The notes beneath the pieces were generated by a model. The model searched no databases, had not been told where the DNA came from, and worked only from the letters and a program-made list of their open reading frames with translations. The translations under genes and the position numbers were made by a program. From Cystobasidiomycetes sp. EMM_F5 (taxonomy: Eukaryota): a DNA stretch of 64,000 nucleotides. Shown piece after piece: positions 1 through 64,000 of the stretch. Numbering within the stretch: the stretch's first letter is position 1; each line of letters opens with the position of its first letter. The stretch covers positions 1 through 64,000 of the forward strand of contig JBPGPT010000025.1 of NCBI GenBank assembly GCA_051047955.1. The letters are read 5' to 3'.

Positions 1-55
1 TCCATCCTCCATCCTCCATCCTCCATCCTCCATCCTCCATCCTCCATCCTCCATC
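1..55. repeat. Tandem heptamer repeat (TCCATCC)n, truncated by window start
   Basis: Nearly 8 perfect copies of TCCATCC from base 1. Confidence 0.95.
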
Positions 56-517
56 AATCTCTGCTACGCAATCATGCTTAGACGTCTGTACAAATTGCGC
101 CCCTGGTTACGGCTTGGGCGGAGACAAAGTATGCCAGAAATGCAAAGGTCATGAATACAGCAAGGGCGGTACGAAGCGTAAGCGTGCTCTCATTCGGTTG
201 ACATACTCGAAATGACAAGGGTCGGGCTAAACTTTCGATACTGCCACTCTGCTCGCTAGCTTGTGCCAAATGCCCGGCCGGCTACGTACCAACTTCAGAT
301 CATGCCGATTGTCACAAGAAGACTACGAGCAGAAGATGGGTACCGGTCGGCGAGCCGGAGCAGCATTGAATGGAGCAAAGATCACGACTGAGAAAAGGAA
401 TCGGCTGAGGGCTAGACAGTAGAGCTTTACACGTCGTCGACCCCTCAAACCACGTTTAGCGTTGCTACAGCCATTAAGGAGTTATACTACAATGGAATCT
501 ACGTAAGCTGACTAGGC

Positions 518-3500
518 TTAAGTCGTCATCCTTGCGAACATCTGGTCTATGTCATTGGCTCGACTGACTCCATCAGTCGGTTTGTGGGAGGTACCGCCAA
601 TCCCAGCACCGCACTCCGGACATCTCGCCAGCTGCATTGGCAGTCCGCATTCACCGACTGTAAATGGATGGCCATTAGCGCATCGATACCAATGACCAGC
701 CGAATTGCCAATATCCCTCTTCATAGCTTCGTATACCATGCTCATCTCTGCATTACTCAGCTTCTCTCGCAGCATTCGGCGGACTTTGAGTGCTTGGGCT
801 TGGACAGAGGCTATCCAGGAAGGTATTGTCTGACCGCCAAGATCGGGGCGCTCTTGCTGCAGGCGCTGCATGTTGCGTTGATGGATGGACGTCTGTGCAT
901 TGCAGATGTCTTCCGCAGCCCGTAAGCGCAAGGTAGCTGATTCGCTTAACTCTTCAACATTTACGCGATGCCATGTATCTGCCTTGGATTCATTGATGCC
1001 GCACTCCATTGCTGCTGACCTGGCCCACAGGATGTAGGCTTCCGCTTCTAGACGGTGATTCGAGCTCGATCCAGCTTCCGTAGACAACAATTCACATTGG
1101 GTGCGTGCATCGGACAGATCAATCCGCAGTTTTCCAGCGATGCCAACCGGCGTTTTGTCGTGGACGGCGAGTACATCGTTTACCAGCACCAAATAGCTGT
1201 GAATGTAGAGACATGCAGCCTGTAGCCGCTCCCGTGGCTGCAATTCCTCGCTGACGAATTGTGCGATGTCGCCAGAAATCGTCTTCTGCTGACGAGCTAC
1301 TTCCACCAGATCATGGACGCGTCGATAAGGCTGTTCCTCGTCTTGCAATCGCTTGACATATTGTCTGATGCCGGCAACGACACCTAGCAGCTTGCCATAG
1401 CGACTTCTCGTCTGCAGCTTCGCTACATTTACCAGTTGAGCATCGATTGTTCCGTTCAGTCTGACCGTCTGTGTAGGCTTGCGCAGGGAGTCTACAGTCT
1501 TGACAAGATCAGCTTGAAACTCCTCTAGACGTATGACCAGGCCCTGATGCTTGTATTTAGCCCAGTCAATCAGCTTTTTTGCAGATTCATCGAGAGCCGC
1601 CCGTTTGACAAGTCGACCGTAGCGAGCAACGCCACGGAGTGATGCACGGCACTCCGGGCACGGCTTGGACTCCTTCATCGAGAATGGCTCGACGCTGCTC
1701 TTGATGCCTGTATACCTTCCCGTTGCTGCATCGATCTCGTAGAAATCCGTCATGCTCATGGTCCCGTCAAGGGAATCGACGGTGAAGATATGTCCGCAAG
1801 GTGTAAAGATGCAGGGATCGGCGTCGAGATCTACCTCGCCGTAAGTGGTGAGCATAAGCAGATCAGCTTGGATGTTTCTGATGGCATCGCTGCCGCGCGT
1901 CTGGCAGAACTTGGCATCTGGACACCTTTCCCCACAGACCGACGGACAGCGGCAGCCACACGACAACAGCTCGTCGCACCGCGTGATGCACGGCAGATAA
2001 TCGCAGGGCGCAGCACACGGCATAGTGCAGCCGCCACTTTCGGTGTGCGAACATAGCCAGCCGTTTCCACATTCGGCCTCCGAGCAGGGCGTGCATGGTT
2101 CGTAGCATTGCTTCGAGCAGCGAGCATGGGCACAGCTGGATTCGCAAGGCACCGTGCAGAGGGGACAGGGTGATGCAGCATGACACTCTGCATTGCATCG
2201 ATGTTGACAAGTCGTATGATTGCGACCACATCTTTGCAAGCATGCCCCGTGATCAATCTTGACGACGCTGCCGTCACTTCTCTGCTGGCACTCATAACAC
2301 TTCCGCAAACACTTATGTCCACAAGGCAGATCCTGCTCGCAGGGGGCAGTGCACTGGAAGCTGTCGAGCGTAACGTCGACGTGGCATGCGGTAGGCAATA
2401 CGTGGTTGCAGCCAGGGACCGTGCGATGGACTACTTCGTTGCACCGGATGAGTGCTGGGTTCTGATACTGGTAGCAAGGGATAGTGTCTTTCGCGTGGCC
2501 GCAAGGTAGCTCGAGCACTGTCGAGGTAAGGACGTATTTGCAGACGCGATCGCATTGCTGACCGCATGGCTTTTCGCACAGGTGGTTGCAGCCTGTCTTG
2601 AGTCTCGTGCACGCTTTCATGCAATGGACGGCGTTGTGGAGTAGGTTGCTGTGGCATTTCGCAATGCAAGCATGCCCGCACTCTAGCTGCCTGTCGCAAG
2701 TCAGATCGCATCCGGCTTCTGGAGCGAGGCGAGCAAAGTCTTCCGGCGCTTCGACAGTTATCGGCGTTAGCGGATGCCTTGGACAGCACAGCTCTAGCGC
2801 TGTATCAATGTTGCAGCCGTCTCGGAAGATCTGCACCACCTCCTGCCACATTGGAACGCTGCAAGCGGTCTCTGAATTTCCGATAATGTACATGCCGTGC
2901 TGTGCGCGTGACAGCAAGACGTTGATGCGATTGGGCGTCTTCAAAAAGCCAACACTCCCATCTGGATTGCTTCGAACGAGGGAAACAATGATGACCTTCG
3001 CCTCTTCGCCTTGAAAATTGTCGACTGTGGCTAGCCGGATGGCTTGATTTAGCGTTGCTTTGGTGTGAGCAGGCTCCGGAACATTGGCATGGCCTGCATT
3101 AGTGTCGACTTGCAATTCATCATTCTCGAGTTCTGCCACGTCTCTCTCGTTGAGCAAAATCGTGTGAGATTTGGCGAATTTATTCCGAAGGCATCGTAGT
3201 TGTCCCAGGTATGGCGTAATCACAGCAATATCCGTAGGCGAATACACGCCTTGAGAAGCTAAGTGTTTCACCAGACACGCTACCATTTCTACCTCGTATG
3301 CATTTGAGCGTGAGGAGTTCCACTCTTGTCCGTTCCTGCTGTCCTCAGGCTTCTCGTGATGGATCCAGAAAAGGCGACGACGCATACCAACGATCTCAGG
3401 ATGAAGACCAACGGAAGGGTCGTCCTGAAGTCGGGGATACTGCGTTCGGCGCACGAGCTGTGTTTTGGAAGGGTGCATATGTCTCTGCACTTCTAGAGTC

Positions 3501-6500
3501 GATAAAGGAAGCGGCTGTGCATATGCTCCTTGTGGGCGTACCAGCCGCTCGAAAAGCGAGACATCGAGAGCATATTGACTGCCTCGGGGCGATTCGGAGG
3601 ACAACTCATAATTCTGCACCTGGGTCGCAATTGCTGATGATCACCTATCAAGATGAGGTGCTCGAGAGATGGCAACAGCGAAGTGAGAAGATGCGCTTCC
3701 AGTATCTCGCCCGCTTCCTCGCAGATCAGCACTTTCGGCCTCACAGCCTGCAGCAGCTCAATCTTTCCAGCTAAGCCGCTGGTCGTAACGCCAATGATAT
3801 TTGCTTGTCGAAGGACCCGTAGGTTGACTTCTGTCTTGATCCCACCCAAATTGACCTGGATATCGCTGAATGATATCGTTACGCGTTCCAGCTTTTCAAG
3901 AACGTCGTACTCCATATCCGATATCCAGAAATCAAACATGAGGCGTCGCTCAGCTTTATGCATGTCCATGAGATCGCAGTCCTCCAAAGCTGTTCTGTTT
4001 CTGAAGCGGGAGGGCCCTGAACCGCCTCCTTTAAGCCATGTCTGCAGCTCCGTATCCTCTTTGCGACCTGCCACGTGCCAGCCGTCTTCATCGAGTGCAT
4101 ACAACTCGGCATATGCAGCAGGGTAATTATCCGCGAGGAAAGCTTTGACTGCAGCGTGGCTTCGAATTGAGTCAAAATCTTCGATGAGGGCGTTGAATTC
4201 CTCCGCCTCGTCTTTCAGGGAGGTCTTTAGAAGCCAGCGCTGATGACCTTCACTTTTAGTGAATTCCTCTCGCTGAGCGAGAAGCTGTAGATTAACATCC
4301 TGTAGCCGCTCTGATTTTGATCTACTGCCGATGCGGACGATGTTAGATACGCCATCGTCAAGGGATCGCTCGAGTATGGCATCCAATGCATGATTTGTGT
4401 GGGTGCACACGACGATGGGGCCAATTTGAGTGGATGGCTTGTTTGCTAGCATGACCCTGACGAGCTGCACTCCCGTGTACGATTTGCCCGAACCCGGAGG
4501 TCCTTGGATCAGAGCAACAGACTGAGCCAGAGAGGATAGCACCGCTCTGGACTGGCCTCGATCAAGAGTTGATGTCTCACACAGCTTGTCTGCGATGTCC
4601 TCAACACTGTCTGTGGCAGCAAAGCGAAGTTCATCCTCGTCCGTAGTAATAATACTTGACAAGTTGTACTTGAAGCCAGGTCGGGTTGCATAATTGGGTG
4701 GGCGGACCATGATCTCGCGCTCCGGATTCTCTACAGATGATACTGGTGCGAGAATGTCGCTGAAGGGCACGTCCAAAGTTCTGCTGGCGCGCTGTAGAGC
4801 CTCCAAGGTGTGACTGAATGCGGGAAGTAATACTCCAGGGAATTCTACCAGGGACAACTGGACGTTCTCGTTCCTCTTGACCGTGAGGGACAGCAAGGTG
4901 CGAATGTCTCTATCATTTACCAGCTTGGCGACTACGTAGGCATGGTCGGGATCCTTCTCGATCTTGTACTGCGTTTGCAGCTGACTTGGCTTGAAGCTCA
5001 ACTTTGCGACAACGAGGAAGAGGGCAACGCCGGTAGAGCTTAGGAGACAAACAAGCGAGTCCGGTCCAAGACGCCTAGACTGCTCGAACCACGTCTTGCG
5101 GGCGGAAGGAGTTGGTTGGGAATTACCAGGTGGGCGAGTGAATCGGAGGGCTGCCTGTATGCCATCAAACTCGTCAATTCTGACAGCACTAACAGACACG
5201 TCAACGTAGACATGTGTACGAGCTCCTTGACGTTGCTGCTCGACTATGCGCTGTCCTGGATGGGTGAGCCTCTGCAGCTCAACCTTGACAGCATCTCGCA
5301 GCTGCCCAACAGTGTCCTCCCTAAGCAAGCGGAAGTTCCGATCTATGAGACCAGCCATGCCACCAAAGTGCCATTCGCGCGGGTCAACTTGCGGGAGGTA
5401 CTCATTTCGAGCACTGGCAATCTCTTGCAAGGTTGGCAGAATTTGAATGTCGTCTACATGAATTTTATCATTGTCGTGCCTTGCTCCAATCTCGGACAAC
5501 TCGCCGGGCAGATGGTGCGAGAGCTGAAATGTGGCACGAGGTCCGGTCAAAGCATGACCATTCTCGAATGCAGCGACAGCCTGTCCGATGCCCAGTCGCC
5601 GTCGAAGCCGCTCGACGTCATTCTTAGCCCCGGCAATAGCGAATGCAGCACTGTTTGGCAGGCTATTGAGCAGTCCGGCGAACGCGTCTGCCACGGCTAC
5701 GAATTCCGATTCTGTGTGTGCCAGCGTGTTGACATCGACGACGTGCGCAAGCACAGCTACGGTGCAAGAGATGCCTTGAAGCGTCTCGTCGCTTATATTC
5801 GAGTCATTTTGTGTACCTTCGGGCGACGGATCTTGTACAGTATTGAAGAACAGAGTAGCCAGAGCACCAAACAGCGATACAATGCGCTGCGTATCATTAC
5901 GTCCGAGGTAGACGATGTTGTAGATTGTCACAACATCTTTGCGAAGGAGAGGTGAAGAGTTTACATCGTCATTCGAAATCAACTTGAAGAAGGGCAGGAG
6001 TTGAGTTTCAAACTTGTCAAGCAGTTGCCTTTCCGACAGATCCGTAAAGCGCTGCGAGAGGAGCTCCTCAATTCGCAACAGCCCACCCGGTCCAGCCAGG
6101 AGGGTTATTACTTTCTGCATGTGCTCAACTCCGCTCTCGACGAGGTCAAGTGCTTGCTGGAAGAAGGCGCCAATCCCACGACCGAGCGGTCTGGCAGTCT
6201 TGAAATCGAGAGGAATCTTGTACTGAAACTCCCTGAGTTGTCGGAGATTGGCGTTGTCACTCCCGGACGGATGATCCCGTCCGCCATCTGAGGCGTGCGC
6301 GAGTCTTGACGTTTCTGTTCGGTCATGCGAGAATTTACAGGACTGTCCGTAATGACAATTTCCCTTTTCGTAGAATCGGCAAATCTTTTTCTTGTCCTGA
6401 GCTGCGTTGTCTCTCCACGTGTTTCCGTTGTGGCCATTGTGACGATTTCCGCGATTGTAGAACGGATTGCTGCGTGTAGATAGTCAATGGCAAATCTTTG

Positions 6501-6545
6501 CAGACTACAGCGCTCAATATACCACGCACTTTTTCCGAAAGTCAT
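518..6545 (-). pseudogene. ZNFX1/NFX1-type Upf1-like SF1 helicase (CCCH finger, helicase, NF-X1 fingers, RZ finger) with a 1-nt frameshift
   Basis: Helicase motifs IQGPPGSGKS, CEEAGE, LIGDHQQLRP, SLFERL, TVDNFQGEE, NVLLSRA; many CxxxLxCGH repeats; C-terminal GHWYRCANGHPFTVGECGLPMQLARCPECG. The frame upstream of 6120 stays open and reads CRFYEKGNCHYGQSCKFSH. Frame break near 3621: CGA CCC AGG TGC, where one more C gives RPQVQNY. Pseudogene versus sequencing error cannot be resolved here. Confidence 0.8.
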
Positions 6546-8509
6546 GTTGGTCGCTTTCTTGGCGTCGATGACGAGGTTTTGGTAAATTGGTAGATTTTGG
6601 GTTGAGTTTTGAGCTGCAGAATTTGCTGCTCGACAAAGGACATTTTCGTCAGCAAGACTGAAGACATGCGCATAAGGCGTCCATCACGTACCTAGCGACT
6701 GTTTTGGTTGCAGTTGTTGTCTGGATGCGATGGCGATAGCAGCAACTTGAGTCGGAAAGCCAGGCGAGCAGGATCGCAGACTGCCTCCGCCGAGTAGAGA
6801 CGACGGATCCGGACGGAGCTGGTGTTACGGATGAGTTTCTACTAGACGGAGGAGAAAGAGTCAGACTGTCAGACACGGTATCAGAGCAATCTGATGGGCA
6901 ATTCATCGCCGCGACAAAAGCCAGTCTGTCAGTAGGAACGTTGTTTTCTGCAGGATAGTGATACACGTTCCGGTAGCAGACACAGTACTTTATCATGGGA
7001 TTATTATGAAAACCTGCTTCTCCTGCTGTAACATAGTCTGGACTGACATCCGTGGGCCGTTACGAGGAACGCGGAAGCGGAGATGGAGACGGAGGTGAAA
7101 TTCAATGGCGTGAGAATATACGCAGTGCCGCAAGGTTCAGAGTGCGCAAGAATTGGCTTCACCAACGATTGAGCACTTGTCATGGATCCGAATCGCTAAA
7201 CCAACAACCTGTCAGCGAGATGACGGCAAAGATGAATGGTCAGTCAAAGAGGAAGATTGCAGATGGCGTCCTGGACGACCACAAAGGCTGCAGTTTCGCA
7301 AACGGACGCGATGCTCGCCTCGAAGATTTTGGCCAGTTTTGTTGAGCCGCCATGGGATGCCTGAAGCCATGAGTATTACAAGCTGGCTGAGGAGCTTCCT
7401 TATCAACAGATATTTAGGCCGTTGGTTCCATAATGAAATCAGCCGCCATCGTCTTGAAGATGCTCTTCCGAGTTTTGAGCTGGCTGACCTGGACTATTGC
7501 AATCCTTCGATATCGAGTTTCCACAGTATGGTCAGACCCTGACGAATGGCTGAGATTGTCGCTCTGGGCCGAGCGGATGAGTCGCAGGCAATGGTCAGCG
7601 CTGACATGCTGATCTAGCTTTCATCTGTCTCGTTCTGAAAAGGAAAATATGTTATACCCACCGACATCAAGCAGGACCATCGCGTTCGCAGTCGCTAATG
7701 CTCTTATCTCGTCAGCTTACACACTGATGCCCGATACTTTCTGCACCTCCGAGTCCTGTTTATTGCGCCGCAGATGATCCCGCAACCACAGACATCATCT
7801 TACAGACACGAGCTGACTGCTCGCAAGACGGTTTCAATTCTCCCCAAAGCCTGAATGACCGTGCTATGTATGTCGAAGAGGCTAACAGCGGTCATCCTGG
7901 AGTTCCGCACTCTCCAGCTGTAGGTCGTTTCTCGCCCACCTGATCTTATACATACATCGCCAAGCGTGTTCGTAGCCGCTGCTCTGTCGTCGCGGGACAT
8001 CGTGGTACGCAATCTATGAGCGGAGGTCCAAACACCTACATCGATCAGATACGTGCGTCCGCATGCTCTGCTCAGACATGTATGCATGGCGAGCGTCAAT
8101 CAGGTGAAAAACAGGATTGAAGATTCCTAATCTGACGCATGGACAAGCTTAAGGATAGTGCATCACTCGGCTTGATCCGCCCGCATAGCACTTGATGAAC
8201 CAGAGTCTGATGGACAGCCTCAGGCTCAATGGGCGATCCAAATGCTAAATAGCATGCCTCATGATTACTTCATGACAAGATCAAAGTACTACAAGTACTA
8301 CAACGTTCATGCCTTGTGCCAAGCTGTGAACGACACTTCACGTCTACGATACACTCACCCCATCTGCCTTCTGTGCAAGCACAGCACAGTACAACCTTGT
8401 TCAAATAGATGCACCTATACTTTGACACAAGTACGAGTTTCGCGTCGCCGCAACCGTCTGTTCATCGCCGCGAGAAGCTTTTGCGCAACCACCTTTATCT
8501 TATTCCTGG

Positions 8510-11500
8510 CTACTGCCCAGCTCCGACTTCTGGTGCGGCCGTACCAGACGGTCCAGCACTGCCATCACTGTTCTCGCCAGAATCAGCGCCGCCATCAGTG
8601 TGATTAGCGCCAGAAGCTCCTGCTGACGGTCCTCGATGAGTTGAATCACCTCTAGCTTCATCGCCATTCTCCTGCCGACCACTATTCGTAGCACTTCTAT
8701 CGTCGGTAATCGGGGCACCATTATCACCGCTGCGCGAAGCCACCGGGCTCGAGGCTGGCGGGGCAGAAGCAGAAGGCGTTATCCCAAGCACACTTTGCGG
8801 TTGCAATGTCTGCGGCTCTGCAGCGGCGGGCAAAGGCGAATGTTTGGCTGCTGCAGCCGTAGCTATTTGCGCAAGCGCTGCGCTAGCTCCCGTAGCGGCA
8901 GCTACTGCCAAAACTTGCGCACCGGATGGCGGTTTGGGCGATGGGCCGATACCGGGGTCTGCGAGGGGTGCATTCAAAAGCGAATCCGGTTTTACAGGGG
9001 TGGTAGAGATAATTTGAGAAGTAGGTTGGGATTTGCCTGATTGCTGGGATTGTGCCACTGCCGAAGTGTCTGATAGACCGGTAATTTTAAAGAGCTTCGC
9101 TTGCCAATCCCCAGAACCAGTGGCTAGGAAGCCGTTTTGCTCGGACATGGCGATAGAAATGACGGAATTCTTGTGACCATGCAGTGTAAATTGCGCTTGG
9201 CCAGTCTTCAGGTCCCACATTTGCACTGCGCGATCTTTTGAGCCGGACGCAGCCCATGCACCATCAGGAGAACACGCAACCGATAAGACAAAGTCTTTGT
9301 GTCCTATTAAAGATTGAACGCATGTTGAGCGTTGTTCGGTAGGATCGACCAAGCGATTTTGAGAGAGATCAGAGCGCAAGGTTGAGAGGTCCCAGATCTT
9401 GAGCGATTTGTCCAGAGAGCCCGTAAGCAAGCGCCGCCCTGTCCCGTCGCTACTGGAGATGAAGGCGAGCGAGTAGACGCTTTCCGCGTGTCCGCGAATA
9501 TTCTCGAGCAAGCGACCTGTTGTTAGGTCCCATATGCGCACTATGTAATCGAGGGCACCAGCCGCAAGCAGGACACCGTCTGGAGATATAGCTATACTCG
9601 TAATGCCCGTGTCTGTTTGCGAGCCGTCGGCTTTATAGCAGACATCGTCCACTCGCAGTTCGAGATCAGTCTGACCAGACTCCACCGACCAGACGCGGAC
9701 AGTATTGTCGCCAGACCCAGAGACAAGCTGCGTGCCCTTGGGTGTAAAAGCGAGCGAGTAGATTTCGCTCATATGTCCATACAACTTTCTTGACATTTGC
9801 ATCGACTCTTTCGTCGCTATATTCCATATTCTGATAATCTTGTCTTCCGATCCTGTAGCCAACAGAGTGCCGTCGGGCGAAAAGGCGACTGAGCGAATGT
9901 AGTTGTCGGGAGGAGGTCCGGCACTTTCGTCCGACAATTGCGCAATCCGCCTGCCTGACGCAGTATCATATAACGCCGTGACGCGATTGCAGCCTGTCGC
10001 GAGCAGCCGTCCGTCGGGAGATATCCGGACACAGCAGACTACGCTATCGTGAATGAAGGAGTGTATGAGTGAGACTTCGAGTGTGCGACGCCCATTCTTG
10101 GGGTATGTGACCTCCCATTCTGGCGGAGTCGGTTTCTTGGGTTGCACAGCTGGTGGAGGAGCAACTGCGGCCTGAGTCGGTACCGGATGCGTGGCTTGAT
10201 GCTGGGCTAAAGGCTGCTGTTGAGGATGATGTGGATGCTGCTGCACTTGTACTGGCTGCTGCTGTTGTTGGGGCGCGGTGGTAATCGGAGGCTGCTGAGG
10301 TGCCGGTGTATGTGCATGTGAGCTGCTAGATATTGGACGCGTCACAGACTCTTCCGAAGCTACTGCAAGCGGTCTGACGACAGGCTTGGCCTCTTGCGGT
10401 TGTTGCGCAAACACTGATGGCTCGCCGTAGGTAGGTTGCGGGTTTTGTCGAGAAAAGGGTGGCTGTAACGGCTGAGCTGGAGCTGCTGTTGGCGAGTGGG
10501 CGTAGCTGCCAGATATGTTTCGTGGCGGGAAAGCTGCTGCCGATCCAGTCCGAGATTCTATGCCTGATTTGATATCGACAAGAATCAGGCTATGAGGGTA
10601 TGTCGTCTATCAATCGGCCGGTACGATACTCACCATTTTCAGGCGCTCGTCCATCCACCATGTGAGTACGCGCTTTCGATGACGGCGGCGGTCCATCGTA
10701 GCCCATTTCCCTGTCCCTGTCCCTATCCCTCTCCCTTTCGCGATCACTGTCAACAATCATGCTTTGCCTTGCACGCTTGCCTAGGTTTTGTGGAACGTCA
10801 ACGGCCATACCATGTCCTCTTTGTGCTTGTTGTGCTGGAGTAGCTTCCTTCTCTGTCCGATATACAGGCCGCATCTCTCGGTCTCGGTCTCGTTCTCGTT
10901 CACGCTCGTCTACCTGCATACGGCTAGACTGTCCATTGCTCAGGGCGTTACCAGACGACGTAGATGCGATTGAATTGGCGTTTCGTTCACCCGGAGTTCC
11001 ACTGCCATTCCCTATTCCGCTGTGACCACCCTGACCAGCGTGTATACCTTGAGGATGGCCCATGAGTGATCCAAAGTGATTTGTCGTTGCGGGTGCGATA
11101 TTTGGAATTGGAGGACCTGTTCCTTGGGAAGCGCGGAGGGTTTCCACCTGACGGCGGAGGTCTGCAATCTTGTCTTCGTAGCTGCACATTTCCATCACCA
11201 ACGTCAGCCTGTACGCACATGGCACACCGCAATACCGCGTACATTTGCTTTACGCGCAAATGCTCCCTCTCTAGCTCTCCAAGCTCTCTTCGGATTGCCG
11301 TGACTTCCTGTACGTGGACCTCTGCGTGGCCTGCGTACTCTACATTGTCCCTCCTCGTCTGCTCTGCATCCCTGTGGACGTATTCAAACTCTGCGCGCAT
11401 ATGCTCGACGAGGTCGTTGAATCTTGCGCTCGTTCCGGGATGCAGGCTGCCCGACGCGACGACGGCTGACGGGTGCATCGGATGGCCGTGGGAGTGCTGG

Positions 11501-11679
11501 TGGGCTTGCTGAGCTGCTGCCTGTTGTTGGTGTTGGTGTTGTTGCTGCGCTGCCGCCCTCAGGGCTTCGTGCTGGTGCTGCTGGGTCGCTGCTGCTGCTG
11601 CTGCTGCTGCCATTGCTGCAGCCCCCGCGCCTGGTCCACCAGCGTGTGGATATGCGCTGCTCGTCGTCACAGCAGACAT
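8510..11679 (-). CDS. TUP1: General transcriptional corepressor Tup1 (Tup_N coiled coil plus WD40 repeats), spliced
   Basis: N-terminal RFNDLVEHMRAEFE...LEREHLRVKQM|YEDKIADLR; WD40 region HDSVVCCVRISPDGRLLATGCNR, YIRSVAFSPDG, GHKDFVLSVA, GHKNSVIS. Confidence 0.93.
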
Positions 11680-11949
11680 GGCTTCATGTGGTGTTGGCGG
11701 TGTCGAAGGAAAGCAAGAAAAGCAAGAAATTGGGTCAAAAAGGGTGCCGAATTTAGTTTGACACATGGTAGCAAAACATAAACATGGCAGCATAACTCCA
11801 TTGAGCACAACGCTAGACCGGCTACGCTTGTGAATATCATTCCGGATAGATTCACGTTGAGGTACATACTTGCCATTGTCCGATGTCAGGCACGCATACA
11901 GTAGTGAATAGTCCCGCTTCTCCATCTCCGTCATGTTCCATAGCATCCC

Positions 11950-12588
11950 TCACTTGCGTAGTTCATCCGGAGCACTCGCCGCCTGCATTTGCACGCCCTC
12001 TGCCTCCTGTGCCTTCCCAGACGCCTTCAATTCGCTGTCCCCGAATATGGTTCCAATGACTGTAAGGTAGTGAGGATGGTGAATAAAGATCATTATCGTT
12101 ATCCGCGACTCTGACGACGTCTGATAACTCACCCTGATCCACCTTGCCTTGTATCCGGTTGCCCCCTCCAGAAGCATAGTCCACTGCATCGGCAGCCTCT
12201 GCGTGCGGAGAATATAAGCACGCTGGACAGCCTTCATGTCTCTACACGATGGCATTACTCACTCAGCTCTGCATGACCTCCGTCTTCCTGTGCGACTCCG
12301 GCTTGGTGGAGATTCGTCCCAAGAGACTGATCCACTATCTTGCCGATACTCTGCTTTAACTGACCAGACGCGACATTGTATTCCTGCAGACAGAATCACA
12401 TAGAGTGTGTCAGTATTAGTGTGTGCTGACCGCCTTGCTGTGGTTGGTCGAGAGGAGGAAGGACTAAGTGAGGAGCCCCGCCTTTCTCCGACCAAATGCA
12501 TTCTCATTCTGGAAATGTGACACTCCTGCTTGGCTGCAAAGTCACTCACAGCACTCGAGCGTACTGGCTCGTGGTTTTTGCCCGACAT
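11950..12588 (-). CDS. Small CsbD/HMP1-like hydrophilic stress protein, multi-exon
   Basis: Manually spliced exons read EYNVASGQLKQSIGKIVDQSLGTNLHQAGVAQEDGGHAEL..AADAVDYASGGGNRIQGKVDQ|VIGTIFGDSELKASGKAQEAEG, with GTGAGT..CAG introns. 5' exons uncertain. Confidence 0.55.
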
Positions 12589-12919
12589 AATTACAGAGCT
12601 GTGTTGACTTGCTTCTTCCCGTTGTCTTTCGCAGATGTTCTGTGCAGACCTGTATCGACGGGTCTCTTCCGCAAATGATATTCGTTGCAACGCAAAGCAA
12701 AAAGCAGACATCACCAACGACCCTCACTTCGAGATAATATACGACTCCCAGCTCCGTCATCGAATGCAGTCGCCATCGGGATTTCAGGCACAGCTTCGGA
12801 TCTCGTGTATGGTGTTGGTGTGCCCCGTAATATACAATAACAGATACTCCTATTCGTTACACCGATATCTAGTCATTACACTGCAGCGTGTTTTTTCCTC
12901 CCTTTTTGGAAACACACCC

Positions 12920-15097
12920 TCATTGATGCTTTGCAATCTCGAGCCCGACGAGGACGAGGATGATTGTACTCGGAAACGTCACGATAACATAGCTCACAAA
13001 GAGCGTTTTGCTGACGAGCCTTTCGAATGCGTCGCCCACAGCCGACGTCATTTGCGCCAGTGTAATGGCGGGCGCAGATCCGATGACCAGAACGGCAGTA
13101 ACGATAAACACCGGGTCGTCTGCCACGTTGACGGTATGTTTGGCCCAAAACCACAGTAGAGGTAGTAACAGGAGCGGAGCAACGACCATGCGACTGACGA
13201 CACTGACAAAGATTGTTCGTCCTTCGCCAGGTCGACGGTTTGTATCTTCGTATAAATCATCTTTTGTCTTGTAAGAATGACCGAATAGTGCCGAGAATTT
13301 GCGCTTCAGACTTTCTGTAGTCGATGGCTGCCTCTTGTGCCGTCCTCCTCGTTGCTTCATCGCAGAAGCCGGTTTGCTCGATTCTTGTTCGGCGACAAAG
13401 TAGCTTCCCAGAACAATTAGCGTTACGGGCACACTGCAATTGCCGGCCGACTTGATGGCATTTCGAAGCGGCAACAATTCCGAGAGAAAGTGCTGGGCTG
13501 GTGGTATACAAGCCACGATGAGCGATAGGAAGGCAGCGTATCTAACCAAAAGATCCATCAGCTGCCGGCCGTGAAGGACAAAGAGTGCAGCGGATTCACA
13601 ATGGTGCCGTCATGAACGCCCGTACTCCCTGAATGAATCTGATAGAAGGCTTGACGATATAGCGATTTGACCAGCTTGCGCACGACCGCCGCCGCCGCCT
13701 GAATGCAGCCTGCCATCTCGATCGCGACGCTTCAGTCCTTTCTCGACGGCCGAGACCTGCATAGTCCTCCTCTTCGTCACTTGCATCTTCCTGTCTTGTA
13801 CTAACTCCTTCCCCCTCGCTATCGTCATCCGATGTTATGGATCCAGCAGAACTGGCATAATTACTTGCTGCGGGCGTACGAGCGGGCGTATTTGGAAAGG
13901 ACCGATAGCGATCAATCTCCCTATTCCAATTTGTGCTGACAACTTTTTGTCGTCCGCTTTGAGTACGAGCGATGACGGGTCGAGAGAAGACATCGATGGC
14001 AGCATCGTCTCCTGCACTTCCCAGGGCAGTCCACCGTCGTTCTGGCATTTTGCGACGAATGCCTGCTGGCTGTGCGGTATGATCTGGACCAGTCATGCGA
14101 GGCCCTTCGACGAATCGTGGTGACTTGAGTGTTGCGGAAGATGGTTCTTGTGCATGCCCGTTGCCTGTACCTGAAGACCCAGCCAATCCAGCTTTGGCAT
14201 AGTCTACACTCAGCAATGCTTCCTCCTCTCTTTCTCGCTGGTCCGACTCCAGTACGCGATCTCCATTCTCGAGCGATAAAGATGTGTCCTGTTCTGATGT
14301 GCTATTGTTGCGCTTGGGTTCAGGCTTATCTGCAGCGTCATCGGCTGTTGACAACAGCTTTATGCCATAACTCCAGCGTAGAATTATACCGAGTGTACTG
14401 AACAGCACCAAGTAGGATAGAGCACGTCCAAGCATGGCTTCGTGGCTGTCATGTTTGCCCCAATGCAATTCATCGACAGTATACGTCAATGACTGCATTA
14501 GACCGATAGGCAGCGAATTGCTGTAATCAGAAGGCATCAGCACGAGAACGTGAGGATTAGTTGATCGCACTGCACACCTATTCATGAACGTCGCACACGC
14601 AATTGCGAAAGCTCGTTGTGAGCGGGAGAGACGAAATGCGGTCCCCATTAGATACGCTATCAGTGCGGATGCGCCGGACAAAATAACAAAGCTGAGACGA
14701 AGGTGAGCACGGATACACACGGCAACTCTTCGCTTCATAAAACGTCCACTCACCCGACTGGAACAATCCATAGTTCCGCGAGCTTTGACGGGGTCAATGT
14801 GAATGCGACTTTGCCAAAGAGAAGGCAGGGAGTAAAGCATGCTTGGTTGAGCTTAAACGTAAACCCAATACTTCGTCAGCTGTACTGCGCAATAGTCAAG
14901 ACCATCCACAAGCTCACCAGATTCAACGTCCGCTTCGTCTTGGCGTCGACGACACCTCTGCGTCCGAGGACATACCCAACGATGCAGAGCAGGAAGACCT
15001 CGAGGATGGCAAACGACGTTACTTTGAGCAGCTGAGGAAGTGCTCCGCTGCTCGAGTCGTGGTCGCCTGTCGCACCAAGCAGGGCTTGCAAGAGCAT
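12920..15097 (-). CDS. Auxin efflux carrier (AEC/Mem_trans) family membrane protein, spliced
   Basis: AILEVFLLCIVGYVL, F-M-N|SNSLPIGLMQSL, LGIILRWSYG, AGNCSVPVTLIVLG, DDPVFIVTAVLVIGSAPAITLAQM. Confidence 0.88.
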
Positions 15098-15331
15098 GAC
15101 GTTGGTCGACTATTGGATGGACAAGGGCAGCATGGGTTGCGGTCAGGATATCTTGCACAGGGTCTACAGCAGAATCCTGCCTCGAAGCTCGGTCGTCGTC
15201 GAGTTGGCTTCCAGGTGAAACGTGTTCTTATCGTTGGCTTTAATCCGATTCAAATGGATTCAAATGAAAACGAGCAAGTTTACATGTAGTGACTGACTGC
15301 AGCTACTGCATTGGCACCGTCAAGGCCAGTC

Positions 15332-15971
15332 ATGGCTATGCGGCATCGTCGGACCCCGTCAGTGCCGCTGCGAGTCCGGACAGCCTCCATATCGCAGCGT
15401 AGCGACTTCGACGATGCAAGCAGTCCGCCGCCATTCCAGGATATCCTCTCTCCGTCCTCTGCAGACATCCCCTCCGCACTTCCTGCAGCCTCGCCGGATG
15501 CGACTCCAGGCGAAGGATCCCTCAGCTCGTCGAAATCGTCGGAAAAGTACGGCTTTGTCGTGTACGCCGGGTCACTCGTAGCGTGGTGGATATACATCGT
15601 CTGGGCATTCATTCCCGATAGATACCTAAAGGCGGCAGGGCTGGAGTGGTATCCCAGCAGGTGGGCTTGACTAGTCGTTGTAGCGGGATCCAGTCTGATC
15701 CATATCTGTCGTAATTTACCCCAGAGAATGGGCAATACTCGTCCCGGCTTGGATCATGATGGCAGTCGTATACGTCTACGTTGCATACTTTGCCCTGAAC
15801 CTCTATCACACACCCCGTCTGACAGACCTCTCCACAATCACCGACACTCAGGCAAACATCCTGCCAAAAGGGTGGGATCAGTCTGGTCTACTGTCAGACC
15901 TCAGCGACGATAGCATTCCACCACTGTACGATCTCCCGCCAGGACTGGTCAGTAGAGCCGTCTTTGGGTGA
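15332..15971 (+). CDS. GPI19: GPI-GlcNAc transferase subunit P (PIG-P/Gpi19)
   Basis: YGFVVY...IYIVWAFIPD...GLEWYPSR|EWAILVP...IPPLYDLP; one intron at about 15661-15725. Confidence 0.88.
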
Positions 15972-16217
15972 TACTATCGGTACCACTATAGCCGGTGCCC
16001 GCCAATTTCCCACAAGCAGCGTAGTAAGCAAAACAAACTCAACGTCTTTAATGCGTACAATTAGCCATACGCCCGGCAATCAATGCCAGTGTCAACCTCG
16101 CACATTTTGGCACCTGGCACCTGAATACATGTACTGCTCCAGGAGGAAAAGAGGCACTGCTCGGTACACCTATATTGCGGGCAAGGGTACATCTCTACTG
16201 CGATATATGACGCAAAA

Positions 16218-16819
16218 TCAAGCTTGTGTTGGCATCGTACGTGCCTGTCTGCGATTGCGCGGTTGGGTGGTCGTAGTGAAATCAAACGTTTCCGTGGTGG
16301 ACAAGATTGAGAACGAGGCACCCTCGGAGCCGGTATCAGTAGTATCGTAGCAAATTCCTTGGGCACCGAAGCTACGTATCGAGCCGGGTCAGCATTCCAA
16401 ATCGACGGGGATCTCGTACACGGGACTTACTTCGAGCATTGACCGCGCATGACGGCAAAGTAACCGTCATCGATTTGTCCCCAGGATGTGGTTGCGCCCA
16501 GCTGCGACATATCGATTTGGTACAACACACACCCAGTAGCGCCCTTATCAAAAGGTAGTGCCAGGTTACATCCACTTGTTGCCGAGCATGCTGACATGCA
16601 CGACTGCTGATTGACAGGATACGCCATTCCCTGCAGTATCACTTCAGTATGTACCGGAAAAGAAAGTAGAATGACCGACTCACGACCATGGTCATTGAAG
16701 TGATGGCCTTGGCCGAAGGTCCCGTGCGAGTGCAAATGCAGTAATTGGTCGAGGCAGCCGCCTTCAGTGCCAGCGACAGCAAGAAAGCGAGAATCATGAA
16801 AGACGAAGTCATGATGATG
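16218..16819 (-). CDS. Small secreted Cys-rich protein (PAN/apple-like), paralog A
   Basis: Signal peptide MMTSSFMILAFLLSLALKAAA; exons CICTRTGPS | GMAYPVNQQSCMSACSATSGCNLALP...RGQCS | FGAQGICYDT...PTQA*; collinear with the gene at about 24 kb. Confidence 0.7.
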
Positions 16820-17890
16820 GGTGTTTGACAATTGATTGGTGACGGCAGAAAATTGGATATTGGCGTATTCGTCGAGGTTGCGAGTAAGATGAAGGAAGTC
16901 AAGCCCGACTGAGCAGAGCTTGACTCTTCACCACCGTAAAGACGGCGATTTCGGATGCCTTCCAGGACCGTCAATTGCTTCGGCTGCGAACCTGAATTCG
17001 CCCGACAGACATCAGCTGACCCTGACCTGTATTGCCGGAACACCATCAGGTGACGTTGGCTGAAAGGATTGCGGATGCAATCCGTTTTGCAGTCGGAATT
17101 CGTCAATTCTGAGAGGAGGAAGCCAACTGTCCATTTCGGTGGGCGAGCTCCTCGGTGGTGGGCGAGCTCCTCGGTAGCTCTTGCGGGGATGAGCTGCGCA
17201 CCTTTTTCGGATTCAGATGCACCAGTCAACAAGTGCACCATGAATCAGCGCGACTCACTGTCGCCATTGCCGGGCATTGTACAAGTGGAGAACCGTCCGT
17301 CCCTGACGTCAGCGGAATTGGCTGTCACTTAACGACGAGACAAAGAGACCAGTTGATCGCGCTACTTGTCTCGTAGCGCTTTTGCAACACACATGCTGGC
17401 GACTCCCGGACTGCATTGATGCCTGTGAGCGCCTTTGGAGCCGCCCCGCACATGTAAATTGCGGAGTGATAGAAGATGACATAGTGTACGCTAGAAGTAG
17501 CTCTGTAGGGAGTAAAGGCCCGGAGGCAGTAAGCCTTGAAGCGATCTCCACAGTGTCAGACAAGCGATGATTAGCTTCTCCACATGCGAAGTGCGGCATC
17601 GATTGTATGTGAAGCGACATGAGAAGTCAATCAAAACCATTCGCAGAGTCAGTAAGGTGTCCCAGTACTTCGGTCAGCCAGCATCTATCGTTGGGCTCCG
17701 ATTGTCTGGCATTCTGCAGCCTGACCCCTCGACAACAGCTGAGCATTTGTCTACCCCAACGATGAGCATGGTTTTGATGTTGATGACATGATACGCTGAA
17801 GCGAGACCGTACATAACTCTTGCAGAAGTCCGGAGGCCGTTTGGACTGTCAAGCTGATATCGCCAGCTCAGTCGATAAATCATTAAGATC

Positions 17891-19966
17891 ATGATGGCCC
17901 AACAGCGAGTCCATGCCGCCCTATTGGGATGCCTGGCGCTGTCATCGCAGGACTTCGCGTCGAGTGCTCCAGCCATTCATCGCATGGTCTCGTCGGTCCT
18001 GGCGCAACAGCTGAGAGCTCTAAATGAAGACGAAAATATGGAAGCAATGCAAGACCCGACTACGTGCAGAGCTGTTCTCACCATCTTTCATCGTCTAGCA
18101 AGTCTAACCCAAAGTAATCCCATTGACGCCGCCTCGCTCCACGATTTCCTCATCACCTATGTCATATATCCCTCTGAGGGTGCCAACGATGAAGCTCTCG
18201 CAGAGATTGGATTCGCACAAAGCCTCGTTGAAAGCTTACTCATGCGAAAGCCGTCGCTATTACGCTCCATCGAAACCCATATCATACCGGGATATCTGCA
18301 GATGTCCCAAGACCTGGAAAGTGGATGGCTTACTCGAATGCGCTTGTTTGTGCGGTTCATTCAAAGTCTCACCGGAATTGAGAGGACAAAGGATCATTTG
18401 AGTAACGGGGAGCTGGCTCACACCTTCTGGCCGACGTTCCAGCTCCTCTATGATACTACATTGCCGAATGCCGCCAAAGGCAGCGTGTCGGGACCAGATC
18501 TTCGAAGCTATGTGGAGGTGAAAAAGGCACTCCTTGACATCTTTGTGTCTTGCTTGCCGTCACTCGAATCTGATACGCTTCTGGCACTGCTGGAAGGCGA
18601 AGCAAATTCACCCGATCTCGCACCATTTCACTCGCTTGGGTCGATGTCCTTGGTCAACCAAACCCTGCTTACAGACGCAGAATTTCACGCAAACATCTCC
18701 GAAACGATTGCGCGACAGTGTAGTCCAGACGAGCAGACCTATATCAAGCAGAGCGTACGTGCCCTGCTGCCAAATGACGCGGATATTCAAGATGGGACTA
18801 TTCATCTTGCCGGCAGTAAAGGCAAAGGCAAAGAAAGAGCGAAGCGGCAGCATGAAGTCTCGCATAACAATATGAAAGTCGGCATACCGAACACCGCAAT
18901 ATTGGTTCAGCAAGTCATCAGTGTCCTACCTGATGCAGCCCCGGAAACGGTTGAAAGATTGCTTGCGGATGCAGACCTTGCTGGGCTTGACTCTGATACG
19001 AGAGTACAGCGGGTCATCAGCGCTCTTCTCGAAGAGCAGGTGAGTTCCGCAAGTCAGAAGCAGGAGACCGAACCGTCCAGTGCGGACCAAACGTCCGATA
19101 CACCGGCTCGACGGTCCACGTTTGCATCAGCGCGCAACAATATATTCGATGATCGCATGGATCAGTCGAGAACGAGAATGGGCAAGCAAGCGTGAGTTTT
19201 CCTTGATCTTGTACCGACTTGTATGACGATCAGGCTAACGTAGACGTGACACAGCATTGAGCGAGACGACTTTCTGCCTCAAGCGATGAAGGACGCTATA
19301 CTGGCTGCGGCTGCGCGTCAAGAGGAAGAAGCGCTAGAGGAGGCCGAACGCGAAGCAGAAGAGTCTGGCCGTGGTTATAGGACGGCTGCCTTTGTCGAAG
19401 ATCTCGATGGCGACAGCGATGTTGAACAAGCTCAAGTGGGTAGGGTTCGTGTTCAGGATGACGTAGACGAGGACAGTGCGCTGGAGGACAACGTCGAATC
19501 TGCGAACCATCGACCTGTTCAAACGGCGACTTCTACCCCCAATACATCGTACCCTCCGCCCACGGAGCAATTGCTACTACGCACTTTCACTTCTGAGCCA
19601 GATGTGTTCGCGCAGTCAGCTCGCAAATCTCCCAATCGCGTGAAACTCCTACAGGCTACCAAGCTTAGTCATGAACAGCTAGAAGGCTGGGCGCGGATGC
19701 TCGAGCGCGATCCGAGAAAGGAGAGGAGATTAGCCATAGTGAGCGACTTTATGGGCAGCGGCATGGGTGGTACTCGAAACACATCCGAGGCAGGCGGTCA
19801 CGAGAGTTCTGCGGGACAACCGGCTACAGCGACAGGAACAAGTAAACCGAGCACTCGAGGTGGGCCTGAAAGAGGCCGGGGTCGCGGGAGCAAGGGTAAC
19901 CGCGGGCATCAGGGAGACCACAGAAGGCGTGGTCATGACAGAAAAATACAGAAAGCTGGTCCGTAA
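17891..19966 (+). CDS. CUE-domain protein, ASCC2/Cue3-like
   Basis: Long ORFs joined by an intron at about 19192-19254; CUE-like VQQVISVLPD...VERLL; C-terminal LSHEQLEGWARMLERDP and RRRGHDRK. Start may lie further upstream. Confidence 0.7.
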
Positions 19967-20080
19967 CAAGCAAGACGATGAGTCCATACTCGAGTCATTC
20001 TCACGCTGTTGTGTCCAACTCCGTGTGCTTGGCTGTCTACAGCTTGTTGAACCCCTTTGGCCTTCGCTTCTATAGCTCCG

Positions 20081-21204
20081 TCAACCCATGCGAACAAATT
20101 TCGCTTTTTGTTCTCGTGCTTCCCGTTCTTTCAGTCTGCTACTGAGCGCGGCTTTCCCACTGAACAGTGCAAGCAACGCAGTGACTGCCGCTAGCGGCAT
20201 CAATCGCCATGCATCAATAATGCCCAGCCAGTAGGCAGCTATCAGACCCTCAAGGGCGGCGAGGCTCCCTAGTAGAGGTATCGACTGCGCAGGGAGGGAG
20301 AATTGTATGGATGGCAAAATTTGAGATGACTGAGGCGTGAAAGATTAGGATCATCTCCGAGATGACACGAAGCTTGGCTTTGTCTGACTTACAAGTGTTA
20401 AAAGCAGAAGCCACGGTGACAATACAGCTACGAGACCGATGATGGCTTTGACACTGCCAGTGCGTGTTTGTGGTTGTCTAAAGGTCCATGCCAATTCTTC
20501 TCTTGCAGAGTATCGCTCCATCTCCCATTCGCGAGGCCATTTCTTTTGTTTTGGCGCAGCCTTCCACAACTGCTCCGGTAGCCCTACGGTGCCAAGATCG
20601 ATAATTGTTGAGGATTCTCCCTTCGTTGATGATGCCAGCAGCAATTGTGCGCGTAATTGCCCTTCGGACCTGCGCGCAACAGACACGATATCTTCACGCG
20701 CCGTTGTAGCGAGATCCCATTCCCATCTGAACCTCCCTCCTTTCTTCGGAGCGAGATACACACTGACAGATCCGACTTGAGCTTGAGCGCGTCGGAACAG
20801 CTCGCCTGCACCACCGTCAGCATGTGCAGCAGCGGCTAGAGAATCGCTTGTCGACACGCTGAGCGAGGAAGACAGGGACCGCGGCGAGACGGTGGAGAGG
20901 ATGAGAGCTGCGTAGCCTATACTTTCGTGTGAGGGTGACACGAAGGAAAGCTTGAAAGCTGCGGTCGCTTCGAGGGTCAGCAGCCTGGAAGCTGCATTGT
21001 CGGCTGGGAAACTGGGAACCAAACGTAAGCCGGGGCCTAGAAGGCACTTCACCACTCAGCCTACTGGACTGTGGCTTCTGCGATTCCAGCAGACGATATC
21101 CGCTGGAGCTTTCCGTCGTTAATCTCAAACGCAGCCCCGAAAGCGGTCGACAGCGAGACTGCCAGAGTCGCGGCTGCCAGGCCAATTGCGCGTAGCCGCG
21201 TCAT
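20081..21204 (-). CDS. SWP1: Oligosaccharyltransferase subunit ribophorin II (Swp1/RPN2)
   Basis: Signal peptide MTRLRAIGLAAATLAVSL; ELAWTFRQP followed by three C-terminal hydrophobic helices ending GKAALS. Confidence 0.75.
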
Positions 21205-21296
21205 GGTCGTGAGAGTGATGACTGCGGTCACAGTATTTGAAAATATCAGACTTGCTTCGTGTTGAATCGAGACCAAGCTTGAATACGCTCCAAATC

Positions 21297-22416
21297 ATGA
21301 ATAACCTCGACCCAAAACTTGCAAAGTACCTGTCGAGCGCAAAGCAGGAGATATACAACGAGTACCATGGCACGGGCAAGAAGAAGGGCAGCAAGAAGCG
21401 GAAACAGCCAGACTCTGCGACTTCGACGGTAGCAGGAGCTGGATTTGTTATTGCAGACGACGACGGCGTGAGCTGGGGCAACAAGGCCGACGACGACGAG
21501 GAGGATGCAGCAGTTGGTGCGCGTCGTGCAGTCTTGACGCTCGAATCTATGCTGAAATCTAGCCTCCAGTCGTTGAACATCGCAAGACCGTGTTCAAGCC
21601 TATCGGAGGCGCAACAGCAACAGCACAATCGGTGCGACCTCCAGACGAGCCTATACCTGACGATGAAGCGCCTCAAGTCGTAGGCAATGTCATCCAAGAT
21701 GCTCCGACAGCGTCATCGTCCTCGAGTCGTATGCAAGGGGGTCTACAGACCGCGGCCGCACTGCGCAAGGAGAATGAACGACGCCGAGCAGAAGTCGAAG
21801 CAGAGAAGCGGCGCGTAAAGGCTGAGCAAGCTCGTGCGGGTGACGAGAATGTCAATCCGGAAGAGGAGACGATTTACCGCGACAAGTCTGGTCAAAAGAT
21901 TGACACTAAAGCAGAACGAGCCGAGATTGCACGACAGCGCAGGGCAGAGCTGGAGAAGGAGATGCAAAAGATGGAGTGGGGCAAAGGTGTCGTGCAGCGA
22001 GAGGAGCGGGAGAGGAGGCAACGGGAGCTGGAGGATATGGCCAGCAAGCCAATGGCGAGGTATGCCGATGATGAAGATATGAATGCTGAACTCAAAGATC
22101 GGAATCGATGGAATGATCCTGCTGCAAACTTCCTGACGAATGCAAAGGACAAGGAGAAGAACAAACGGAAAGGTCCACAAAGGCCAAAGTATACCGGGCC
22201 CATGCCTGCACCCAATCGCTTTGCTATCGGCCCGGGATACCGGTCAGTACCTTTCTTCAATAACACTGCTGCTTGAAGAGCTGACAGACTCGGTCTTCTT
22301 GCAGCTGGGATGGCGTGGATCGTTCGAACGGCTTCGAGCGCCAGCTGATGCAAGCAGGCAATCTTAAGAAAGTCAGAGACGCGCAAGCCAGAGTGTTCTC
22401 AACGGAAGACATGTAA
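21297..22416 (+). CDS. BUD13: Pre-mRNA splicing factor Bud13/Cwc26 (RES complex)
   Basis: ETIYRDKSG, MEWGKGVVQ, ARYADDEDMNAELK..RWNDPAANF, PNRFAIGPGYR|WDGVDRSNGFE, ending STEDM*. Confidence 0.95.
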
Positions 22417-23899
22417 TGCAAATCTATGGAAGAGCGATGGAATCAGCCGAGTCGAGCTACGGTATCTTCTGGCAAAACCCTAGCACAGTTGAATCGACAC
22501 ACAGTAATTGGTGTGCTGCATGCACTTTCAAGAAACGAAGACATCAATTTCGCATGCACGACGCGCATTCATGCAATCTCGAATGCGTGCGACATGAGCC
22601 TGTACGATCGGTCCGTTGCGTCTGCTGCCCCCCCTCATCAGTCAGCTGGAAGTCGACTTAGCAAGGAGTGGTCCCTTCCCGCCGCTTGCCTAGGACAACT
22701 ACGCGCTGTGCAGCGATATCGTCTCCATTGCAGACCTTACACAGGCGCAAGTAACCGAAAATCAATTCGTGAAAACCTCAAGGTGGGAAAGAGCTAGCAA
22801 GGCAATCGCTATACCGTGTCTCCCGCAAAGCCTGCCCTAAGTAAGATACCAAACGTAGACAACGAAGGGAAGAATCGTTACATGTTTGCAATCCCCAATG
22901 AATTTCAGAATACAGCAGCCGATAATATTCTCACGTTGAGCTGCTTTAGCTGGTTGCCCAATTTCGCAGAGTTCCTTGACCTGTGTCTGGCCATGCGAGC
23001 CGTCGCCTGTTCAGCGACCACGTTAGCTGCTAGAATCATACCGCAGTGTAACTCATGCCACACTGACACTGCTTCGTGACTCTGTGTAGTTGCGGAGCGC
23101 CGCCCAGGCACAAAAATTCATCAACGCATAACAGCTAGATTTGAGCCAAACAAGATGACGTAGCAATGGCTCAGCTTCGGAAAGTAGAGAATATGTTATT
23201 TTTATCGCAGTACAACAAGTATTTTTGTCAATATAAGCCCCTCGAGTTTTGCCGGGCGATTAACCAAAACGATGGGTCAGCTACATTGCCGGCGGAATAG
23301 CCATCGTGATGGCGAATTAGTTTCAATGCCCCTTGGATTCTCTGGGCGAATACGCCGTACTGAGACGATCGGCAAACGCCGCGGTCGATGGGCGTTGTAT
23401 ATATACCGAATTGATCTACGCAAAGACTGTGTGCAAGGGGACGAGCCAGCACATACTTTCCACAGTATTACTCGCTATATTTGAGCGTCTGTCGTCCCTA
23501 TGTCTTGTCGATTGCCATTCTGCCCTTGTCGGCCCATCTGCGAACGGATCGCTGTCGCTCTTTGCCTGCCCAAGTCCGCTTGGCTCTTGACTGCTGAAAT
23601 CGTATCAACGCAATCAGAAGTACCGTAACTTCTGATCCGTGATGTCTGATTTCAGCTGTCAGGTTCAGCAAACGTGCACTCATGATGATAAACTCAGTCA
23701 AGTTCGTTAAAGTAACCGCGTAATCATGTCGTAGCAAGTCTACCTTGAACGGCGAATGTAGTCAGTCGACTGTGACAAGAGGGTGTGGGAGGGAAGTTAT
23801 CAGATACGGGTGCAGGACGTCATTCGTTATATGTTTATAACCCAATATTTCGTCCAGCGAAAAGCGCAGATGTACGTCAAGCCCGATCATACAGTCCGT

Positions 23900-24571
23900 C
23901 AGATGTAGTCTGTCTGCAACTACGTCGGTGTGTGCTTGCTCGGCACAGCGGATTTGCGCATTCTCAGATACGTCGTGGTTGATGTGGAAGTGCCTGTGGT
24001 TGTAGTAGATGACGTGGACGAGGTTGAACTAGACAGAGTCGTGTACGAGACGCTTCCGTACGCTCCTGCAGCATTAGTGTCCGCGCAGTACCCAGAAACG
24101 CCGAACCTGAAACATGCATTGAGTCATGGACTTTCAACAGTATAATTGTGCGGCTGTGCGAGCTTACGATGCACACGTGCCTCCAAGTACGAACCAGTGA
24201 CTTTCTGATGCCTCGTCCCACTCGACGAGACCACCGAGGTTTGTAACAGGGAATTGTTCCATATAGCATACAGTCGGTTGGTCCGGAAGAGGGAACGCAA
24301 GGTTACAGCCTGCAGTCGCAGCACACGCAGCGATGCACGAAGCTTGGTTGTTGGCTGGAATGACGGCTGAAGCCTAAACAGACACGTTTTAGCCTGGTAA
24401 GTGCCTTTCTGCGGCATATACTGTACTTACAATGTACGTGTAGGTATTGTCGCTGTTAATCTTCTGGAAGGACGGACCCCTCCCATTGCACACGCATGCA
24501 GAGAAGTCTTTCGCGGAGACGTACGCTACGAGGAGGGCCTGAGCAATAAAGCTAAAGAGAGTGTTTCGCAT
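23900..24571 (-). CDS. Small secreted Cys-rich protein (PAN/apple-like) with Ser/Thr tail, paralog B
   Basis: MRNTLFSFIAQALLVAYVSA signal; CVCNGRGPS | ASAVIPANNQASCIAACAATAGCNLAFP...GGTCAS | FGVSGYCADT...SSSTSSTSSTTTT. 3' end approximate. Confidence 0.7.
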
Positions 24572-25098
24572 GTTTGCAATATTCAGTTGCGTATTGAACG
24601 ATTGAGCGATTGAATGAGTGTTTGCGAAGCTTTCAGTACAGACTAGCTGTAAATTTGATTGAGCTGGCGGATTGCGAAACCAAGCCGCGTTCAGGTCGCA
24701 ATGATCTTGCTGCGACACAACAAATGGCGACAAAGTCACTGAACAGGATCCATCCCGATGCGGCGGTGTCTCGTGGCATCGAAAAGTGTGCTCTGACGGG
24801 GAGAATGCTGTTAGACTGCTGGGAACGCCATGGACGCATGGATTTGTGGGGTCTGAGTGAATTTTGCGGGGATCTCTATTGCAAAGTCCGCTCAGCCGAC
24901 CCGCAACCGACTCCGACTCATCAGCCAGTTAGTTCACTTTAGCCCATGTCAGTCCGCATTAGTTCAATCCAAGTCAGCTTTGTGTCCCATCTACGTCGTT
25001 TCCGTTGGCTTCCCATCGATGACGATGTCGATCAAGCAGTCAATACACATGCATTAACACGCTGAGCCGCTCTTTCTCTGCTCTCATTCACATCAGCC

Positions 25099-27293
25099 AT
25101 GTCGGAGACCCAGGCTGCGGAAGTCAAGAAGCCCGGTCACGTAGACTCGCTCGAGTGGGTGCAGGCTAAGCCATGACGAGAGTGAGATATTATTATTCCT
25201 GACGGTCAAATGTCGAAACAATGCAGCCCGGAGCAGGAAGGCAAGCTCAAGGAGGTATGCCATAGACCTCATGAACAATATGCTCGCTGACTGGTCGTGC
25301 TCAGATCTGGCAACTATTCCTAAAACATACAAAAGACGCCAATGTCGCCGAGCTGCACGCTATCAAAGGCTCTGAGAGTAAAGCAGCAGGCGAGTCAGCA
25401 GCTGGAGCAGACGACATGACGTCGGGTGGTAAAGACGCAGCCAAGAAGCAAGCGAAATCGGATGCCGCAAAGTCGCAAGAGAAACAAGCGCTCGAGGCGA
25501 GATCCCTAGACCAGCTGCTGTCCGAACACGGTTCAAAAGCCATGAAGCGGGCATTCTGGGAGTACACGATGAACGAAGACCCGGACGCTCTCATGCTGCG
25601 ATACCTCCGAGCACGCCAGTGGGACCCCGAGAAGGCCTTTCATATGCTCGCGGCTACTATAAAGTGGCGCATAGAGACGGACGTAGCGGGGATAATTGCA
25701 ATGGGCGAAGAGGGGCTATGCAAGTCTTCGGGTATCAAGAAGAACTTTGAGCTCGGCAAGTGCTACTATCGTGGGACAGACAGGCAGGGCAGGCCAGTCG
25801 TGTTTGCCCACGCAAAACATCACAAAGCATCCGATCAGACTCAGGAGGAGATGCTCAAGTTCCTCGTCTTCAACATGGAGACTGCAAAGACTATCCAACC
25901 AATACGCGCCCCGACAGAGACAGCTTCAGTCGGTAGGTCGAGAGCCACGTCGACTCTGACGTAATGTACAAAAGGTCTGAGCGTCGGTTTTTACGTTCTG
26001 CCAAACAGTCATCGATTTGGCTGGGTTTGGCTTATCAAACATGGATTGGGACACTGCGACCACAGTCATCAAGGTCTTCGAGTCGTACTATCCCGAGTCG
26101 CTCGGCCATGCAGTGCTGTGGAACGCCCCAACCGTCTTCTCCGCGGCGTGGAGGATCGTAAAGCCCATGTTGGACCCTGTCGTTCGCGAGAAGATCACCT
26201 TTGCCAGCAGTGCGACTGAGATTGACAAGGTTGGTCTGCTTACCTTGCGCTTAGTGCACTTTTTTTGACAGACTTTCGGCATCTCTTTGCATGTCGACAG
26301 GTCATCGATGTAAAGCAGTTGGCGAGAACATTTGATGGACAGAGTTCATGGGGCTATCGGTTCAAGGGACCGCAAGCTGGCGAGAATGACCATATGAAGG
26401 ATGAAGAGGAAGTCCTGAAGCGGACAAAGGCGTATTTCGCCGCCGCTGGCAAGTACGAAGAAGCTACCGAAACTTGGATCAGTAGCGGCAAGAACGACGA
26501 TCGCAAGGGCAAGATATTCAAGAAGCTTATCGTCCGCATGATTGACCTTGATCCCTATATCCGGGGCAAGACGCAATTTTCTCGAGATGGTACCCAAGTC
26601 GGTGATGGTAGAGTCGTCTGGCGATATGACCATGGACGTACCCAAGAACTCGGCGAATCCGTCCAGCCTTGGGCGGAAGAGGCTAATATCGAAGATCCAG
26701 CTGAAAGACCGCACAATGGGAATTCGACCGAGGATATTGCGTTATCGAGTGACGAAGATACAGTATCGAGCACGAGTGACAGTGAAGCAGAAGCTATCGA
26801 AGATCCGCATCATCACCATCATAATGCAGTTACAGTTGGATTCGCCAAAGTTGGCGACGGAATTGCAAATGGCTTTTCAAAATTAACGCCTGGACCTAGT
26901 CTGCATGCCAAACGCAAGGCGCTCAAGGAGGAGAGACATAAACGGCACGAAGCGGCCCGTGCGCGTAAACTCGAGGAAAAGCGAAAGCGAATCGAAGCAG
27001 AGAGGCAGAGACAGGAGGAACTCGAGGAGGACAGGATAGCACGCGAACGAAAGGAGGAGGAGGAGATCAATTCCAGCTACATCGACTATGTCAGACGGGT
27101 CGGCAGCCTCAGTCTCTCTGCCACAAACGCTGTCGCAGATTACGTTCCTGCGGGTAAGTCGAAGCTTACTTTCGTAGAGGGATGCAAGACTGACGGAGTG
27201 TGTCATCTGCTTTCCCCTCCAGTGCTTGGCGGCAACATCCTCAAGAAAGTCACGTCCCCCTCCCCTTCCGAGGCTACGGCCGTGACGGTGTGA
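25099..27293 (+). CDS. CRAL-TRIO (Sec14-like, Csr1-type) lipid transfer protein with charged C-terminal extension
   Basis: PGHVDSL..PEQEGKLKE|IW; DPDALMLRYLRARQWD; GTDRQGRPV; FESYYPESLG...NAPTVFSAAWRIVKPMLDPVVREKITF. 3' end uncertain. Confidence 0.88.
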
Positions 27294-28100
27294 GGGAGTG
27301 CCGAGCGTTCCTTCTTGCGCATTCAGTATACACGCACAGACTGCGAGATTGCATCAACAATGGCACACATCACGGACCCTTGGCTGCATCGACAAGTATT
27401 CGTCTCTGAGATTTGGCATTTTCAGTACATCCATTCGCAGGATCAGGCGCAGACGATATCCGTCTACCAGTATTGATGGGTCTAAAGGCATTTGTCCGTG
27501 TAGCGTAATATTCATATCTTGCTCAAACTACTTACCAGGCTCCGACTCTTGGCTATTGCCCACCCGGTATGACATGAATGATAGTTGAGCTTGATGGCTT
27601 CAATGATGATTCTTGATGCTTCGACATTTCCTTGGATGCTATCAGAAGACGATACAGCAGCCTGTCTGACCCACTCTGAGCATCAGCAGCAATGGCTGTA
27701 GTTGAAGACGGACAACGAGGCGACAGCTGGAGGAGCAGCAATACTATCCAAACTAATCAACAGTCCCTTCGCAAATACGGCCAGCCAGAGTATAATACGG
27801 CACCGTAAGATCATGATAACCCCGGGCGGATGCAAATTGCAATACTATCAACCAAGTCACCGCCCCTCAGAAACCAGCTGCCTAGAATGGACAAGCGGGC
27901 TGCAGCTCGACGTCAGCGCAGCAGCAGGTCTAAACGTGCCGCGCCCGAAACATCGAGAGACAAGCCGCTTGCCCGTGGGAACGGGTTTCAGGCTAATCAG
28001 CTGGTTTAAGGGCATGCGCAGCTGAAGAATACTCGGGAGCAGCACAAAAAGTAACGCAGACTGGCTTGTCGCTCTGCCATCTCTCCAATTGATTTACATC

Positions 28101-29920
28101 ATGGCAAGACTCCATTCCGTGTACTGCATCTTGCTCTCGCTCGCCTACGCGGGTATCAGCTCGGCGCAGAATGCAACCACCCAATGCCGGTGGGCAGGCC
28201 AGTACGACACTTCCAGCATCCTCCAAGACTACACTTCCTTTGAGATTGACTATCTCGGCTGGGAGGGAAAGTTTGTCGCAAGAGATCTTGGAATCAACCC
28301 AGTCACGACTCTGACCTACGAAGGAACGGGCTTGGATCTATATAAAGGTCCAGCAAATCTGAGTGCACTGCACCGCAATTCAGCAGCAACTGAAGAGGTA
28401 TGCGTGTAATGCCTCACGCAGAGTTTCCGCCTTGCCGTTGCTGAGTACACTGTCAAATCCTAGGCCTTGCAAATAATGCTGTACGCCAAGGCTGTAAACG
28501 GCAGCTCGCAGGCAGCTCTAGTCTTATCACCCAACAACCGTTCCCAAGCGCCCCAGATTGCGATCGATACCATGACTCTGAAGCTCGCGCAGTATCAACG
28601 CTTCAATGCCACCTATCCTGGTTACGCTGGCTTCATCACGCCATACTACCAGGACCCGAACGGTCAACTCAACTCTACCGTCGATTGGTACAACAGGATT
28701 CCTGCAACCGACAACGGGATTAACGTTTGGGCTATTTACGCGTTTGTCGAAGCATTGCAATTGTCGGGACGGAATGCGACTCTGCAAGCAGGTTGGCAGA
28801 CCTACCTGAATGGACTGAAGCGGACCGCTGTAACCGCGTGAGTAGTGGTGCTACCGCTGATATATTCTGATATTGACACCGGTACATAACGTATAGATTC
28901 TATAAAGCGAACAATGCTTCCATTTGCGCCGTGGCTCGCGTGTATGACGCCCAACTGCCCCCAAACCATATCAACCAGACGTACAGATGTGATTCCAGTG
29001 CGACGCTCAATGATCCGTACGAGGGCGAGTTGTTCACGTTTTGGCTGGATCTATTTGGTAATCTGAGCAGCACTGCAAGCGAGGCTCTGTGGTCAGCAAA
29101 GCGCCCTCAGCTTATCAGAACAAACTACACGCTGGCCAACAATGTCACCGGAACGACCATTACCGTACGTAAGGGACGCTATTTTAATGCGCGAGAGGAG
29201 TGGAATTTGCTCGAGCTACCGTATCTCGCCGTCGACCTGGTCAGGTAAGCTCGACTCGGCTCTTTGCTCTGTTACGCTTCTCACAGAGACCCTCTGCACA
29301 GGCGCGTCTTCCTCAATAACCAACGAGCGAGAACTTGCAACTCTGCAGCGTTGGGCATACCTGGCTTCTTTGCCCCTACGTACAACAGCAGCAATTTTAC
29401 AACTGCTCAAGTCACTGGCTACATTAGCAATGCTGGTATACCGAGTATTGCAAATCAGACTGCGCAGGAGTTGGATGTCATTACACCTTATGGCGGCTTC
29501 CCAATCATGCTCTTCAACAAGAGCGTCGGTCATGCATGGCTGCACAACGTTATGCAAGCCAAGCGCATGCAGAGTGAGTCTGAAATGTTTGTGACTTGCT
29601 GTCCACTCTGACGCTATAGGCGCCCAGATCCGTACGGTACATCGGACTCCATTCGCGTCGATGGAACCGGCATGTCGAGCTTTGTCTCGTGGGATGCCAA
29701 GTTTACAACGGTCAATGCCGTCATGGGCGGAGTGAGCGACTTGGTTGCTAGCAAGATGGTCAGAGATGGCGTATACAGTCGTTTTATCACACGTCTCTCC
29801 AACGAGTACAGTCTGGTCTTTGGCAGCGCTCCCCTCTCTGGCGAGAATGTGCCCTTGTGCCTCCCGACTGCGACGATCCCGGATACGTACCTGACAGACT
29901 ATACCGAGTGTCCCATGTAG
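28101..29920 (+). CDS. Secreted GH162-like endo-beta-1,2-glucanase homolog
   Basis: Signal peptide; YPGYAGF, DWYNRIPATDNG, LNDPYEGELF, LELPY, DVITPY, MQ|..PYGTSDS, SWDAKFTT resemble fungal GH162 motifs as recalled; many N-x-S/T sites. Confidence 0.72.
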
Positions 29921-30548
29921 GTCTGTGAATGTATCGGCCTATGTTTCGCGCCGCACTGTGACAGTGAATAATAATAATATGTAACTATCCAATTTCATAC
30001 ACCTAGACAGCAGTAGATTCCGTAAAGTCGTGGAATTCATACAGACAATGCGATGTGATTGGAACACGAGCTTTGACGGAGCTATATGCGTTTGAATTGC
30101 CAATCGCTTCCATTTGCATTCGTTGGGACATGCAATGTCTCAGTTGAAATTGCGGGGCCATTCGGTCGTGACCCGGAAAGATTAAACCACAACACAGCAA
30201 GCACACACCTACGTAATGACCCCATCGCATACAATACATCTCGGAAACAGTTGTTGTATAACATTGTAATGCTCCATTTGGCAACTATCGTAGCATCCTA
30301 GAGTACTATGGTACCTGCCCCGGAAAGTGTACAGCTGTGGCGGAGTCCGGGCGAGTGAATTGTCGACGACGTAGATGCGTTTGAATGGAATTGTATTGGA
30401 TTCTGCAATGTGCACAACAACCTCGCGGTGATGTGCTGACTGAATAAAACTGCACACTGCCAGCCCTTCAAATTCCACTATTCGCTTTTCTGTCCTATTG
30501 TTTTTGTCTGGCAAGAGCAAAAGGGCATTCGGCAGCCGCACTGCTGCG

Positions 30549-32049
30549 ATGGCTTATCGCAGGGTGTCGACCTTTAGCGATGCAGCTCAGGCGGCAGAGT
30601 CGTGGCTGCTGGGCGAGCGGACACCCAGGCCAGAGGATTGGAGTGTTGGGGATGCAAGGGAGGGCGCAGCTTGGGAAAGTCGAAAGGAAACACAGGTTGG
30701 GCGAGTATCAGCAGCAGCACGGTTCTTACATGGGTGTCTGCTACATCCCGCTCTCCAGGGCGCGCACTCGGGTAGCAAGATTCTGGCATCCGTCGTCGCA
30801 GTCTCTTGTGCACTCCTCTTTGGCACGGCTTTCTTCGCACTCAGCCCGTGGCATAGCTCAACGGCGCTCGTCAAGACGTAAGTTGCTACCTTGCTAGTCT
30901 TTCGTCTGTTTGCTGCATGCTGATGTGTATTGGTTTTGCCATCTCAGATTTCTATATCCCCGCCCGGAAGCCAGGGAAGCGATAACAACACTGCTGACGA
31001 GCCACGCCCTTCTCGCACCTTTGGTCACGGCCACAGTCGGACTGCGTGCGCACTCTCCGAACCGCGACTACATCATCATCGTCCCAGAGCAGTACAAGAA
31101 CGAAGACTCGTTTTCAAACACGTCGCTAAAGGTCATTGCAAAGTTGGGATGGAAGATAAAGTACGTACCACACATACCGATACCTGGAGATGTTCCGTGG
31201 CATTACCGAGACACCATGAACAAGTTGCACATCTGGTAAGTAGAGAAAAGTGCAAGAAGCTTCTTTCGAAACATCTCGACTGACCTCTACATTTGCGCTG
31301 CCGGCACCAGGAACATGACAGATTATGCAAGGATAGCCATGCTGGATCTGGACATTCTCATCAAGGGTTCTCTTGACGAGCCTTTCAATATCCTGCGAAA
31401 CAGCAATTATTCATTAGCAGGCGTTCGCGATACAGGATGGGCGATTGGTCGTGGATCAGAAGATATACGGGACCAGATCAATGCAGGAGGTACAGAAGTG
31501 ATGCTCTCCTCGTGCGCGGTCTCCTCGATGCTGAATATTCGCTCATATTGTCGCAGCAATGTGGGCGAGACCCAACCCGCAACTCTTTCGGGATCTGGTC
31601 GAATACTCTCGCAACGACAGCAACTACGATGTCCGCTATCCCGAGCAGGACATGCTGAGTCATTACTTTTGGTTGACGTGGCTCAACCTCAGTGCCGAGT
31701 ATGGCCTGCTGATTACGTACAAGTTGCTGCTCAAGGAGCGTTACGATCAATACTTTTCGAGTGCCAAAGGTGCCGTGGCTTTGCCCTCTCAAGCGCCTCT
31801 TTGTCAAGCCATACTGACTGCGTCTTCTACGCAGTTGTGCACTACGCCGGTACCTTCAAGCCGTGGCACACCTGCAGCGAAAGCTCCTCTCCGCTCGTGT
31901 GCGGTACGCAGATTGACGAGGGTGTCCGGTTGTGGCGCGCTGCCTTTGTCCGGGGTCTCCAAGAGTACAACCTCGACGTTCGAGACGTACTGCAAGGGCG
32001 ATCCCCGGCGGAGGCAGGCTACGACTGGCTCGATACAGTCGAAGCGTAG
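30549..32049 (+). CDS. GT8 (glycogenin-like) glycosyltransferase, type II membrane
   Basis: N-terminal TM ILASVVAVSCALLFGTAFFAL; MNKLHIW|NMTDYARIAMLDLDIL (DxD), INAG, EQDML, VVHYAGTFKPW. Confidence 0.88.
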
Positions 32050-32773
32050 TTTTATCATTTACGAAACATGGTCGAAATACATGGTCGGCATCTCGTTTAC
32101 GCGCATGGGATATACCGCGTAAAGCGGGAACGGGGGAATCAATACCCACATCAACATTAGCAGTCAGTCATTGGAAGGATAGAGTGGGTGTGTGTTGTAA
32201 ATGTTAACTTGGCAGTACGGCTCTACCCGGTGAAAGTAATAAAACCTTATTTCGGTTCCAAGCCTTAGCGACGACTGCAGTGTGTGTTGTGTTGATGCAC
32301 ATTTCGGACAAGTAATGACTGGATAATGCGCACTTTGACTGCTCGGAATAATGATACAATATCGGCACGATAAGGCTGCGTCGACAATGCATTTAAATCT
32401 GACAGCCATGCCAGACTCGCCTCGAAAACCAGCACGAGCATTAGCACAACACCACGCTGCACAGCATCGCAGTCCTGGTACACGGTCATCAACCTCAACC
32501 ACGCTCGCTGCTGGTTGCTGTCCGAGCTGAGCGGTGCCTCGCTCAAGGCTAGCATAGTTTGCCTGCAATCTGCTCCCGCCTCCCTCGCCGCTTTCGGGCA
32601 GCTACGCACTCGAGGCAATAAATAACAAGCTCTTCGAGGTTTATGCAGGCAAACATGCCTCGTGCGAGGTGCTGCTGATGCCCCGTTACTCTTTCTTGCG
32701 CCGCATCGCAGTTGGCTCCCTCCTTCCACACTATCAGTCACCTCCAGGATCGCCGTCCATATCAAAATCGACA

Positions 32774-34707
32774 ATGGGCATCAGACTGCGGTACAGCTCC
32801 GTAGTCATTGCTATTCTGCTATGCACGCTCCTCTTTGGCATGCCCAGGAGTGCCCCTCCCCCGTTGCACGATCAGAGCTGGCAGGTAGGTCTACTGCCCA
32901 GCTCGTCTGGCTTGTTGAGGAGGTACATTGCTGATTGAAGCGTCTGCCCCTCTCTCTTCTCCTGTGGATGTTGTATACATGTACAAATCGCAGTCTGATT
33001 TGGAGAGATCAATACGGACCCGCTCGACGAGCAACGTCACAAGCACCCTCTCGCTCAAGAATGACGGAGCAGACTTTACGCAGTATCTCGTCGAGTGGGA
33101 AAGTGAAGACGGAGCACGCAAAGCAGTAGACATTTGTCACTTTCGGAACTTTTGCTGGCAACCCGCCATCGACAATGACAATGACAGGGTCCGATACTGG
33201 CTCTTGGCCGACGTCGATCGTTCCTCTTTGGAAGAATCGGATTGGGATTTTAGACGCGCAATGCACTCGTGCTTTCAGACGACTTGGCAGCCATACGCTC
33301 GTTATGGACTCTTATCGCTCGCACATCATTCTGGACCCGTTCACTGGATCAAGGGCAACACCTTTGGATTCAAGAAAGAGGAGCCGGGGTAGGCAGAGCA
33401 TATCCGAATATTGATTGAATCCAGACAGGCTAATTCATATACGTCCCTTGTACGACATCTGCCCTCTAGAACTCATCCTGCTGCTTGGGGCCGCATCTGG
33501 TCGACATTCATGTCGGCCGTCATCCGTGGTGCAGAAGCGCTCGAGCAAAGTGGCATCACAGCGGACGCCTTCTTCAATCACTACCAGGTAAGGCGATCGA
33601 GCACGAAAAGGCTTCGAGAGAGTTTACGCAGACGGGTTGATACTCATTCAATGACTTTTTACTCGTAGCTATTTGAGCAAAACATGCCATTGAACGGCTG
33701 GACACAATTCATCATGCAAGCTTCGACGACGGCAGCGCGGCACAGCTTGCCCGGAGGGCGCTACGGCTCAGCCTTTCACCCGGAAGCTACCGTCACCCCA
33801 AGCAGTATTCATCGCCAGCATGCTGCACAATTTGCAACATGGGGCCAGGACGAAGATTTACATCTAACGGATAGTATGGTGTGCTTTGAAAATATGATTA
33901 CAACCAATACCACCCAACGAGATTACTATCAGAGCAAGATGGATGCGGCGTACTTCTCCAAGCTGGTAAGCTCACACGCGTTTGTGACAACGCTGTTTGT
34001 GGGGTTTGTACCTTTGACTCATCTGTCTACACGCACACAGGCGGTTGCATCGCTTGGACTGGAAGTAGACAAGCGTCGACCTTGCAATCCGCGGTTCCTC
34101 ACCATTGTTTATCTGGCTCGAGACCGACCAGTCTGGAATGAAATGGAGGTGCTACAGGCTCTGACGATACCAGGAATGGCCCCTCCTGTCATTGCAACGA
34201 TCGACGAGAATGTGCCCTACGATCACCAGGTCAAATTGTTCCATTCTGCCGACATTATCGTCTCTGTCCACGGCTCTCAGCTGCAGAATCAGCAATTCAT
34301 GCGTCCAGGATCCGTCATTATCGAACTCTTTCCCCGTTTGTATCATCACGATGAACAGAACCGTCTGGCAGCGTGGAACGACCTTGACTTGGTGCAACTC
34401 AACGGTACAAAGTTCCCGCCTAGAGCCCTTGTAGCGCTGGACGGACCAGATTACCTCACAACGTTAGACGAAGCCGAAGATTTTGCGACCAAATTCAACA
34501 TTGATCAGTGCATGAATGTCCTGCATTGCTAGTACGTAGAGTTGCGACATCAAGTCACACACTTCCCGTCTTTTGGCTGATGTTTTCCATATGATCACCA
34601 GTGAAACGGCGCGCTGGCTTGGAGTCTATGTCGACATTCCCGTTTTCAAGAAGGCGGTAGACAATGCCTTGAAACGTCTTACCAATACTCCTAATTGTGA
34701 ACCCTGA
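32774..34707 (+). CDS. GT61 (DUF563) glycosyltransferase, type II membrane
   Basis: N-terminal TM SSVVIAILLCTLLFGM; CHFRNFCW; HPAAW; QVKLFHSADIIVSVHGSQLQNQQFMRPGSVIIELFP. Confidence 0.82.
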
Positions 34708-35585
34708 TCGATACGGTTTCGCTATAAAAGACGAATTCGACAATCGCTCCTTCTTGCGGCTTTGCCATTCGAAGCGGGCTTACGGAGGCCACCTCCATCG
34801 AAGCATGAGCGCTCAATCATGGATCGCATCTGTGCCGCCATTGAGCCAAGTCTCGGCGCTTCGAGCCTAGACGGGCAGCAATCTGCCTCCTGGGCCGTCC
34901 TCTGCTCGTATGCCGCCGGTCGGCCTATGCGAATATAGGGCTGGACGGAGCAAGACTTTTTCAGATGCAACATCGCGTCGGGCAATCGTACCATTAATAG
35001 AAGGCTGCGCCACTCTGGCGCTCTGCCGTAAGTTTAGACAGTGCAGTAGACAGTAGTTAGCGGAGAGCTTGGTTGCGGTTGTTCCGAGTGAAGTGTCCTG
35101 ACCCACTTCTGTGCGGATATGTATCGTAGCACTCGAACTCTTGTAGCCGTTTATTGTCTCTGCTGAGAGAATTTGGCATAGTCTATCTCCGCACAAACAC
35201 CGAGTCTGTTCATGTTGATTCTAAACCTGAAGACCGCCATAGAACCTGCCTTTCGCATCTTCACCAACGAGCGGCGGATGAGTCAAGTCGACAGCAGATA
35301 CGCTTACTGCACATCATGGGCTTATCCATCCGAGAGTATCACATTGGTCACAATCTCCGCTCGAGCCAGACAGTGAGACACGCATCTTCCAACACCGGTA
35401 CTGCCAGCGAATAATCCAACTGACAGCGAGAGGCATTGCGAGTTGCACGGTCAAACTGAGGTGTTGCTGGTGCTGATGCTGGTGCTGGCTGATGCGATTG
35501 TGCGGGGGCTGGGACTGACACTGACACTGACACTGTCGTTTGAGGCTGATTGGGTATCCGTACGGACATCACTGACACGTCCGCT

Positions 35586-37400
35586 ATGCCCCACGTCGGT
35601 CGAATTGGCCTCCACGATATTCGCATGGCCGTGCCGTCGAGTGCGACCCAGTCCGCCGGGAGGGCCATCAGCTTGCGCAGTCTGCTGGCAATCATGATTG
35701 TACTCGCGACTCTGCTGGTACTGCTCTCAAACTACTCGGCTGGTGTGGCTGCTGGCGACATGGACGCCGCAACAGATATGGCAAGTTATGCTAGGCTAGG
35801 AAAACTCATTAATACCTACATCCCATATCTTGGGAATAGCGGGGACGGCGATCCGGATGCGACAGAGACCTCGGTCATCCAGCAGACCGAGTTGTGTCCC
35901 AACTGCAACTGCTCCGTCCGGGGCGCCTTTACGGAGACACCAGTTTTCAGCGAAGCAGTTCCTTCACTGCGCAATGCCCGCACTCTGTCCCGCACGTCCT
36001 CTCGTCTCGTCAAGCGCTACCTGCTCCACCACATCCAGCTCTACTCTTGGTCTCACCCTATACACATCAGCGACGCAGTCACAGCAAAACTCCTCCAGTC
36101 TTGGTTTAGCTGCCCCGATACCCTATTAGCCTTCAATTTCAGCAACCTCATACTCAATAAGCCAACTGCGTACCCTTACACCAGAACAGGCTCGGGCGGA
36201 CGACTGACCGCCAACATCAGAAGGCTCAGGTATCTCAAGCGACATGCCGAGACGATACAAAAATTTCAGGAGCTAGTCAAAATCGAAGGCTACTACGATG
36301 GAACGCACTATTCGGAGAGGCAGCTCGTCTGGATCATCGTCGAAGACGGTGTGCGCATCGACCCGAGCATCAAAGAATTGCTCGATGCGTCCGGTCTAGG
36401 TGAGTGAAGCTTGCGGAGTGGAGCCTGGCAACTCGCTCACGCTTGTCCCTGCGCTTTGTCAGCGTATCTGTATATCGCTCACGGTGTGCTTCACTAAACA
36501 GGTTGCAACTGAGGACCGCTGAAACCCCTGATTTGTTTCTCCCATAAACAGGCCCGACACATCGATATGGCAATGCACAATGGCAGATTGCAGAGCGCGC
36601 TGTGCACGTCTTGCGCGATGCCTTCTTCGCGTACGCTGCCCTACGTAGCTCGTCTACAATCGAAGAGCCACTGACTCATGGCTCGCCTTTCGCACTAGGG
36701 ACGGTCCAGTGCTCAACATCGACGACGATAGTCGCATCTTGCCCGAACTCCTAAGTAGGGTGTGGAAAGTGCAAAAGGCAATCTTTTGGCAGGTGATTGG
36801 CAGTTACTGGTCGAGAATCGGATGTTTCGTTTCAAGCGATTGAGTCGTTTATTGTTTGACAGGTTGGAAACATGGGACGAAGCGGGCACCTGCACGAAGG
36901 ACCAATCTTTCGGCAGTCGAAAGTAGTCAACTGGATTATCGGCGGTATGCCACATAGGAAGTTTCCTGTGGACATGAATGGCTTTGCATACAATTCGTCT
37001 GCCATCGGTGACGGCCGAGCGGTCCATCCCCCTAAATACGTACCGCGAGATGATTTCGGCGGCGAGTCGTGAGTCAGATTGGCACAGACTTGGAGCATGG
37101 TGGAAGTTAGAGTCTGACGCATCGCGCACGGCTAGGGAATTCCTCGAGCAAATTTTAAAGTCTCGAGCAGAGGTGGAAGCTCTTTGCGAAGATTCGGCTA
37201 TCGAACCATGCCACCTCGCCTGGCACAAGTGTGTCTCGTCATCTAAGCCTTGACGGCAACAACCGAGCTGACTTTTCGTTCACGTCCTCTCTAGCTGGGT
37301 TGAGCACGAACAACCGAAGCGCGCGCAGCTAATGCCTATTGCGGCTCGCAACCGAAGACACAGCGCGCTTGCTGCTGAGTTGGGCCTAGGAGCGGCTTGA
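35586..37400 (+). CDS. GT43-like glycosyltransferase (glucuronosyl/xylosyltransferase family), type II membrane
   Basis: TM LLAIMIVLATLLVLL; PTAY...R...L; LVWIIVEDG; GNAQ; LNIDDDS (DxD); EGPIF; RKFPVDMNGFAYN; GGES|EFL; LAWH. Confidence 0.8.
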
Positions 37401-37688
37401 ACGCTTTTACACAGCCTTTTAGACGGTGCTCTTTCGATATCGACCTCTAGAGAACCCGCCTGTGAATCGCGATTTTTAGCATTTCAGGGCTTGTTTTGGC
37501 CGGCTATCCACTAGAAGTAGATGCGTTTTCTGTCTGTATTGTCGTTATCGCAACCTGAAGAAGCTCTGTGTTGTCTCTGCTGCTCCTACTTTAATTACGC
37601 GTCAAATCTCGATTGCGCGCGTTGGGTGGACCATCCAACAACTGCAAGCATCTCTGCAGACGACACACTGACTGCGACAACTGCAACC

Positions 37689-39485
37689 ATGGCACGCGAT
37701 ATCGACCTCGCAGACCTGTTTGAGGATGACGGGATGGACGAGAAGGCAATGTAAGGCGGGCGAAAGAGGTGCTGCGTAGCGGCTGAAAAACAACATACTG
37801 AACTCTGGATGACTACTGCAAATAAGGGCTAGAGTCGCCAGCCGGTTTGATCCAAAGGACTACGACGACCTCAGCAACCCCAGTATCATGCAGACTTTTT
37901 ACCGCAGACTGTTTCCCGCAAAGCAGCTGTACCTTTGGCTGAACCAGGATCAAGGTGACTAGCGTGTATTGCAGCGCGAAAACGGATGGGGACATGGCCT
38001 GACATGGAGCGGCTACTGACACAGTGCCCACGTCTCAATGGACGCATAGAGAAATTGCATTCACCTTGGCGAATGATGCATATCTAGTGAGTGAATCTAG
38101 TCTTGCGAAAGACAAACGCGTTTCTAACAATCTGCGTCTGCTGTTGATGTCTCCTAGCGATACAACTCCTTCGCTTCACACGTAGACTTTCACAAGGAGG
38201 TTATTCGATTAAATCCAGCGCGTTTCGAAATAGGAGCGGTATACAATGCGCGACCAAAGGACAAGCGTCTGCAACTCAAACAAGCACTCAAGCCCGTACA
38301 ACGCGAACTCGTCTTTGATATAGATATGACAGACTATGACGAAATCCGAACTTGCTGCCAAGGCAAAGGCATCTGCACCCGGTGTTGGAAAGTTATCGCT
38401 TGTGCGGTCAAGGTTTTGAATACAGCGCTGACAGGTGAATGTCCTGGTCGTTGACGTCAATAGTCTCATCTGACTCCAGCGCGTGTCTAGTGGACTTTGG
38501 TTTCAAGCACCTCATGTGGGTGTATTCTGGACGAAGAGGTATCCATTGCTGGATATCGGACACAGCCGCTCTCAATCTTACCGATGAGCAACGTAAAGGA
38601 ATTGTAGGCTATTTAGAAGTCATCAAAGGCGGAGCGTCTCAGCAGAAGAAGGTAGATCTTGTTCGACCATTACATCCTTCCTTGGATCGCTGCGTCGAGA
38701 CTCTCCTACTGCCATTCAACAGCGTCATCCTGATCGATCAGGACTGCTTTCGCTCAGTGACAGGTTGGCAGACTCTGCTCGCTCTCTTGCCGACAAATGA
38801 GCCTGCTCTGGCAAAGTGGTCGGATACCCTAACAAACGAGTGGCGGAATGGGCCAGAATTATCGAGTAGAGAACGATGGCAGATGCTTGCGGATGTGGGC
38901 AGGGAGTTGGTGGAGGGAACAAGCGGCTTAAAGGTCAGCTCCCCCATCATTAAGTGAAAAACCCTCTTCGCGTGCAACTAACAAACTAGACACCTACTTG
39001 CTCAATGCAGTATACTATTGCGAAAGAACGATACACTGCCGCCATCAGTGATATCAAGCTTCAATATCTGTACCCACGTATCGACGCCGAAGTTTCAAAG
39101 CACCAAAACCATCTGCTCAAGTCGCCATTTGTCATTCATCCTGGTACCGGACGGGTTTGCGTACCCGTCGATCCGGAGAGAGTAGACGACTTCGATCCAG
39201 AGGCAGTTCCGACGGTTGGCTTGCTACTCAGAGAGCTTGACAAGGCGGCCGCTCGTCAAGTAAAATCCGAAGATGGCACTGTTCGCGAAACGACCTGGGA
39301 GCATACCAGTCTTAAACCGTATGTCGACATGTTTGAACAGCACATAAATAGTATTCTGCAAGACAGCACGAGAGCTAAACGAGGTGAGAGGCATACATAT
39401 CCAATAAGTGACCGACGACGAAACAAAATTTGACTTGTGTTGATTTGATTTGATAGCGGTGAAAGCAGAGTCTCTGGAATACTAG
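37689..39485 (+). CDS. PRI1: DNA primase small (catalytic) subunit
   Basis: FYRRLFP, REIAFTL, RFEIGAVY, ELVFDIDMTDYD, WVYSGRRGIHCWISD, YPRIDAEVSK..NHLLKSPFVIHPGTGRVCVP. Confidence 0.97.
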
Positions 39486-39913
39486 CTGACTTGTGAACTG
39501 CTGTGATGATTCGGAATTACACTCTGTCTCTGTTGTTGTTGTGACCGAAAGCGAACGTATGACAAATTCTCAGGGAGATGCGAAAGCACAGAGTGCACAG
39601 TCCCCTTGCGTGCAAAATGATGTCGCCTTGTTAGTCTACCTCAAGGGGACCACATATAGTCACTGGCCCATGACAGTCGACTTCAGCGGTCGACACTATA
39701 TCGCGAAGAGATTATCACTTCCCAGTCTCGTTCGGTCTTAAGACAGCATGGACCCAGTCGCGCACCAAACAGCACTTGGCAAATTTTGCGAGTTTTCATA
39801 TTGTTGCAGGCCGCCTCATGGCCGATGTCCAGGATGATACGACTTCGATACTATGGATACAAGCGCGTCGCACTGATTCGGCACTTCTTCGCCCCGTAGA
39901 ATGCGCTCCGCCA

Positions 39914-41017
39914 TCACGGCATTGGGCCCCTTCCCTCTGTTTTGGGATCGCACTTTGGCGGCAGGGGAGCGTGTTCGCTTATGGGAGCATGTATGACTGT
40001 GCCCACTCTATGATACTTGGCGTGGTTGCTAAAGAAGGATCTCCAGCCGTCTAGAGTCTGTTGGCATACCATTTCTTCTCAGCCACACGCCAGTACATGC
40101 CATTGATGGTGATGTACCTGCTGTTCGCTCTCTGTCAGTCCTCTGACATCGTGCGTTAATCCTGTCGAGAAGCATCCGGTGACAAAAGCTCGAGCAGCAT
40201 CCCTTCCAGCAAAGTGATTATAGCTTCCGCCCTGTGAATACGTTGTTGTGTATAGAGGGCGTGTAAGCTATGACATGGATGACTTTAATACTGAAAGGTG
40301 TCCTTTCGCACCTTGCCGTAAGTGTGGGGATTTTTGGAGACATCATAAACAAGACCGTCCAGACCAAGATATATGGGTTTTGTTGGATCGCTTCCGTCAT
40401 AAAGGGCCAGCTCAGCTTCAGAGAACGTTTTCATCTTGTTGATTGGAATTCAATGAGTCTTCAGTCTGTCGTTGTAGGGCATCTACCGGTCTCACCGTGC
40501 GGGGAATCCAGTTGTTTACGTTCGTCCAGCGTCCAGAGTAGCCGAACGTCCAGGACTCTGTAATCATGCGGCTTAGGAGCAAAGTGCCCAACACAAGCAC
40601 CACAGAGTATCGCAGGATGGATCTCGACACGTCGGACGCGCGCTGATACGGCGGCGAGGCAGCTCGCTGTTTGCCTTTGTCCATGGTACCAGCGTTGGAC
40701 TTTGACGATTCTGCAGCCTTCTTGATGTGACTATCACCACTACGCGAATCTTTCCGTGCGTAAATCTCTGCCCAGGTGTGCGCCTTCAAGAATGGTTTGG
40801 TCGCTGCCGTCTTTCGATATCCCTTTCCGTTTCTGACGACGCGCTCAGCTCCAGCTTCAGCGCTCTCTTCGCCGTCGTCCTTGACACTGTCCTCCTTCTT
40901 TTCCGCAGCCTCAGTTGGTCCTTGTCCAGGCTGCGACATTGCTGGCGCAGTCTTTGGTCGCAATTGCTCGTTAGCCGAAGCAGCGGTCGCATCGTCAGCT
41001 GCAACCTCGCCACTCAT
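39914..41017 (-). CDS. Cytochrome b5-like heme/steroid-binding (MAPR family) membrane protein
   Basis: TM helix then [56 protein letters not shown]. Confidence 0.87.
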
Positions 41018-41426
41018 TTATATCGCAATTGCCAATGGAGTCTGATGCGGTTGATAACGTGCAAGAGCTGAGCTCAGAGTATAGACATCCCTACGCCTGA
41101 GTCCCGTGAACGCTCGCTAACTTGGGAGCCTTCGTCCGTGCTCCGTCTGACGCTGTAACCCGTTCGATGTACCCTGTCATCTCAGCAGCTGTTTCGCTGA
41201 ATTGCATACCCGTTATACTCCTGACAATCCCAATCCACGCAGTATATACATACACTCGAGCCGCAAGTATCTAAAGTGTCGCCCTGCAAGCGATACGAGA
41301 AACGGAAGAGCATACGACGGGAGATCTTGCCAACAACGCAAAGCACCAATTTCTACAGCATTGATTACAGAACGGTTCCCTTTACAATCTATAATCACGA
41401 TAATTCGGCCACACTGCACTGAATTT

Positions 41427-42880
41427 TCAAGTCTCATTGAGAATGTGCAGAACCTTTTCGCTAGACCCGGTCGCCGTCCAACTGTGGCTCCAGTATGTTA
41501 TAACGTATGCACCTGCTTCTCGAGCATTCAAATACGTCTTGCAGAGTTCGGGGTGGAATTTCGGATCCGTTGCACTGCAATATGGGTGTTTCCAAGTCTG
41601 GGTCCATGAAAATGGATAGATTACCGTTGAGGGAAGTATAGTGACGTAGAATTTGAGTGAGTTGCTGCCAGTATGAGCCTTCCGTGCGATCTCGACAGCT
41701 TTGTCTAGCAACTCATCCAAGCGTGTGTCGTGCCAGTCTCTGTAGGACAGCTCGGCATCTATCGTGTATACTATTGTCAGCATCTCGAGTGTGCATTTTC
41801 TGCTCTCGCTTCGACTTACTAACGGGATAGACGGGATCGTTCGTGGCTGGCTCACGGGAACTTGCTGCGTATTGCCATGCTCCCACCTGATTGCGTAATG
41901 CGATTGGGCCTGTTAGAACCTCTGCTACAGGGACCTCGGCGTCCGTTTTGCTGGCCTCGTAGTTGTCGAGCAGAACGAGACCTGTCAAGAGGTGAAAGGG
42001 GTGTCCGGGGGCTGATGCAAACCAGGCATTTGGGACTGAATGCTGAAAGCGTCGGTCGTCGCCCATCTGTCCCATGTATGTCCGAAGATGGATAACAGGG
42101 TGTTCGCCATCTGCCGAGAATGACATGGGCTTTGGTTCATGCGCATACTTCTCCCACATGCTGTCCAGTGGCCGTATGCAGTCGACGTCGAGGTCAGCGT
42201 AAACGCTGCAGTGTGTCATCATCAGCGGGAGCAGGCCGGGGGTGCTTCAGCTTCTTTGTCACAGTTTACGCAAAGTCTAATGCCTACCCTCCGAATGTGT
42301 ACAAGTACAGACCACGGACGGCATCTGCTCTCATGATTTCATTTGGTAAAGTGTCGTAAATCTCGAGCAACCACGGAAACTCTTGCTCGACAAGTGCGCG
42401 GTTGTCCTCATTGGTCCAAAGAACCCACTCCCAGTCTGGATGGTGTATCCGCCAGGTGTTGCTCCATTGCTCAAACTTGTGAGGCAGGGTTTGGGATTTC
42501 CAGCTCTGATGAATCAGTTTTGGAATAGTATCGTTTAGTGACTGCCTGGGTCGTGCTAAGAGGTCCCGAGGTCGGAGCGGCCGTGCTGCGGGGACGAGGA
42601 CTGCTACCGTCCCGGCTGCATTGGCGGCTTGCACACCACCTTTCGCCTTGGAAGAGATGGCTGCAACGTTGCCGAATTGCGCAAAGTATACGGCTATGCA
42701 AGCCACGACGGCCAGCGCAATCAGAAACCGTACGCGTATTGACCACTGCCTTGGAGCTGCGAGAAGATTGGCCATGTTTGCCCGGGGTGTCTTTAGTGTC
42801 GAAATGGGCGAGTCTACCGATTTCCGGTGCCGGAGGGACAGCGACGACGACGACAAGCGCCCCGACGATTGACTGTACAT
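41427..42880 (-). CDS. GT32 glycosyltransferase (Sur1/Och1-like DxD family), type II membrane
   Basis: TM FLIALAVVACIAVYFA; IPKLIHQSWK, LWTNEDNR, MRADAVRGLYLYTFGG|VYADLD, PNAWFASAPGHPF, TGPIAL, TYWSHSW. Alternative start at 42775. Confidence 0.9.
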
Positions 42881-43138
42881 GAACCTGTCTGCTGGGCAGT
42901 CGGCCAGCGTACAAGAGGCTTGTCGCAGTGCATCCCAACAAGTCAAACTAACGATCGAGTGCTAACTTAGCCCAGGGCAGTCAACTTTTCCAACCGCCTT
43001 CTTGATTTGGGACAGTTGCGATAAGTGAAGGTATACAGCGACATCGTCTGCAGGAATATCCCATCGCTGCGACGTGCCTGTCAATCGACGTCGTCAAACG
43101 CTGTCAGCGCATGGCCACACTCGCTGTCAGCTGTCACA

Positions 43139-45333
43139 ATGTCGGGTCTTCGCCGACGTTCGACGCGACTGGGCCTGTTTGACGAAGGGCAAGCAACCAT
43201 CGACAGCTCAAGCTCGAGCTCGCACGCAAAGACAGTCACACCGAGTAATGCGCAGCCAACACGGCCCCGCCCTCTCGACAGGAAACCAAGCTACCCGACT
43301 GGAAAGACCAGCAGTACAATATGGTCGCTGCTCTACAGGCTCGGAGCTGCTGTTCGCATGCGGCGGCTGAGTCTGCGGAGACTGACAAGGCTGCTCGTAT
43401 GGGCAATTCTCACCACGGTCATGGTAGTCGCAGCCTACGCTGTCCTTTCCAAACGCGCGGCGAGATCGCTGTCCTCGCAATACAGGAGCACGTCAATAGC
43501 GCAGACAGGCGTGCCGACGCAGTGGCTCAAGAGCTTGTCGCATGGTGAGTGTGGCCTCTGCCCAACGATTAGCATGGCTGATGAGTCTTGCTCGTCTTCA
43601 GCTGCTCTGAAGCGCCACGCCAGAGTCATTTCACGAATGAAGAAGCTATCACCTTCGGAATTCGATCTCGACTTCTGTCCTGGATACGGCCACGATGATC
43701 AGCTCAGCCAAAAGTATGGCAGGTCTGCACTCATCAGGACTCGTGCGCACTCCGGATCTTCAAAGCGAATACACAAATTAATAGCCAAAGCTCTCTCTGG
43801 AGAGCCCATTAGTCAGTTGCGATTCTGTCTAATGCGAGGGTAGATCACACCTTGTGCTGACGCTTGGTCTCATTAACGCTAGCTATATCGGTGCTGGGGG
43901 GTTCTGTTTCCGCATGTCGCGGGGATCCGATGAACCCAGAGTGTTATCCGCATCGCGTATTTAGCTGGTTGATGCACAACTTCCCTAACCAATATCATGA
44001 ACTGACAAACGGAGCCGGTAAGCGCATGACAGTTCTTCTCGGGAATCGGCTAAATCTTGATGAGGCAGAAATGCAAACCGATACCTCGTACTTTGCGTGT
44101 TGTGCGCAATGGCACCTGCCCGAGCTCACAGACCTGGTTATACTGGAGTTCAACAATGAGGACACCGAGTAAATCTGCATATTGGTTGTCTTATCGCCTC
44201 GCCAGATTACTGACGCACTTGATCATTGGCTTTCTGCGAATCGCAGGAACCTGGCTGCTGCTAAAAGCACGGAGATTCTGCTACGAACAATACTACAGCG
44301 ACCGGAAGCTCCAGCTGTACTTGTGCTCAGCACGTTTGCACCTCGAGTCCAGCAAGATTATGGTTATCTGGATGCGGAAGTCGCGCACAACGCCGTGGCC
44401 CGGTTCTATGATGTGCCGCACCTCAGTGTCAAGGGTCTGCTCTATGAAGACTTTCTACACAATTCTAGCAGGGTCATGGATACCCATTTCGTCGACCCCG
44501 TTTTGATGAACGAATCTGGTCACACCGCTTTAGCGGACATCATCATCTCCTACCTGCAAAGTGAAATTTGCTCGTTTATGGAATCTGTCTCTTTGACCCA
44601 GGAGCCAATCACCGCCGATGCCTCCTCATCAGCGAAAGCGGCTCGTCCAATTGCTGTTGCTGATGAAGAAGTCGAGGGGCCCCCGGCTCGTTTCAGAGGT
44701 CAGATATTTCACCTCGACCAGGATCTTGCCGCAGGCTCTGGGTACGACAAAATCAAGCGGAGCGAGAATCTCTGGCGCCGCACAGGTATTCCGCCGTTTC
44801 TCATGAACGACAAGCCACACGAGCTAGCGCGCTTTAGGGATGTCAAACCTTACTGCATCACTGCAAACAACCACCTGACCCCACTTCCACGCAAAGCTTT
44901 TAGAGGATCCGGTTGGTTGCAAAAAGAGGGATCGCGAGGCAACAAGAAGGGAAGCTGGTACTCTACCAAACCCGGCAGTCGTCTACGAATACCCGTCGAA
45001 GTATCCGCTGGAGATATCTTTGTTCAATATTTGCGACCGCCTCTTGGCGAAGGGCACGGTCGCGCTCGATGCTGGGTAGATGACAACGAACGTAACGCAG
45101 TCGAGCTCGTGGCTGGCCCCCCTGACGCTGAGCCCGAAATCAGGTGAGGCAATGCGGATGTATTCAGGCAAGCTACTACTGCTGACTGACTTGTTGGTCG
45201 GCGTGATATACACAGAGTGGTACAAATCGATCTGAATGTCGGTAAAGGTTCTCACTTTGTTATGTGCGAGCTGTTTGGGGAGGATGCTACTGTGAAGCAG
45301 CCGATGAATATATACGGAGTCTTCTGCACTTAG
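43139..45333 (+). CDS. CAP64/CAS3-like capsule-associated SGNH-fold protein 1, type II membrane
   Basis: TM LLVWAILTTVMVVAAYAVL; KYGRSALIRTRAHSGSSKRI; SVLGGSVSAC; HELTNGA..TDTSYF; DLVILEF; ARFYDVPHLS; GRARCWVDDN. Confidence 0.82.
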
Positions 45334-45644
45334 TATGAAGTAATGTGTCGGTTAATTTTGGCCATCAGTCTCATGCAGTGTATAGTCTAGTATCGTCGTT
45401 ACGCATTCGCAATTCCTCCCATAGAAGTACATCAACAAATGGATAAAAGCCGCCGCACGCGAACGGGCTACGGGGCACTGATACAGAATGCCGGCATCCC
45501 AAGGTACTTCTGCCCGAAACTTGAAAGGTTTTGCTTGACACGACCGACGACCAAGCGTGGCCGTGTCATCTAAAGGCCGGTTGTCGTAAATGCCAGATTC
45601 ACAATCTTCAATGCCCAAACCGTTTGATCATCTGCTAGGACCGA

Positions 45645-47226
45645 CTAGCTAGCTATCGGTCGCCTGGGCGTAAACATGGGTCGCCGTTGTACTAGAGACT
45701 TGGTGGCATCTGGCGTCACAGATGGCGTGAATACGACGATGTTCGGACCTTTGCTTCGGGAAGCAGTAGACGTGGCTGCAGTGAGAAGCACCAAATTTGA
45801 CTGAGGAGCGGTGAGCGTCACTTGCACGATTGCTGGTATCCGGGTAGGCGTGAGGAAAGATGGCGCTGACGATATCACTCGCGACGCGCTAGTTGTTGAA
45901 CTGCTGGTGGAGGCTATGCTCAAGGAGGTGACAGCCGTTGCAGTCGATGGGACGAAAATGTCATTCTGTGCGCCATTAGAGAAACCCCAGTCCTCGTTGT
46001 ATAGCGGAGGCCTCTACAGACAGATGCACCACGTTCAGAAACTTCGATTTGCAACGAAACACGGACAAGACCTCGCTTACTGCCCAGTAGCCGTCCCACG
46101 GAATGTTGTAGTCTGAGGTAACCACCGCCTGCCAGACCATGGGCTGCTTCGCTCCTTGGACGCATGCTGAAGAATCGTTGCTGCAGAGCTTAGGAGGGAC
46201 AGATGTGGCCAGTTGTTTCGTGGGATTACCCCCAACTATGTTACAATCAAATCCAACCTGTTTGAAAGCCCGTTCAGCTACTTGCGTGCTTAAGAATCCG
46301 TTGCAAAGTGAGCTTATCTAACCTGATACATTTCTTGCCAGTAGCCTTCCGCAGACAAATTATCGTGATACCACGACCACGTGCAGATACATTTACCTCC
46401 AGGACACGGTGGCATGTCTGCCGGAATCTGATAATCCGTTTCACGGAACCACACGCATGTTCTGTTTGTTGAAAAGACGGTATAGTCGGCGTTACGAGTA
46501 TCTACAGCGTCTGCGTTCTTGTACGTTATGGCAAGTGCGCAGCCAGCTGCGTCGGATATGTTTCCAGCATGCAGCGGTCCATTCGACCATCCGATTGAAG
46601 GATCTCCGTAAGTAGACACGTCCTTTCCGAATGTCGCATCGTATGTAGGATTAAGCCAGCACGGCACATCTTTGTAAGCCGCGAGGCCTTCGGGAAAGTT
46701 TGTATAAATGGTGCCTTCTTTATTGCACGAGTGTTGAAGGGTGAGAGTTTGCCTGGGAGCCATTGATGAGTCAGTATGAGCGCTCTCTACATCGGATGCG
46801 GCTGCACTGAAGCGTGTGCCTCACCCAGCAGTAATCTGCATAACGGTATTAGGCTTGGCGCCTGCGTTGGAAAGATGTCAGCCATTGTTGTTTGGACATT
46901 TCTCGACAACGTCGGATCCCAATTTACGAGCACAGCCATGGAACCACCATTCCTCAAAGTTCAGACCGTCTTTCTGCCTTAATGGCTGAACGATGAGATC
47001 TGTGAGGACGGGTTGATTGTAGTAGCCATCCGGGGAACTGCAATTCGAAGCGTTGAAGCCGTATACGGACGGGTGCCACAGGGCCTAAGCAGCAGCCAAG
47101 GGATATTCCAGAATTCATCGAGCCGTATCAGTACTGTTTCGTGTCTCGTTGACCATCATGTTGACTGACCACATGGGCAGCCACGGAGCGCGCCAAAGTC
47201 GCAAGCACTACGATAGCCTCGAGCAT
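45645..47226 (-). CDS. AA14 lytic polysaccharide monooxygenase with Ser/Thr-rich tail
   Basis: Signal MLEAIVVLATLARSVAA then mature HV|ALWHPSVYGFN; EEWWFHG; CNK; GPLHAG..GCALAITYK; CVW; MPPCPGGKCICTWSWYH; EMYQ. His1, second His and Tyr of the copper site appear present. Confidence 0.88.
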
Positions 47227-47842
47227 TGTAGGAACCATACGAAGCCGAGCAGTTGGTCGCGACAATTGAGTCAATCCTTGTATGCGCAGGTGCGCGTGTC
47301 GAACGGCGTAGGAGAAAGGCGGGCAGCTGAGAGATACCGGGAAAGCGTGGGCCAGCGAGCAGGAATGTGGGTTGTACGGTGCGAGTTCAGGCCACCGTGG
47401 AGATGTTTGTCAGTATGTGGGTTCCGGAAGAGCCACAGCGGCCGCAGGAACCACGGCTGCAAACAATCGCATCGGCCGTCAGTAAATAGCGTGAAAAGAG
47501 TTTGGCCCGAGCTGAGGAATGCGAGGAAAATAAATTCGAGTGATGTTTTATTTGGGCGCGTCGACAAGAGGCTGCAGAGGAGTCAGTGCGAGTGCAGTTG
47601 TATCATATAGGCGTGTATGCTGTCAGTAGTTAGCGATGTCAGTGTCAGAGTGCCATCTTTGCGATAGAATGCGTCCCTGATAATTGTCAAGCTCAAAAGT
47701 CTTCCATCAATAAGAAATACCCAACAACGAAACAGCAGAGGCTGCAGTCGCTCTGCTCGTTCATCGCCCTCGCCAGTCTGTAGCTGCACTTCAGACGGTG
47801 TTGGGCGTCTGCAAAGGTGTCGATAGTCGATAGTCGATAGCC

Positions 47843-49952
47843 ATGCCGCCAAATCCAACGACAACGACAGCCATCCGGCGACGTAGCGTCCAGCCTGACA
47901 AGTCGTACGAGGACGAGCAGCTCGGCAAACCAGCTGCAATCAACCAGAAAGAGCAGCAGCGTCCTATCGAGCGCCATCCCGTATCAGGCAAGAGTGGCAG
48001 CAGCAGCAGCAGGAGCGATAGCCAGGGACCCTCGGTATGGCTTTCAAAGTTCTTTCAGCCCGTGAGATCCAACTGGCGACTGTGGAGCTCGTTGGCTTTC
48101 GTCGCGGCGCTCCTCGTAATTCTGGCACAGGTTGTTGCTCCCGACGATGTCCTCCAGGTCATTTCCACCCTCCCAAAGTCGTTTGCAGGCCGTCAGCACC
48201 CAATACCGCGCAACGCATCATCCTCGACCGCTACAAATTGGTACCATCGCCCTTTCTTAGAGTATCGAGATCCATTCGCAAGGCCCCCAAAGCCACGGAC
48301 GAGCAGGTCGCGGCTCTTGTTTCTGCACGAGGCTGGCGGTAAGCCGTACAACGCTAGAATACTTCAGCGGGTGCTGATGAGTACGTCCCGTTTCTGATCA
48401 GCTTTCAATGAGGCGCTCGACGTCTATAGTAGGTAGTCTATGATTTCCAGCTGTGGACGGAATGTAATGTACTATGCACACAGGAGCCAGTTTGGCACAC
48501 CCGCATATTGCAGGAGAGCTGTGGAGCGCAGGTACGTGTTCTTTTACCAGTCTCATTTGATGCAAGGCCGCATTGAGGTGGCTCACCATCAATCTTGGTT
48601 CTCCAGACTCTGCTGGGTATAACGAAGAACTCGACATCGTGACCAACGTCGAGCGCAAGTGGGGCTGCGGTCATTTCGATGTGGTCTATATGCTCCACTC
48701 CCTCCAGACCCAATCGGAAAACGGCAATGATTGGAGTCAATCGCTCACTCGGCCATTTGGTTGCGGTACGATACTAGCGGCAAAGGTGGGAGATTGCAGC
48801 GCAGATGAATGCATCGGCAATCCATCTCACTGGTATAGAAATGTAACGGCTGTCCGGTATGGTACAGTTCATAATGCGACTACAGCGCCCAGCGAATATG
48901 GCTTAACTAACAAGCATTCAATAGGCACGGACCGGATCTCACACAAGTTTTCCCCTATCACAAGCTCCTCGCACAGCGCAAGACCTTGATCAGCGAGTCA
49001 GACAAGCCTGCTTATCAGCTGTATGCTCAAATAACGGATTCAGCACATGCTGGCGACTATCACCCTCCTGTACGTGCATCGAGCGTAGTGAGCATGCTGT
49101 CGGAGGCTTATAGGTATATGCAGAGTCGGTGGGCAGACAAGACCAATGACGCAACGACATTTGACAGCATTGGCTTCGCGGACACTCGGTATGCGCTGCG
49201 GTAAGCTCAGTGAAGTTTGACGACCTCGGCAACGTTCTGAGTATTTCCGGGTGTGCAGAAATACAATAGCAAACGCGATTGAGAGAAAGAAGACCTTCGT
49301 CAAGTTCTTCAACGTCTCCGATGATCAAGCCGCGGACAACGCGTCGAGCACAGGTCAATCAAGCACAAAGCGAGACTCAGATACTGCGTCGATTTATCGC
49401 AATGCAAAGATTTGTGTTATTGACGGATCAAACGAAAAACGCTTTCTGCGCGCGCATGCGCAAGCAAGTCTTTCTGGGTAAGTCACTTAGTTGTGATTGA
49501 GGTAAGAAAGCAATTGACAAACGACACATTCCGGTAGATGCGTGATTGCTGGTCAAGTGCCCAGTGATCACGGCGGCGGCATGCGAGAGCACATGATTGT
49601 GCTCGACTCAGCTTGGCCAATCGCGGTAAGCCTGGAAGAGATGGTGATCATTCGGTACGCTGACTTCACTGCCTGATATCGCCAGAAAATCAATAAAGTC
49701 CTCAAATCTGCCCTGGCAGATCCCGTTTCGCTGCGAAGAAAGGCTTCCTTCATGTACGCTTACGCTCAACAGCACCTGACCTCGATTCGTGAGCTGGACA
49801 CGCTGCTCGACATTGTGAATCGTTACCGTGCAGGAGAGCGTGGATACATCACGACCGCGGACTTCAATTCCGTATGCCAATCGGTGAGAACGCAGGATGG
49901 GTATCCGAGCGCACAATCGAATTGGTGCTCTGGACAAACCTTTGCGACTTGA
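47843..49952 (+). CDS. Uncharacterized glycosyltransferase-like type II membrane protein, paralog 1
   Basis: TM LAFVAALLVILAQVV; shares LLFL, WGCGHFDV, KVGDC, QITDSA, YALR, KICVIDGS, CVIAG, DPVSLRRKA, RQHLT-like motif, YRAGERGY with paralogs 2 and 3. Confidence 0.7.
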
Positions 49953-50749
49953 CCCCTTCCGACCAACCGATCGAATATCGTTCTGCTGCTCCCGAATATG
50001 CGCAATGCTATTTTGACGTTTTTCGGCTGCATCGCCCCACACGCGCCTCGAACGGGCCGACCAAGCCGGCGTTCCTCAACCGCCCTGCCACGAGAAGGAC
50101 GCGGAAGCAGACATAGCAGAGCGCCGACAGTCCACCACACTCAAAGCAGCTGCACAAGAAATGCCGCGATAACGCTTGCGCGTTTTGCTTCGCATGGTCT
50201 CGGCTTCACACGCCTACCGTCGCTTCTGTTGGTAATTGCTAGTGTAGATCTATCAATGTCAAGCAGGCCTACCTACACTTGACAGCTATGTGCCAGCAAT
50301 ATAATTGCTGGCTGTTCGTACAGCTCAGTATTCCTGTCGATGTCTTGACTGCCGGAGCGCTGGACTACAGGCTTTCTCTCCGACTCTAATATACCTTGAC
50401 TGTGTTCGCTGATGCCAGGGCTACCATTCACGCAACGGACTGCCAGATCATATGCTGACGCATTGAGCAACCGCTTCGTGGAGAATTGAAGTCGCTCCTG
50501 CTGCTCGCAGTAACGGACGCCAAATTGGAGACCTCACGGCAGCTTTGGCGTCGAGGCTGGACGCATAGGTAAGTTTGGATTAGAGACGCGACGTGTGCGA
50601 TTTGTCTATGCCCATTCAGATAGAAAAATCTTCGCCACTGCACCAAGGTGGTATGTAACGCCAATTCGGTCTCAACCTTCGCATATGCTCCGTTTGCATT
50701 TCCGCTAGATGCCGAGCAAAAACAGGTGCACGCGGGACACATGCGCAAG

Positions 50750-52847
50750 TCAGTGACATGCAATGCACTTGGAGGGTGCAGCAGTATACGCACGAGGATC
50801 CTCAGCGTCTCTGGGATAGTAATCCCTACATCTCGAGGTAAAGTCTGTTGTCGTCATGTATCCTCGATCTCCTGCCCGATACCTATCGACTACATCCAAC
50901 ATGGTATCCAGTTCACCAATAGAGGTGAAATGCTGGCGTGCGTATGCATACATAAAGGACGCCTTTCGCTGCAACTCTACCGGATCGGCTAAAGCATCAG
51001 ACAGCACGCGATTAATTTGCTGGAAGATGACGATCAGAACGAGCTTTTGGGCTGCTCTCTCATGCGCACATACCTCTATAGACCACAACGGGTCCAGTTC
51101 GATTGTATTATTCCGTAAAATACGTTCGTGCTCTGTGGGCAATTCTCCGGCTATAACGCAACTAATGACCCTTATAAGCGAAACTCTGAATCCGCCAACT
51201 AGAACATACTCACCCTGTAAGCGCTGCTTGTGCGTACTTGCGCACGGCCTTCATTTGTACAGAGCCATCGAAGACGCAAATCTTGGTTTCTCGCATACTT
51301 TTTGCGAAAGTCACATCGTTTGAATGCATAAAATCGAATGGCGGAGTATCTATCCTATCTGGAGCCCCAGCTGGAAGCTGCACAACCTCTTCGTACGTCA
51401 ATGCTGGCAAGGGATTTGTACTTCGAAATGGCTCGATGAAGGTTTGACCATCCTCGATAGCATCTGCGATCATCATCCTACGAGGTCGAATGAGTCAGTC
51501 TTCAGCTCGATCCAGAATCACAAATTTGCCCACCTCAAAGGATAATACGCGTCAGCCTTGCCAAAGAGTCGAACGTCGACAGTCTTATCGTTCCATTTTT
51601 GCTTTTTCCAATCTTCAGTCGCCACACAAATTGACATCGCTCAAGGTACTCACCGGTGGGTAGTAGTTGGTAGTGTGAGCCGAGTCTGGTACGTGAGCGT
51701 ATAGTTGGAAGGGATAATTGGATACATCGCCGTATTTGTGATGCCGTAACGCAACCAATTTCTCGTACGCGAAAACCTCCGTTAACTCGAAACCGTACCT
51801 AGCAGAAGAAAACCGCACACATTTGCAATGTGATTGCTTTACGTGTGCCTGTGCTCACCGGACAATAGTCACGTTTCCAAGATACGGAAAGTGCTCGTCG
51901 GGACATTGTCCGATATTGCAATCTCCAGTCTTGACGACAAAGACCGTGTCGCATTGAAACGATCTCTGATCCGTCACATCCCACCATTCGACAGTGCCGT
52001 CTGGACTGCCGAAAATGCCACTCCTCTCGTAGGATGTAAAGACGATGTCAAAGAATCCGCAACCGTACTTTTCCTCGATATTGTCGGTGAAGTGTTTCTG
52101 TGAGCTGAACCCGCTGTAGTCTGTTCAAGCACCATAGATCAGCAATGGCAGGGCGGGGCAGGCTATATATACCCTTACGAGGTCCCCACATGTGCGCCTC
52201 TACATTTGGGTGCTCCATTGCTGCCTCTAGCAAGCGCAGAGGAAAAGGAAGATGAGACGTGTCAAGCAAGGCCGTCTCTGTCGGACTGACTGTATACATC
52301 AATGAGGAATGGGTCTGATGTTTGTACCGCCTCTGAGGAGATAGGATTATAGCCATGGCTGGCTTAGCGCAGTAGTGTGACACTATGTGTCAGCTCGACG
52401 CTCACTCTTGTAATCGTGCAGGAAAAGCACCCGAATTGGCTTTGGTCGGTCCTTTACTGGATACTCGAAAGGGCTGTTCAATTCGAGAAACGGCTGCTCA
52501 AACCAGGGTCGACTGGCTAGAGTGGATGGAACGACAGCAGGACAGTCCGGAAAGGCTACCCCCGTCGATTTTGTCGAGACTGAAAAGCATCCCAGGACTG
52601 CCCCGATGATAAGCGTCAACAGGATTCGGGCAACCTGGCCAATCTTGCGGTGGTGAGATTTGAGGGAAGCCAGGCCAGCTCCGGTTGATCTGACGGCGTC
52701 CTCCTCTGCGCGCCTGTGCAACGTCGTCCTTCTTTGAGTGAGACCACGCCCGACTTCGCTCTCATTGTACGTGTTTGCATCAGAGGACCGGCGTCGCAGT
52801 CCGGCTGAAGGGAACTGCCCGCCGTTGACCTGGAGGGACCCAGGCAT
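50750..52847 (-). CDS. Uncharacterized glycosyltransferase-like type II membrane protein, paralog 2
   Basis: TM ILLTLIIGAVLGCF; VLFLHD, MWGP, KYGCGFFD, HVPDSA, YYPLR, MRETKICVFDGS, RKYAQAALTG, LPTEHE, DPVELQRKA, YRAGDRGY. Confidence 0.72.
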
Positions 52848-53008
52848 GATATTGCAGCATCGAATAGGGTAAAAGCAAAGCACAAGGCAGCTTTCTTTGA
52901 CGTTTACTGCTGGATTATATTGGTGATCGAGGATTACCCTTGAACAATAGCTACCGCCTGCCGTGTATGGCTTTTACTCTCGCCAACAACCCCACCTGCA
53001 CACCGTGA

Positions 53009-55225
53009 ATGCTGTCGCTCATCGACGAGCGCAAATCTCGCTCAAAGCCAGCCAGCCGGCATGCCGCAGCCAACCGGTCGTGGAGAGCCCGCCTGGCAGC
53101 TCTGGCGGGGGTCGTTGGGGCAGCGTATCTCTTCCGCGACGTCTGGAGCTACGCTTCCCTCCAGTCGTCGGTAGCCCACTCGTCTGCCCTGCCCGCGACA
53201 CCGTGGTACAAGAACGAGTCCCTCTTCTCCGACCCGTTCAAGTACACCCCCAAGGACTACGCCAAGCCGGTTCGAATTCTCTTTCTCGCAGACCTCGAAG
53301 GTGAGCGAGCCTGCATTCTCTGTAGGGTCCGAGTACGAATGCCGACGTATCCCTCCTGGCCGAATAAACCCCAGACTCCATTGTCCGGCACGACACATTC
53401 TACTACGAAGTCTATGGTGAGCTTTTTGCCATCAGAACGTCGAGTTACGTTGACTCTTACACCACCCACTTCACACAGAGGCTGCACGACGGCATCCAGG
53501 AGTCTTGCCGGAGTTCTGGGGACCGGGTATGTGGAGCCGTTTCACTCGTCTCTTCATTCAACGAAAAGCAAGCTCAATCTCCTTTACCCTTTCTGCAACA
53601 GGCTACGGAGGCTACGACATCACTCGTGATTGGAACGAAAACATAGCCCGCAAATATGGATGCGGCTACTTTGACATCCTGTACACTCACTACGGTCTCA
53701 ACAAGATTTGGGACGAGGATGCGAGGACGCCCAGCCTCGACTGCGACACCCTACTCATAGTAAAGGGTGGAGACTGTGGAGGAGGCGTGCAACAATGCGT
53801 CCGCGATTCTTATCTCCATCACGGTAACATCACCATTGCCAGGTAGACTAGACATTCTCCATGGTATACGTCGACTCAGCTTACCATCAACCCGCCAGAT
53901 ACGCTCACGAGCTCTTCGAGATGTACACGTATCCAAACATACTGAGCATCAGAGAGAGCAAATACAATAATCGCCAAGACATGCAGTATCACTTGTTTGG
54001 TCACATTCCAGATACCGCAAACGAGTGGGACTTTTATCCCGTGGTAATACTCAAGCTTCATACCATACTAGCGAATATTGTCGACTGATGAGCACGTTCA
54101 CCTCAGGCTGACTTTGAAGAGAAAAGCGTAGACGCCATGCTCTTCGGGGCAAGTCATGGTTATTACCCGCTCAGGTAAGTTGTGCGGGTACATCACTCAA
54201 TGAGCGTGATTGACTCGTGGCCCGTAGGACAACTGTCGCTCTTGCTATAGGGGCTGGCAAAACCTTCATTGAGCCTCAACCACCTGCAAGTGCGTCAAGC
54301 GCATCTTATCGGCAACGCTTTTGGCTAATGACGCATCGTGTAGCACACATTGATGAGACTCTGCCAATGTACGATCAGGTTCGAGCGCATCCTCCGAACA
54401 CATTGCAATGGGATGACAGTATACATGACGTCCAAGTGAGTCGTGATGAATGCGTAAAAGGTTATGCTTACCGCTAAAACCAACTTTCAGCGGGATATCA
54501 TGAAGAGTTTTGCAGGAGCGATGCGCAACACTAAGATATGCGTCTTTGATGGTTCCATCGAGCACAAGGCGGTGCGCAAATTCGCACAAGCGATGCTTTC
54601 TGGGTGCGTCCGCGCCCCTCTGCCAGTGTTTCGTGCGATTCGAGCAGTCTGACAATCCGTCTCAGTTGTGTCATTGCCAGCGATCTGCCGACCGAGCACG
54701 ATTGGATCCTGAAAGATAATATTATAGAGCTTGATCTGTACGCTACTATCGAGGTAAATAAGCTGTTCATGTGCACGATGCTCGTCACTTCGCTGAAACA
54801 AATATAGGATATCAATCGAGCAATATCGACAGCCCTACAAGATCCAGTTGAGCTGCAGCGGAAAGCAGCCACCTTACTCCAGTACGCGCGGCAGCATCTG
54901 ACCGGCACCAGGGAGATTGACCTCGTGATCGAGATGGCGCGGAGGTAGGTTATATTTTGGAATGGTCGATAGAAATCCGCTCATGCAGCCGATGCAATCA
55001 TAGATATCGGCAAGGAGAGCGAGGTTATACATTTCCAACGAGCTTCACTTCTCGCTGTCGGCATTACAATGACTGGGACCCTGAAGGGCCTACGCCGCCA
55101 TGGTAAGTACCTCTGGCATACAGTATATAGCCATACTTATTCACGTCATTCATAAATACAGGTGTACCGGCCAGCACTTCCAATTACAGCAAGGATGGAA
55201 CAGGCAGCCGCCACAAAGAGGCTGA
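53009..55225 (+). CDS. Uncharacterized glycosyltransferase-like type II membrane protein, paralog 3
   Basis: TM LAALAGVVGAAYLF; ILFLAD, FWGPG, KYGCGYFDI, KGGDC, HIPDTA, GYYPLR, MRNTKICVFDGS, RKFAQAMLSG, LPTEHD, DPVELQRKA, YRQGERGY. Confidence 0.72.
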
Positions 55226-55598
55226 ATGATCCAGGTTCAGATCAGTCCGCTTATCCCCTTCGGCAGTCGATTAAGAGTGTAAAACGAATATAAGTCAACA
55301 ACGGTATGATGTTTGGAATGAAACATATGTACGTCGCGCATTGTGTAGACGGCCACCATCAAGGCTCAAGGCTGATGTCACTTTCGTGCTGATTTGGCGG
55401 TGCCTACACCCCGCTTCGATTCATGGATTCCGCACCGCCTCTCAGTAGGACAATCGAGATTACGGTGCAAACAATTGTCACGGCTGGATCATGAATCAGC
55501 TATACACAGTTCGGTACACACACCATCGTTTGCACTGCCAACAACGCATTAAAAGAGGCTGGTCGGAGTGCGAAGCACAGCTGATCTCATGGCCTCAT

Positions 55599-55653
55599 AA
55601 GTGCGTTACTCGTTGTAGTAGTATAAAGTGCGTTACTCGTTGTAGTAGTATAA
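55599..55653. repeat. 27-bp perfect tandem duplication
   Basis: AAGTGCGTTACTCGTTGTAGTAGTATA occurs twice in tandem. Confidence 0.9.
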
Positions 55654-56062
55654 TCTGCTGTTCTATGGTACAAGTTATGTATAAGTCTAAGTTGCCCATA
55701 ACGGGAAGACCCTTTGCAGCATTTACGAGGTCATTGAGGAATCGCAGTTTCAGTCAAAATTCAATCACAGCAGCCATCGACATGTAAAGATGGCAGATCA
55801 TCACTGCACCGAATTTGCGCTCACTTAAGACAATGTTCCGAAATCCGTCTGATTCGCACATTAGATTCCGACGATAGGAACAATACGTCTCAGCGACTCG
55901 GAGCTATCAGAGTAGTCGATAAATATACGTTGCTAAAGAAAGGTGGGTAAATCTCGAAAATCAAGCCTCTAAGGGAGTCGGGGATTGGATCGCAAAAATG
56001 CGGAGACACTCGCCAGAAAAACAAACTGGATTAGCGCAAGCGCAGGCTCCCTTAAACCCGAC

Positions 56063-56160
56063 GGGTATATGGCTCAGTGGTAGCGCGTCTGCTTCGCATG
56101 ACTTCATCTAATGACTCACGCAATTGCTGAAGGTCAACGGTTCGATCCCGTTTATATCCA
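56063..56160 (+). tRNA. tRNA-Ala(CGC) with a 26-nt intron (56099-56124)
   Basis: Acceptor stem GGGTATA/TATATCC with G3:U70; D-arm TGGCTCAGTGGTAGCGC; anticodon loop TT-CGC-A; T-arm AACGG TTCGATC CCGTT; TTTTT terminator at 56171. Confidence 0.92.
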
Positions 56161-56256
56161 CAACGCAACATTTTTGCAGGATTCCTAAAAATTCCTGCAC
56201 ATACTCTTTGCGAGACCGCCGCCTTTTTGTGTTCGGCGCACTCATGGATACTCCGC

Positions 56257-57845
56257 ATGCCAACAACTGCAATATTGGGTGGGGGACTATCTGGTCTGTC
56301 CCTTGCGTACTATCTGGCTCGAGCATGTCCGCAAGACAAGATCATTCTGCTTGAGAAGGGCTCGCGTCTTGGTGGTTGGATACAAACCGTCAAGGCCGGT
56401 GAAGACATCCACTTTGAGTCGGGACCGCGAAGCATCCGGCCAGTAGGATTAGCTGGACTGTTGACACTAGATCTGGTGAACAATCTTCCTTACACATCCT
56501 GATCAAACTGATTGCACCTGCAGATCGACCAACTTGGTTTAACACCCAAATTGAGAACCGTATCGAAATCGCATCCTTCTGCAAAGAATCGTTACATATA
56601 CTTCAATCAAAAGCTGCACCGAGCCCCAAATTCGTTGGTATCCGCAGTTCGGGCGTCTTTTGATGCTCAATCGCCGTTTCATGGCTTTCTGGGGTCCGTC
56701 TTGACGGAGCCATTCAAGAGCAAGTCAGATCTCGTCGACGAATCTGTCCATGCGTTCGTTTCGCGTCGATTTGGTTCAGCCTTTGCAGAAAATGTCATGT
56801 CTGCACTAGTGCATGGCATTTACGCAGGCGACACGAGACAATTATCAATGGGTGCAGTATTTCCGACGCTGAAGGAGATGGAGCGACGACGAGGCAGCAT
56901 CGTTGCTGCAATGTTGACTGGAGGAGCTAAAATCTCTGTCGCCGACGCTGAAGCGAAACGCGCCCTCACAACGCGACTAGCTGATGTCGAACGACAGATG
57001 CGCAATGTCAGCGTATATTCGTTACAAGGCGGCCTTCAAACGCTGCCCGACAGCCTTGAGGCTGCACTCGTCAATCAAAATAACGTAGAGCTTCGGCAAG
57101 ATAGTGCAGTCACGCGAGTATCTATGCAAGCAGGTACCAAAAAGGTCTTGGTGTGTACAGGAACACGCTCTGACAGTTTGCAGCAACCTGATTTACCTCA
57201 CAGCTAAAATGTTCGGGTGAAAATCTCCCCGTGGACCGTTTCATGTCTGCGGTATCATGCAAAGCTCTCCATCAAATCCTGCCATCATACACAGAACTGG
57301 GTCAAACCCCATTTGTAACCGTCGGAGTCGTCAATTTGGCTTTTGCTGCACCATACGAAATGCCGTTACGTGGCTTCGGATACCTTATCCCTCGGTCTGT
57401 TCCGCTCGAGCAAAACCCGCATAAAGCCCTTGGTGTCATTTTTGATTCAGACATGTTCGACGAGAAGGATCCTACCAGAATCACGGTGATGCTGGGCGGG
57501 CACTATTGGTCGAATGGCAATGCTCCACAGAAGGAGCAATTGTTGCAGAACGCTCTGGACACTCTACGGCTACACGGCATTGTCTCCACAAATCAAAAGC
57601 CTGTTGCTTCCCATGTCAACATCCACCACGACTGCATTCCTCAGTATGCCATCGGTCATCCTGACCGCATGTTTAGGATACATCGACGATTATTGCTCGA
57701 CTTTGGCGGTAATGTGGGAGCTGTCGGGTCCAGCTATACTGGCGTGGGGGTCAACGATTGCATAAAAGCTAGCTGGACTGCAGCGCGGCTTCTAGCGAAA
57801 GGAGCGAGTTGCACTGGCTTGGAGGCCTACGCCGGCGAGGAATAG
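56257..57845 (+). CDS. HEM14: Protoporphyrinogen oxidase
   Basis: AILGGGLSGLSLAYYL, RLGGWIQT, FESGPRSIR, DESVHAFVSRRFG, HGIYAGD, GFGYLIP, LGVIFDS, CIPQY, GVGVNDCI. Confidence 0.95.
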
Positions 57846-57918
57846 CTGCAAACGCTAGAAATTTGCCTGCCGGCTGTTGTGAGAATCGCATACTCTCGGA
57901 ATTACCTGTATCGTAGAG

Positions 57919-59400
57919 TTAAAATTCGACAGACCAGGACAATGTGGTCTGTGTGCGCTTTTTCACGTGATGCACAGCTGTGAAACTTTCCCGCGCTGTT
58001 TGGCCAACCAACCTTGACGACGTCTCAAGTTGAGACACTTCGACCGGAATGCGTGCAACTTGGCGGAAATTGTGATTTCCTCGAAGACTTGGGAAGCGGG
58101 TGCCTTGTGCCCTTGCGTGCGCGCTCGCATAAAATGCTAGATCAATTGGCATGTGTTTGGGGAGCAAGGCGGACAGCCCCAGATGACCATCCATCCGCTA
58201 TTTAACTGTGATACCGTTCCAAGCGCCAGAAGCGAAGGCCAGACCATTGTACGCAAAACTTGAAACGACTTCAGAAAGTCGATCTTGAATGATGGAGTCG
58301 ACGGGGATTTGCTGCGCTTGTTGCGGCTCCACGGCATACATCTTGAGTTCGCCGGCCCTGGGCATATTCCATGTGATTGTGAGATCGACTGGATTCCGCA
58401 TATTGTCGGCGGTAGATTGCAGAATGATAGGAATTATTCGTGCGTTCAGAATATACGCAAAGGTTCTGCACAATACAGTCAGACAACATTCATAGAGAGA
58501 TTAATCTTTACTTACCCCCAAGTCGACCTCATCCGCCGAGTGATTTGACCTCTTTCCGGCGTTTCGTCGGTCCAATATTCACCTGCATCGTGGCCAAGCA
58601 TAATGATATCCCAGTCATCTGGAACTTGTCGCCAGACTTCATCCATGACTGGGCCAATACTGTAATTCAACTGTACAGAAACAATGACATCGCGTTTTAG
58701 TAGGGAAGTTCCGGCTGCATTCCTCAGACTTACGTCAAGATCATCTTCCATTACAAGAACACGTTCGTGTTTCTGACGAAGTACTTCTTGCCAACTGTAA
58801 CATCAGAGGAGATTAGCGTTGCCAACGAGTAGCAGTATTGCCACTTCACATCGATCGATGGCCAATCAGACAGGCAAGAGCATAACGGAACCGAAGTCTG
58901 TACATTCGCTTGCTTAGGTGCCTCGAAGGTGGCTCGTTGACTCCTTCTGCCTGCGCTTCAGACCCGATCTCCCGCCGCTTGAGAATGGTGTCGTCAAAGT
59001 CTCCCTTGTCAGGGAAGACGTGAAGGAATGTCTCGTTGAAGGACTTCGACCATACACTCGGCCCCCAAATGGCAGTAAAATCGATTCCAGCATAGTCGAG
59101 CATAGTCGACATTTCAGCCAAGCGGACTTGGCTGGCAGTCAGGATGTACGTATGTGATACGCCGAGAGTCGTCTTGGTCTTGCCGTACGGGCGTGCTGCT
59201 AACCAGGACAGAGGGACGTTGGATATGTATGGCGATGCTCCATCAGTGATCAGAAGGATGAGACCTAAACATAGCCAAACGTTTCAGTACAAGTTGCCGC
59301 GGCCATATTGGCCAGCAAACTTATGCTGGGCCGACCTACCACATATGCAGGAGACACAAGCCAACGATTTGGCCCAGTGTGAAAATCTGCGTTCAATCAT
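57919..59400 (-). CDS. GT25-like glycosyltransferase
   Basis: MLDYAGIDF, ALACLIGHRSM|WQEVL...VLVMEDDLDV, VPDDWDIIMLGH, LCRTFAYILN, PVDL; hydrophobic segment near the N terminus. Both ends approximate. Confidence 0.72.
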
Positions 59401-60030
59401 GGGTATATGGGCGAGTATTGCGATAAAAAAAGCTCGGCCAGCTATGGACGTCCAAAGGTCACCGGGTGGCTTTTCCGTCTCAGACTATCCCTGTCTTGCT
59501 GAAGGGTGCAGCTAGCGACGTCTGCAGCTGCGCAGATGTTGGACGTGTAACATCGTAAGGAACAAGCGCAACCTCTGCCGGCTGTCCTAATTAACGGGCT
59601 TACAATCTGCTTCCGGGAGATGCGGTAATTCATGCATCGCGGATCAGTTGCCCCCAATAATGTATAAATCGAACAGATCTCCGGACAAATCAGACGGTAA
59701 TTCATGATATCGTATGCGCATCGATGTCGTTAGTTGTCAGTAGCAAAACTCTGCAGAATTTTCATCAGCATCATCAGCAGCAGCGACGCGTCACAATTTT
59801 GTGATTTTCAGCAGTACCGTTGCCTGTAAAAGCAAAGAAAGCAGGCGGATTAGTGCAAACTGTGCATGAAGAATGATATGCCCCCGTTGTATCGTCTGCG
59901 TTGCGAATGAAACACCAGTCTGGCCATTGGACAGCCCTTTGAAAAATAATACTTGCCTTCAACCCGACCAAAACAGACCCAGCCCGAGCCAAAGCCCAGC
60001 AGTCGAGTCTGACTCGCCTAGCCCTCTGAA

Positions 60031-62372
60031 ATGTCCGACAAGCTCACCCGTATCGCCATTGTCGACAGCGACAGATGCAAGCCGAAAAAGTCAGCGCAAA
60101 ATATCAAATATGCGGCCTGGATTGGGCGGCTGACAATGGCCATGCTGGCGTCCACAGATGCAGACAGGAGTGCAAAAAGTCATGTCCAGTCGTCAGAGGG
60201 GTGCGCCGGGAGATTGCTGACTCTTGGAGTGCAAGTCCTGATGCAGTATTAACAGGGCAAGCTGTGCATAGAAGTCTCGCCAACAGACAAGGTGAGTTCA
60301 GAGTATATCTCAATGCGGACGGCTAGACTGGGCGCCGCTGACTCGCCTTGTTCCCGCGCAGATTGCAACAATTTCCGAAGTCCTGTGCATTGGATGTGGT
60401 ATCTGCCCGAAAAAGTAGGTAGCGCTGCCTTGGTGCTGTAGGACGTCGGACGTCGGAGTATGAATAAAGGGTCTGATATACTCGTCTTCCGTTTACAGGT
60501 GCCCCTTTGAAGCTATCCAAATCATCAATCTGCCGACAAATTTGGCTACCGAAGTCACGCACAGATACTCTGCCAACTCTGTAAGCCGCGATGAGAAGAG
60601 ATCACACGATATGTTCGAAAAGGAAAACCGTCGTCTGACTCTGCCTTTAAACTAGTTCAAGCTGCATAGACTTCCTATGCCGCGGCCTGGTCAAGTGTTA
60701 GGCCTGGTCGGCACAAACGGTATTGGCAAATCGACAGCCTTGAAGATCCTCGCAGGCACCCTCAAGCCAAACCTCGGCCGCTTTGATGCGCCGCCGGATT
60801 GGCAAGAACTGCTCAAACATTTTCGCGGCAGCGAGTTGCAAAACTACTTTACAAAGGTACTCGAAGACGATCTCAAGGCTCTCATCAAGCCGCAGTACGT
60901 CGACCATCTGCCAAGAGCCATCAAAGGCAACAAGACGGTCAGGCAGATGCTCGAGGGCAAGATGCAGGTTGAATCGCTGGATCGTATAATCTACCTGCTC
61001 GATCTGCAAGAAGTCATGGACCGCGAGCCAAGTCAGCTATCTGGTGGAGAGTTGCAGAGATTTGCTATTGCCATGACCTGCGTCCAAAAGGCGGATGTGT
61101 GGGTTTGAAACACGAGTATGGGGCAGAATACGTATTGACTCTTCTCCCTTTATCCCGCAGCTACATGTTTGACGAGCCCTCCTCCTATCTCGACGTCAAG
61201 CAGCGTCTCAATGCCGCACTCGCTATTCGCGAATTGGCAACTGACAAAGCTTACGTTATTGCCGTCGAGCACGATCTTGCAGTCTTGGATTACCTTTCCG
61301 ACTTCGTCTGCTGCATGTACGGCAAGCCAGGAGCATACGGCGTAGTCACTTTCCCCGCCGGTGTTCGAGAAGGCATCAACAATTTCCTCGATGGTCATAT
61401 TCCAAGCGAAAATCTCCGATTCCGCCAAGAGGCACTCAGCTTCAAGATGGCAGAGACGGCCGATGAGTTTGTCATTGAGCATACAAAAGCCTTCCAGTAC
61501 CCAGCTATGGAGAAGACGCTAGGCAGCTTCCACCTGTCAGTGGAAGCAGGCTCCTTTGCCGATTCGGAGATTCTAGTCTTGGTCGGCGAGAATGGAACGT
61601 GAGTGGTTCTATGCGCTGTGCGAGCGAATGCGCCTGTTGACGACATGTTGTGTCCGACACAGTGGAAAATCGACCTTTGTAAAGATGCTAGCTGGCAAGA
61701 TGGCAGCTGACAATGGACAAGAACTGCCACAGTTGTCCGTCTCGCTGAAGCCGCAAATGATTGCACCCAAGTTTCCAGACTCTGTTCGTATGCTCCTAAT
61801 CAAAAAGATTAAAGCAGCATTTATGGATCCGCAATTCAACTCGGATGTTATCAAGCCGATGCAGATAGAGGAGCTGCTTGATCAACAAGTCCAGACTCTT
61901 TCAGGCGGTGAGTTGCAGCGTGTGGCTATCGTACTTGCCCTCGGTCAACCAGCGGATGTATACCTCCTCGACGAGCCGTCGTCGTACCTCGATGTTGAGC
62001 AGCGTATCAATGCAGGAAAAGTCATCAAGCGGTAGGTTGTGCGCAATGTCACGAGGCGAGTTTCAAGCTGAGTAGATTATGCGTTACAGATTCATTATGC
62101 ATTCCCGAAAGTCTGCCCTTATCATCGAGCACGACTTTCTTCTCGCAACCTATCTTGCAGACAGGGTTGTCGTGTTTGGCGGTAAACCAGCAGTCGATGC
62201 CCATGCTAGCGCGCCACAGACTCTGTTGAGCGGGATGAATAGCTTCCTCAAGAGCCTAGAAGTCACCTTTCGTCGTGATCCAACCAACTACCGGCCACGG
62301 GTCAACAAGCGCGACTCGGTCAAGGATAGAGAGCAGAAGGCCGAAGGCAGGTACTTCTTCCTCGAGGATTGA
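60031..62372 (+). CDS. RLI1: ABCE1/Rli1 Fe-S ABC ATPase (ribosome recycling)
   Basis: [51 protein letters not shown] twice, [21 protein letters not shown]. Confidence 0.98.
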
Positions 62373-62941
62373 GATTGAAAATCAAGCGCAGTGGCTTGTT
62401 GCACTGGCCGCTCAGCGCCGCCGTGGAGATGGCAAACGCAACCTCAATGCCTGCATTGCGTGTATGCCGCGAAGCACTGCATGTGCTCGGTCGTGTGGCA
62501 CCGACTCTAGCTCAAGCTCCTGCTGCATACGCTGCGCGCACACATGGATTGGGATATTTCGTGCAGGTACGCGTGCAGGCATGCATGCTCTGAACCAGCT
62601 GCGTTGGCTGTCTGCAACTCGGCAGCGAGTCAAGTGGAAGTGACACTACGACTGGCGGGCTGCGGTCAGAGTCATTACTGGGATGTCTTGCATACTGCCA
62701 TCGGATGCATATCTTCCAGAGTGGATTGGATTACCGCGGGCGCTACCTGCTGCGTTACCAATGGTGCAGAGTAGGCTTACTGTGTGACGCAGCCTTGTCT
62801 CGGTCGTCTATTGTAAAATGTTGTAATTCAATAACAATTTCGACTGTTTGAACTCTCATCTTTACCTCTTGCAAACCAACAATCAGAGTATCCAGGCCAT
62901 TCGATGCGGCCAGCCAGCAGCTGCGAGTGACTGTTGTCCGC

Positions 62942-64000
62942 ATGTCGTCTATCCGAAGGAGATCAACCCAGGGCATCCTGCGCGACCTGCCCGCCAGCAA
63001 CCGAGACGGTAACAACGATAGCAATGGCTTCCTCAGAGTGCCCGGCGACAAGCCAAGGGCGACTACGCAGCGGCCAGTCACTCGTCCACGGCGACGCTTC
63101 CACAGCGACAACGACCAGTCATGGCTGGGCCAGTCGATGCAAAAGCTCAGCAGTATCTTTGGACGGCGGAGGATCAGTCAGCGCGGATGGGCAAAGCTCC
63201 TCTTCTACCTCTTCGTCCTCGTCGCTGCCGTCTGGCTCATCGTCACCCTCGTCGCAGACCCCCCAGACCCCTTCCCCAGCACACTGCCCAATTCAGCAGA
63301 GGCAGTCAAAGAGGCTATCGGTCCGGAGCGCTGGCTGAAGAATCTATCGAAAAGTGCACCGTCTCCCTGCGAGTCTCCTTCATATCGCTTACTTGGACTT
63401 GTCCTTCTCCAGAAGCAAGGGCCAGGCATGCCCAAGTCTTGCAGAGCAAGAAGAGACTGGCAGACATCTACAAATCGATGAATGTATGCGGACCAAACGA
63501 CGTCTTGAGCAAGATTTACGGCAACAGCGCATTGACTAGCACTCGTGCGCACATTGGGTCATCTACTCGGATCCAACGCGTTATCCAAAAAGCTTTTAGC
63601 GGACAACCGCTGTGTAAGCGGATGGAAGTCATGGTGCTTGTGCAGTCATGTAGGCTGACAGTGTTCATGTGTTTGACCCGCCGACTCTCGCAGCCATTGC
63701 GTTCCTGGGCGGCTCAATCTCTGCGTGCCACGGCTTACACGGCGAGGCGGCACATCCTTTGGGCAATCCACTGTCTCCGCAAGGTTTTCCACACCGGATA
63801 TACAGCTGGCTTACGCAAACTTTTCCAAATGAAGACCATACGGTGACCAACGGGGCAGGTGTGTCGTCGAATTTGCCTCTTACTGTGTGTATTTTCGTGT
63901 AGCTGACAGTGTGCTACGCCAATGATGCCAGAACTCAAAACGGATACCACATACTTTGCCTACTGCTCTCATATGCATTTGCCCGACCATGTGGACCTCG
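62942..64000 (+). CDS. CAP64/CAS3-like SGNH-fold protein 2, partial (continues past window end)
   Basis: TM LLFYLFVLVAAVWLIVTLV; KIYGNSALTSTRAHIGSSTRIQRVIQKA; AFLGGSISACHG; HTVTNGA|..TDTTYFAYC..HLPDHVDL. Confidence 0.82.

Follow-up and report, generated by a model that had tools for sequence, protein, structure and literature searches.

The question raised by this locus is whether the dense stretch of glycan genes found in the leaf-surface basidiomycete yeast Cystobasidiomycetes sp. EMM_F5 is gathered around a common product. The stretch occupies 28.1-64 kb of the window, i.e. the whole 64,000-nucleotide piece of DNA that was analyzed. Our analysis identifies it as a genuine, lineage-specific island of glycan genes whose function is putative. 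For the island, which spans at least 36 kb and continues past the window end, taken jointly with a working model of one shared glycan product, we estimate a probability of about 0.5. We constructed our own splice-aware gene models from the DNA sequence alone and combined them with a Pfam scan at the exon level that covered every stop-to-stop ORF of 70 aa or more between 27.7 and 64 kb (253 in total). This uncovered 16 genes between positions 28101 and 64000, of which 12 are glycan-related (a GH162 homologue, GT8, GT61, GT43, GT32, AA14, two CAP64-like proteins, three GT-B proteins of the GT4-like type and a weak GT25-like candidate), the other four encoding a DNA primase small subunit, a 199-aa unknown protein, an amine-oxidase-type flavoprotein and RLI1/ABCE1. 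The original prediction had arrived at the same 12 of 16, a count now reproduced by independent models with Pfam, PDB and homology searches, its GT25-like member being weak. The genes are:

28101..29920, + strand: secreted GH162-like protein homologous to fungal endo-beta-1,2-glucanase; the 527-aa model has a signal-like segment at its N-terminus
30549..32049, + strand: GT8 (PF01501), type II, hydrophobic segment at residues 78-96, DLD motif
32774..34707, + strand: GT61 (PF04577); 5' anchor exon inferred from the ORF 32558-32935, model start 32979
35586..37072, + strand: GT43 (PF03360), type II, hydrophobic segment 28-46, DDD motif, 3' end uncertain
37689..39433, + strand: small subunit of DNA primase, a housekeeping gene (PF01896 matched by three exons, E 3e-8 to 6e-18)
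40418..41017, - strand: single-exon 199-aa ORF outside the island assignment, C-proximal hydrophobic segment 134-152
41427..42880, - strand: GT32-type (PF04488), type II, hydrophobic segment 52-70, DLDVD motif
43139..45333, + strand: CAP64-like 1, a 638-aa model with a type II anchor; its SGNH-like domain carries GGS and TNGA motifs, and a beta-sandwich forms the C-terminus
45648..47238, - strand: secreted AA14 lytic polysaccharide monooxygenase homologue (PF22810 on three ORFs)
47843..49952, + strand: GT-B paralogue A (GTB_A; 547-aa model), type II anchor 80-98, located by tblastn with the C-terminal half of protein P0001 and with P0019
50625..52847, - strand: GT-B paralogue B (GTB_B), type II anchor 72-90, aligning end to end with the C-terminal half of P0001 (39-52% identity)
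53009..55103, + strand: GT-B paralogue C (GTB_C), orthologue of the Melampsora americana protein P0039
56257..57845, + strand: flavin amine-oxidase-type oxidoreductase, non-glycan (PF01593 and PF13450 on three ORFs)
58198..59283, - strand: GT25-like, a weak call from ESM Atlas language-model features; model without N-terminus
60075..62372, + strand: RLI1/ABCE1, housekeeping (Fer4_RLI and two ABC_tran matches)
62942..64000, + strand: CAP64-like 2, running into the window end and matching P0001 (1215 aa, EMMF5_004750)

The glycosyltransferases belong to at least five unrelated families, namely GT8, GT61, GT43, GT32 and an unclassified GT4-like GT-B family with four copies, with a probable GT25-like protein as the sixth. 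Pfam matches exceed the respective cut-offs for GT8 (E 1.3e-6, 28.7 bits versus 24.3, in the ORF 31240-32046), GT61 (E 5.6e-12, 46.5 bits versus 27), GT43 (E 3.5e-8 on 36860-37069, 33.9 bits versus 27) and GT32 (E 5.2e-10, 40.3 bits versus 23). Sequence searches of the PDB recovered the GlcNAc-transferase POMGNT2 as the closest solved relative of GT61 (E 5.5e-7), weak matches of a 69-aa GT43 exon to beta-1,3-glucuronyltransferases (E 0.002-0.05), a weak match of GT32 to the Och1 structure 9n3s (E 0.013) and no match for GT8. The AA14 protein shows a signal-like segment followed by a His (best PF22810 match E 6.3e-29, 101.8 bits versus 27). The GH162-like gene has no Pfam match in the exon-level scan; its exon 28464-28835 aligns with residues 85-206 of the 505-residue chain of PDB 6imu/6imw (E 1.1e-29). 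Pfam, NCBIfam, PDB and homologue searches were all empty for the GT25-like gene, whose two ORF pieces have top ESM Atlas scores of 0.85 and 0.91, both to PF01755 clusters, with 29 of 30 matches of the latter piece falling within the same family set. The 199-aa ORF gave no Pfam family above noise.

A short N-terminal tail followed by one transmembrane helix (type II topology) had been proposed for most of these proteins, and a single N-proximal hydrophobic segment is indeed seen in 9 of the 11 GT or CAP64-like models or fragments. The hydrophobic start of GT61 sits in an upstream ORF absent from the model, and GTB_C has no N-proximal hydrophobic segment at the threshold used. GC content is even over the whole window (0.50-0.54) and all genes contain introns; the stretch is therefore native. 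The preceding 28 kb encode a helicase, a Tup1-like protein, a membrane transporter, Bud13 and a Sec14-like protein, and, as originally predicted, no glycosyltransferase was detected there among the 44 ORFs scanned of 118 that are at least 85 aa long. Genes for nucleotide-sugar synthesis or transport and regulators were likewise found in neither these 44 upstream ORFs nor the 253 ORFs of the stretch.

The gene order itself favors an island in that the glycan genes form two uninterrupted runs, one of four genes on the same strand (28.1-37.1 kb) and one of six (41.4-55.1 kb). Furthermore, there are three divergent pairs with short common intergenic regions, namely GT32/CAP64-like 1 (258 bp), AA14/GTB_A (604 bp) and GTB_B/GTB_C (161 bp), which speak against the genes having no common product. 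Under this alternative the genes would function in different pathways (N-/O-glycans, glycosyl-inositol-phosphoceramides and wall polymers), having been co-located by tandem duplication along with chance or regional accumulation of lineage-specific genes. We view this as possible but doubtful. It accounts for the interspersed genes, which break the island into four blocks, i.e. the primase and RLI1 (both essential housekeeping genes), the flavin oxidase and the unknown ORF, and for the fact that six genes represent just two duplicated families (four GT-B, including one past the window, and two CAP64-like). To obtain a chance figure we used a random-gene-order estimate for 16-gene windows in a 6,580-gene genome, with a GT fraction of 1.0-1.2% derived from two Cystobasidiomycetes (Tables S8/S9 of PMC8355462). 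By themselves, the four Pfam-verified GT families do not reach significance, with 0.1-0.5 windows expected per genome, as the alternative would have it; inclusion of the GT-B family reduces the expectation to 0.003-0.02 and that of the GT25-like gene to 5e-5 to 5e-4, again under random gene order. However, nine distinct and unrelated glycan-related families in 16 genes lie far off the random-order expectation (1.5e-5 to 5e-4 per genome, assuming that 4-6% of genes are glycan-related). In addition, neither GT61 nor GH162 has a row in the CAZyme table of 18 fungal genomes (PMC8355462), and their side-by-side presence is therefore notable, again at odds with pathways that have nothing in common.

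Two further results are in line with unconnected pathways. Firstly, the conserved linkage considered in the original prediction was not recovered in distant relatives: none of 80 metagenome loci with CAP64-like relatives (flanks totalling 494 kb, with 5 kb or more on one side in 32 of the loci) carries any other island-gene homologue, and the orthologues of the CAP64-like and GT-B genes in Melampsora americana share one 925-kb contig but are 53 accession numbers apart. Secondly, nine island promoters yielded no convincingly common k-mer, the best 8-mers occurring in 4 of 9 promoters versus 0-1 of 9 controls with thousands tested.

The duplicated families throw light on how the island was assembled. 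PF13524 is matched by 33 of 52 members of the GT-B family, and the AlphaFold model of one homologue assumes a GT-B/GT4-like fold. Paralogue C aligns with residues 80-491 of P0039 at 44-71% identity by segment. P0001 matches 62942-63999 in four segments, three of them at 97-100% and the fourth at 88.5%, and residues ~640-1215 of P0001 are homologous to paralogues A-C, revealing a fourth GT-B paralogue (D) just beyond the window end. CAP64-like 2 thus directly adjoins a GT-B gene, so closely that the public annotation fused the two into one 1215-aa protein, and CAP64-like 1 lies one gene away from GTB_A. In a phylogenetic tree GTB_C groups with two Melampsora proteins, apart from A, B and D (SH-aLRT 99 for both clades), and no DNA-level repeats are left. 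On the evidence of their sequences, the GT-B and CAP64-like duplications are old and the copies are still neighbors; this persistent adjacency of ancient duplicates speaks against the absence of a common product. Within our preferred explanation, which as a whole carries even odds, part of the island arose by old local duplication of CAP64-like and GT-B genes and the remainder consists of co-located unrelated families.

The CAP64-like proteins bear on the nature of the product. Homologues of both that share 33-42% identity carry the name 'capsular associated protein', and through such annotated homologues, with 33-41% identity in Cryptococcus, Kwoniella and Naematelia, they resemble the seven-member CAP64/CAS3 family of Cryptococcus. 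Their family profile recovers RiCE17, the CE17 2-O-acetyl-mannan esterase of Roseburia intestinalis (6hfz; E 1.8e-25, sequence identity only ~18%), and the structure model of a homologue covers the entire two-domain RiCE17 (Foldseek E 5e-21 versus 2e-6 for the next fold). The domain order is the same, with an SGNH domain preceding a CBM35-like beta-sandwich, and the GGS serine motif and the triad Asp are kept. In contrast to RiCE17, the CAP64-like proteins add a long N-terminal tail and a membrane anchor and have a Leu in place of the catalytic His193. Excerpts of PMC9487903 identify PDB 6HFZ/6HH9 as RiCE17, a degradative esterase. As far as excerpts of PMC10889740 go, loss of CAS3 in Cryptococcus alters the O-acetylation and xylose content of GXM, which is partly O-acetylated in cas3 mutants, and Cas3 and its relatives are labelled putative O-acetyltransferases in excerpts of PMC12493134. 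The earlier suggestion of an acetylated product is thus indirectly supported because the CAP64-like proteins have the acetyl-mannan esterase fold, but the canonical catalytic His is replaced.

These features could also point to a Cryptococcus-like capsule locus building an acidic, xylosylated and O-acetylated polysaccharide of the glucuronoxylomannan type, which we regard as improbable. Apart from the two CAP64/CAS3-family genes and their esterase-like fold, it would be consistent with the glucuronyltransferases as closest solved relatives of GT43, and GXM-like polymers are predicted for the related lichen yeast Cyphobasidium in excerpts of PMC8355462. However, signatures of CAP59/CAP60 (GT69), CAP10/CXT1 (GT90), UGD1 and UXS1 are lacking among the 253 ORFs scanned, with GT69 and GT90 setting the Cryptococcus capsule apart from the EMM_F5 stretch. 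The closest solved relative of GT61 transfers GlcNAc rather than xylose, and a xylosylated product is not supported. Capsule genes of Cryptococcus are dispersed, and, to our knowledge, walls of Pucciniomycotina yeasts generally lack xylose. Moreover, GT61, GT43, GT25 and GH162 are absent among the known Cryptococcus capsule enzymes in excerpts of PMC12493134. The original prediction of a capsule or exopolysaccharide cluster hence retains its support from gene content, topology and family mix, but not from conserved linkage or GT69/GT90, and housekeeping genes interrupt the locus.

Returning to one shared glycan, we propose that the island may represent a fungal gene cluster of a rare kind, one that makes a polysaccharide for the cell surface or for secretion, and with unrelated GT families accompanied by modifying and processing enzymes it looks biosynthetic rather than catabolic. 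The type II transferases would add different sugars, in the secretory pathway, onto one cell-surface or secreted heteroglycan or glycoconjugate. This product would probably be mannose-based, with GT43 as a candidate for adding glucuronic acid, while the CAP64-like proteins might bind or modify a mannan-type chain and handle or sense O-acetyl groups. GH162 and AA14 could then trim or remodel the product extracellularly, as do the embedded hydrolases of other polysaccharide loci. Conversely, if this were a CAZyme locus for catabolism, foreign polysaccharides from plants or bacteria would be broken down on the leaf surface by GH162, AA14 and the esterase-like CAP64 proteins, with the glycosyltransferases as bystanders. 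Such a role would suit GH162 as a beta-1,2-glucan-degrading family, AA14 as a family of oxidative polysaccharide cleavage and the degradative RiCE17 (in excerpts of PMC9487903), but is very improbable: transferases make up at least 8 of the 12 glycan genes, the CAP64-like proteins have N-terminal anchors typical of Golgi enzymes and lack the esterase catalytic His, and the 253-ORF scan of the stretch recovered no sugar transporters or additional hydrolases.

No cluster of this composition is described in the literature searched or in the EMM_F5 genome announcement. Galactosaminogalactan (GAG) synthesis follows a bacterial-like, synthase-dependent design in which a single multi-pass synthase is joined by an epimerase, a deacetylase and two hydrolases. 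The five-gene GAG cluster of Aspergillus and Metarhizium likewise combines transferase with modifying and hydrolysing enzymes in a fungal exopolysaccharide cluster (excerpts of PMC8224951 and PMC7229062). Unlike it, the EMM_F5 island, known from genes alone and in a basidiomycete yeast, lacks a synthase, an epimerase and a deacetylase and instead comprises single-pass type II transferases, at least eight of them, drawn from five or six families. The GH162 endo-beta-1,2-glucanase of Talaromyces funiculosus (PDB 6IMU), also secreted, is clearly homologous at the level of the exon mentioned above, in a comparison of 124 of ~527 residues, and processing of an own glycan would be the putative role of the EMM_F5 protein. 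Bacterial cps/Wzy-type loci gather many unrelated glycosyltransferases together with an acetyl-handling enzyme and a glycanase. Whereas the EMM_F5 genes are eukaryotic, monocistronic and intron-rich, with housekeeping interruptions and no flippase, polymerase or export genes, the logic of gathering is common to both.

A Pfam scan of every stop-to-stop ORF of 70 aa or longer in the 27.7-64 kb region (253 in total), together with approximate gene models from a small self-trained exon-chaining gene finder, resolves positions 28101-64000 (hereafter the island) into 16 genes. When matches to homologues and PDB sequences were added, 12 of the 16 were found to be glycan-related, the same count as that given in the original prediction. 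The genes are as follows:

Glycan-related genes
GH162-like gene
GT8 gene
GT61 gene
GT43 gene
GT32 gene
43139-45333, plus strand: CAP64-like gene 1
AA14 gene
GTB_A, GTB_B and GTB_C: three paralogues of an unnamed GT-B (GT4-like) family
GT25-like gene
62942-64000, plus strand: CAP64-like gene 2, cut by the window end

Other genes
DNA primase small subunit
40418-41017, minus strand: 199-aa ORF of unknown family
Amine-oxidase-type flavoprotein
RLI1/ABCE1

The GT8, GT61, GT43, GT32 and AA14 matches each exceed the Pfam gathering scores at the level of exons. The long ORFs are split into pieces, as is typical of an intron-rich fungus, and the GC content of the window is even (0.50-0.54). Sub-threshold Pfam matches to RNHCP, BES1_N, DUF7948, DUF7747, TNT, Toxin_35 and EIAV_Rev, probably in non-coding frames, were rejected as noise, and no DNA repeats were detected within 28-64 kb. 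The 199-aa ORF is a single exon with a good coding score, a low-complexity acidic/basic N-terminal part and one C-proximal, tail-anchor-like hydrophobic segment; no family was found for it. The claim that the first 28 kb contain no type II glycosyltransferase held among the 44 scanned of the 118 ORFs of at least 85 aa, which gave no transferase. The genes recognized at 518-27293 are of ordinary kinds. One encodes a helicase/NFX-type protein of about 2,000 aa that has both CCCH and RZ zinc fingers, and the rest encode a WD40 corepressor resembling Tup1, a membrane transporter of the auxin-efflux type, Bud13 and a Sec14-like protein; the ORFs at 17891-19966 and 20351-21204 are among several without any Pfam family. 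The genome announcement of the source yeast, EMM_F5, reports 6,580 predicted genes in the 18.6-Mb assembly of this phyllosphere isolate, and makes no mention of glycan genes (PMC12697161).

The reading that we prefer, to which we assign a probability of about one half, is that of a lineage-specific glycan island, whose type II transferases and accessory proteins would act on a single glycoconjugate, probably mannose-based and either secreted or at the surface. The predicted type II topology was recovered in a 19-residue hydrophobicity scan for membrane anchors, with one N-proximal segment in 9 of 11 models or fragments, namely GT8, GT43, GT32, both CAP64-like proteins, GTB_A, GTB_B, GTB_D (a fourth GT-B paralogue past the window end) and the GT25-like fragment. 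The anchor of GT61 lies in an upstream ORF outside the gene model, and GTB_C has none at the threshold used. This upstream ORF (32558-32935, plus strand) encodes a hydrophobic stretch after a short basic beginning; GT61 probably starts near 32774, so that the model lacks its first exon. A catabolic locus is the least likely of the readings, as most of the genes encode anchored transferases.

Among the individual families, the GH162-like gene, which has no Pfam model, is homologous to the catalytic domain of TfSGL, the founding enzyme of GH162, whose solved structure is that of an endo-beta-1,2-glucanase; this comparison involves one of five exons (28464-28835), which covers chain residues 85-206 of 6imu/6imw with E=1.1e-29. 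The GT8 assignment comes from a match to PF01501 (28.7 bits against a gathering score of 24.3) in one exon-bearing ORF, covering profile positions 96-134 of 253; the model contains a DLD motif, and searches of the PDB with this ORF returned only noise. The AA14 gene matches PF22810 with 101.8 bits against 27, with two further exon matches, and the modelled LPMO has a hydrophobic leader followed by a His, with a putative cleavage site. The GT32 gene matches PF04488, the DXD sugar-binding region, with 40.3 bits against 23, and is a putative member of GT32 as against GT139, the new GT32-like family of Cgm1 (PMC12493134). A table of 18 fungal genomes (PMC8355462, Table S9) has no row for GT61 or GH162, and therefore the EMM_F5 genes of these two families may be unusual among its relatives. 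The same table records GT43, GT64, GT49 and GT62 in Pucciniomycotina and hardly at all in Tremellomycetes, with GT43 confined to Pucciniomycotina.

GT61 and GT43 bear on the form in which the original prediction had cast the locus, that of a capsule locus for a polymer resembling glucuronoxylomannan (GXM). GT61 matches PF04577 over profile positions 18-137 of 137 (46.5 bits against 27), and its nearest solved relative is POMGNT2, a GlcNAc-transferase (E=5.5e-7). This relationship and the absence of the core capsule families from the island both argue against a GXM-like capsule, and we consider such a locus unlikely. GT43 matches PF03360 on a 70-aa ORF (33.9 bits against 27) and has a DDD motif in its model; it resembles solved glucuronyltransferases only weakly (E=0.002-0.05), and this similarity keeps an acidic glycan possible.

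Homologues of the CAP64-like proteins are 33-42% identical to them over a 298-aa exon, and some are named 'capsular associated protein' by their sources, in Naematelia, Kwoniella, Cryptococcus amylolentus, Melampsora and Phakopsora. Those from C. amylolentus, Kwoniella and Naematelia were recovered with E-values of 1e-50 to 7e-62, which makes the window proteins putative members of the CAP64/CAS3 family. None of these homologues matches any Pfam domain. PDB chain 6hfz was matched both by the public EMM_F5 protein EMMF5_004750 (E=4.7e-12) and by a 19-sequence CAP64-like profile (E=1.8e-25). 6HFZ and 6HH9 are structures of RiCE17, a mannan 2-O-acetyl esterase that consists of an SGNH domain followed by a CBM35 domain (PMC9487903). 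The AlphaFold model of one CAP64-like homologue, P0002 (moderate mean pLDDT of 61.5), matches the whole two-domain RiCE17 (Foldseek E=5e-21; TM 0.60 normalised to the target, 464 aligned columns), the next unrelated fold being at 2e-6. By fold match and profile, the family thus has the SGNH fold and CBM35-like domain characteristic of CE17. In a HMMER alignment with 6hfz the GGS serine and the triad Asp are conserved, but both window copies, like the consensus of the family, have Leu in the column of the catalytic His193 (numbering Ser41, Asp190 and His193 by count on the aligned 6hfz chain). Because of this substitution we reject the classification of the CAP64-like proteins as CE17 enzymes. 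With the RiCE17 fold and the Ser and Asp kept and His193 lost, the family is better described as a putative mannan-recognising SGNH module, which lacks a feature defining an active CE17 esterase. An invariant His is seen six residues downstream of the His193 column, and might stand in for it. This reading agrees loosely with published cas3 phenotypes: the GXM of cas3 mutants is described as only partly O-acetylated (PMC10889740), and Cas3 relatives are depicted as putative O-acetyltransferases (PMC12493134). No link of CAP64 or CAS3 to the SGNH fold was evident in a literature search.

The three GT-B paralogues belong to an unnamed eukaryotic family. A word-indexed search gave only 5 matches, four of them fragments of one gene, and an exhaustive HMMER search with the full-length homologue P0019 was therefore used, which recovered 346 representative clusters at E-values up to 1e-3. 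The members looked up by name come from Melampsora, Phaffia, Kwoniella, a Tremellales species and four chytrid-grade fungi, and the others are unnamed marine or metagenomic sequences. PF13524, a domain of the GT1/GT4 clan, is matched by 33 of the 52 aligned members, and the AlphaFold model of P0019 (mean pLDDT 86) has as its top structural matches MshA, PimB' and PimA (E=4e-9 and below), which are retaining GT4 enzymes. The two Rossmann-like domains and the GT1/GT4-clan domain of the GT-B fold are accordingly established for the family rather than for the window copies themselves, whose exons gave no Pfam hit and which are joined to the family by tblastn (E=1e-19 to 1e-59). The earlier label of the three paralogues as GT-like is hence right at the level of the family.

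The fourth paralogue, GTB_D, was recognized through EMMF5_004750 (1215 aa), the first half of which is CAP64-like, while residues ~640-1215 are homologous to GTB_A, GTB_B and GTB_C. Four segments of the protein align with 62942-63999 of the window, with 97-100% identity in three of them and 88.5% in the other. As its second half opens with its own basic tail and hydrophobic segment, the public model most likely merges two adjacent genes, CAP64-like gene 2 and GTB_D, which would lie just past the window. In a quick maximum-likelihood tree GTB_C groups with two Melampsora americana proteins, and GTB_A, GTB_B and GTB_D form a separate clade (SH-aLRT of 99 for both). The copies are thus old, yet GTB_B and GTB_C are still arranged head to head with 161 bp between them. 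Family members from Kwoniella have lengths of 704-738 aa, and one is called 'Glycosyl transferase CAP10 domain-containing protein' in UniRef, a name suggesting that a GT90-type domain may be fused to it.

The weakest member of the island is the GT25-like gene. Four ORF pieces of this gene gave no Pfam hit at E-values up to 5, and nothing was recovered from NCBIfam, three PDB sequence searches or a homologue search, in which none of 147 candidates scored. Two non-overlapping pieces have clusters of PF01755 as their nearest ESM Atlas neighbours (0.85 and 0.91), which, by the calibration of that resource, makes the GT25 assignment a lead rather than proof. The weight given to such members matters for the estimate of how often the island would arise by chance. 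In the tables of PMC8355462 (Table S8/S9), 61 glycosyltransferases are listed among 6,095 proteins of Cyphobasidium and 69 among 5,942 of Cystobasidium minutum, a fraction of ~1.0-1.2% when summed by hand. Assuming random gene order and counting paralogues once, the number of 16-gene windows expected per genome is 0.1-0.5 for the four Pfam-verified glycosyltransferase families, 0.003-0.02 when the GT-B family is added, and 5e-5 to 5e-4 when the GT25-like gene is also added. For nine distinct glycan-related families it is 1.5e-5 to 5e-4, if 4-6% of genes are taken to be glycan-related. Under random order the case is strong for the nine families and not for the four Pfam-verified families alone; the enrichment is probably real, and its strength depends on the less classical members.

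Within the island the glycan genes form two unbroken runs, four on one strand and then six, and include three divergent pairs with short common intergenic regions. One CAP64-like gene adjoins a GT-B gene at the window end, another is one gene away from GTB_A, and old duplicates remain neighbours. The main rival to our preferred reading, possible and distinctly less probable than it, is that these genes are co-located without a common product, through tandem duplication and regional accumulation. The primase, RLI1, flavin oxidase and 199-aa ORF genes sit within the stretch, which has no nucleotide-sugar gene or regulator gene. No convincing shared promoter motif emerged when 6- to 8-mers were counted in nine promoters of the island and nine control regions; TTGTCGA and its extensions were discarded as an island motif, since coding regions and the first 28 kb contain them too.

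Conserved linkage in relatives, a further point raised by the original prediction, was not observed. A metagenome scan with the CAP64-like profile yielded 80 loci, whose flanks total 494 kb and reach at least 5 kb on one side in 32 cases, and tblastn with all window proteins found other island families at 0 of the 80 loci, while the CAP64-like query, as a positive control, matched all 80. Four of these loci matched the WD40 repeats of the Tup1-like protein encoded in the first 28 kb; these were treated as generic repeat matches and not as synteny. In Melampsora americana, orthologues of the CAP64-like gene and GTB_C lie on one 925-kb contig, with accessions that differ by 53. The relatives compared are distant (30-43% identity), and the result argues against deep conservation and not against conservation within Cystobasidiomycetes.

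Most fungal genes for polysaccharides of the wall and capsule are scattered, the galactosaminogalactan (GAG) cluster being the main exception, and this scatter made pathways such as that of the Cryptococcus capsule slow to solve. The fungal GAG cluster is the nearest known kind of locus, and is built on a different principle from the island. In agreement with the original prediction, a literature search found no described cluster of such composition; for the monosaccharide composition of Cystobasidium exopolysaccharide it found no matching paper. If the island acts as one unit, it would provide a ready inventory of the parts needed for a basidiomycete surface glycan, a genomic entry point to the biochemistry of CAP64/CAS3, a long-enigmatic family tied by its fold to an acetyl-mannan esterase, and the first functional context for fungal GT61, GT43, AA14 and GH162 genes and for an unnamed GT4-like family that ranges from chytrids to rusts. 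It also bears on the proposal that related cystobasidiomycete yeasts associated with lichens make acidic polysaccharides. A bolder and rather doubtful proposal is that the island and the DNA beyond it form a co-regulated Golgi 'assembly-line' locus of at least 13 genes for one acidic, acetyl-decorated, mannose-based surface polysaccharide of this phyllosphere yeast, in which the CAP64/CAS3 proteins and an uncharacterised, eukaryote-wide GT4-like family would form a functional pair. The CAP64/CAS3 'capsule designer' proteins would then be CE17-like mannan-binding modules minus the esterase histidine, and the locus, as a capsule-locus-like cluster of type II glycosyltransferases, would have no described precedent among eukaryotes. 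Were the genes not co-regulated, the finding would shrink to an unusual, unexplained local enrichment; the observation of the island is itself solid and unusual.

A minor feature of the N-terminal tails is an exact RRRS near the N-terminus of five of them, in two unrelated families (at 43139, 47843, 52847 on the minus strand and 62942, and at residue ~647 of EMMF5_004750). It was rejected as a general family motif, R[RK]x[ST] being found within the first 30 residues of 1 of the 15 CAP64-like homologues listed; these tails could carry a local sorting or phosphorylation signal, or be due to chance. The GT8 tail has RRVS, and a basic RR pair opens many of the listed homologues, which come from other fungi.

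Follow-up and report, generated by a model that had tools for sequence, protein, structure and literature searches.

Three adjacent genes of a cystobasidiomycete encode predicted type II membrane proteins of a mostly eukaryotic family with a predicted GT-B fold

Three adjacent genes of Cystobasidiomycetes sp. EMM_F5, designated A, B, and C, are intact, arose by old duplications, and probably encode type II membrane (Golgi-type) glycosyltransferases of the GT-B fold, which may add sugar to a polysaccharide together with the products of neighbouring genes. They lie in a 64,000-nucleotide window (the whole stretch of DNA analysed, positions 1 to 64,000 of contig JBPGPT010000025.1), and sequence searches support their membership of a mostly eukaryotic family that has no characterised member and that falls, within the GT-B clan, on the side of CgeB/Glyco_trans_1_2. 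The outcome of the analysis is a family with a predicted fold and a set of candidate catalytic residues, in which members with and without an HPG motif provide a natural contrast.

The exon junctions of A, B, and C were chosen by hand from splice consensus and homology, which gave the following predicted models:

47843..49952, + strand: gene A, 538 aa, 9 exons (47843-48338, 48402-48428, 48484-48531, 48607-48856, 48925-49069, 49124-49200, 49259-49477, 49538-49625, 49686-49952)
48080..48136, + strand: predicted signal-anchor helix of gene A, aa 80-98 (Kyte-Doolittle 19-residue mean, KD19, 2.33)
50616..52847, - strand: gene B, 557 aa, 10 exons (52847-52406, 52332-52291, 52226-52179, 52120-51859, 51798-51654, 51601-51534, 51477-51214, 51161-51074, 51019-50794, 50704-50616)
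52578..52634, - strand: predicted signal-anchor helix of gene B, aa 72-90 (KD19 2.28)
52848..53008, no strand: intergenic gap of 161 bp separating the start codons of the divergent genes B and C
53009..55225, + strand: gene C, 514 aa, 12 exons (53009-53300, 53375-53416, 53479-53526, 53602-53842, 53899-54043, 54107-54174, 54228-54435, 54491-54603, 54666-54753, 54808-54944, 55004-55102, 55162-55225)
53093..53137, + strand: weak hydrophobic anchor of gene C, aa 29-43 (KD15 1.67, KD19 1.26)

The limits and the +, -, + arrangement agree with a preliminary description of this DNA, and splicing yields an intact protein in each case. All introns are GT-AG and 52-89 nt long. The least certain junction is the acceptor of exon 2 in gene A, an exon of 27 nt compared with 42 nt in B and C. 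If the last intron of gene B (89 nt) is retained, an alternative model of 9 exons and 542 aa ends at 50750; splicing it restores the conserved C-terminal W-C, and its counterpart is, by eye, a phase-1 intron in a further paralog, D. The C-terminal frame of gene B used alone as a query retrieved none of 572 candidates, and no relative was present among 151 metagenome pattern matches for it. The single N-terminal transmembrane helix proposed earlier for each gene corresponds to a single hydrophobic segment by hydropathy, weak in C, and the predicted layout of all three is that of type II proteins, with an N-terminal signal-anchor, a stem, and a luminal catalytic domain. The nine motifs on which the preliminary description relied (GCGxFD, GDC, DSA/DTA, YxLR, KICV[FI]DGS, CVIA, DPVxLxRKA, QH[LF]T, and YRxG[ED]RGY) are likewise present in A, B, and C. 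The gap between B and C may serve as a shared bidirectional promoter.

A, B, and C are 35-45% identical to each other in pairwise comparison, and the three pairs score 323, 223, and 358 bits in BLASTP against a maximum of 22-24 for shuffled sequences (40 shuffles each). The paralogs are detectable exon by exon, before any splicing. All eight introns of gene A share alignment column and phase with introns of B and C, while 100,000 random placements never gave more than one in common. At the DNA level, similarity is nearly lost: none was found between A and C, one 127-nt patch of 74% identity between A and B, and two short patches between B and C. Together with the tree, the shared introns and the diverged sequences bear out the suggestion that the duplications are old. 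The description of the genes as a triplet holds for their adjacency but not as a closed set, since a fourth paralog, D, lies just outside the window on the same contig (about 65.6-68.0 kb, about 11 kb past C) and five more members occur on other contigs, giving at least nine in this genome. The database gene model containing D was made independently and, by eye, has the same junction pattern as the hand-made models. Gene E, on another contig, is placed by the tree as the ortholog of Cryptococcus neoformans CNAG_02319, and gene F is a degenerate copy whose C-terminal part looks intact.

A first, quick tree comprised 47 rows; a more careful one was built from 25 chosen rows, which did not include F, being degenerate, or the more distant members G-I. 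C grouped with proteins of rust fungi and is 62% identical to two Melampsora proteins, which is above its identity to its neighbours, and A is the most diverged paralog with the longest branch (1.11). A clade of A-D alone was rejected (p-AU 0.006, in a test framed after the first tree had been seen), and C is therefore not a recent local copy; a recent local triplication is rejected by the tree.

Full-length homologs of the three proteins occur in Tremellomycetes (CNAG_02319 of C. neoformans), rusts, and chytrids. A profile of exon 7 gave 31 matches, and all 33 database proteins compared with the spliced models match over most of the luminal domain, one of them only partly. At E<=0.001 the family profile retrieved 1028 representatives, and a threshold of 1e-30 left 103; A, B, and C score E 3e-71, 1.5e-105, and 8e-118, and A-D together span 3e-71 to 8e-118. 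Searches of Pfam, PDB sequences, and NCBIfam produced no characterised family that matched along the full length. In Pfam, all 15 unspliced pieces of the window gave chance-level matches only, with no convincing family and no PF13524 (Glyco_trans_1_2); PF13524 did not match the database protein containing spliced D at E<=1, nor CNAG_02319 at E<=0.01, and no convincing Pfam family was found in either of these proteins. Sequence searches of the PDB gave no match with one profile and a weak best match (E 0.0068) with a later one, the NCBIfam scan gave a weak HpsP match in one of 56 relatives, and the ESM Atlas returned leads only, all below 0.9 (PF13524, GT90, RXYLT1_C, and GT47). No report of activity, donor, or localisation was found for any family member.

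The structure model of D (AlphaFold, pLDDT 80.7, pTM 0.84) gave 230 matches at E<=0.001 in a Foldseek search of the PDB, and the matches listed are glycosyltransferases. In VIA, the D model aligned with PimA at Z 19.5 (rmsd 3.8, 293 residues) and with T4 AGT at Z 19.2 (rmsd 3.7, 309 residues), and the model of CNAG_02319 aligned with AGT at Z 20.2 (rmsd 3.8, 302 residues). Glycosyltransferases or GT-like proteins fill the best 23 VIA rows, and non-transferase GT-B proteins appear lower in the list (an epimerase at Z 13.4). Sequence identity to the solved fold matches does not exceed 14%. Both models thus predict a GT-B fold, of two facing Rossmann-like domains and a C-terminal helix pair; for A, B, and C, the fold is transferred from the model of D, to which they are 41-57% identical. 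The resemblance to the Glyco_trans_1_2/CgeB type noted earlier also stands, in that PF13524 matches 38 of 56 relatives at E<=0.01 and the best viral fold match (BFVD) is a CgeB-like glycosyltransferase (E 4e-12, TM 0.52/0.66).

With the CgeB/YkvP-like glycosyltransferases (PF13524), the family shares a compact C-terminal Rossmann domain; it differs in being membrane-anchored, eukaryotic, and cysteine-rich, in having Gln for Glu, and in an identity of 12-14% to its fold matches. For Bacillus subtilis CgeB, a weak UDP-glucose-dependent modification of CgeA was reported, with the donor unresolved, in PMC13577073. The closest solved folds are the retaining enzymes of GT4 (PimA, PimB', MshA, BshA, and AviGT4) and T4 alpha-glucosyltransferase, at Z 18-20 over about 290-310 residues. 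The signature of GT4 is E-X7-E before the last conserved strand. The present family is 9-14% identical to these enzymes, has a luminal type II topology, and lacks this signature: in A-E, mapped by motif position in the alignment, Gln occupies the second position and the residue eight places before it is not Glu. GT47 exostosins and GT90 (Cap10/Cxt1) likewise act in polysaccharide synthesis as type II Golgi enzymes with a GT-B fold, and they align less closely in VIA (EXT1, Z 13.3, rmsd 6.1; POGLUT2, Z 13.0, rmsd 4.9). Several homologs are automatically named 'CAP10 domain' in UniRef. This label was rejected as unsupported because PF05686 (GT90/CAP10) and PF03016 (GT47) each match one of 56 members, weakly (E 0.0094 and 0.0048); PF05686 matched none of 29 members at E<=0.1, and PF03016 none of the window pieces. 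Another recent fungal Golgi family, GT139 (Cgm1/Cgm2), came from a screen of unclassified genes, as described in PMC12493134. It comprises other genes (CNAG_02199 and CNAG_00129), related to GT32 and modelled with Mn2+; an assignment to GT139 appears unlikely on gene and fold, in that the homolog found here is a different gene and its predicted fold is GT-B.

Three residues are near-invariant among the homologs, namely the acid of GDC (70/72), the Arg of YPxR (70/72), and a Lys (69/72), and all are kept in B (Asp244, Arg336, and Lys416), C (Asp185, Arg279, and Lys378), and D. The models match the full-length profile of the CNAG_02319-like family and carry its GD/EC acid, YPxR, and RK, except that A lacks the Lys (Ala413) and the Pro of YPxR (Ala). 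In the WGP of gene A, Gly is changed to Ser. Counted over the homologs, the residues lost in A include the Lys, a Pro (70/72), two Gly (71/72 each), and another His (62/72). From these residues, B and C are likely to be active and A may be weak or non-catalytic. The preliminary description had singled out Gln in place of a common Glu. The replacement is real, but it is not special to the three genes: the position is Glu in 57 of 72 homologs and Gln in 12, Gln occurs throughout A-E, and it is common to most basidiomycete members. It is the loss of HPG, more than this Gln, that sets A-D and the rust proteins apart as a subfamily. The HPG(Y) motif follows the second strand of the C-domain, with its His in 64 of 72 homologs, and is absent from A-D and from all five rust-type proteins; this subfamily also lacks the His of GDCH. 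The loop lies, by position, at the donor site, so the subfamily of A-D and the rusts probably uses another donor than CNAG_02319 or has different kinetics.

In the mechanism proposed here, the luminal C-terminal domain would bind a nucleotide-sugar through the YPxR Arg, the RK pair, and a Gln/Glu in the helix that follows, while the N-terminal domain would hold a glycan acceptor beside the near-invariant GDC acid at the end of the fourth strand. A single sugar would then be transferred, with no DXD/metal motif involved, to a polysaccharide of the cell surface or the extracellular space, which may be built jointly with neighbouring GT8, GT32, GT43, GT61, and SGNH-type proteins. Retention (as in the closest folds, GT4 and T4 alpha-glucosyltransferase) and inversion (for which a candidate Asp base and an HP motif have parallels among other GT-B enzymes) appear about equally probable. 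The neighbouring genes are as follows:

30444..32122, + strand: GT8-like type II gene (PF01501, E 1.3e-6 on one piece), outside the four genome-wide matches
32780..34532, + strand: GT61 gene (PF04577), the only match found in the genome
35586..37279, + strand: GT43-like gene, limits approximate (PF03360, E 1.6e-7 at 36833-37018)
41427..42961, - strand: DXD/GT32-type gene (PF04488), one of 12 genome matches
43025..45147, + strand: gene for an SGNH-like type II protein, which we take to be Cap64/Cas3-like; two of the three genome copies lie in this stretch
62852..64000, + strand: 5' part of a second SGNH-like gene (GDSL-like 6hfz match, E 0.0025), followed by D beyond the window

About 40 kb (from 28 to 68 kb), or 0.2% of the 18.3-Mb genome, thus hold the only GT61 match, two of three SGNH-like copies, and four of nine family members, as well as the GT8, GT32, GT43, AA14, and beta-1,2-glucanase homolog genes. 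This density counts against a chance co-location, and the rejection of an A-D clade counts against plain tandem duplication. On the other side, housekeeping genes (a primase, a flavin oxidase, and an ABC ATPase) are interspersed, five members of the family are located elsewhere in the genome on other contigs, and glycan-gene neighbours were found at none of 25 metagenome homolog loci, all of the CNAG_02319 type and only six longer than 10 kb. It is accordingly a serious possibility, if somewhat short of even, that the enzymes are real while their location reflects tandem duplication with chance or rearrangement, and that they act on general substrates (O-/N-glycans or glycosphingolipids) and share no polysaccharide. 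The role of the three genes as the core of a cluster, as first envisaged, is a possibility rather than a result. A bolder proposal is that CAZy-based screens have missed an uncatalogued eukaryotic family whose Pucciniomycotina branch swapped the HPG loop and gained a new donor, that the ~40 kb (four GT-B genes, GT8, GT32, GT43, GT61, two SGNH-type genes, AA14, and the beta-1,2-glucanase homolog) form a true cluster for a lineage-specific capsule-like polysaccharide, and that A is a non-catalytic partner; taken as a whole, it is tentative and rather unlikely.

Less probable still is a reading in which the HPG-less proteins, A at the minimum, have little or no catalytic activity and serve other Golgi transferases as glycan-binding or scaffold partners. 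The missing His and the further losses and long branch of A fit such a role, as does the existence of the degenerate F with its intact-looking C-terminal part. In GT-B sialyltransferases, according to PMC2169525, the His of the HP motif is in contact with the phosphate of the donor, and activity drops below 10% when this His is lost, although the analogy with the HPG His is by position only. However, the GDC acid, YPxR Arg, and RK pair are all still present in B-D and in the rust proteins, and the 62% identity between C and the latter spans those sites. A GT-B fold with other chemistry (epimerisation, or the transfer of a sugar-phosphate, pyruvyl, or acyl group) would suit the missing GT4-type Glu pair, the low identity to solved folds, and the non-transferases lower in the lists, but the top VIA rows, the PF13524 matches of relatives, and the type II topology make it quite improbable. 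Hand-chosen junctions leave room for pseudogenes or for a similarity created by the choice of exons; this reading is scarcely credible and already largely refuted by open frames, canonical introns, shared intron positions, the matching database model of D, and detection at the level of exons.

The reading preferred here, of active glycosyltransferases among polysaccharide-building genes, makes A-C good candidates for missing steps in fungal surface glycans. For some linkages in the polysaccharides of fungal capsules and walls, no enzyme is known to have been assigned. Cystobasidiomycete yeasts were predicted to secrete GXM-like acidic polysaccharides in PMC8355462, and a gene stretch that may build such a polysaccharide is therefore useful. 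In C. neoformans, CNAG_02319 is annotated as 'hypothetical' (OrthoMCL OG6_201431), with single-copy orthologs in Tremellomycetes. These proteins share with A-D homology along the full length (28-40% in the catalytic region), the type II layout, the GT-B model, and the Gln of the RKYAQ helix, whereas A-D form a sister subfamily with the rusts, without HPG and the GDCH His. A genome-wide table gives no predicted domain for CNAG_02319, which is also absent from the four H99 genes classed as CAZy 'GTnc' in PMC12493134 and has no main-text mention in the literature searched, outside which most subscription papers lie. In supplements of the Boucher preprint, it is absent from the module table, and its knockout shows no defect in a pooled mouse screen (mean fitness -0.28 against a cut-off of -2.0). 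The significance of the family is limited by how common the fold is and by this lack of an infection defect. A C. neoformans deletion strain, CK0998, exists, which makes the function directly testable.

The window consists of intron-rich fungal DNA, in which a preliminary description had placed three adjacent paralogs (A, B, and C; +, −, +). Gene models were built from a three-frame reading and a list of splice candidates, all junctions being predicted, and the spliced models occupy the limits claimed for them:

47843-49952 (+), gene A, 538 aa, GT-AG introns
52847-50750 (−), gene B, 542 aa, GT-AG introns
52847-50616 (−), longer form of gene B with a further 89-nt intron, 557 aa
53009-55225 (+), gene C, 514 aa, GT-AG introns

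The further intron of B brings back a conserved C-terminal Trp-Cys, and B and C are divergently oriented across a gap of 161 bp. Pairwise BLASTP scores among the three proteins are 223-358 bits, versus at most 24 for shuffled sequences (40 shuffles each). Eight introns have an identical column and phase in all three genes, whereas 100,000 random placements share at most one; similarity at the DNA level is almost gone. All nine motifs listed in the preliminary description are found in each model, and the single N-terminal transmembrane helix proposed for each gene corresponds to one hydrophobic segment, which is weak in C.

With regard to the extent of the family, no relatives were found with single gene pieces as queries. 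A five-row profile of exon 7 retrieved 31 proteins from 8000 scored candidates, with matches in Cryptococcus, Kwoniella, Mrakia, Vanrija, Cutaneotrichosporon, a Cyphobasidiales MAG, and chytrids; the member in C. neoformans H99 is CNAG_02319. A larger profile matched 1028 representatives (E ≤ 0.001), including Phaffia, Chytriomyces, Blyttiomyces, Gonapodya, and Melampsora among the 20 names checked of 150 listed. Further members occur in Melampsora larici-populina, Cronartium, and one Gloeochaete transcript. Each of the 33 database homologs compared is matched by the spliced models, in nearly all cases across most of the luminal domain.

The luminal part of D, a fourth paralog just past the window, and CNAG_02319 were folded, and the fold of A-C is inferred through these rather than from their own spliced models. 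Both models (pLDDT 80.7 and pTM 0.84 for D; pLDDT 82.0 for CNAG_02319) adopt the proposed GT-B fold. The D model is closest to PimA (Z 19.5, rmsd 3.8, 293 aligned) and T4 alpha-glucosyltransferase (Z 19.2, rmsd 3.7, 309 aligned), practically tied with other GT4 enzymes as the next matches, and reaches Z 13.3 with EXT1; its identity to the fold matches is at most 14%. The CNAG_02319 model matches T4 alpha-glucosyltransferase (Z 20.2, rmsd 3.8, 302 aligned). The suggested likeness to Glyco_trans_1_2/CgeB is supported by PF13524, which matches 38 of 56 members (E ≤ 0.01), and by the best match among viral models, a CgeB-like protein (E 4e-12). GT47 and GT90 match one member of the 56 each, with no such match for CNAG_02319 or P0001, the database gene model containing D. 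Tests for membership placed the genes in none of GT4, GT47, and GT90, and A, B, and C have no demonstrated place in any numbered GT family. The fold indicates the enzyme class rather than donor or stereochemistry. A, B, and C are real, intact, old genes, and we consider it rather likely that their products work like Golgi GT-B glycosyltransferases.

Conserved residues were counted in 72 near full-length homologs from outside the window, picked from the 31-protein and larger-profile sets. Two residues, each present in 70 of 72 homologs, are retained in A-E, E being a member on another contig: the GD/EC acid, located where the fourth N-domain strand ends, and the YPxR Arg. The Lys of RK (69 of 72) is retained in B-E and is Ala in A, which also lacks further near-invariant residues; A is the strongest candidate for an enzyme with low or no activity and is possibly non-catalytic. 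The next helix position is Glu in 57 and Gln in 12 homologs. The Gln noted earlier in the triplet is indeed present in A-E, but it is not specific to the triplet, being common to most basidiomycete members. The His in HPG(Y), found in 64 of 72 homologs, is present in E and CNAG_02319 and absent from A-D and all five rust-type proteins. In the CNAG_02319 model, HPG comes after the second C-domain strand, which would put it on the donor side of the fold. GT-B sialyltransferases bind the donor phosphate with an HP motif and also require an acid motif in the N-domain (PMC2169525). The comparison of the HPG and acid with these motifs is one of analogous position rather than of homology. We infer that the HPG-less branch differs in donor or kinetics.

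In a careful tree of 25 rows with a chytrid outgroup, E clusters with Tremellomycete genes (96/97), while a distinct clade unites A-D with the rust proteins (100/99). Inside it, one group comprises A, B, and D (100/100) and another joins C to rust-type proteins (99/98); C shares 62% identity with two Melampsora proteins versus 35-45% with its three paralogs. The data reject a clade containing only A-D (p-AU 0.006, in a test framed after a quick tree was viewed). Since C groups with the rusts and the A-D-only clade is rejected, the split of C from A/B/D probably predates that of this yeast's lineage from rusts, in keeping with the old duplications originally suggested; the triplet did not arise by recent triplication.

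At least nine family members were found when the genome was searched for paralogs, member counts being lower bounds. Those beyond A-C include:

approximately 65.6-68.0 kb, same contig, paralog D
contig C13, member E
contig C35, approximately 235.8-237.5 kb (L015:3774-5500, −), degenerate member F
G000:C232:459-462 kb (L045), two tandem members, found with a more distant query
G000:C2:460-461 kb (L046), one member, found with a more distant query

F keeps the middle region and C-terminal helices, and its donor-binding segment has no match to the family profile. The three distant members retain HPGY and Glu, and one piece of them matches PF13524 (E 0.0013). A GT43 match lies approximately 20 kb from the C2 copy. 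P0001 (1215 aa, labelled hypothetical protein, from a Cystobasidiomycetes yeast) includes D with the same junction pattern as in these models (by eye), fused with the upstream second SGNH-like gene (window 62852-64000, then on contig C168 to approximately 68 kb; L013). Because D carries its own hydrophobic anchor, this fusion is probably an annotation error.

In a limited literature search, neither CNAG_02319 nor its ortholog identifiers turned up in the main text of any paper. The GT139 paper screened four H99 genes unclassified in CAZy, and CNAG_02319 is none of them (PMC12493134). The gene is deleted in strain CK0998 of the Boucher preprint, where it has no predicted domain and no place in the cluster table, a mean mouse fitness of −0.28 (five mice, −1.23 to 0.72; cut-off −2.0), and one peptide in 2 of 16 proteomic samples (PMC11526942). 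These results make it improbable that CNAG_02319, which is orthologous to E, builds an essential capsule backbone. It was also reported that CgeB shows only weak in vitro activity with an unsettled donor (PMC13577073) and that a Cyphobasidium MAG is predicted to produce a GXM-like acidic polysaccharide (PMC8355462). The likeliest role of A, B, and C would be sugar addition to a surface polysaccharide.

The stretch of approximately 28-68 kb contains GT8, GT61, GT43, and GT32 genes in addition to A-D, and also:

28026-29920 (+), multi-exon beta-1,2-glucanase homolog (PDB 6imu, fungal endo-beta-1,2-glucanase, E 4e-31)
approximately 45600-46820 (−), AA14 lytic polysaccharide monooxygenase gene (PF22810, E 6e-29)
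approximately 58100-59500 (−), multi-exon gene encoding an acidic E-D-D-x-D motif

The glucanase homolog, for which Pfam gave no match, marks the left edge of this stretch, and the AA14 gene lies immediately upstream of A in divergent orientation. Two pieces of the gene at 58100-59500 had no Pfam match; its acidic motif is similar to that of GT25-type enzymes, and the gene is possibly GT25-like. Two SGNH-like type II proteins, presumably Cap64/Cas3-like, are also encoded, and primase, flavin oxidase, and ABC ATPase genes are interspersed. The GT61 gene is the sole GT61 match in the genome, the SGNH-like genes are two of three copies, and the GT32 gene is one of 12 matches; long frames at 72-92 kb look housekeeping by eye. 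The A-D array might hypothetically form the core of a cluster. Speaking against a conserved cluster, no match to these glycan genes occurs in 25 metagenome loci of the family, although all 25 score best to CNAG_02319 and only six are longer than 10 kb.

The DNA primase small-subunit gene (approximately 37690-39480) lies some 8 kb from A, and two of the 25 loci (L040:8777-9168 and L041:14243-14634, near-identical contigs; 16 neighbour queries) likewise carry one, at approximately 3.5 kb from their family gene, possibly reflecting old microsynteny or chance. An exact tandem duplication of approximately 25 bp downstream of C (55600-55654) and a tRNA-like sequence with an apparent intron (approximately 56063-56160, +), for which ARAGORN reports no tRNA, were seen by eye. 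At 518-6483 (−), two overlapping long frames form a very large NFX1-type helicase-like gene with AAA_11/AAA_12 and CCCH and RZ zinc fingers, which is almost free of introns, in contrast to its intron-rich neighbours.
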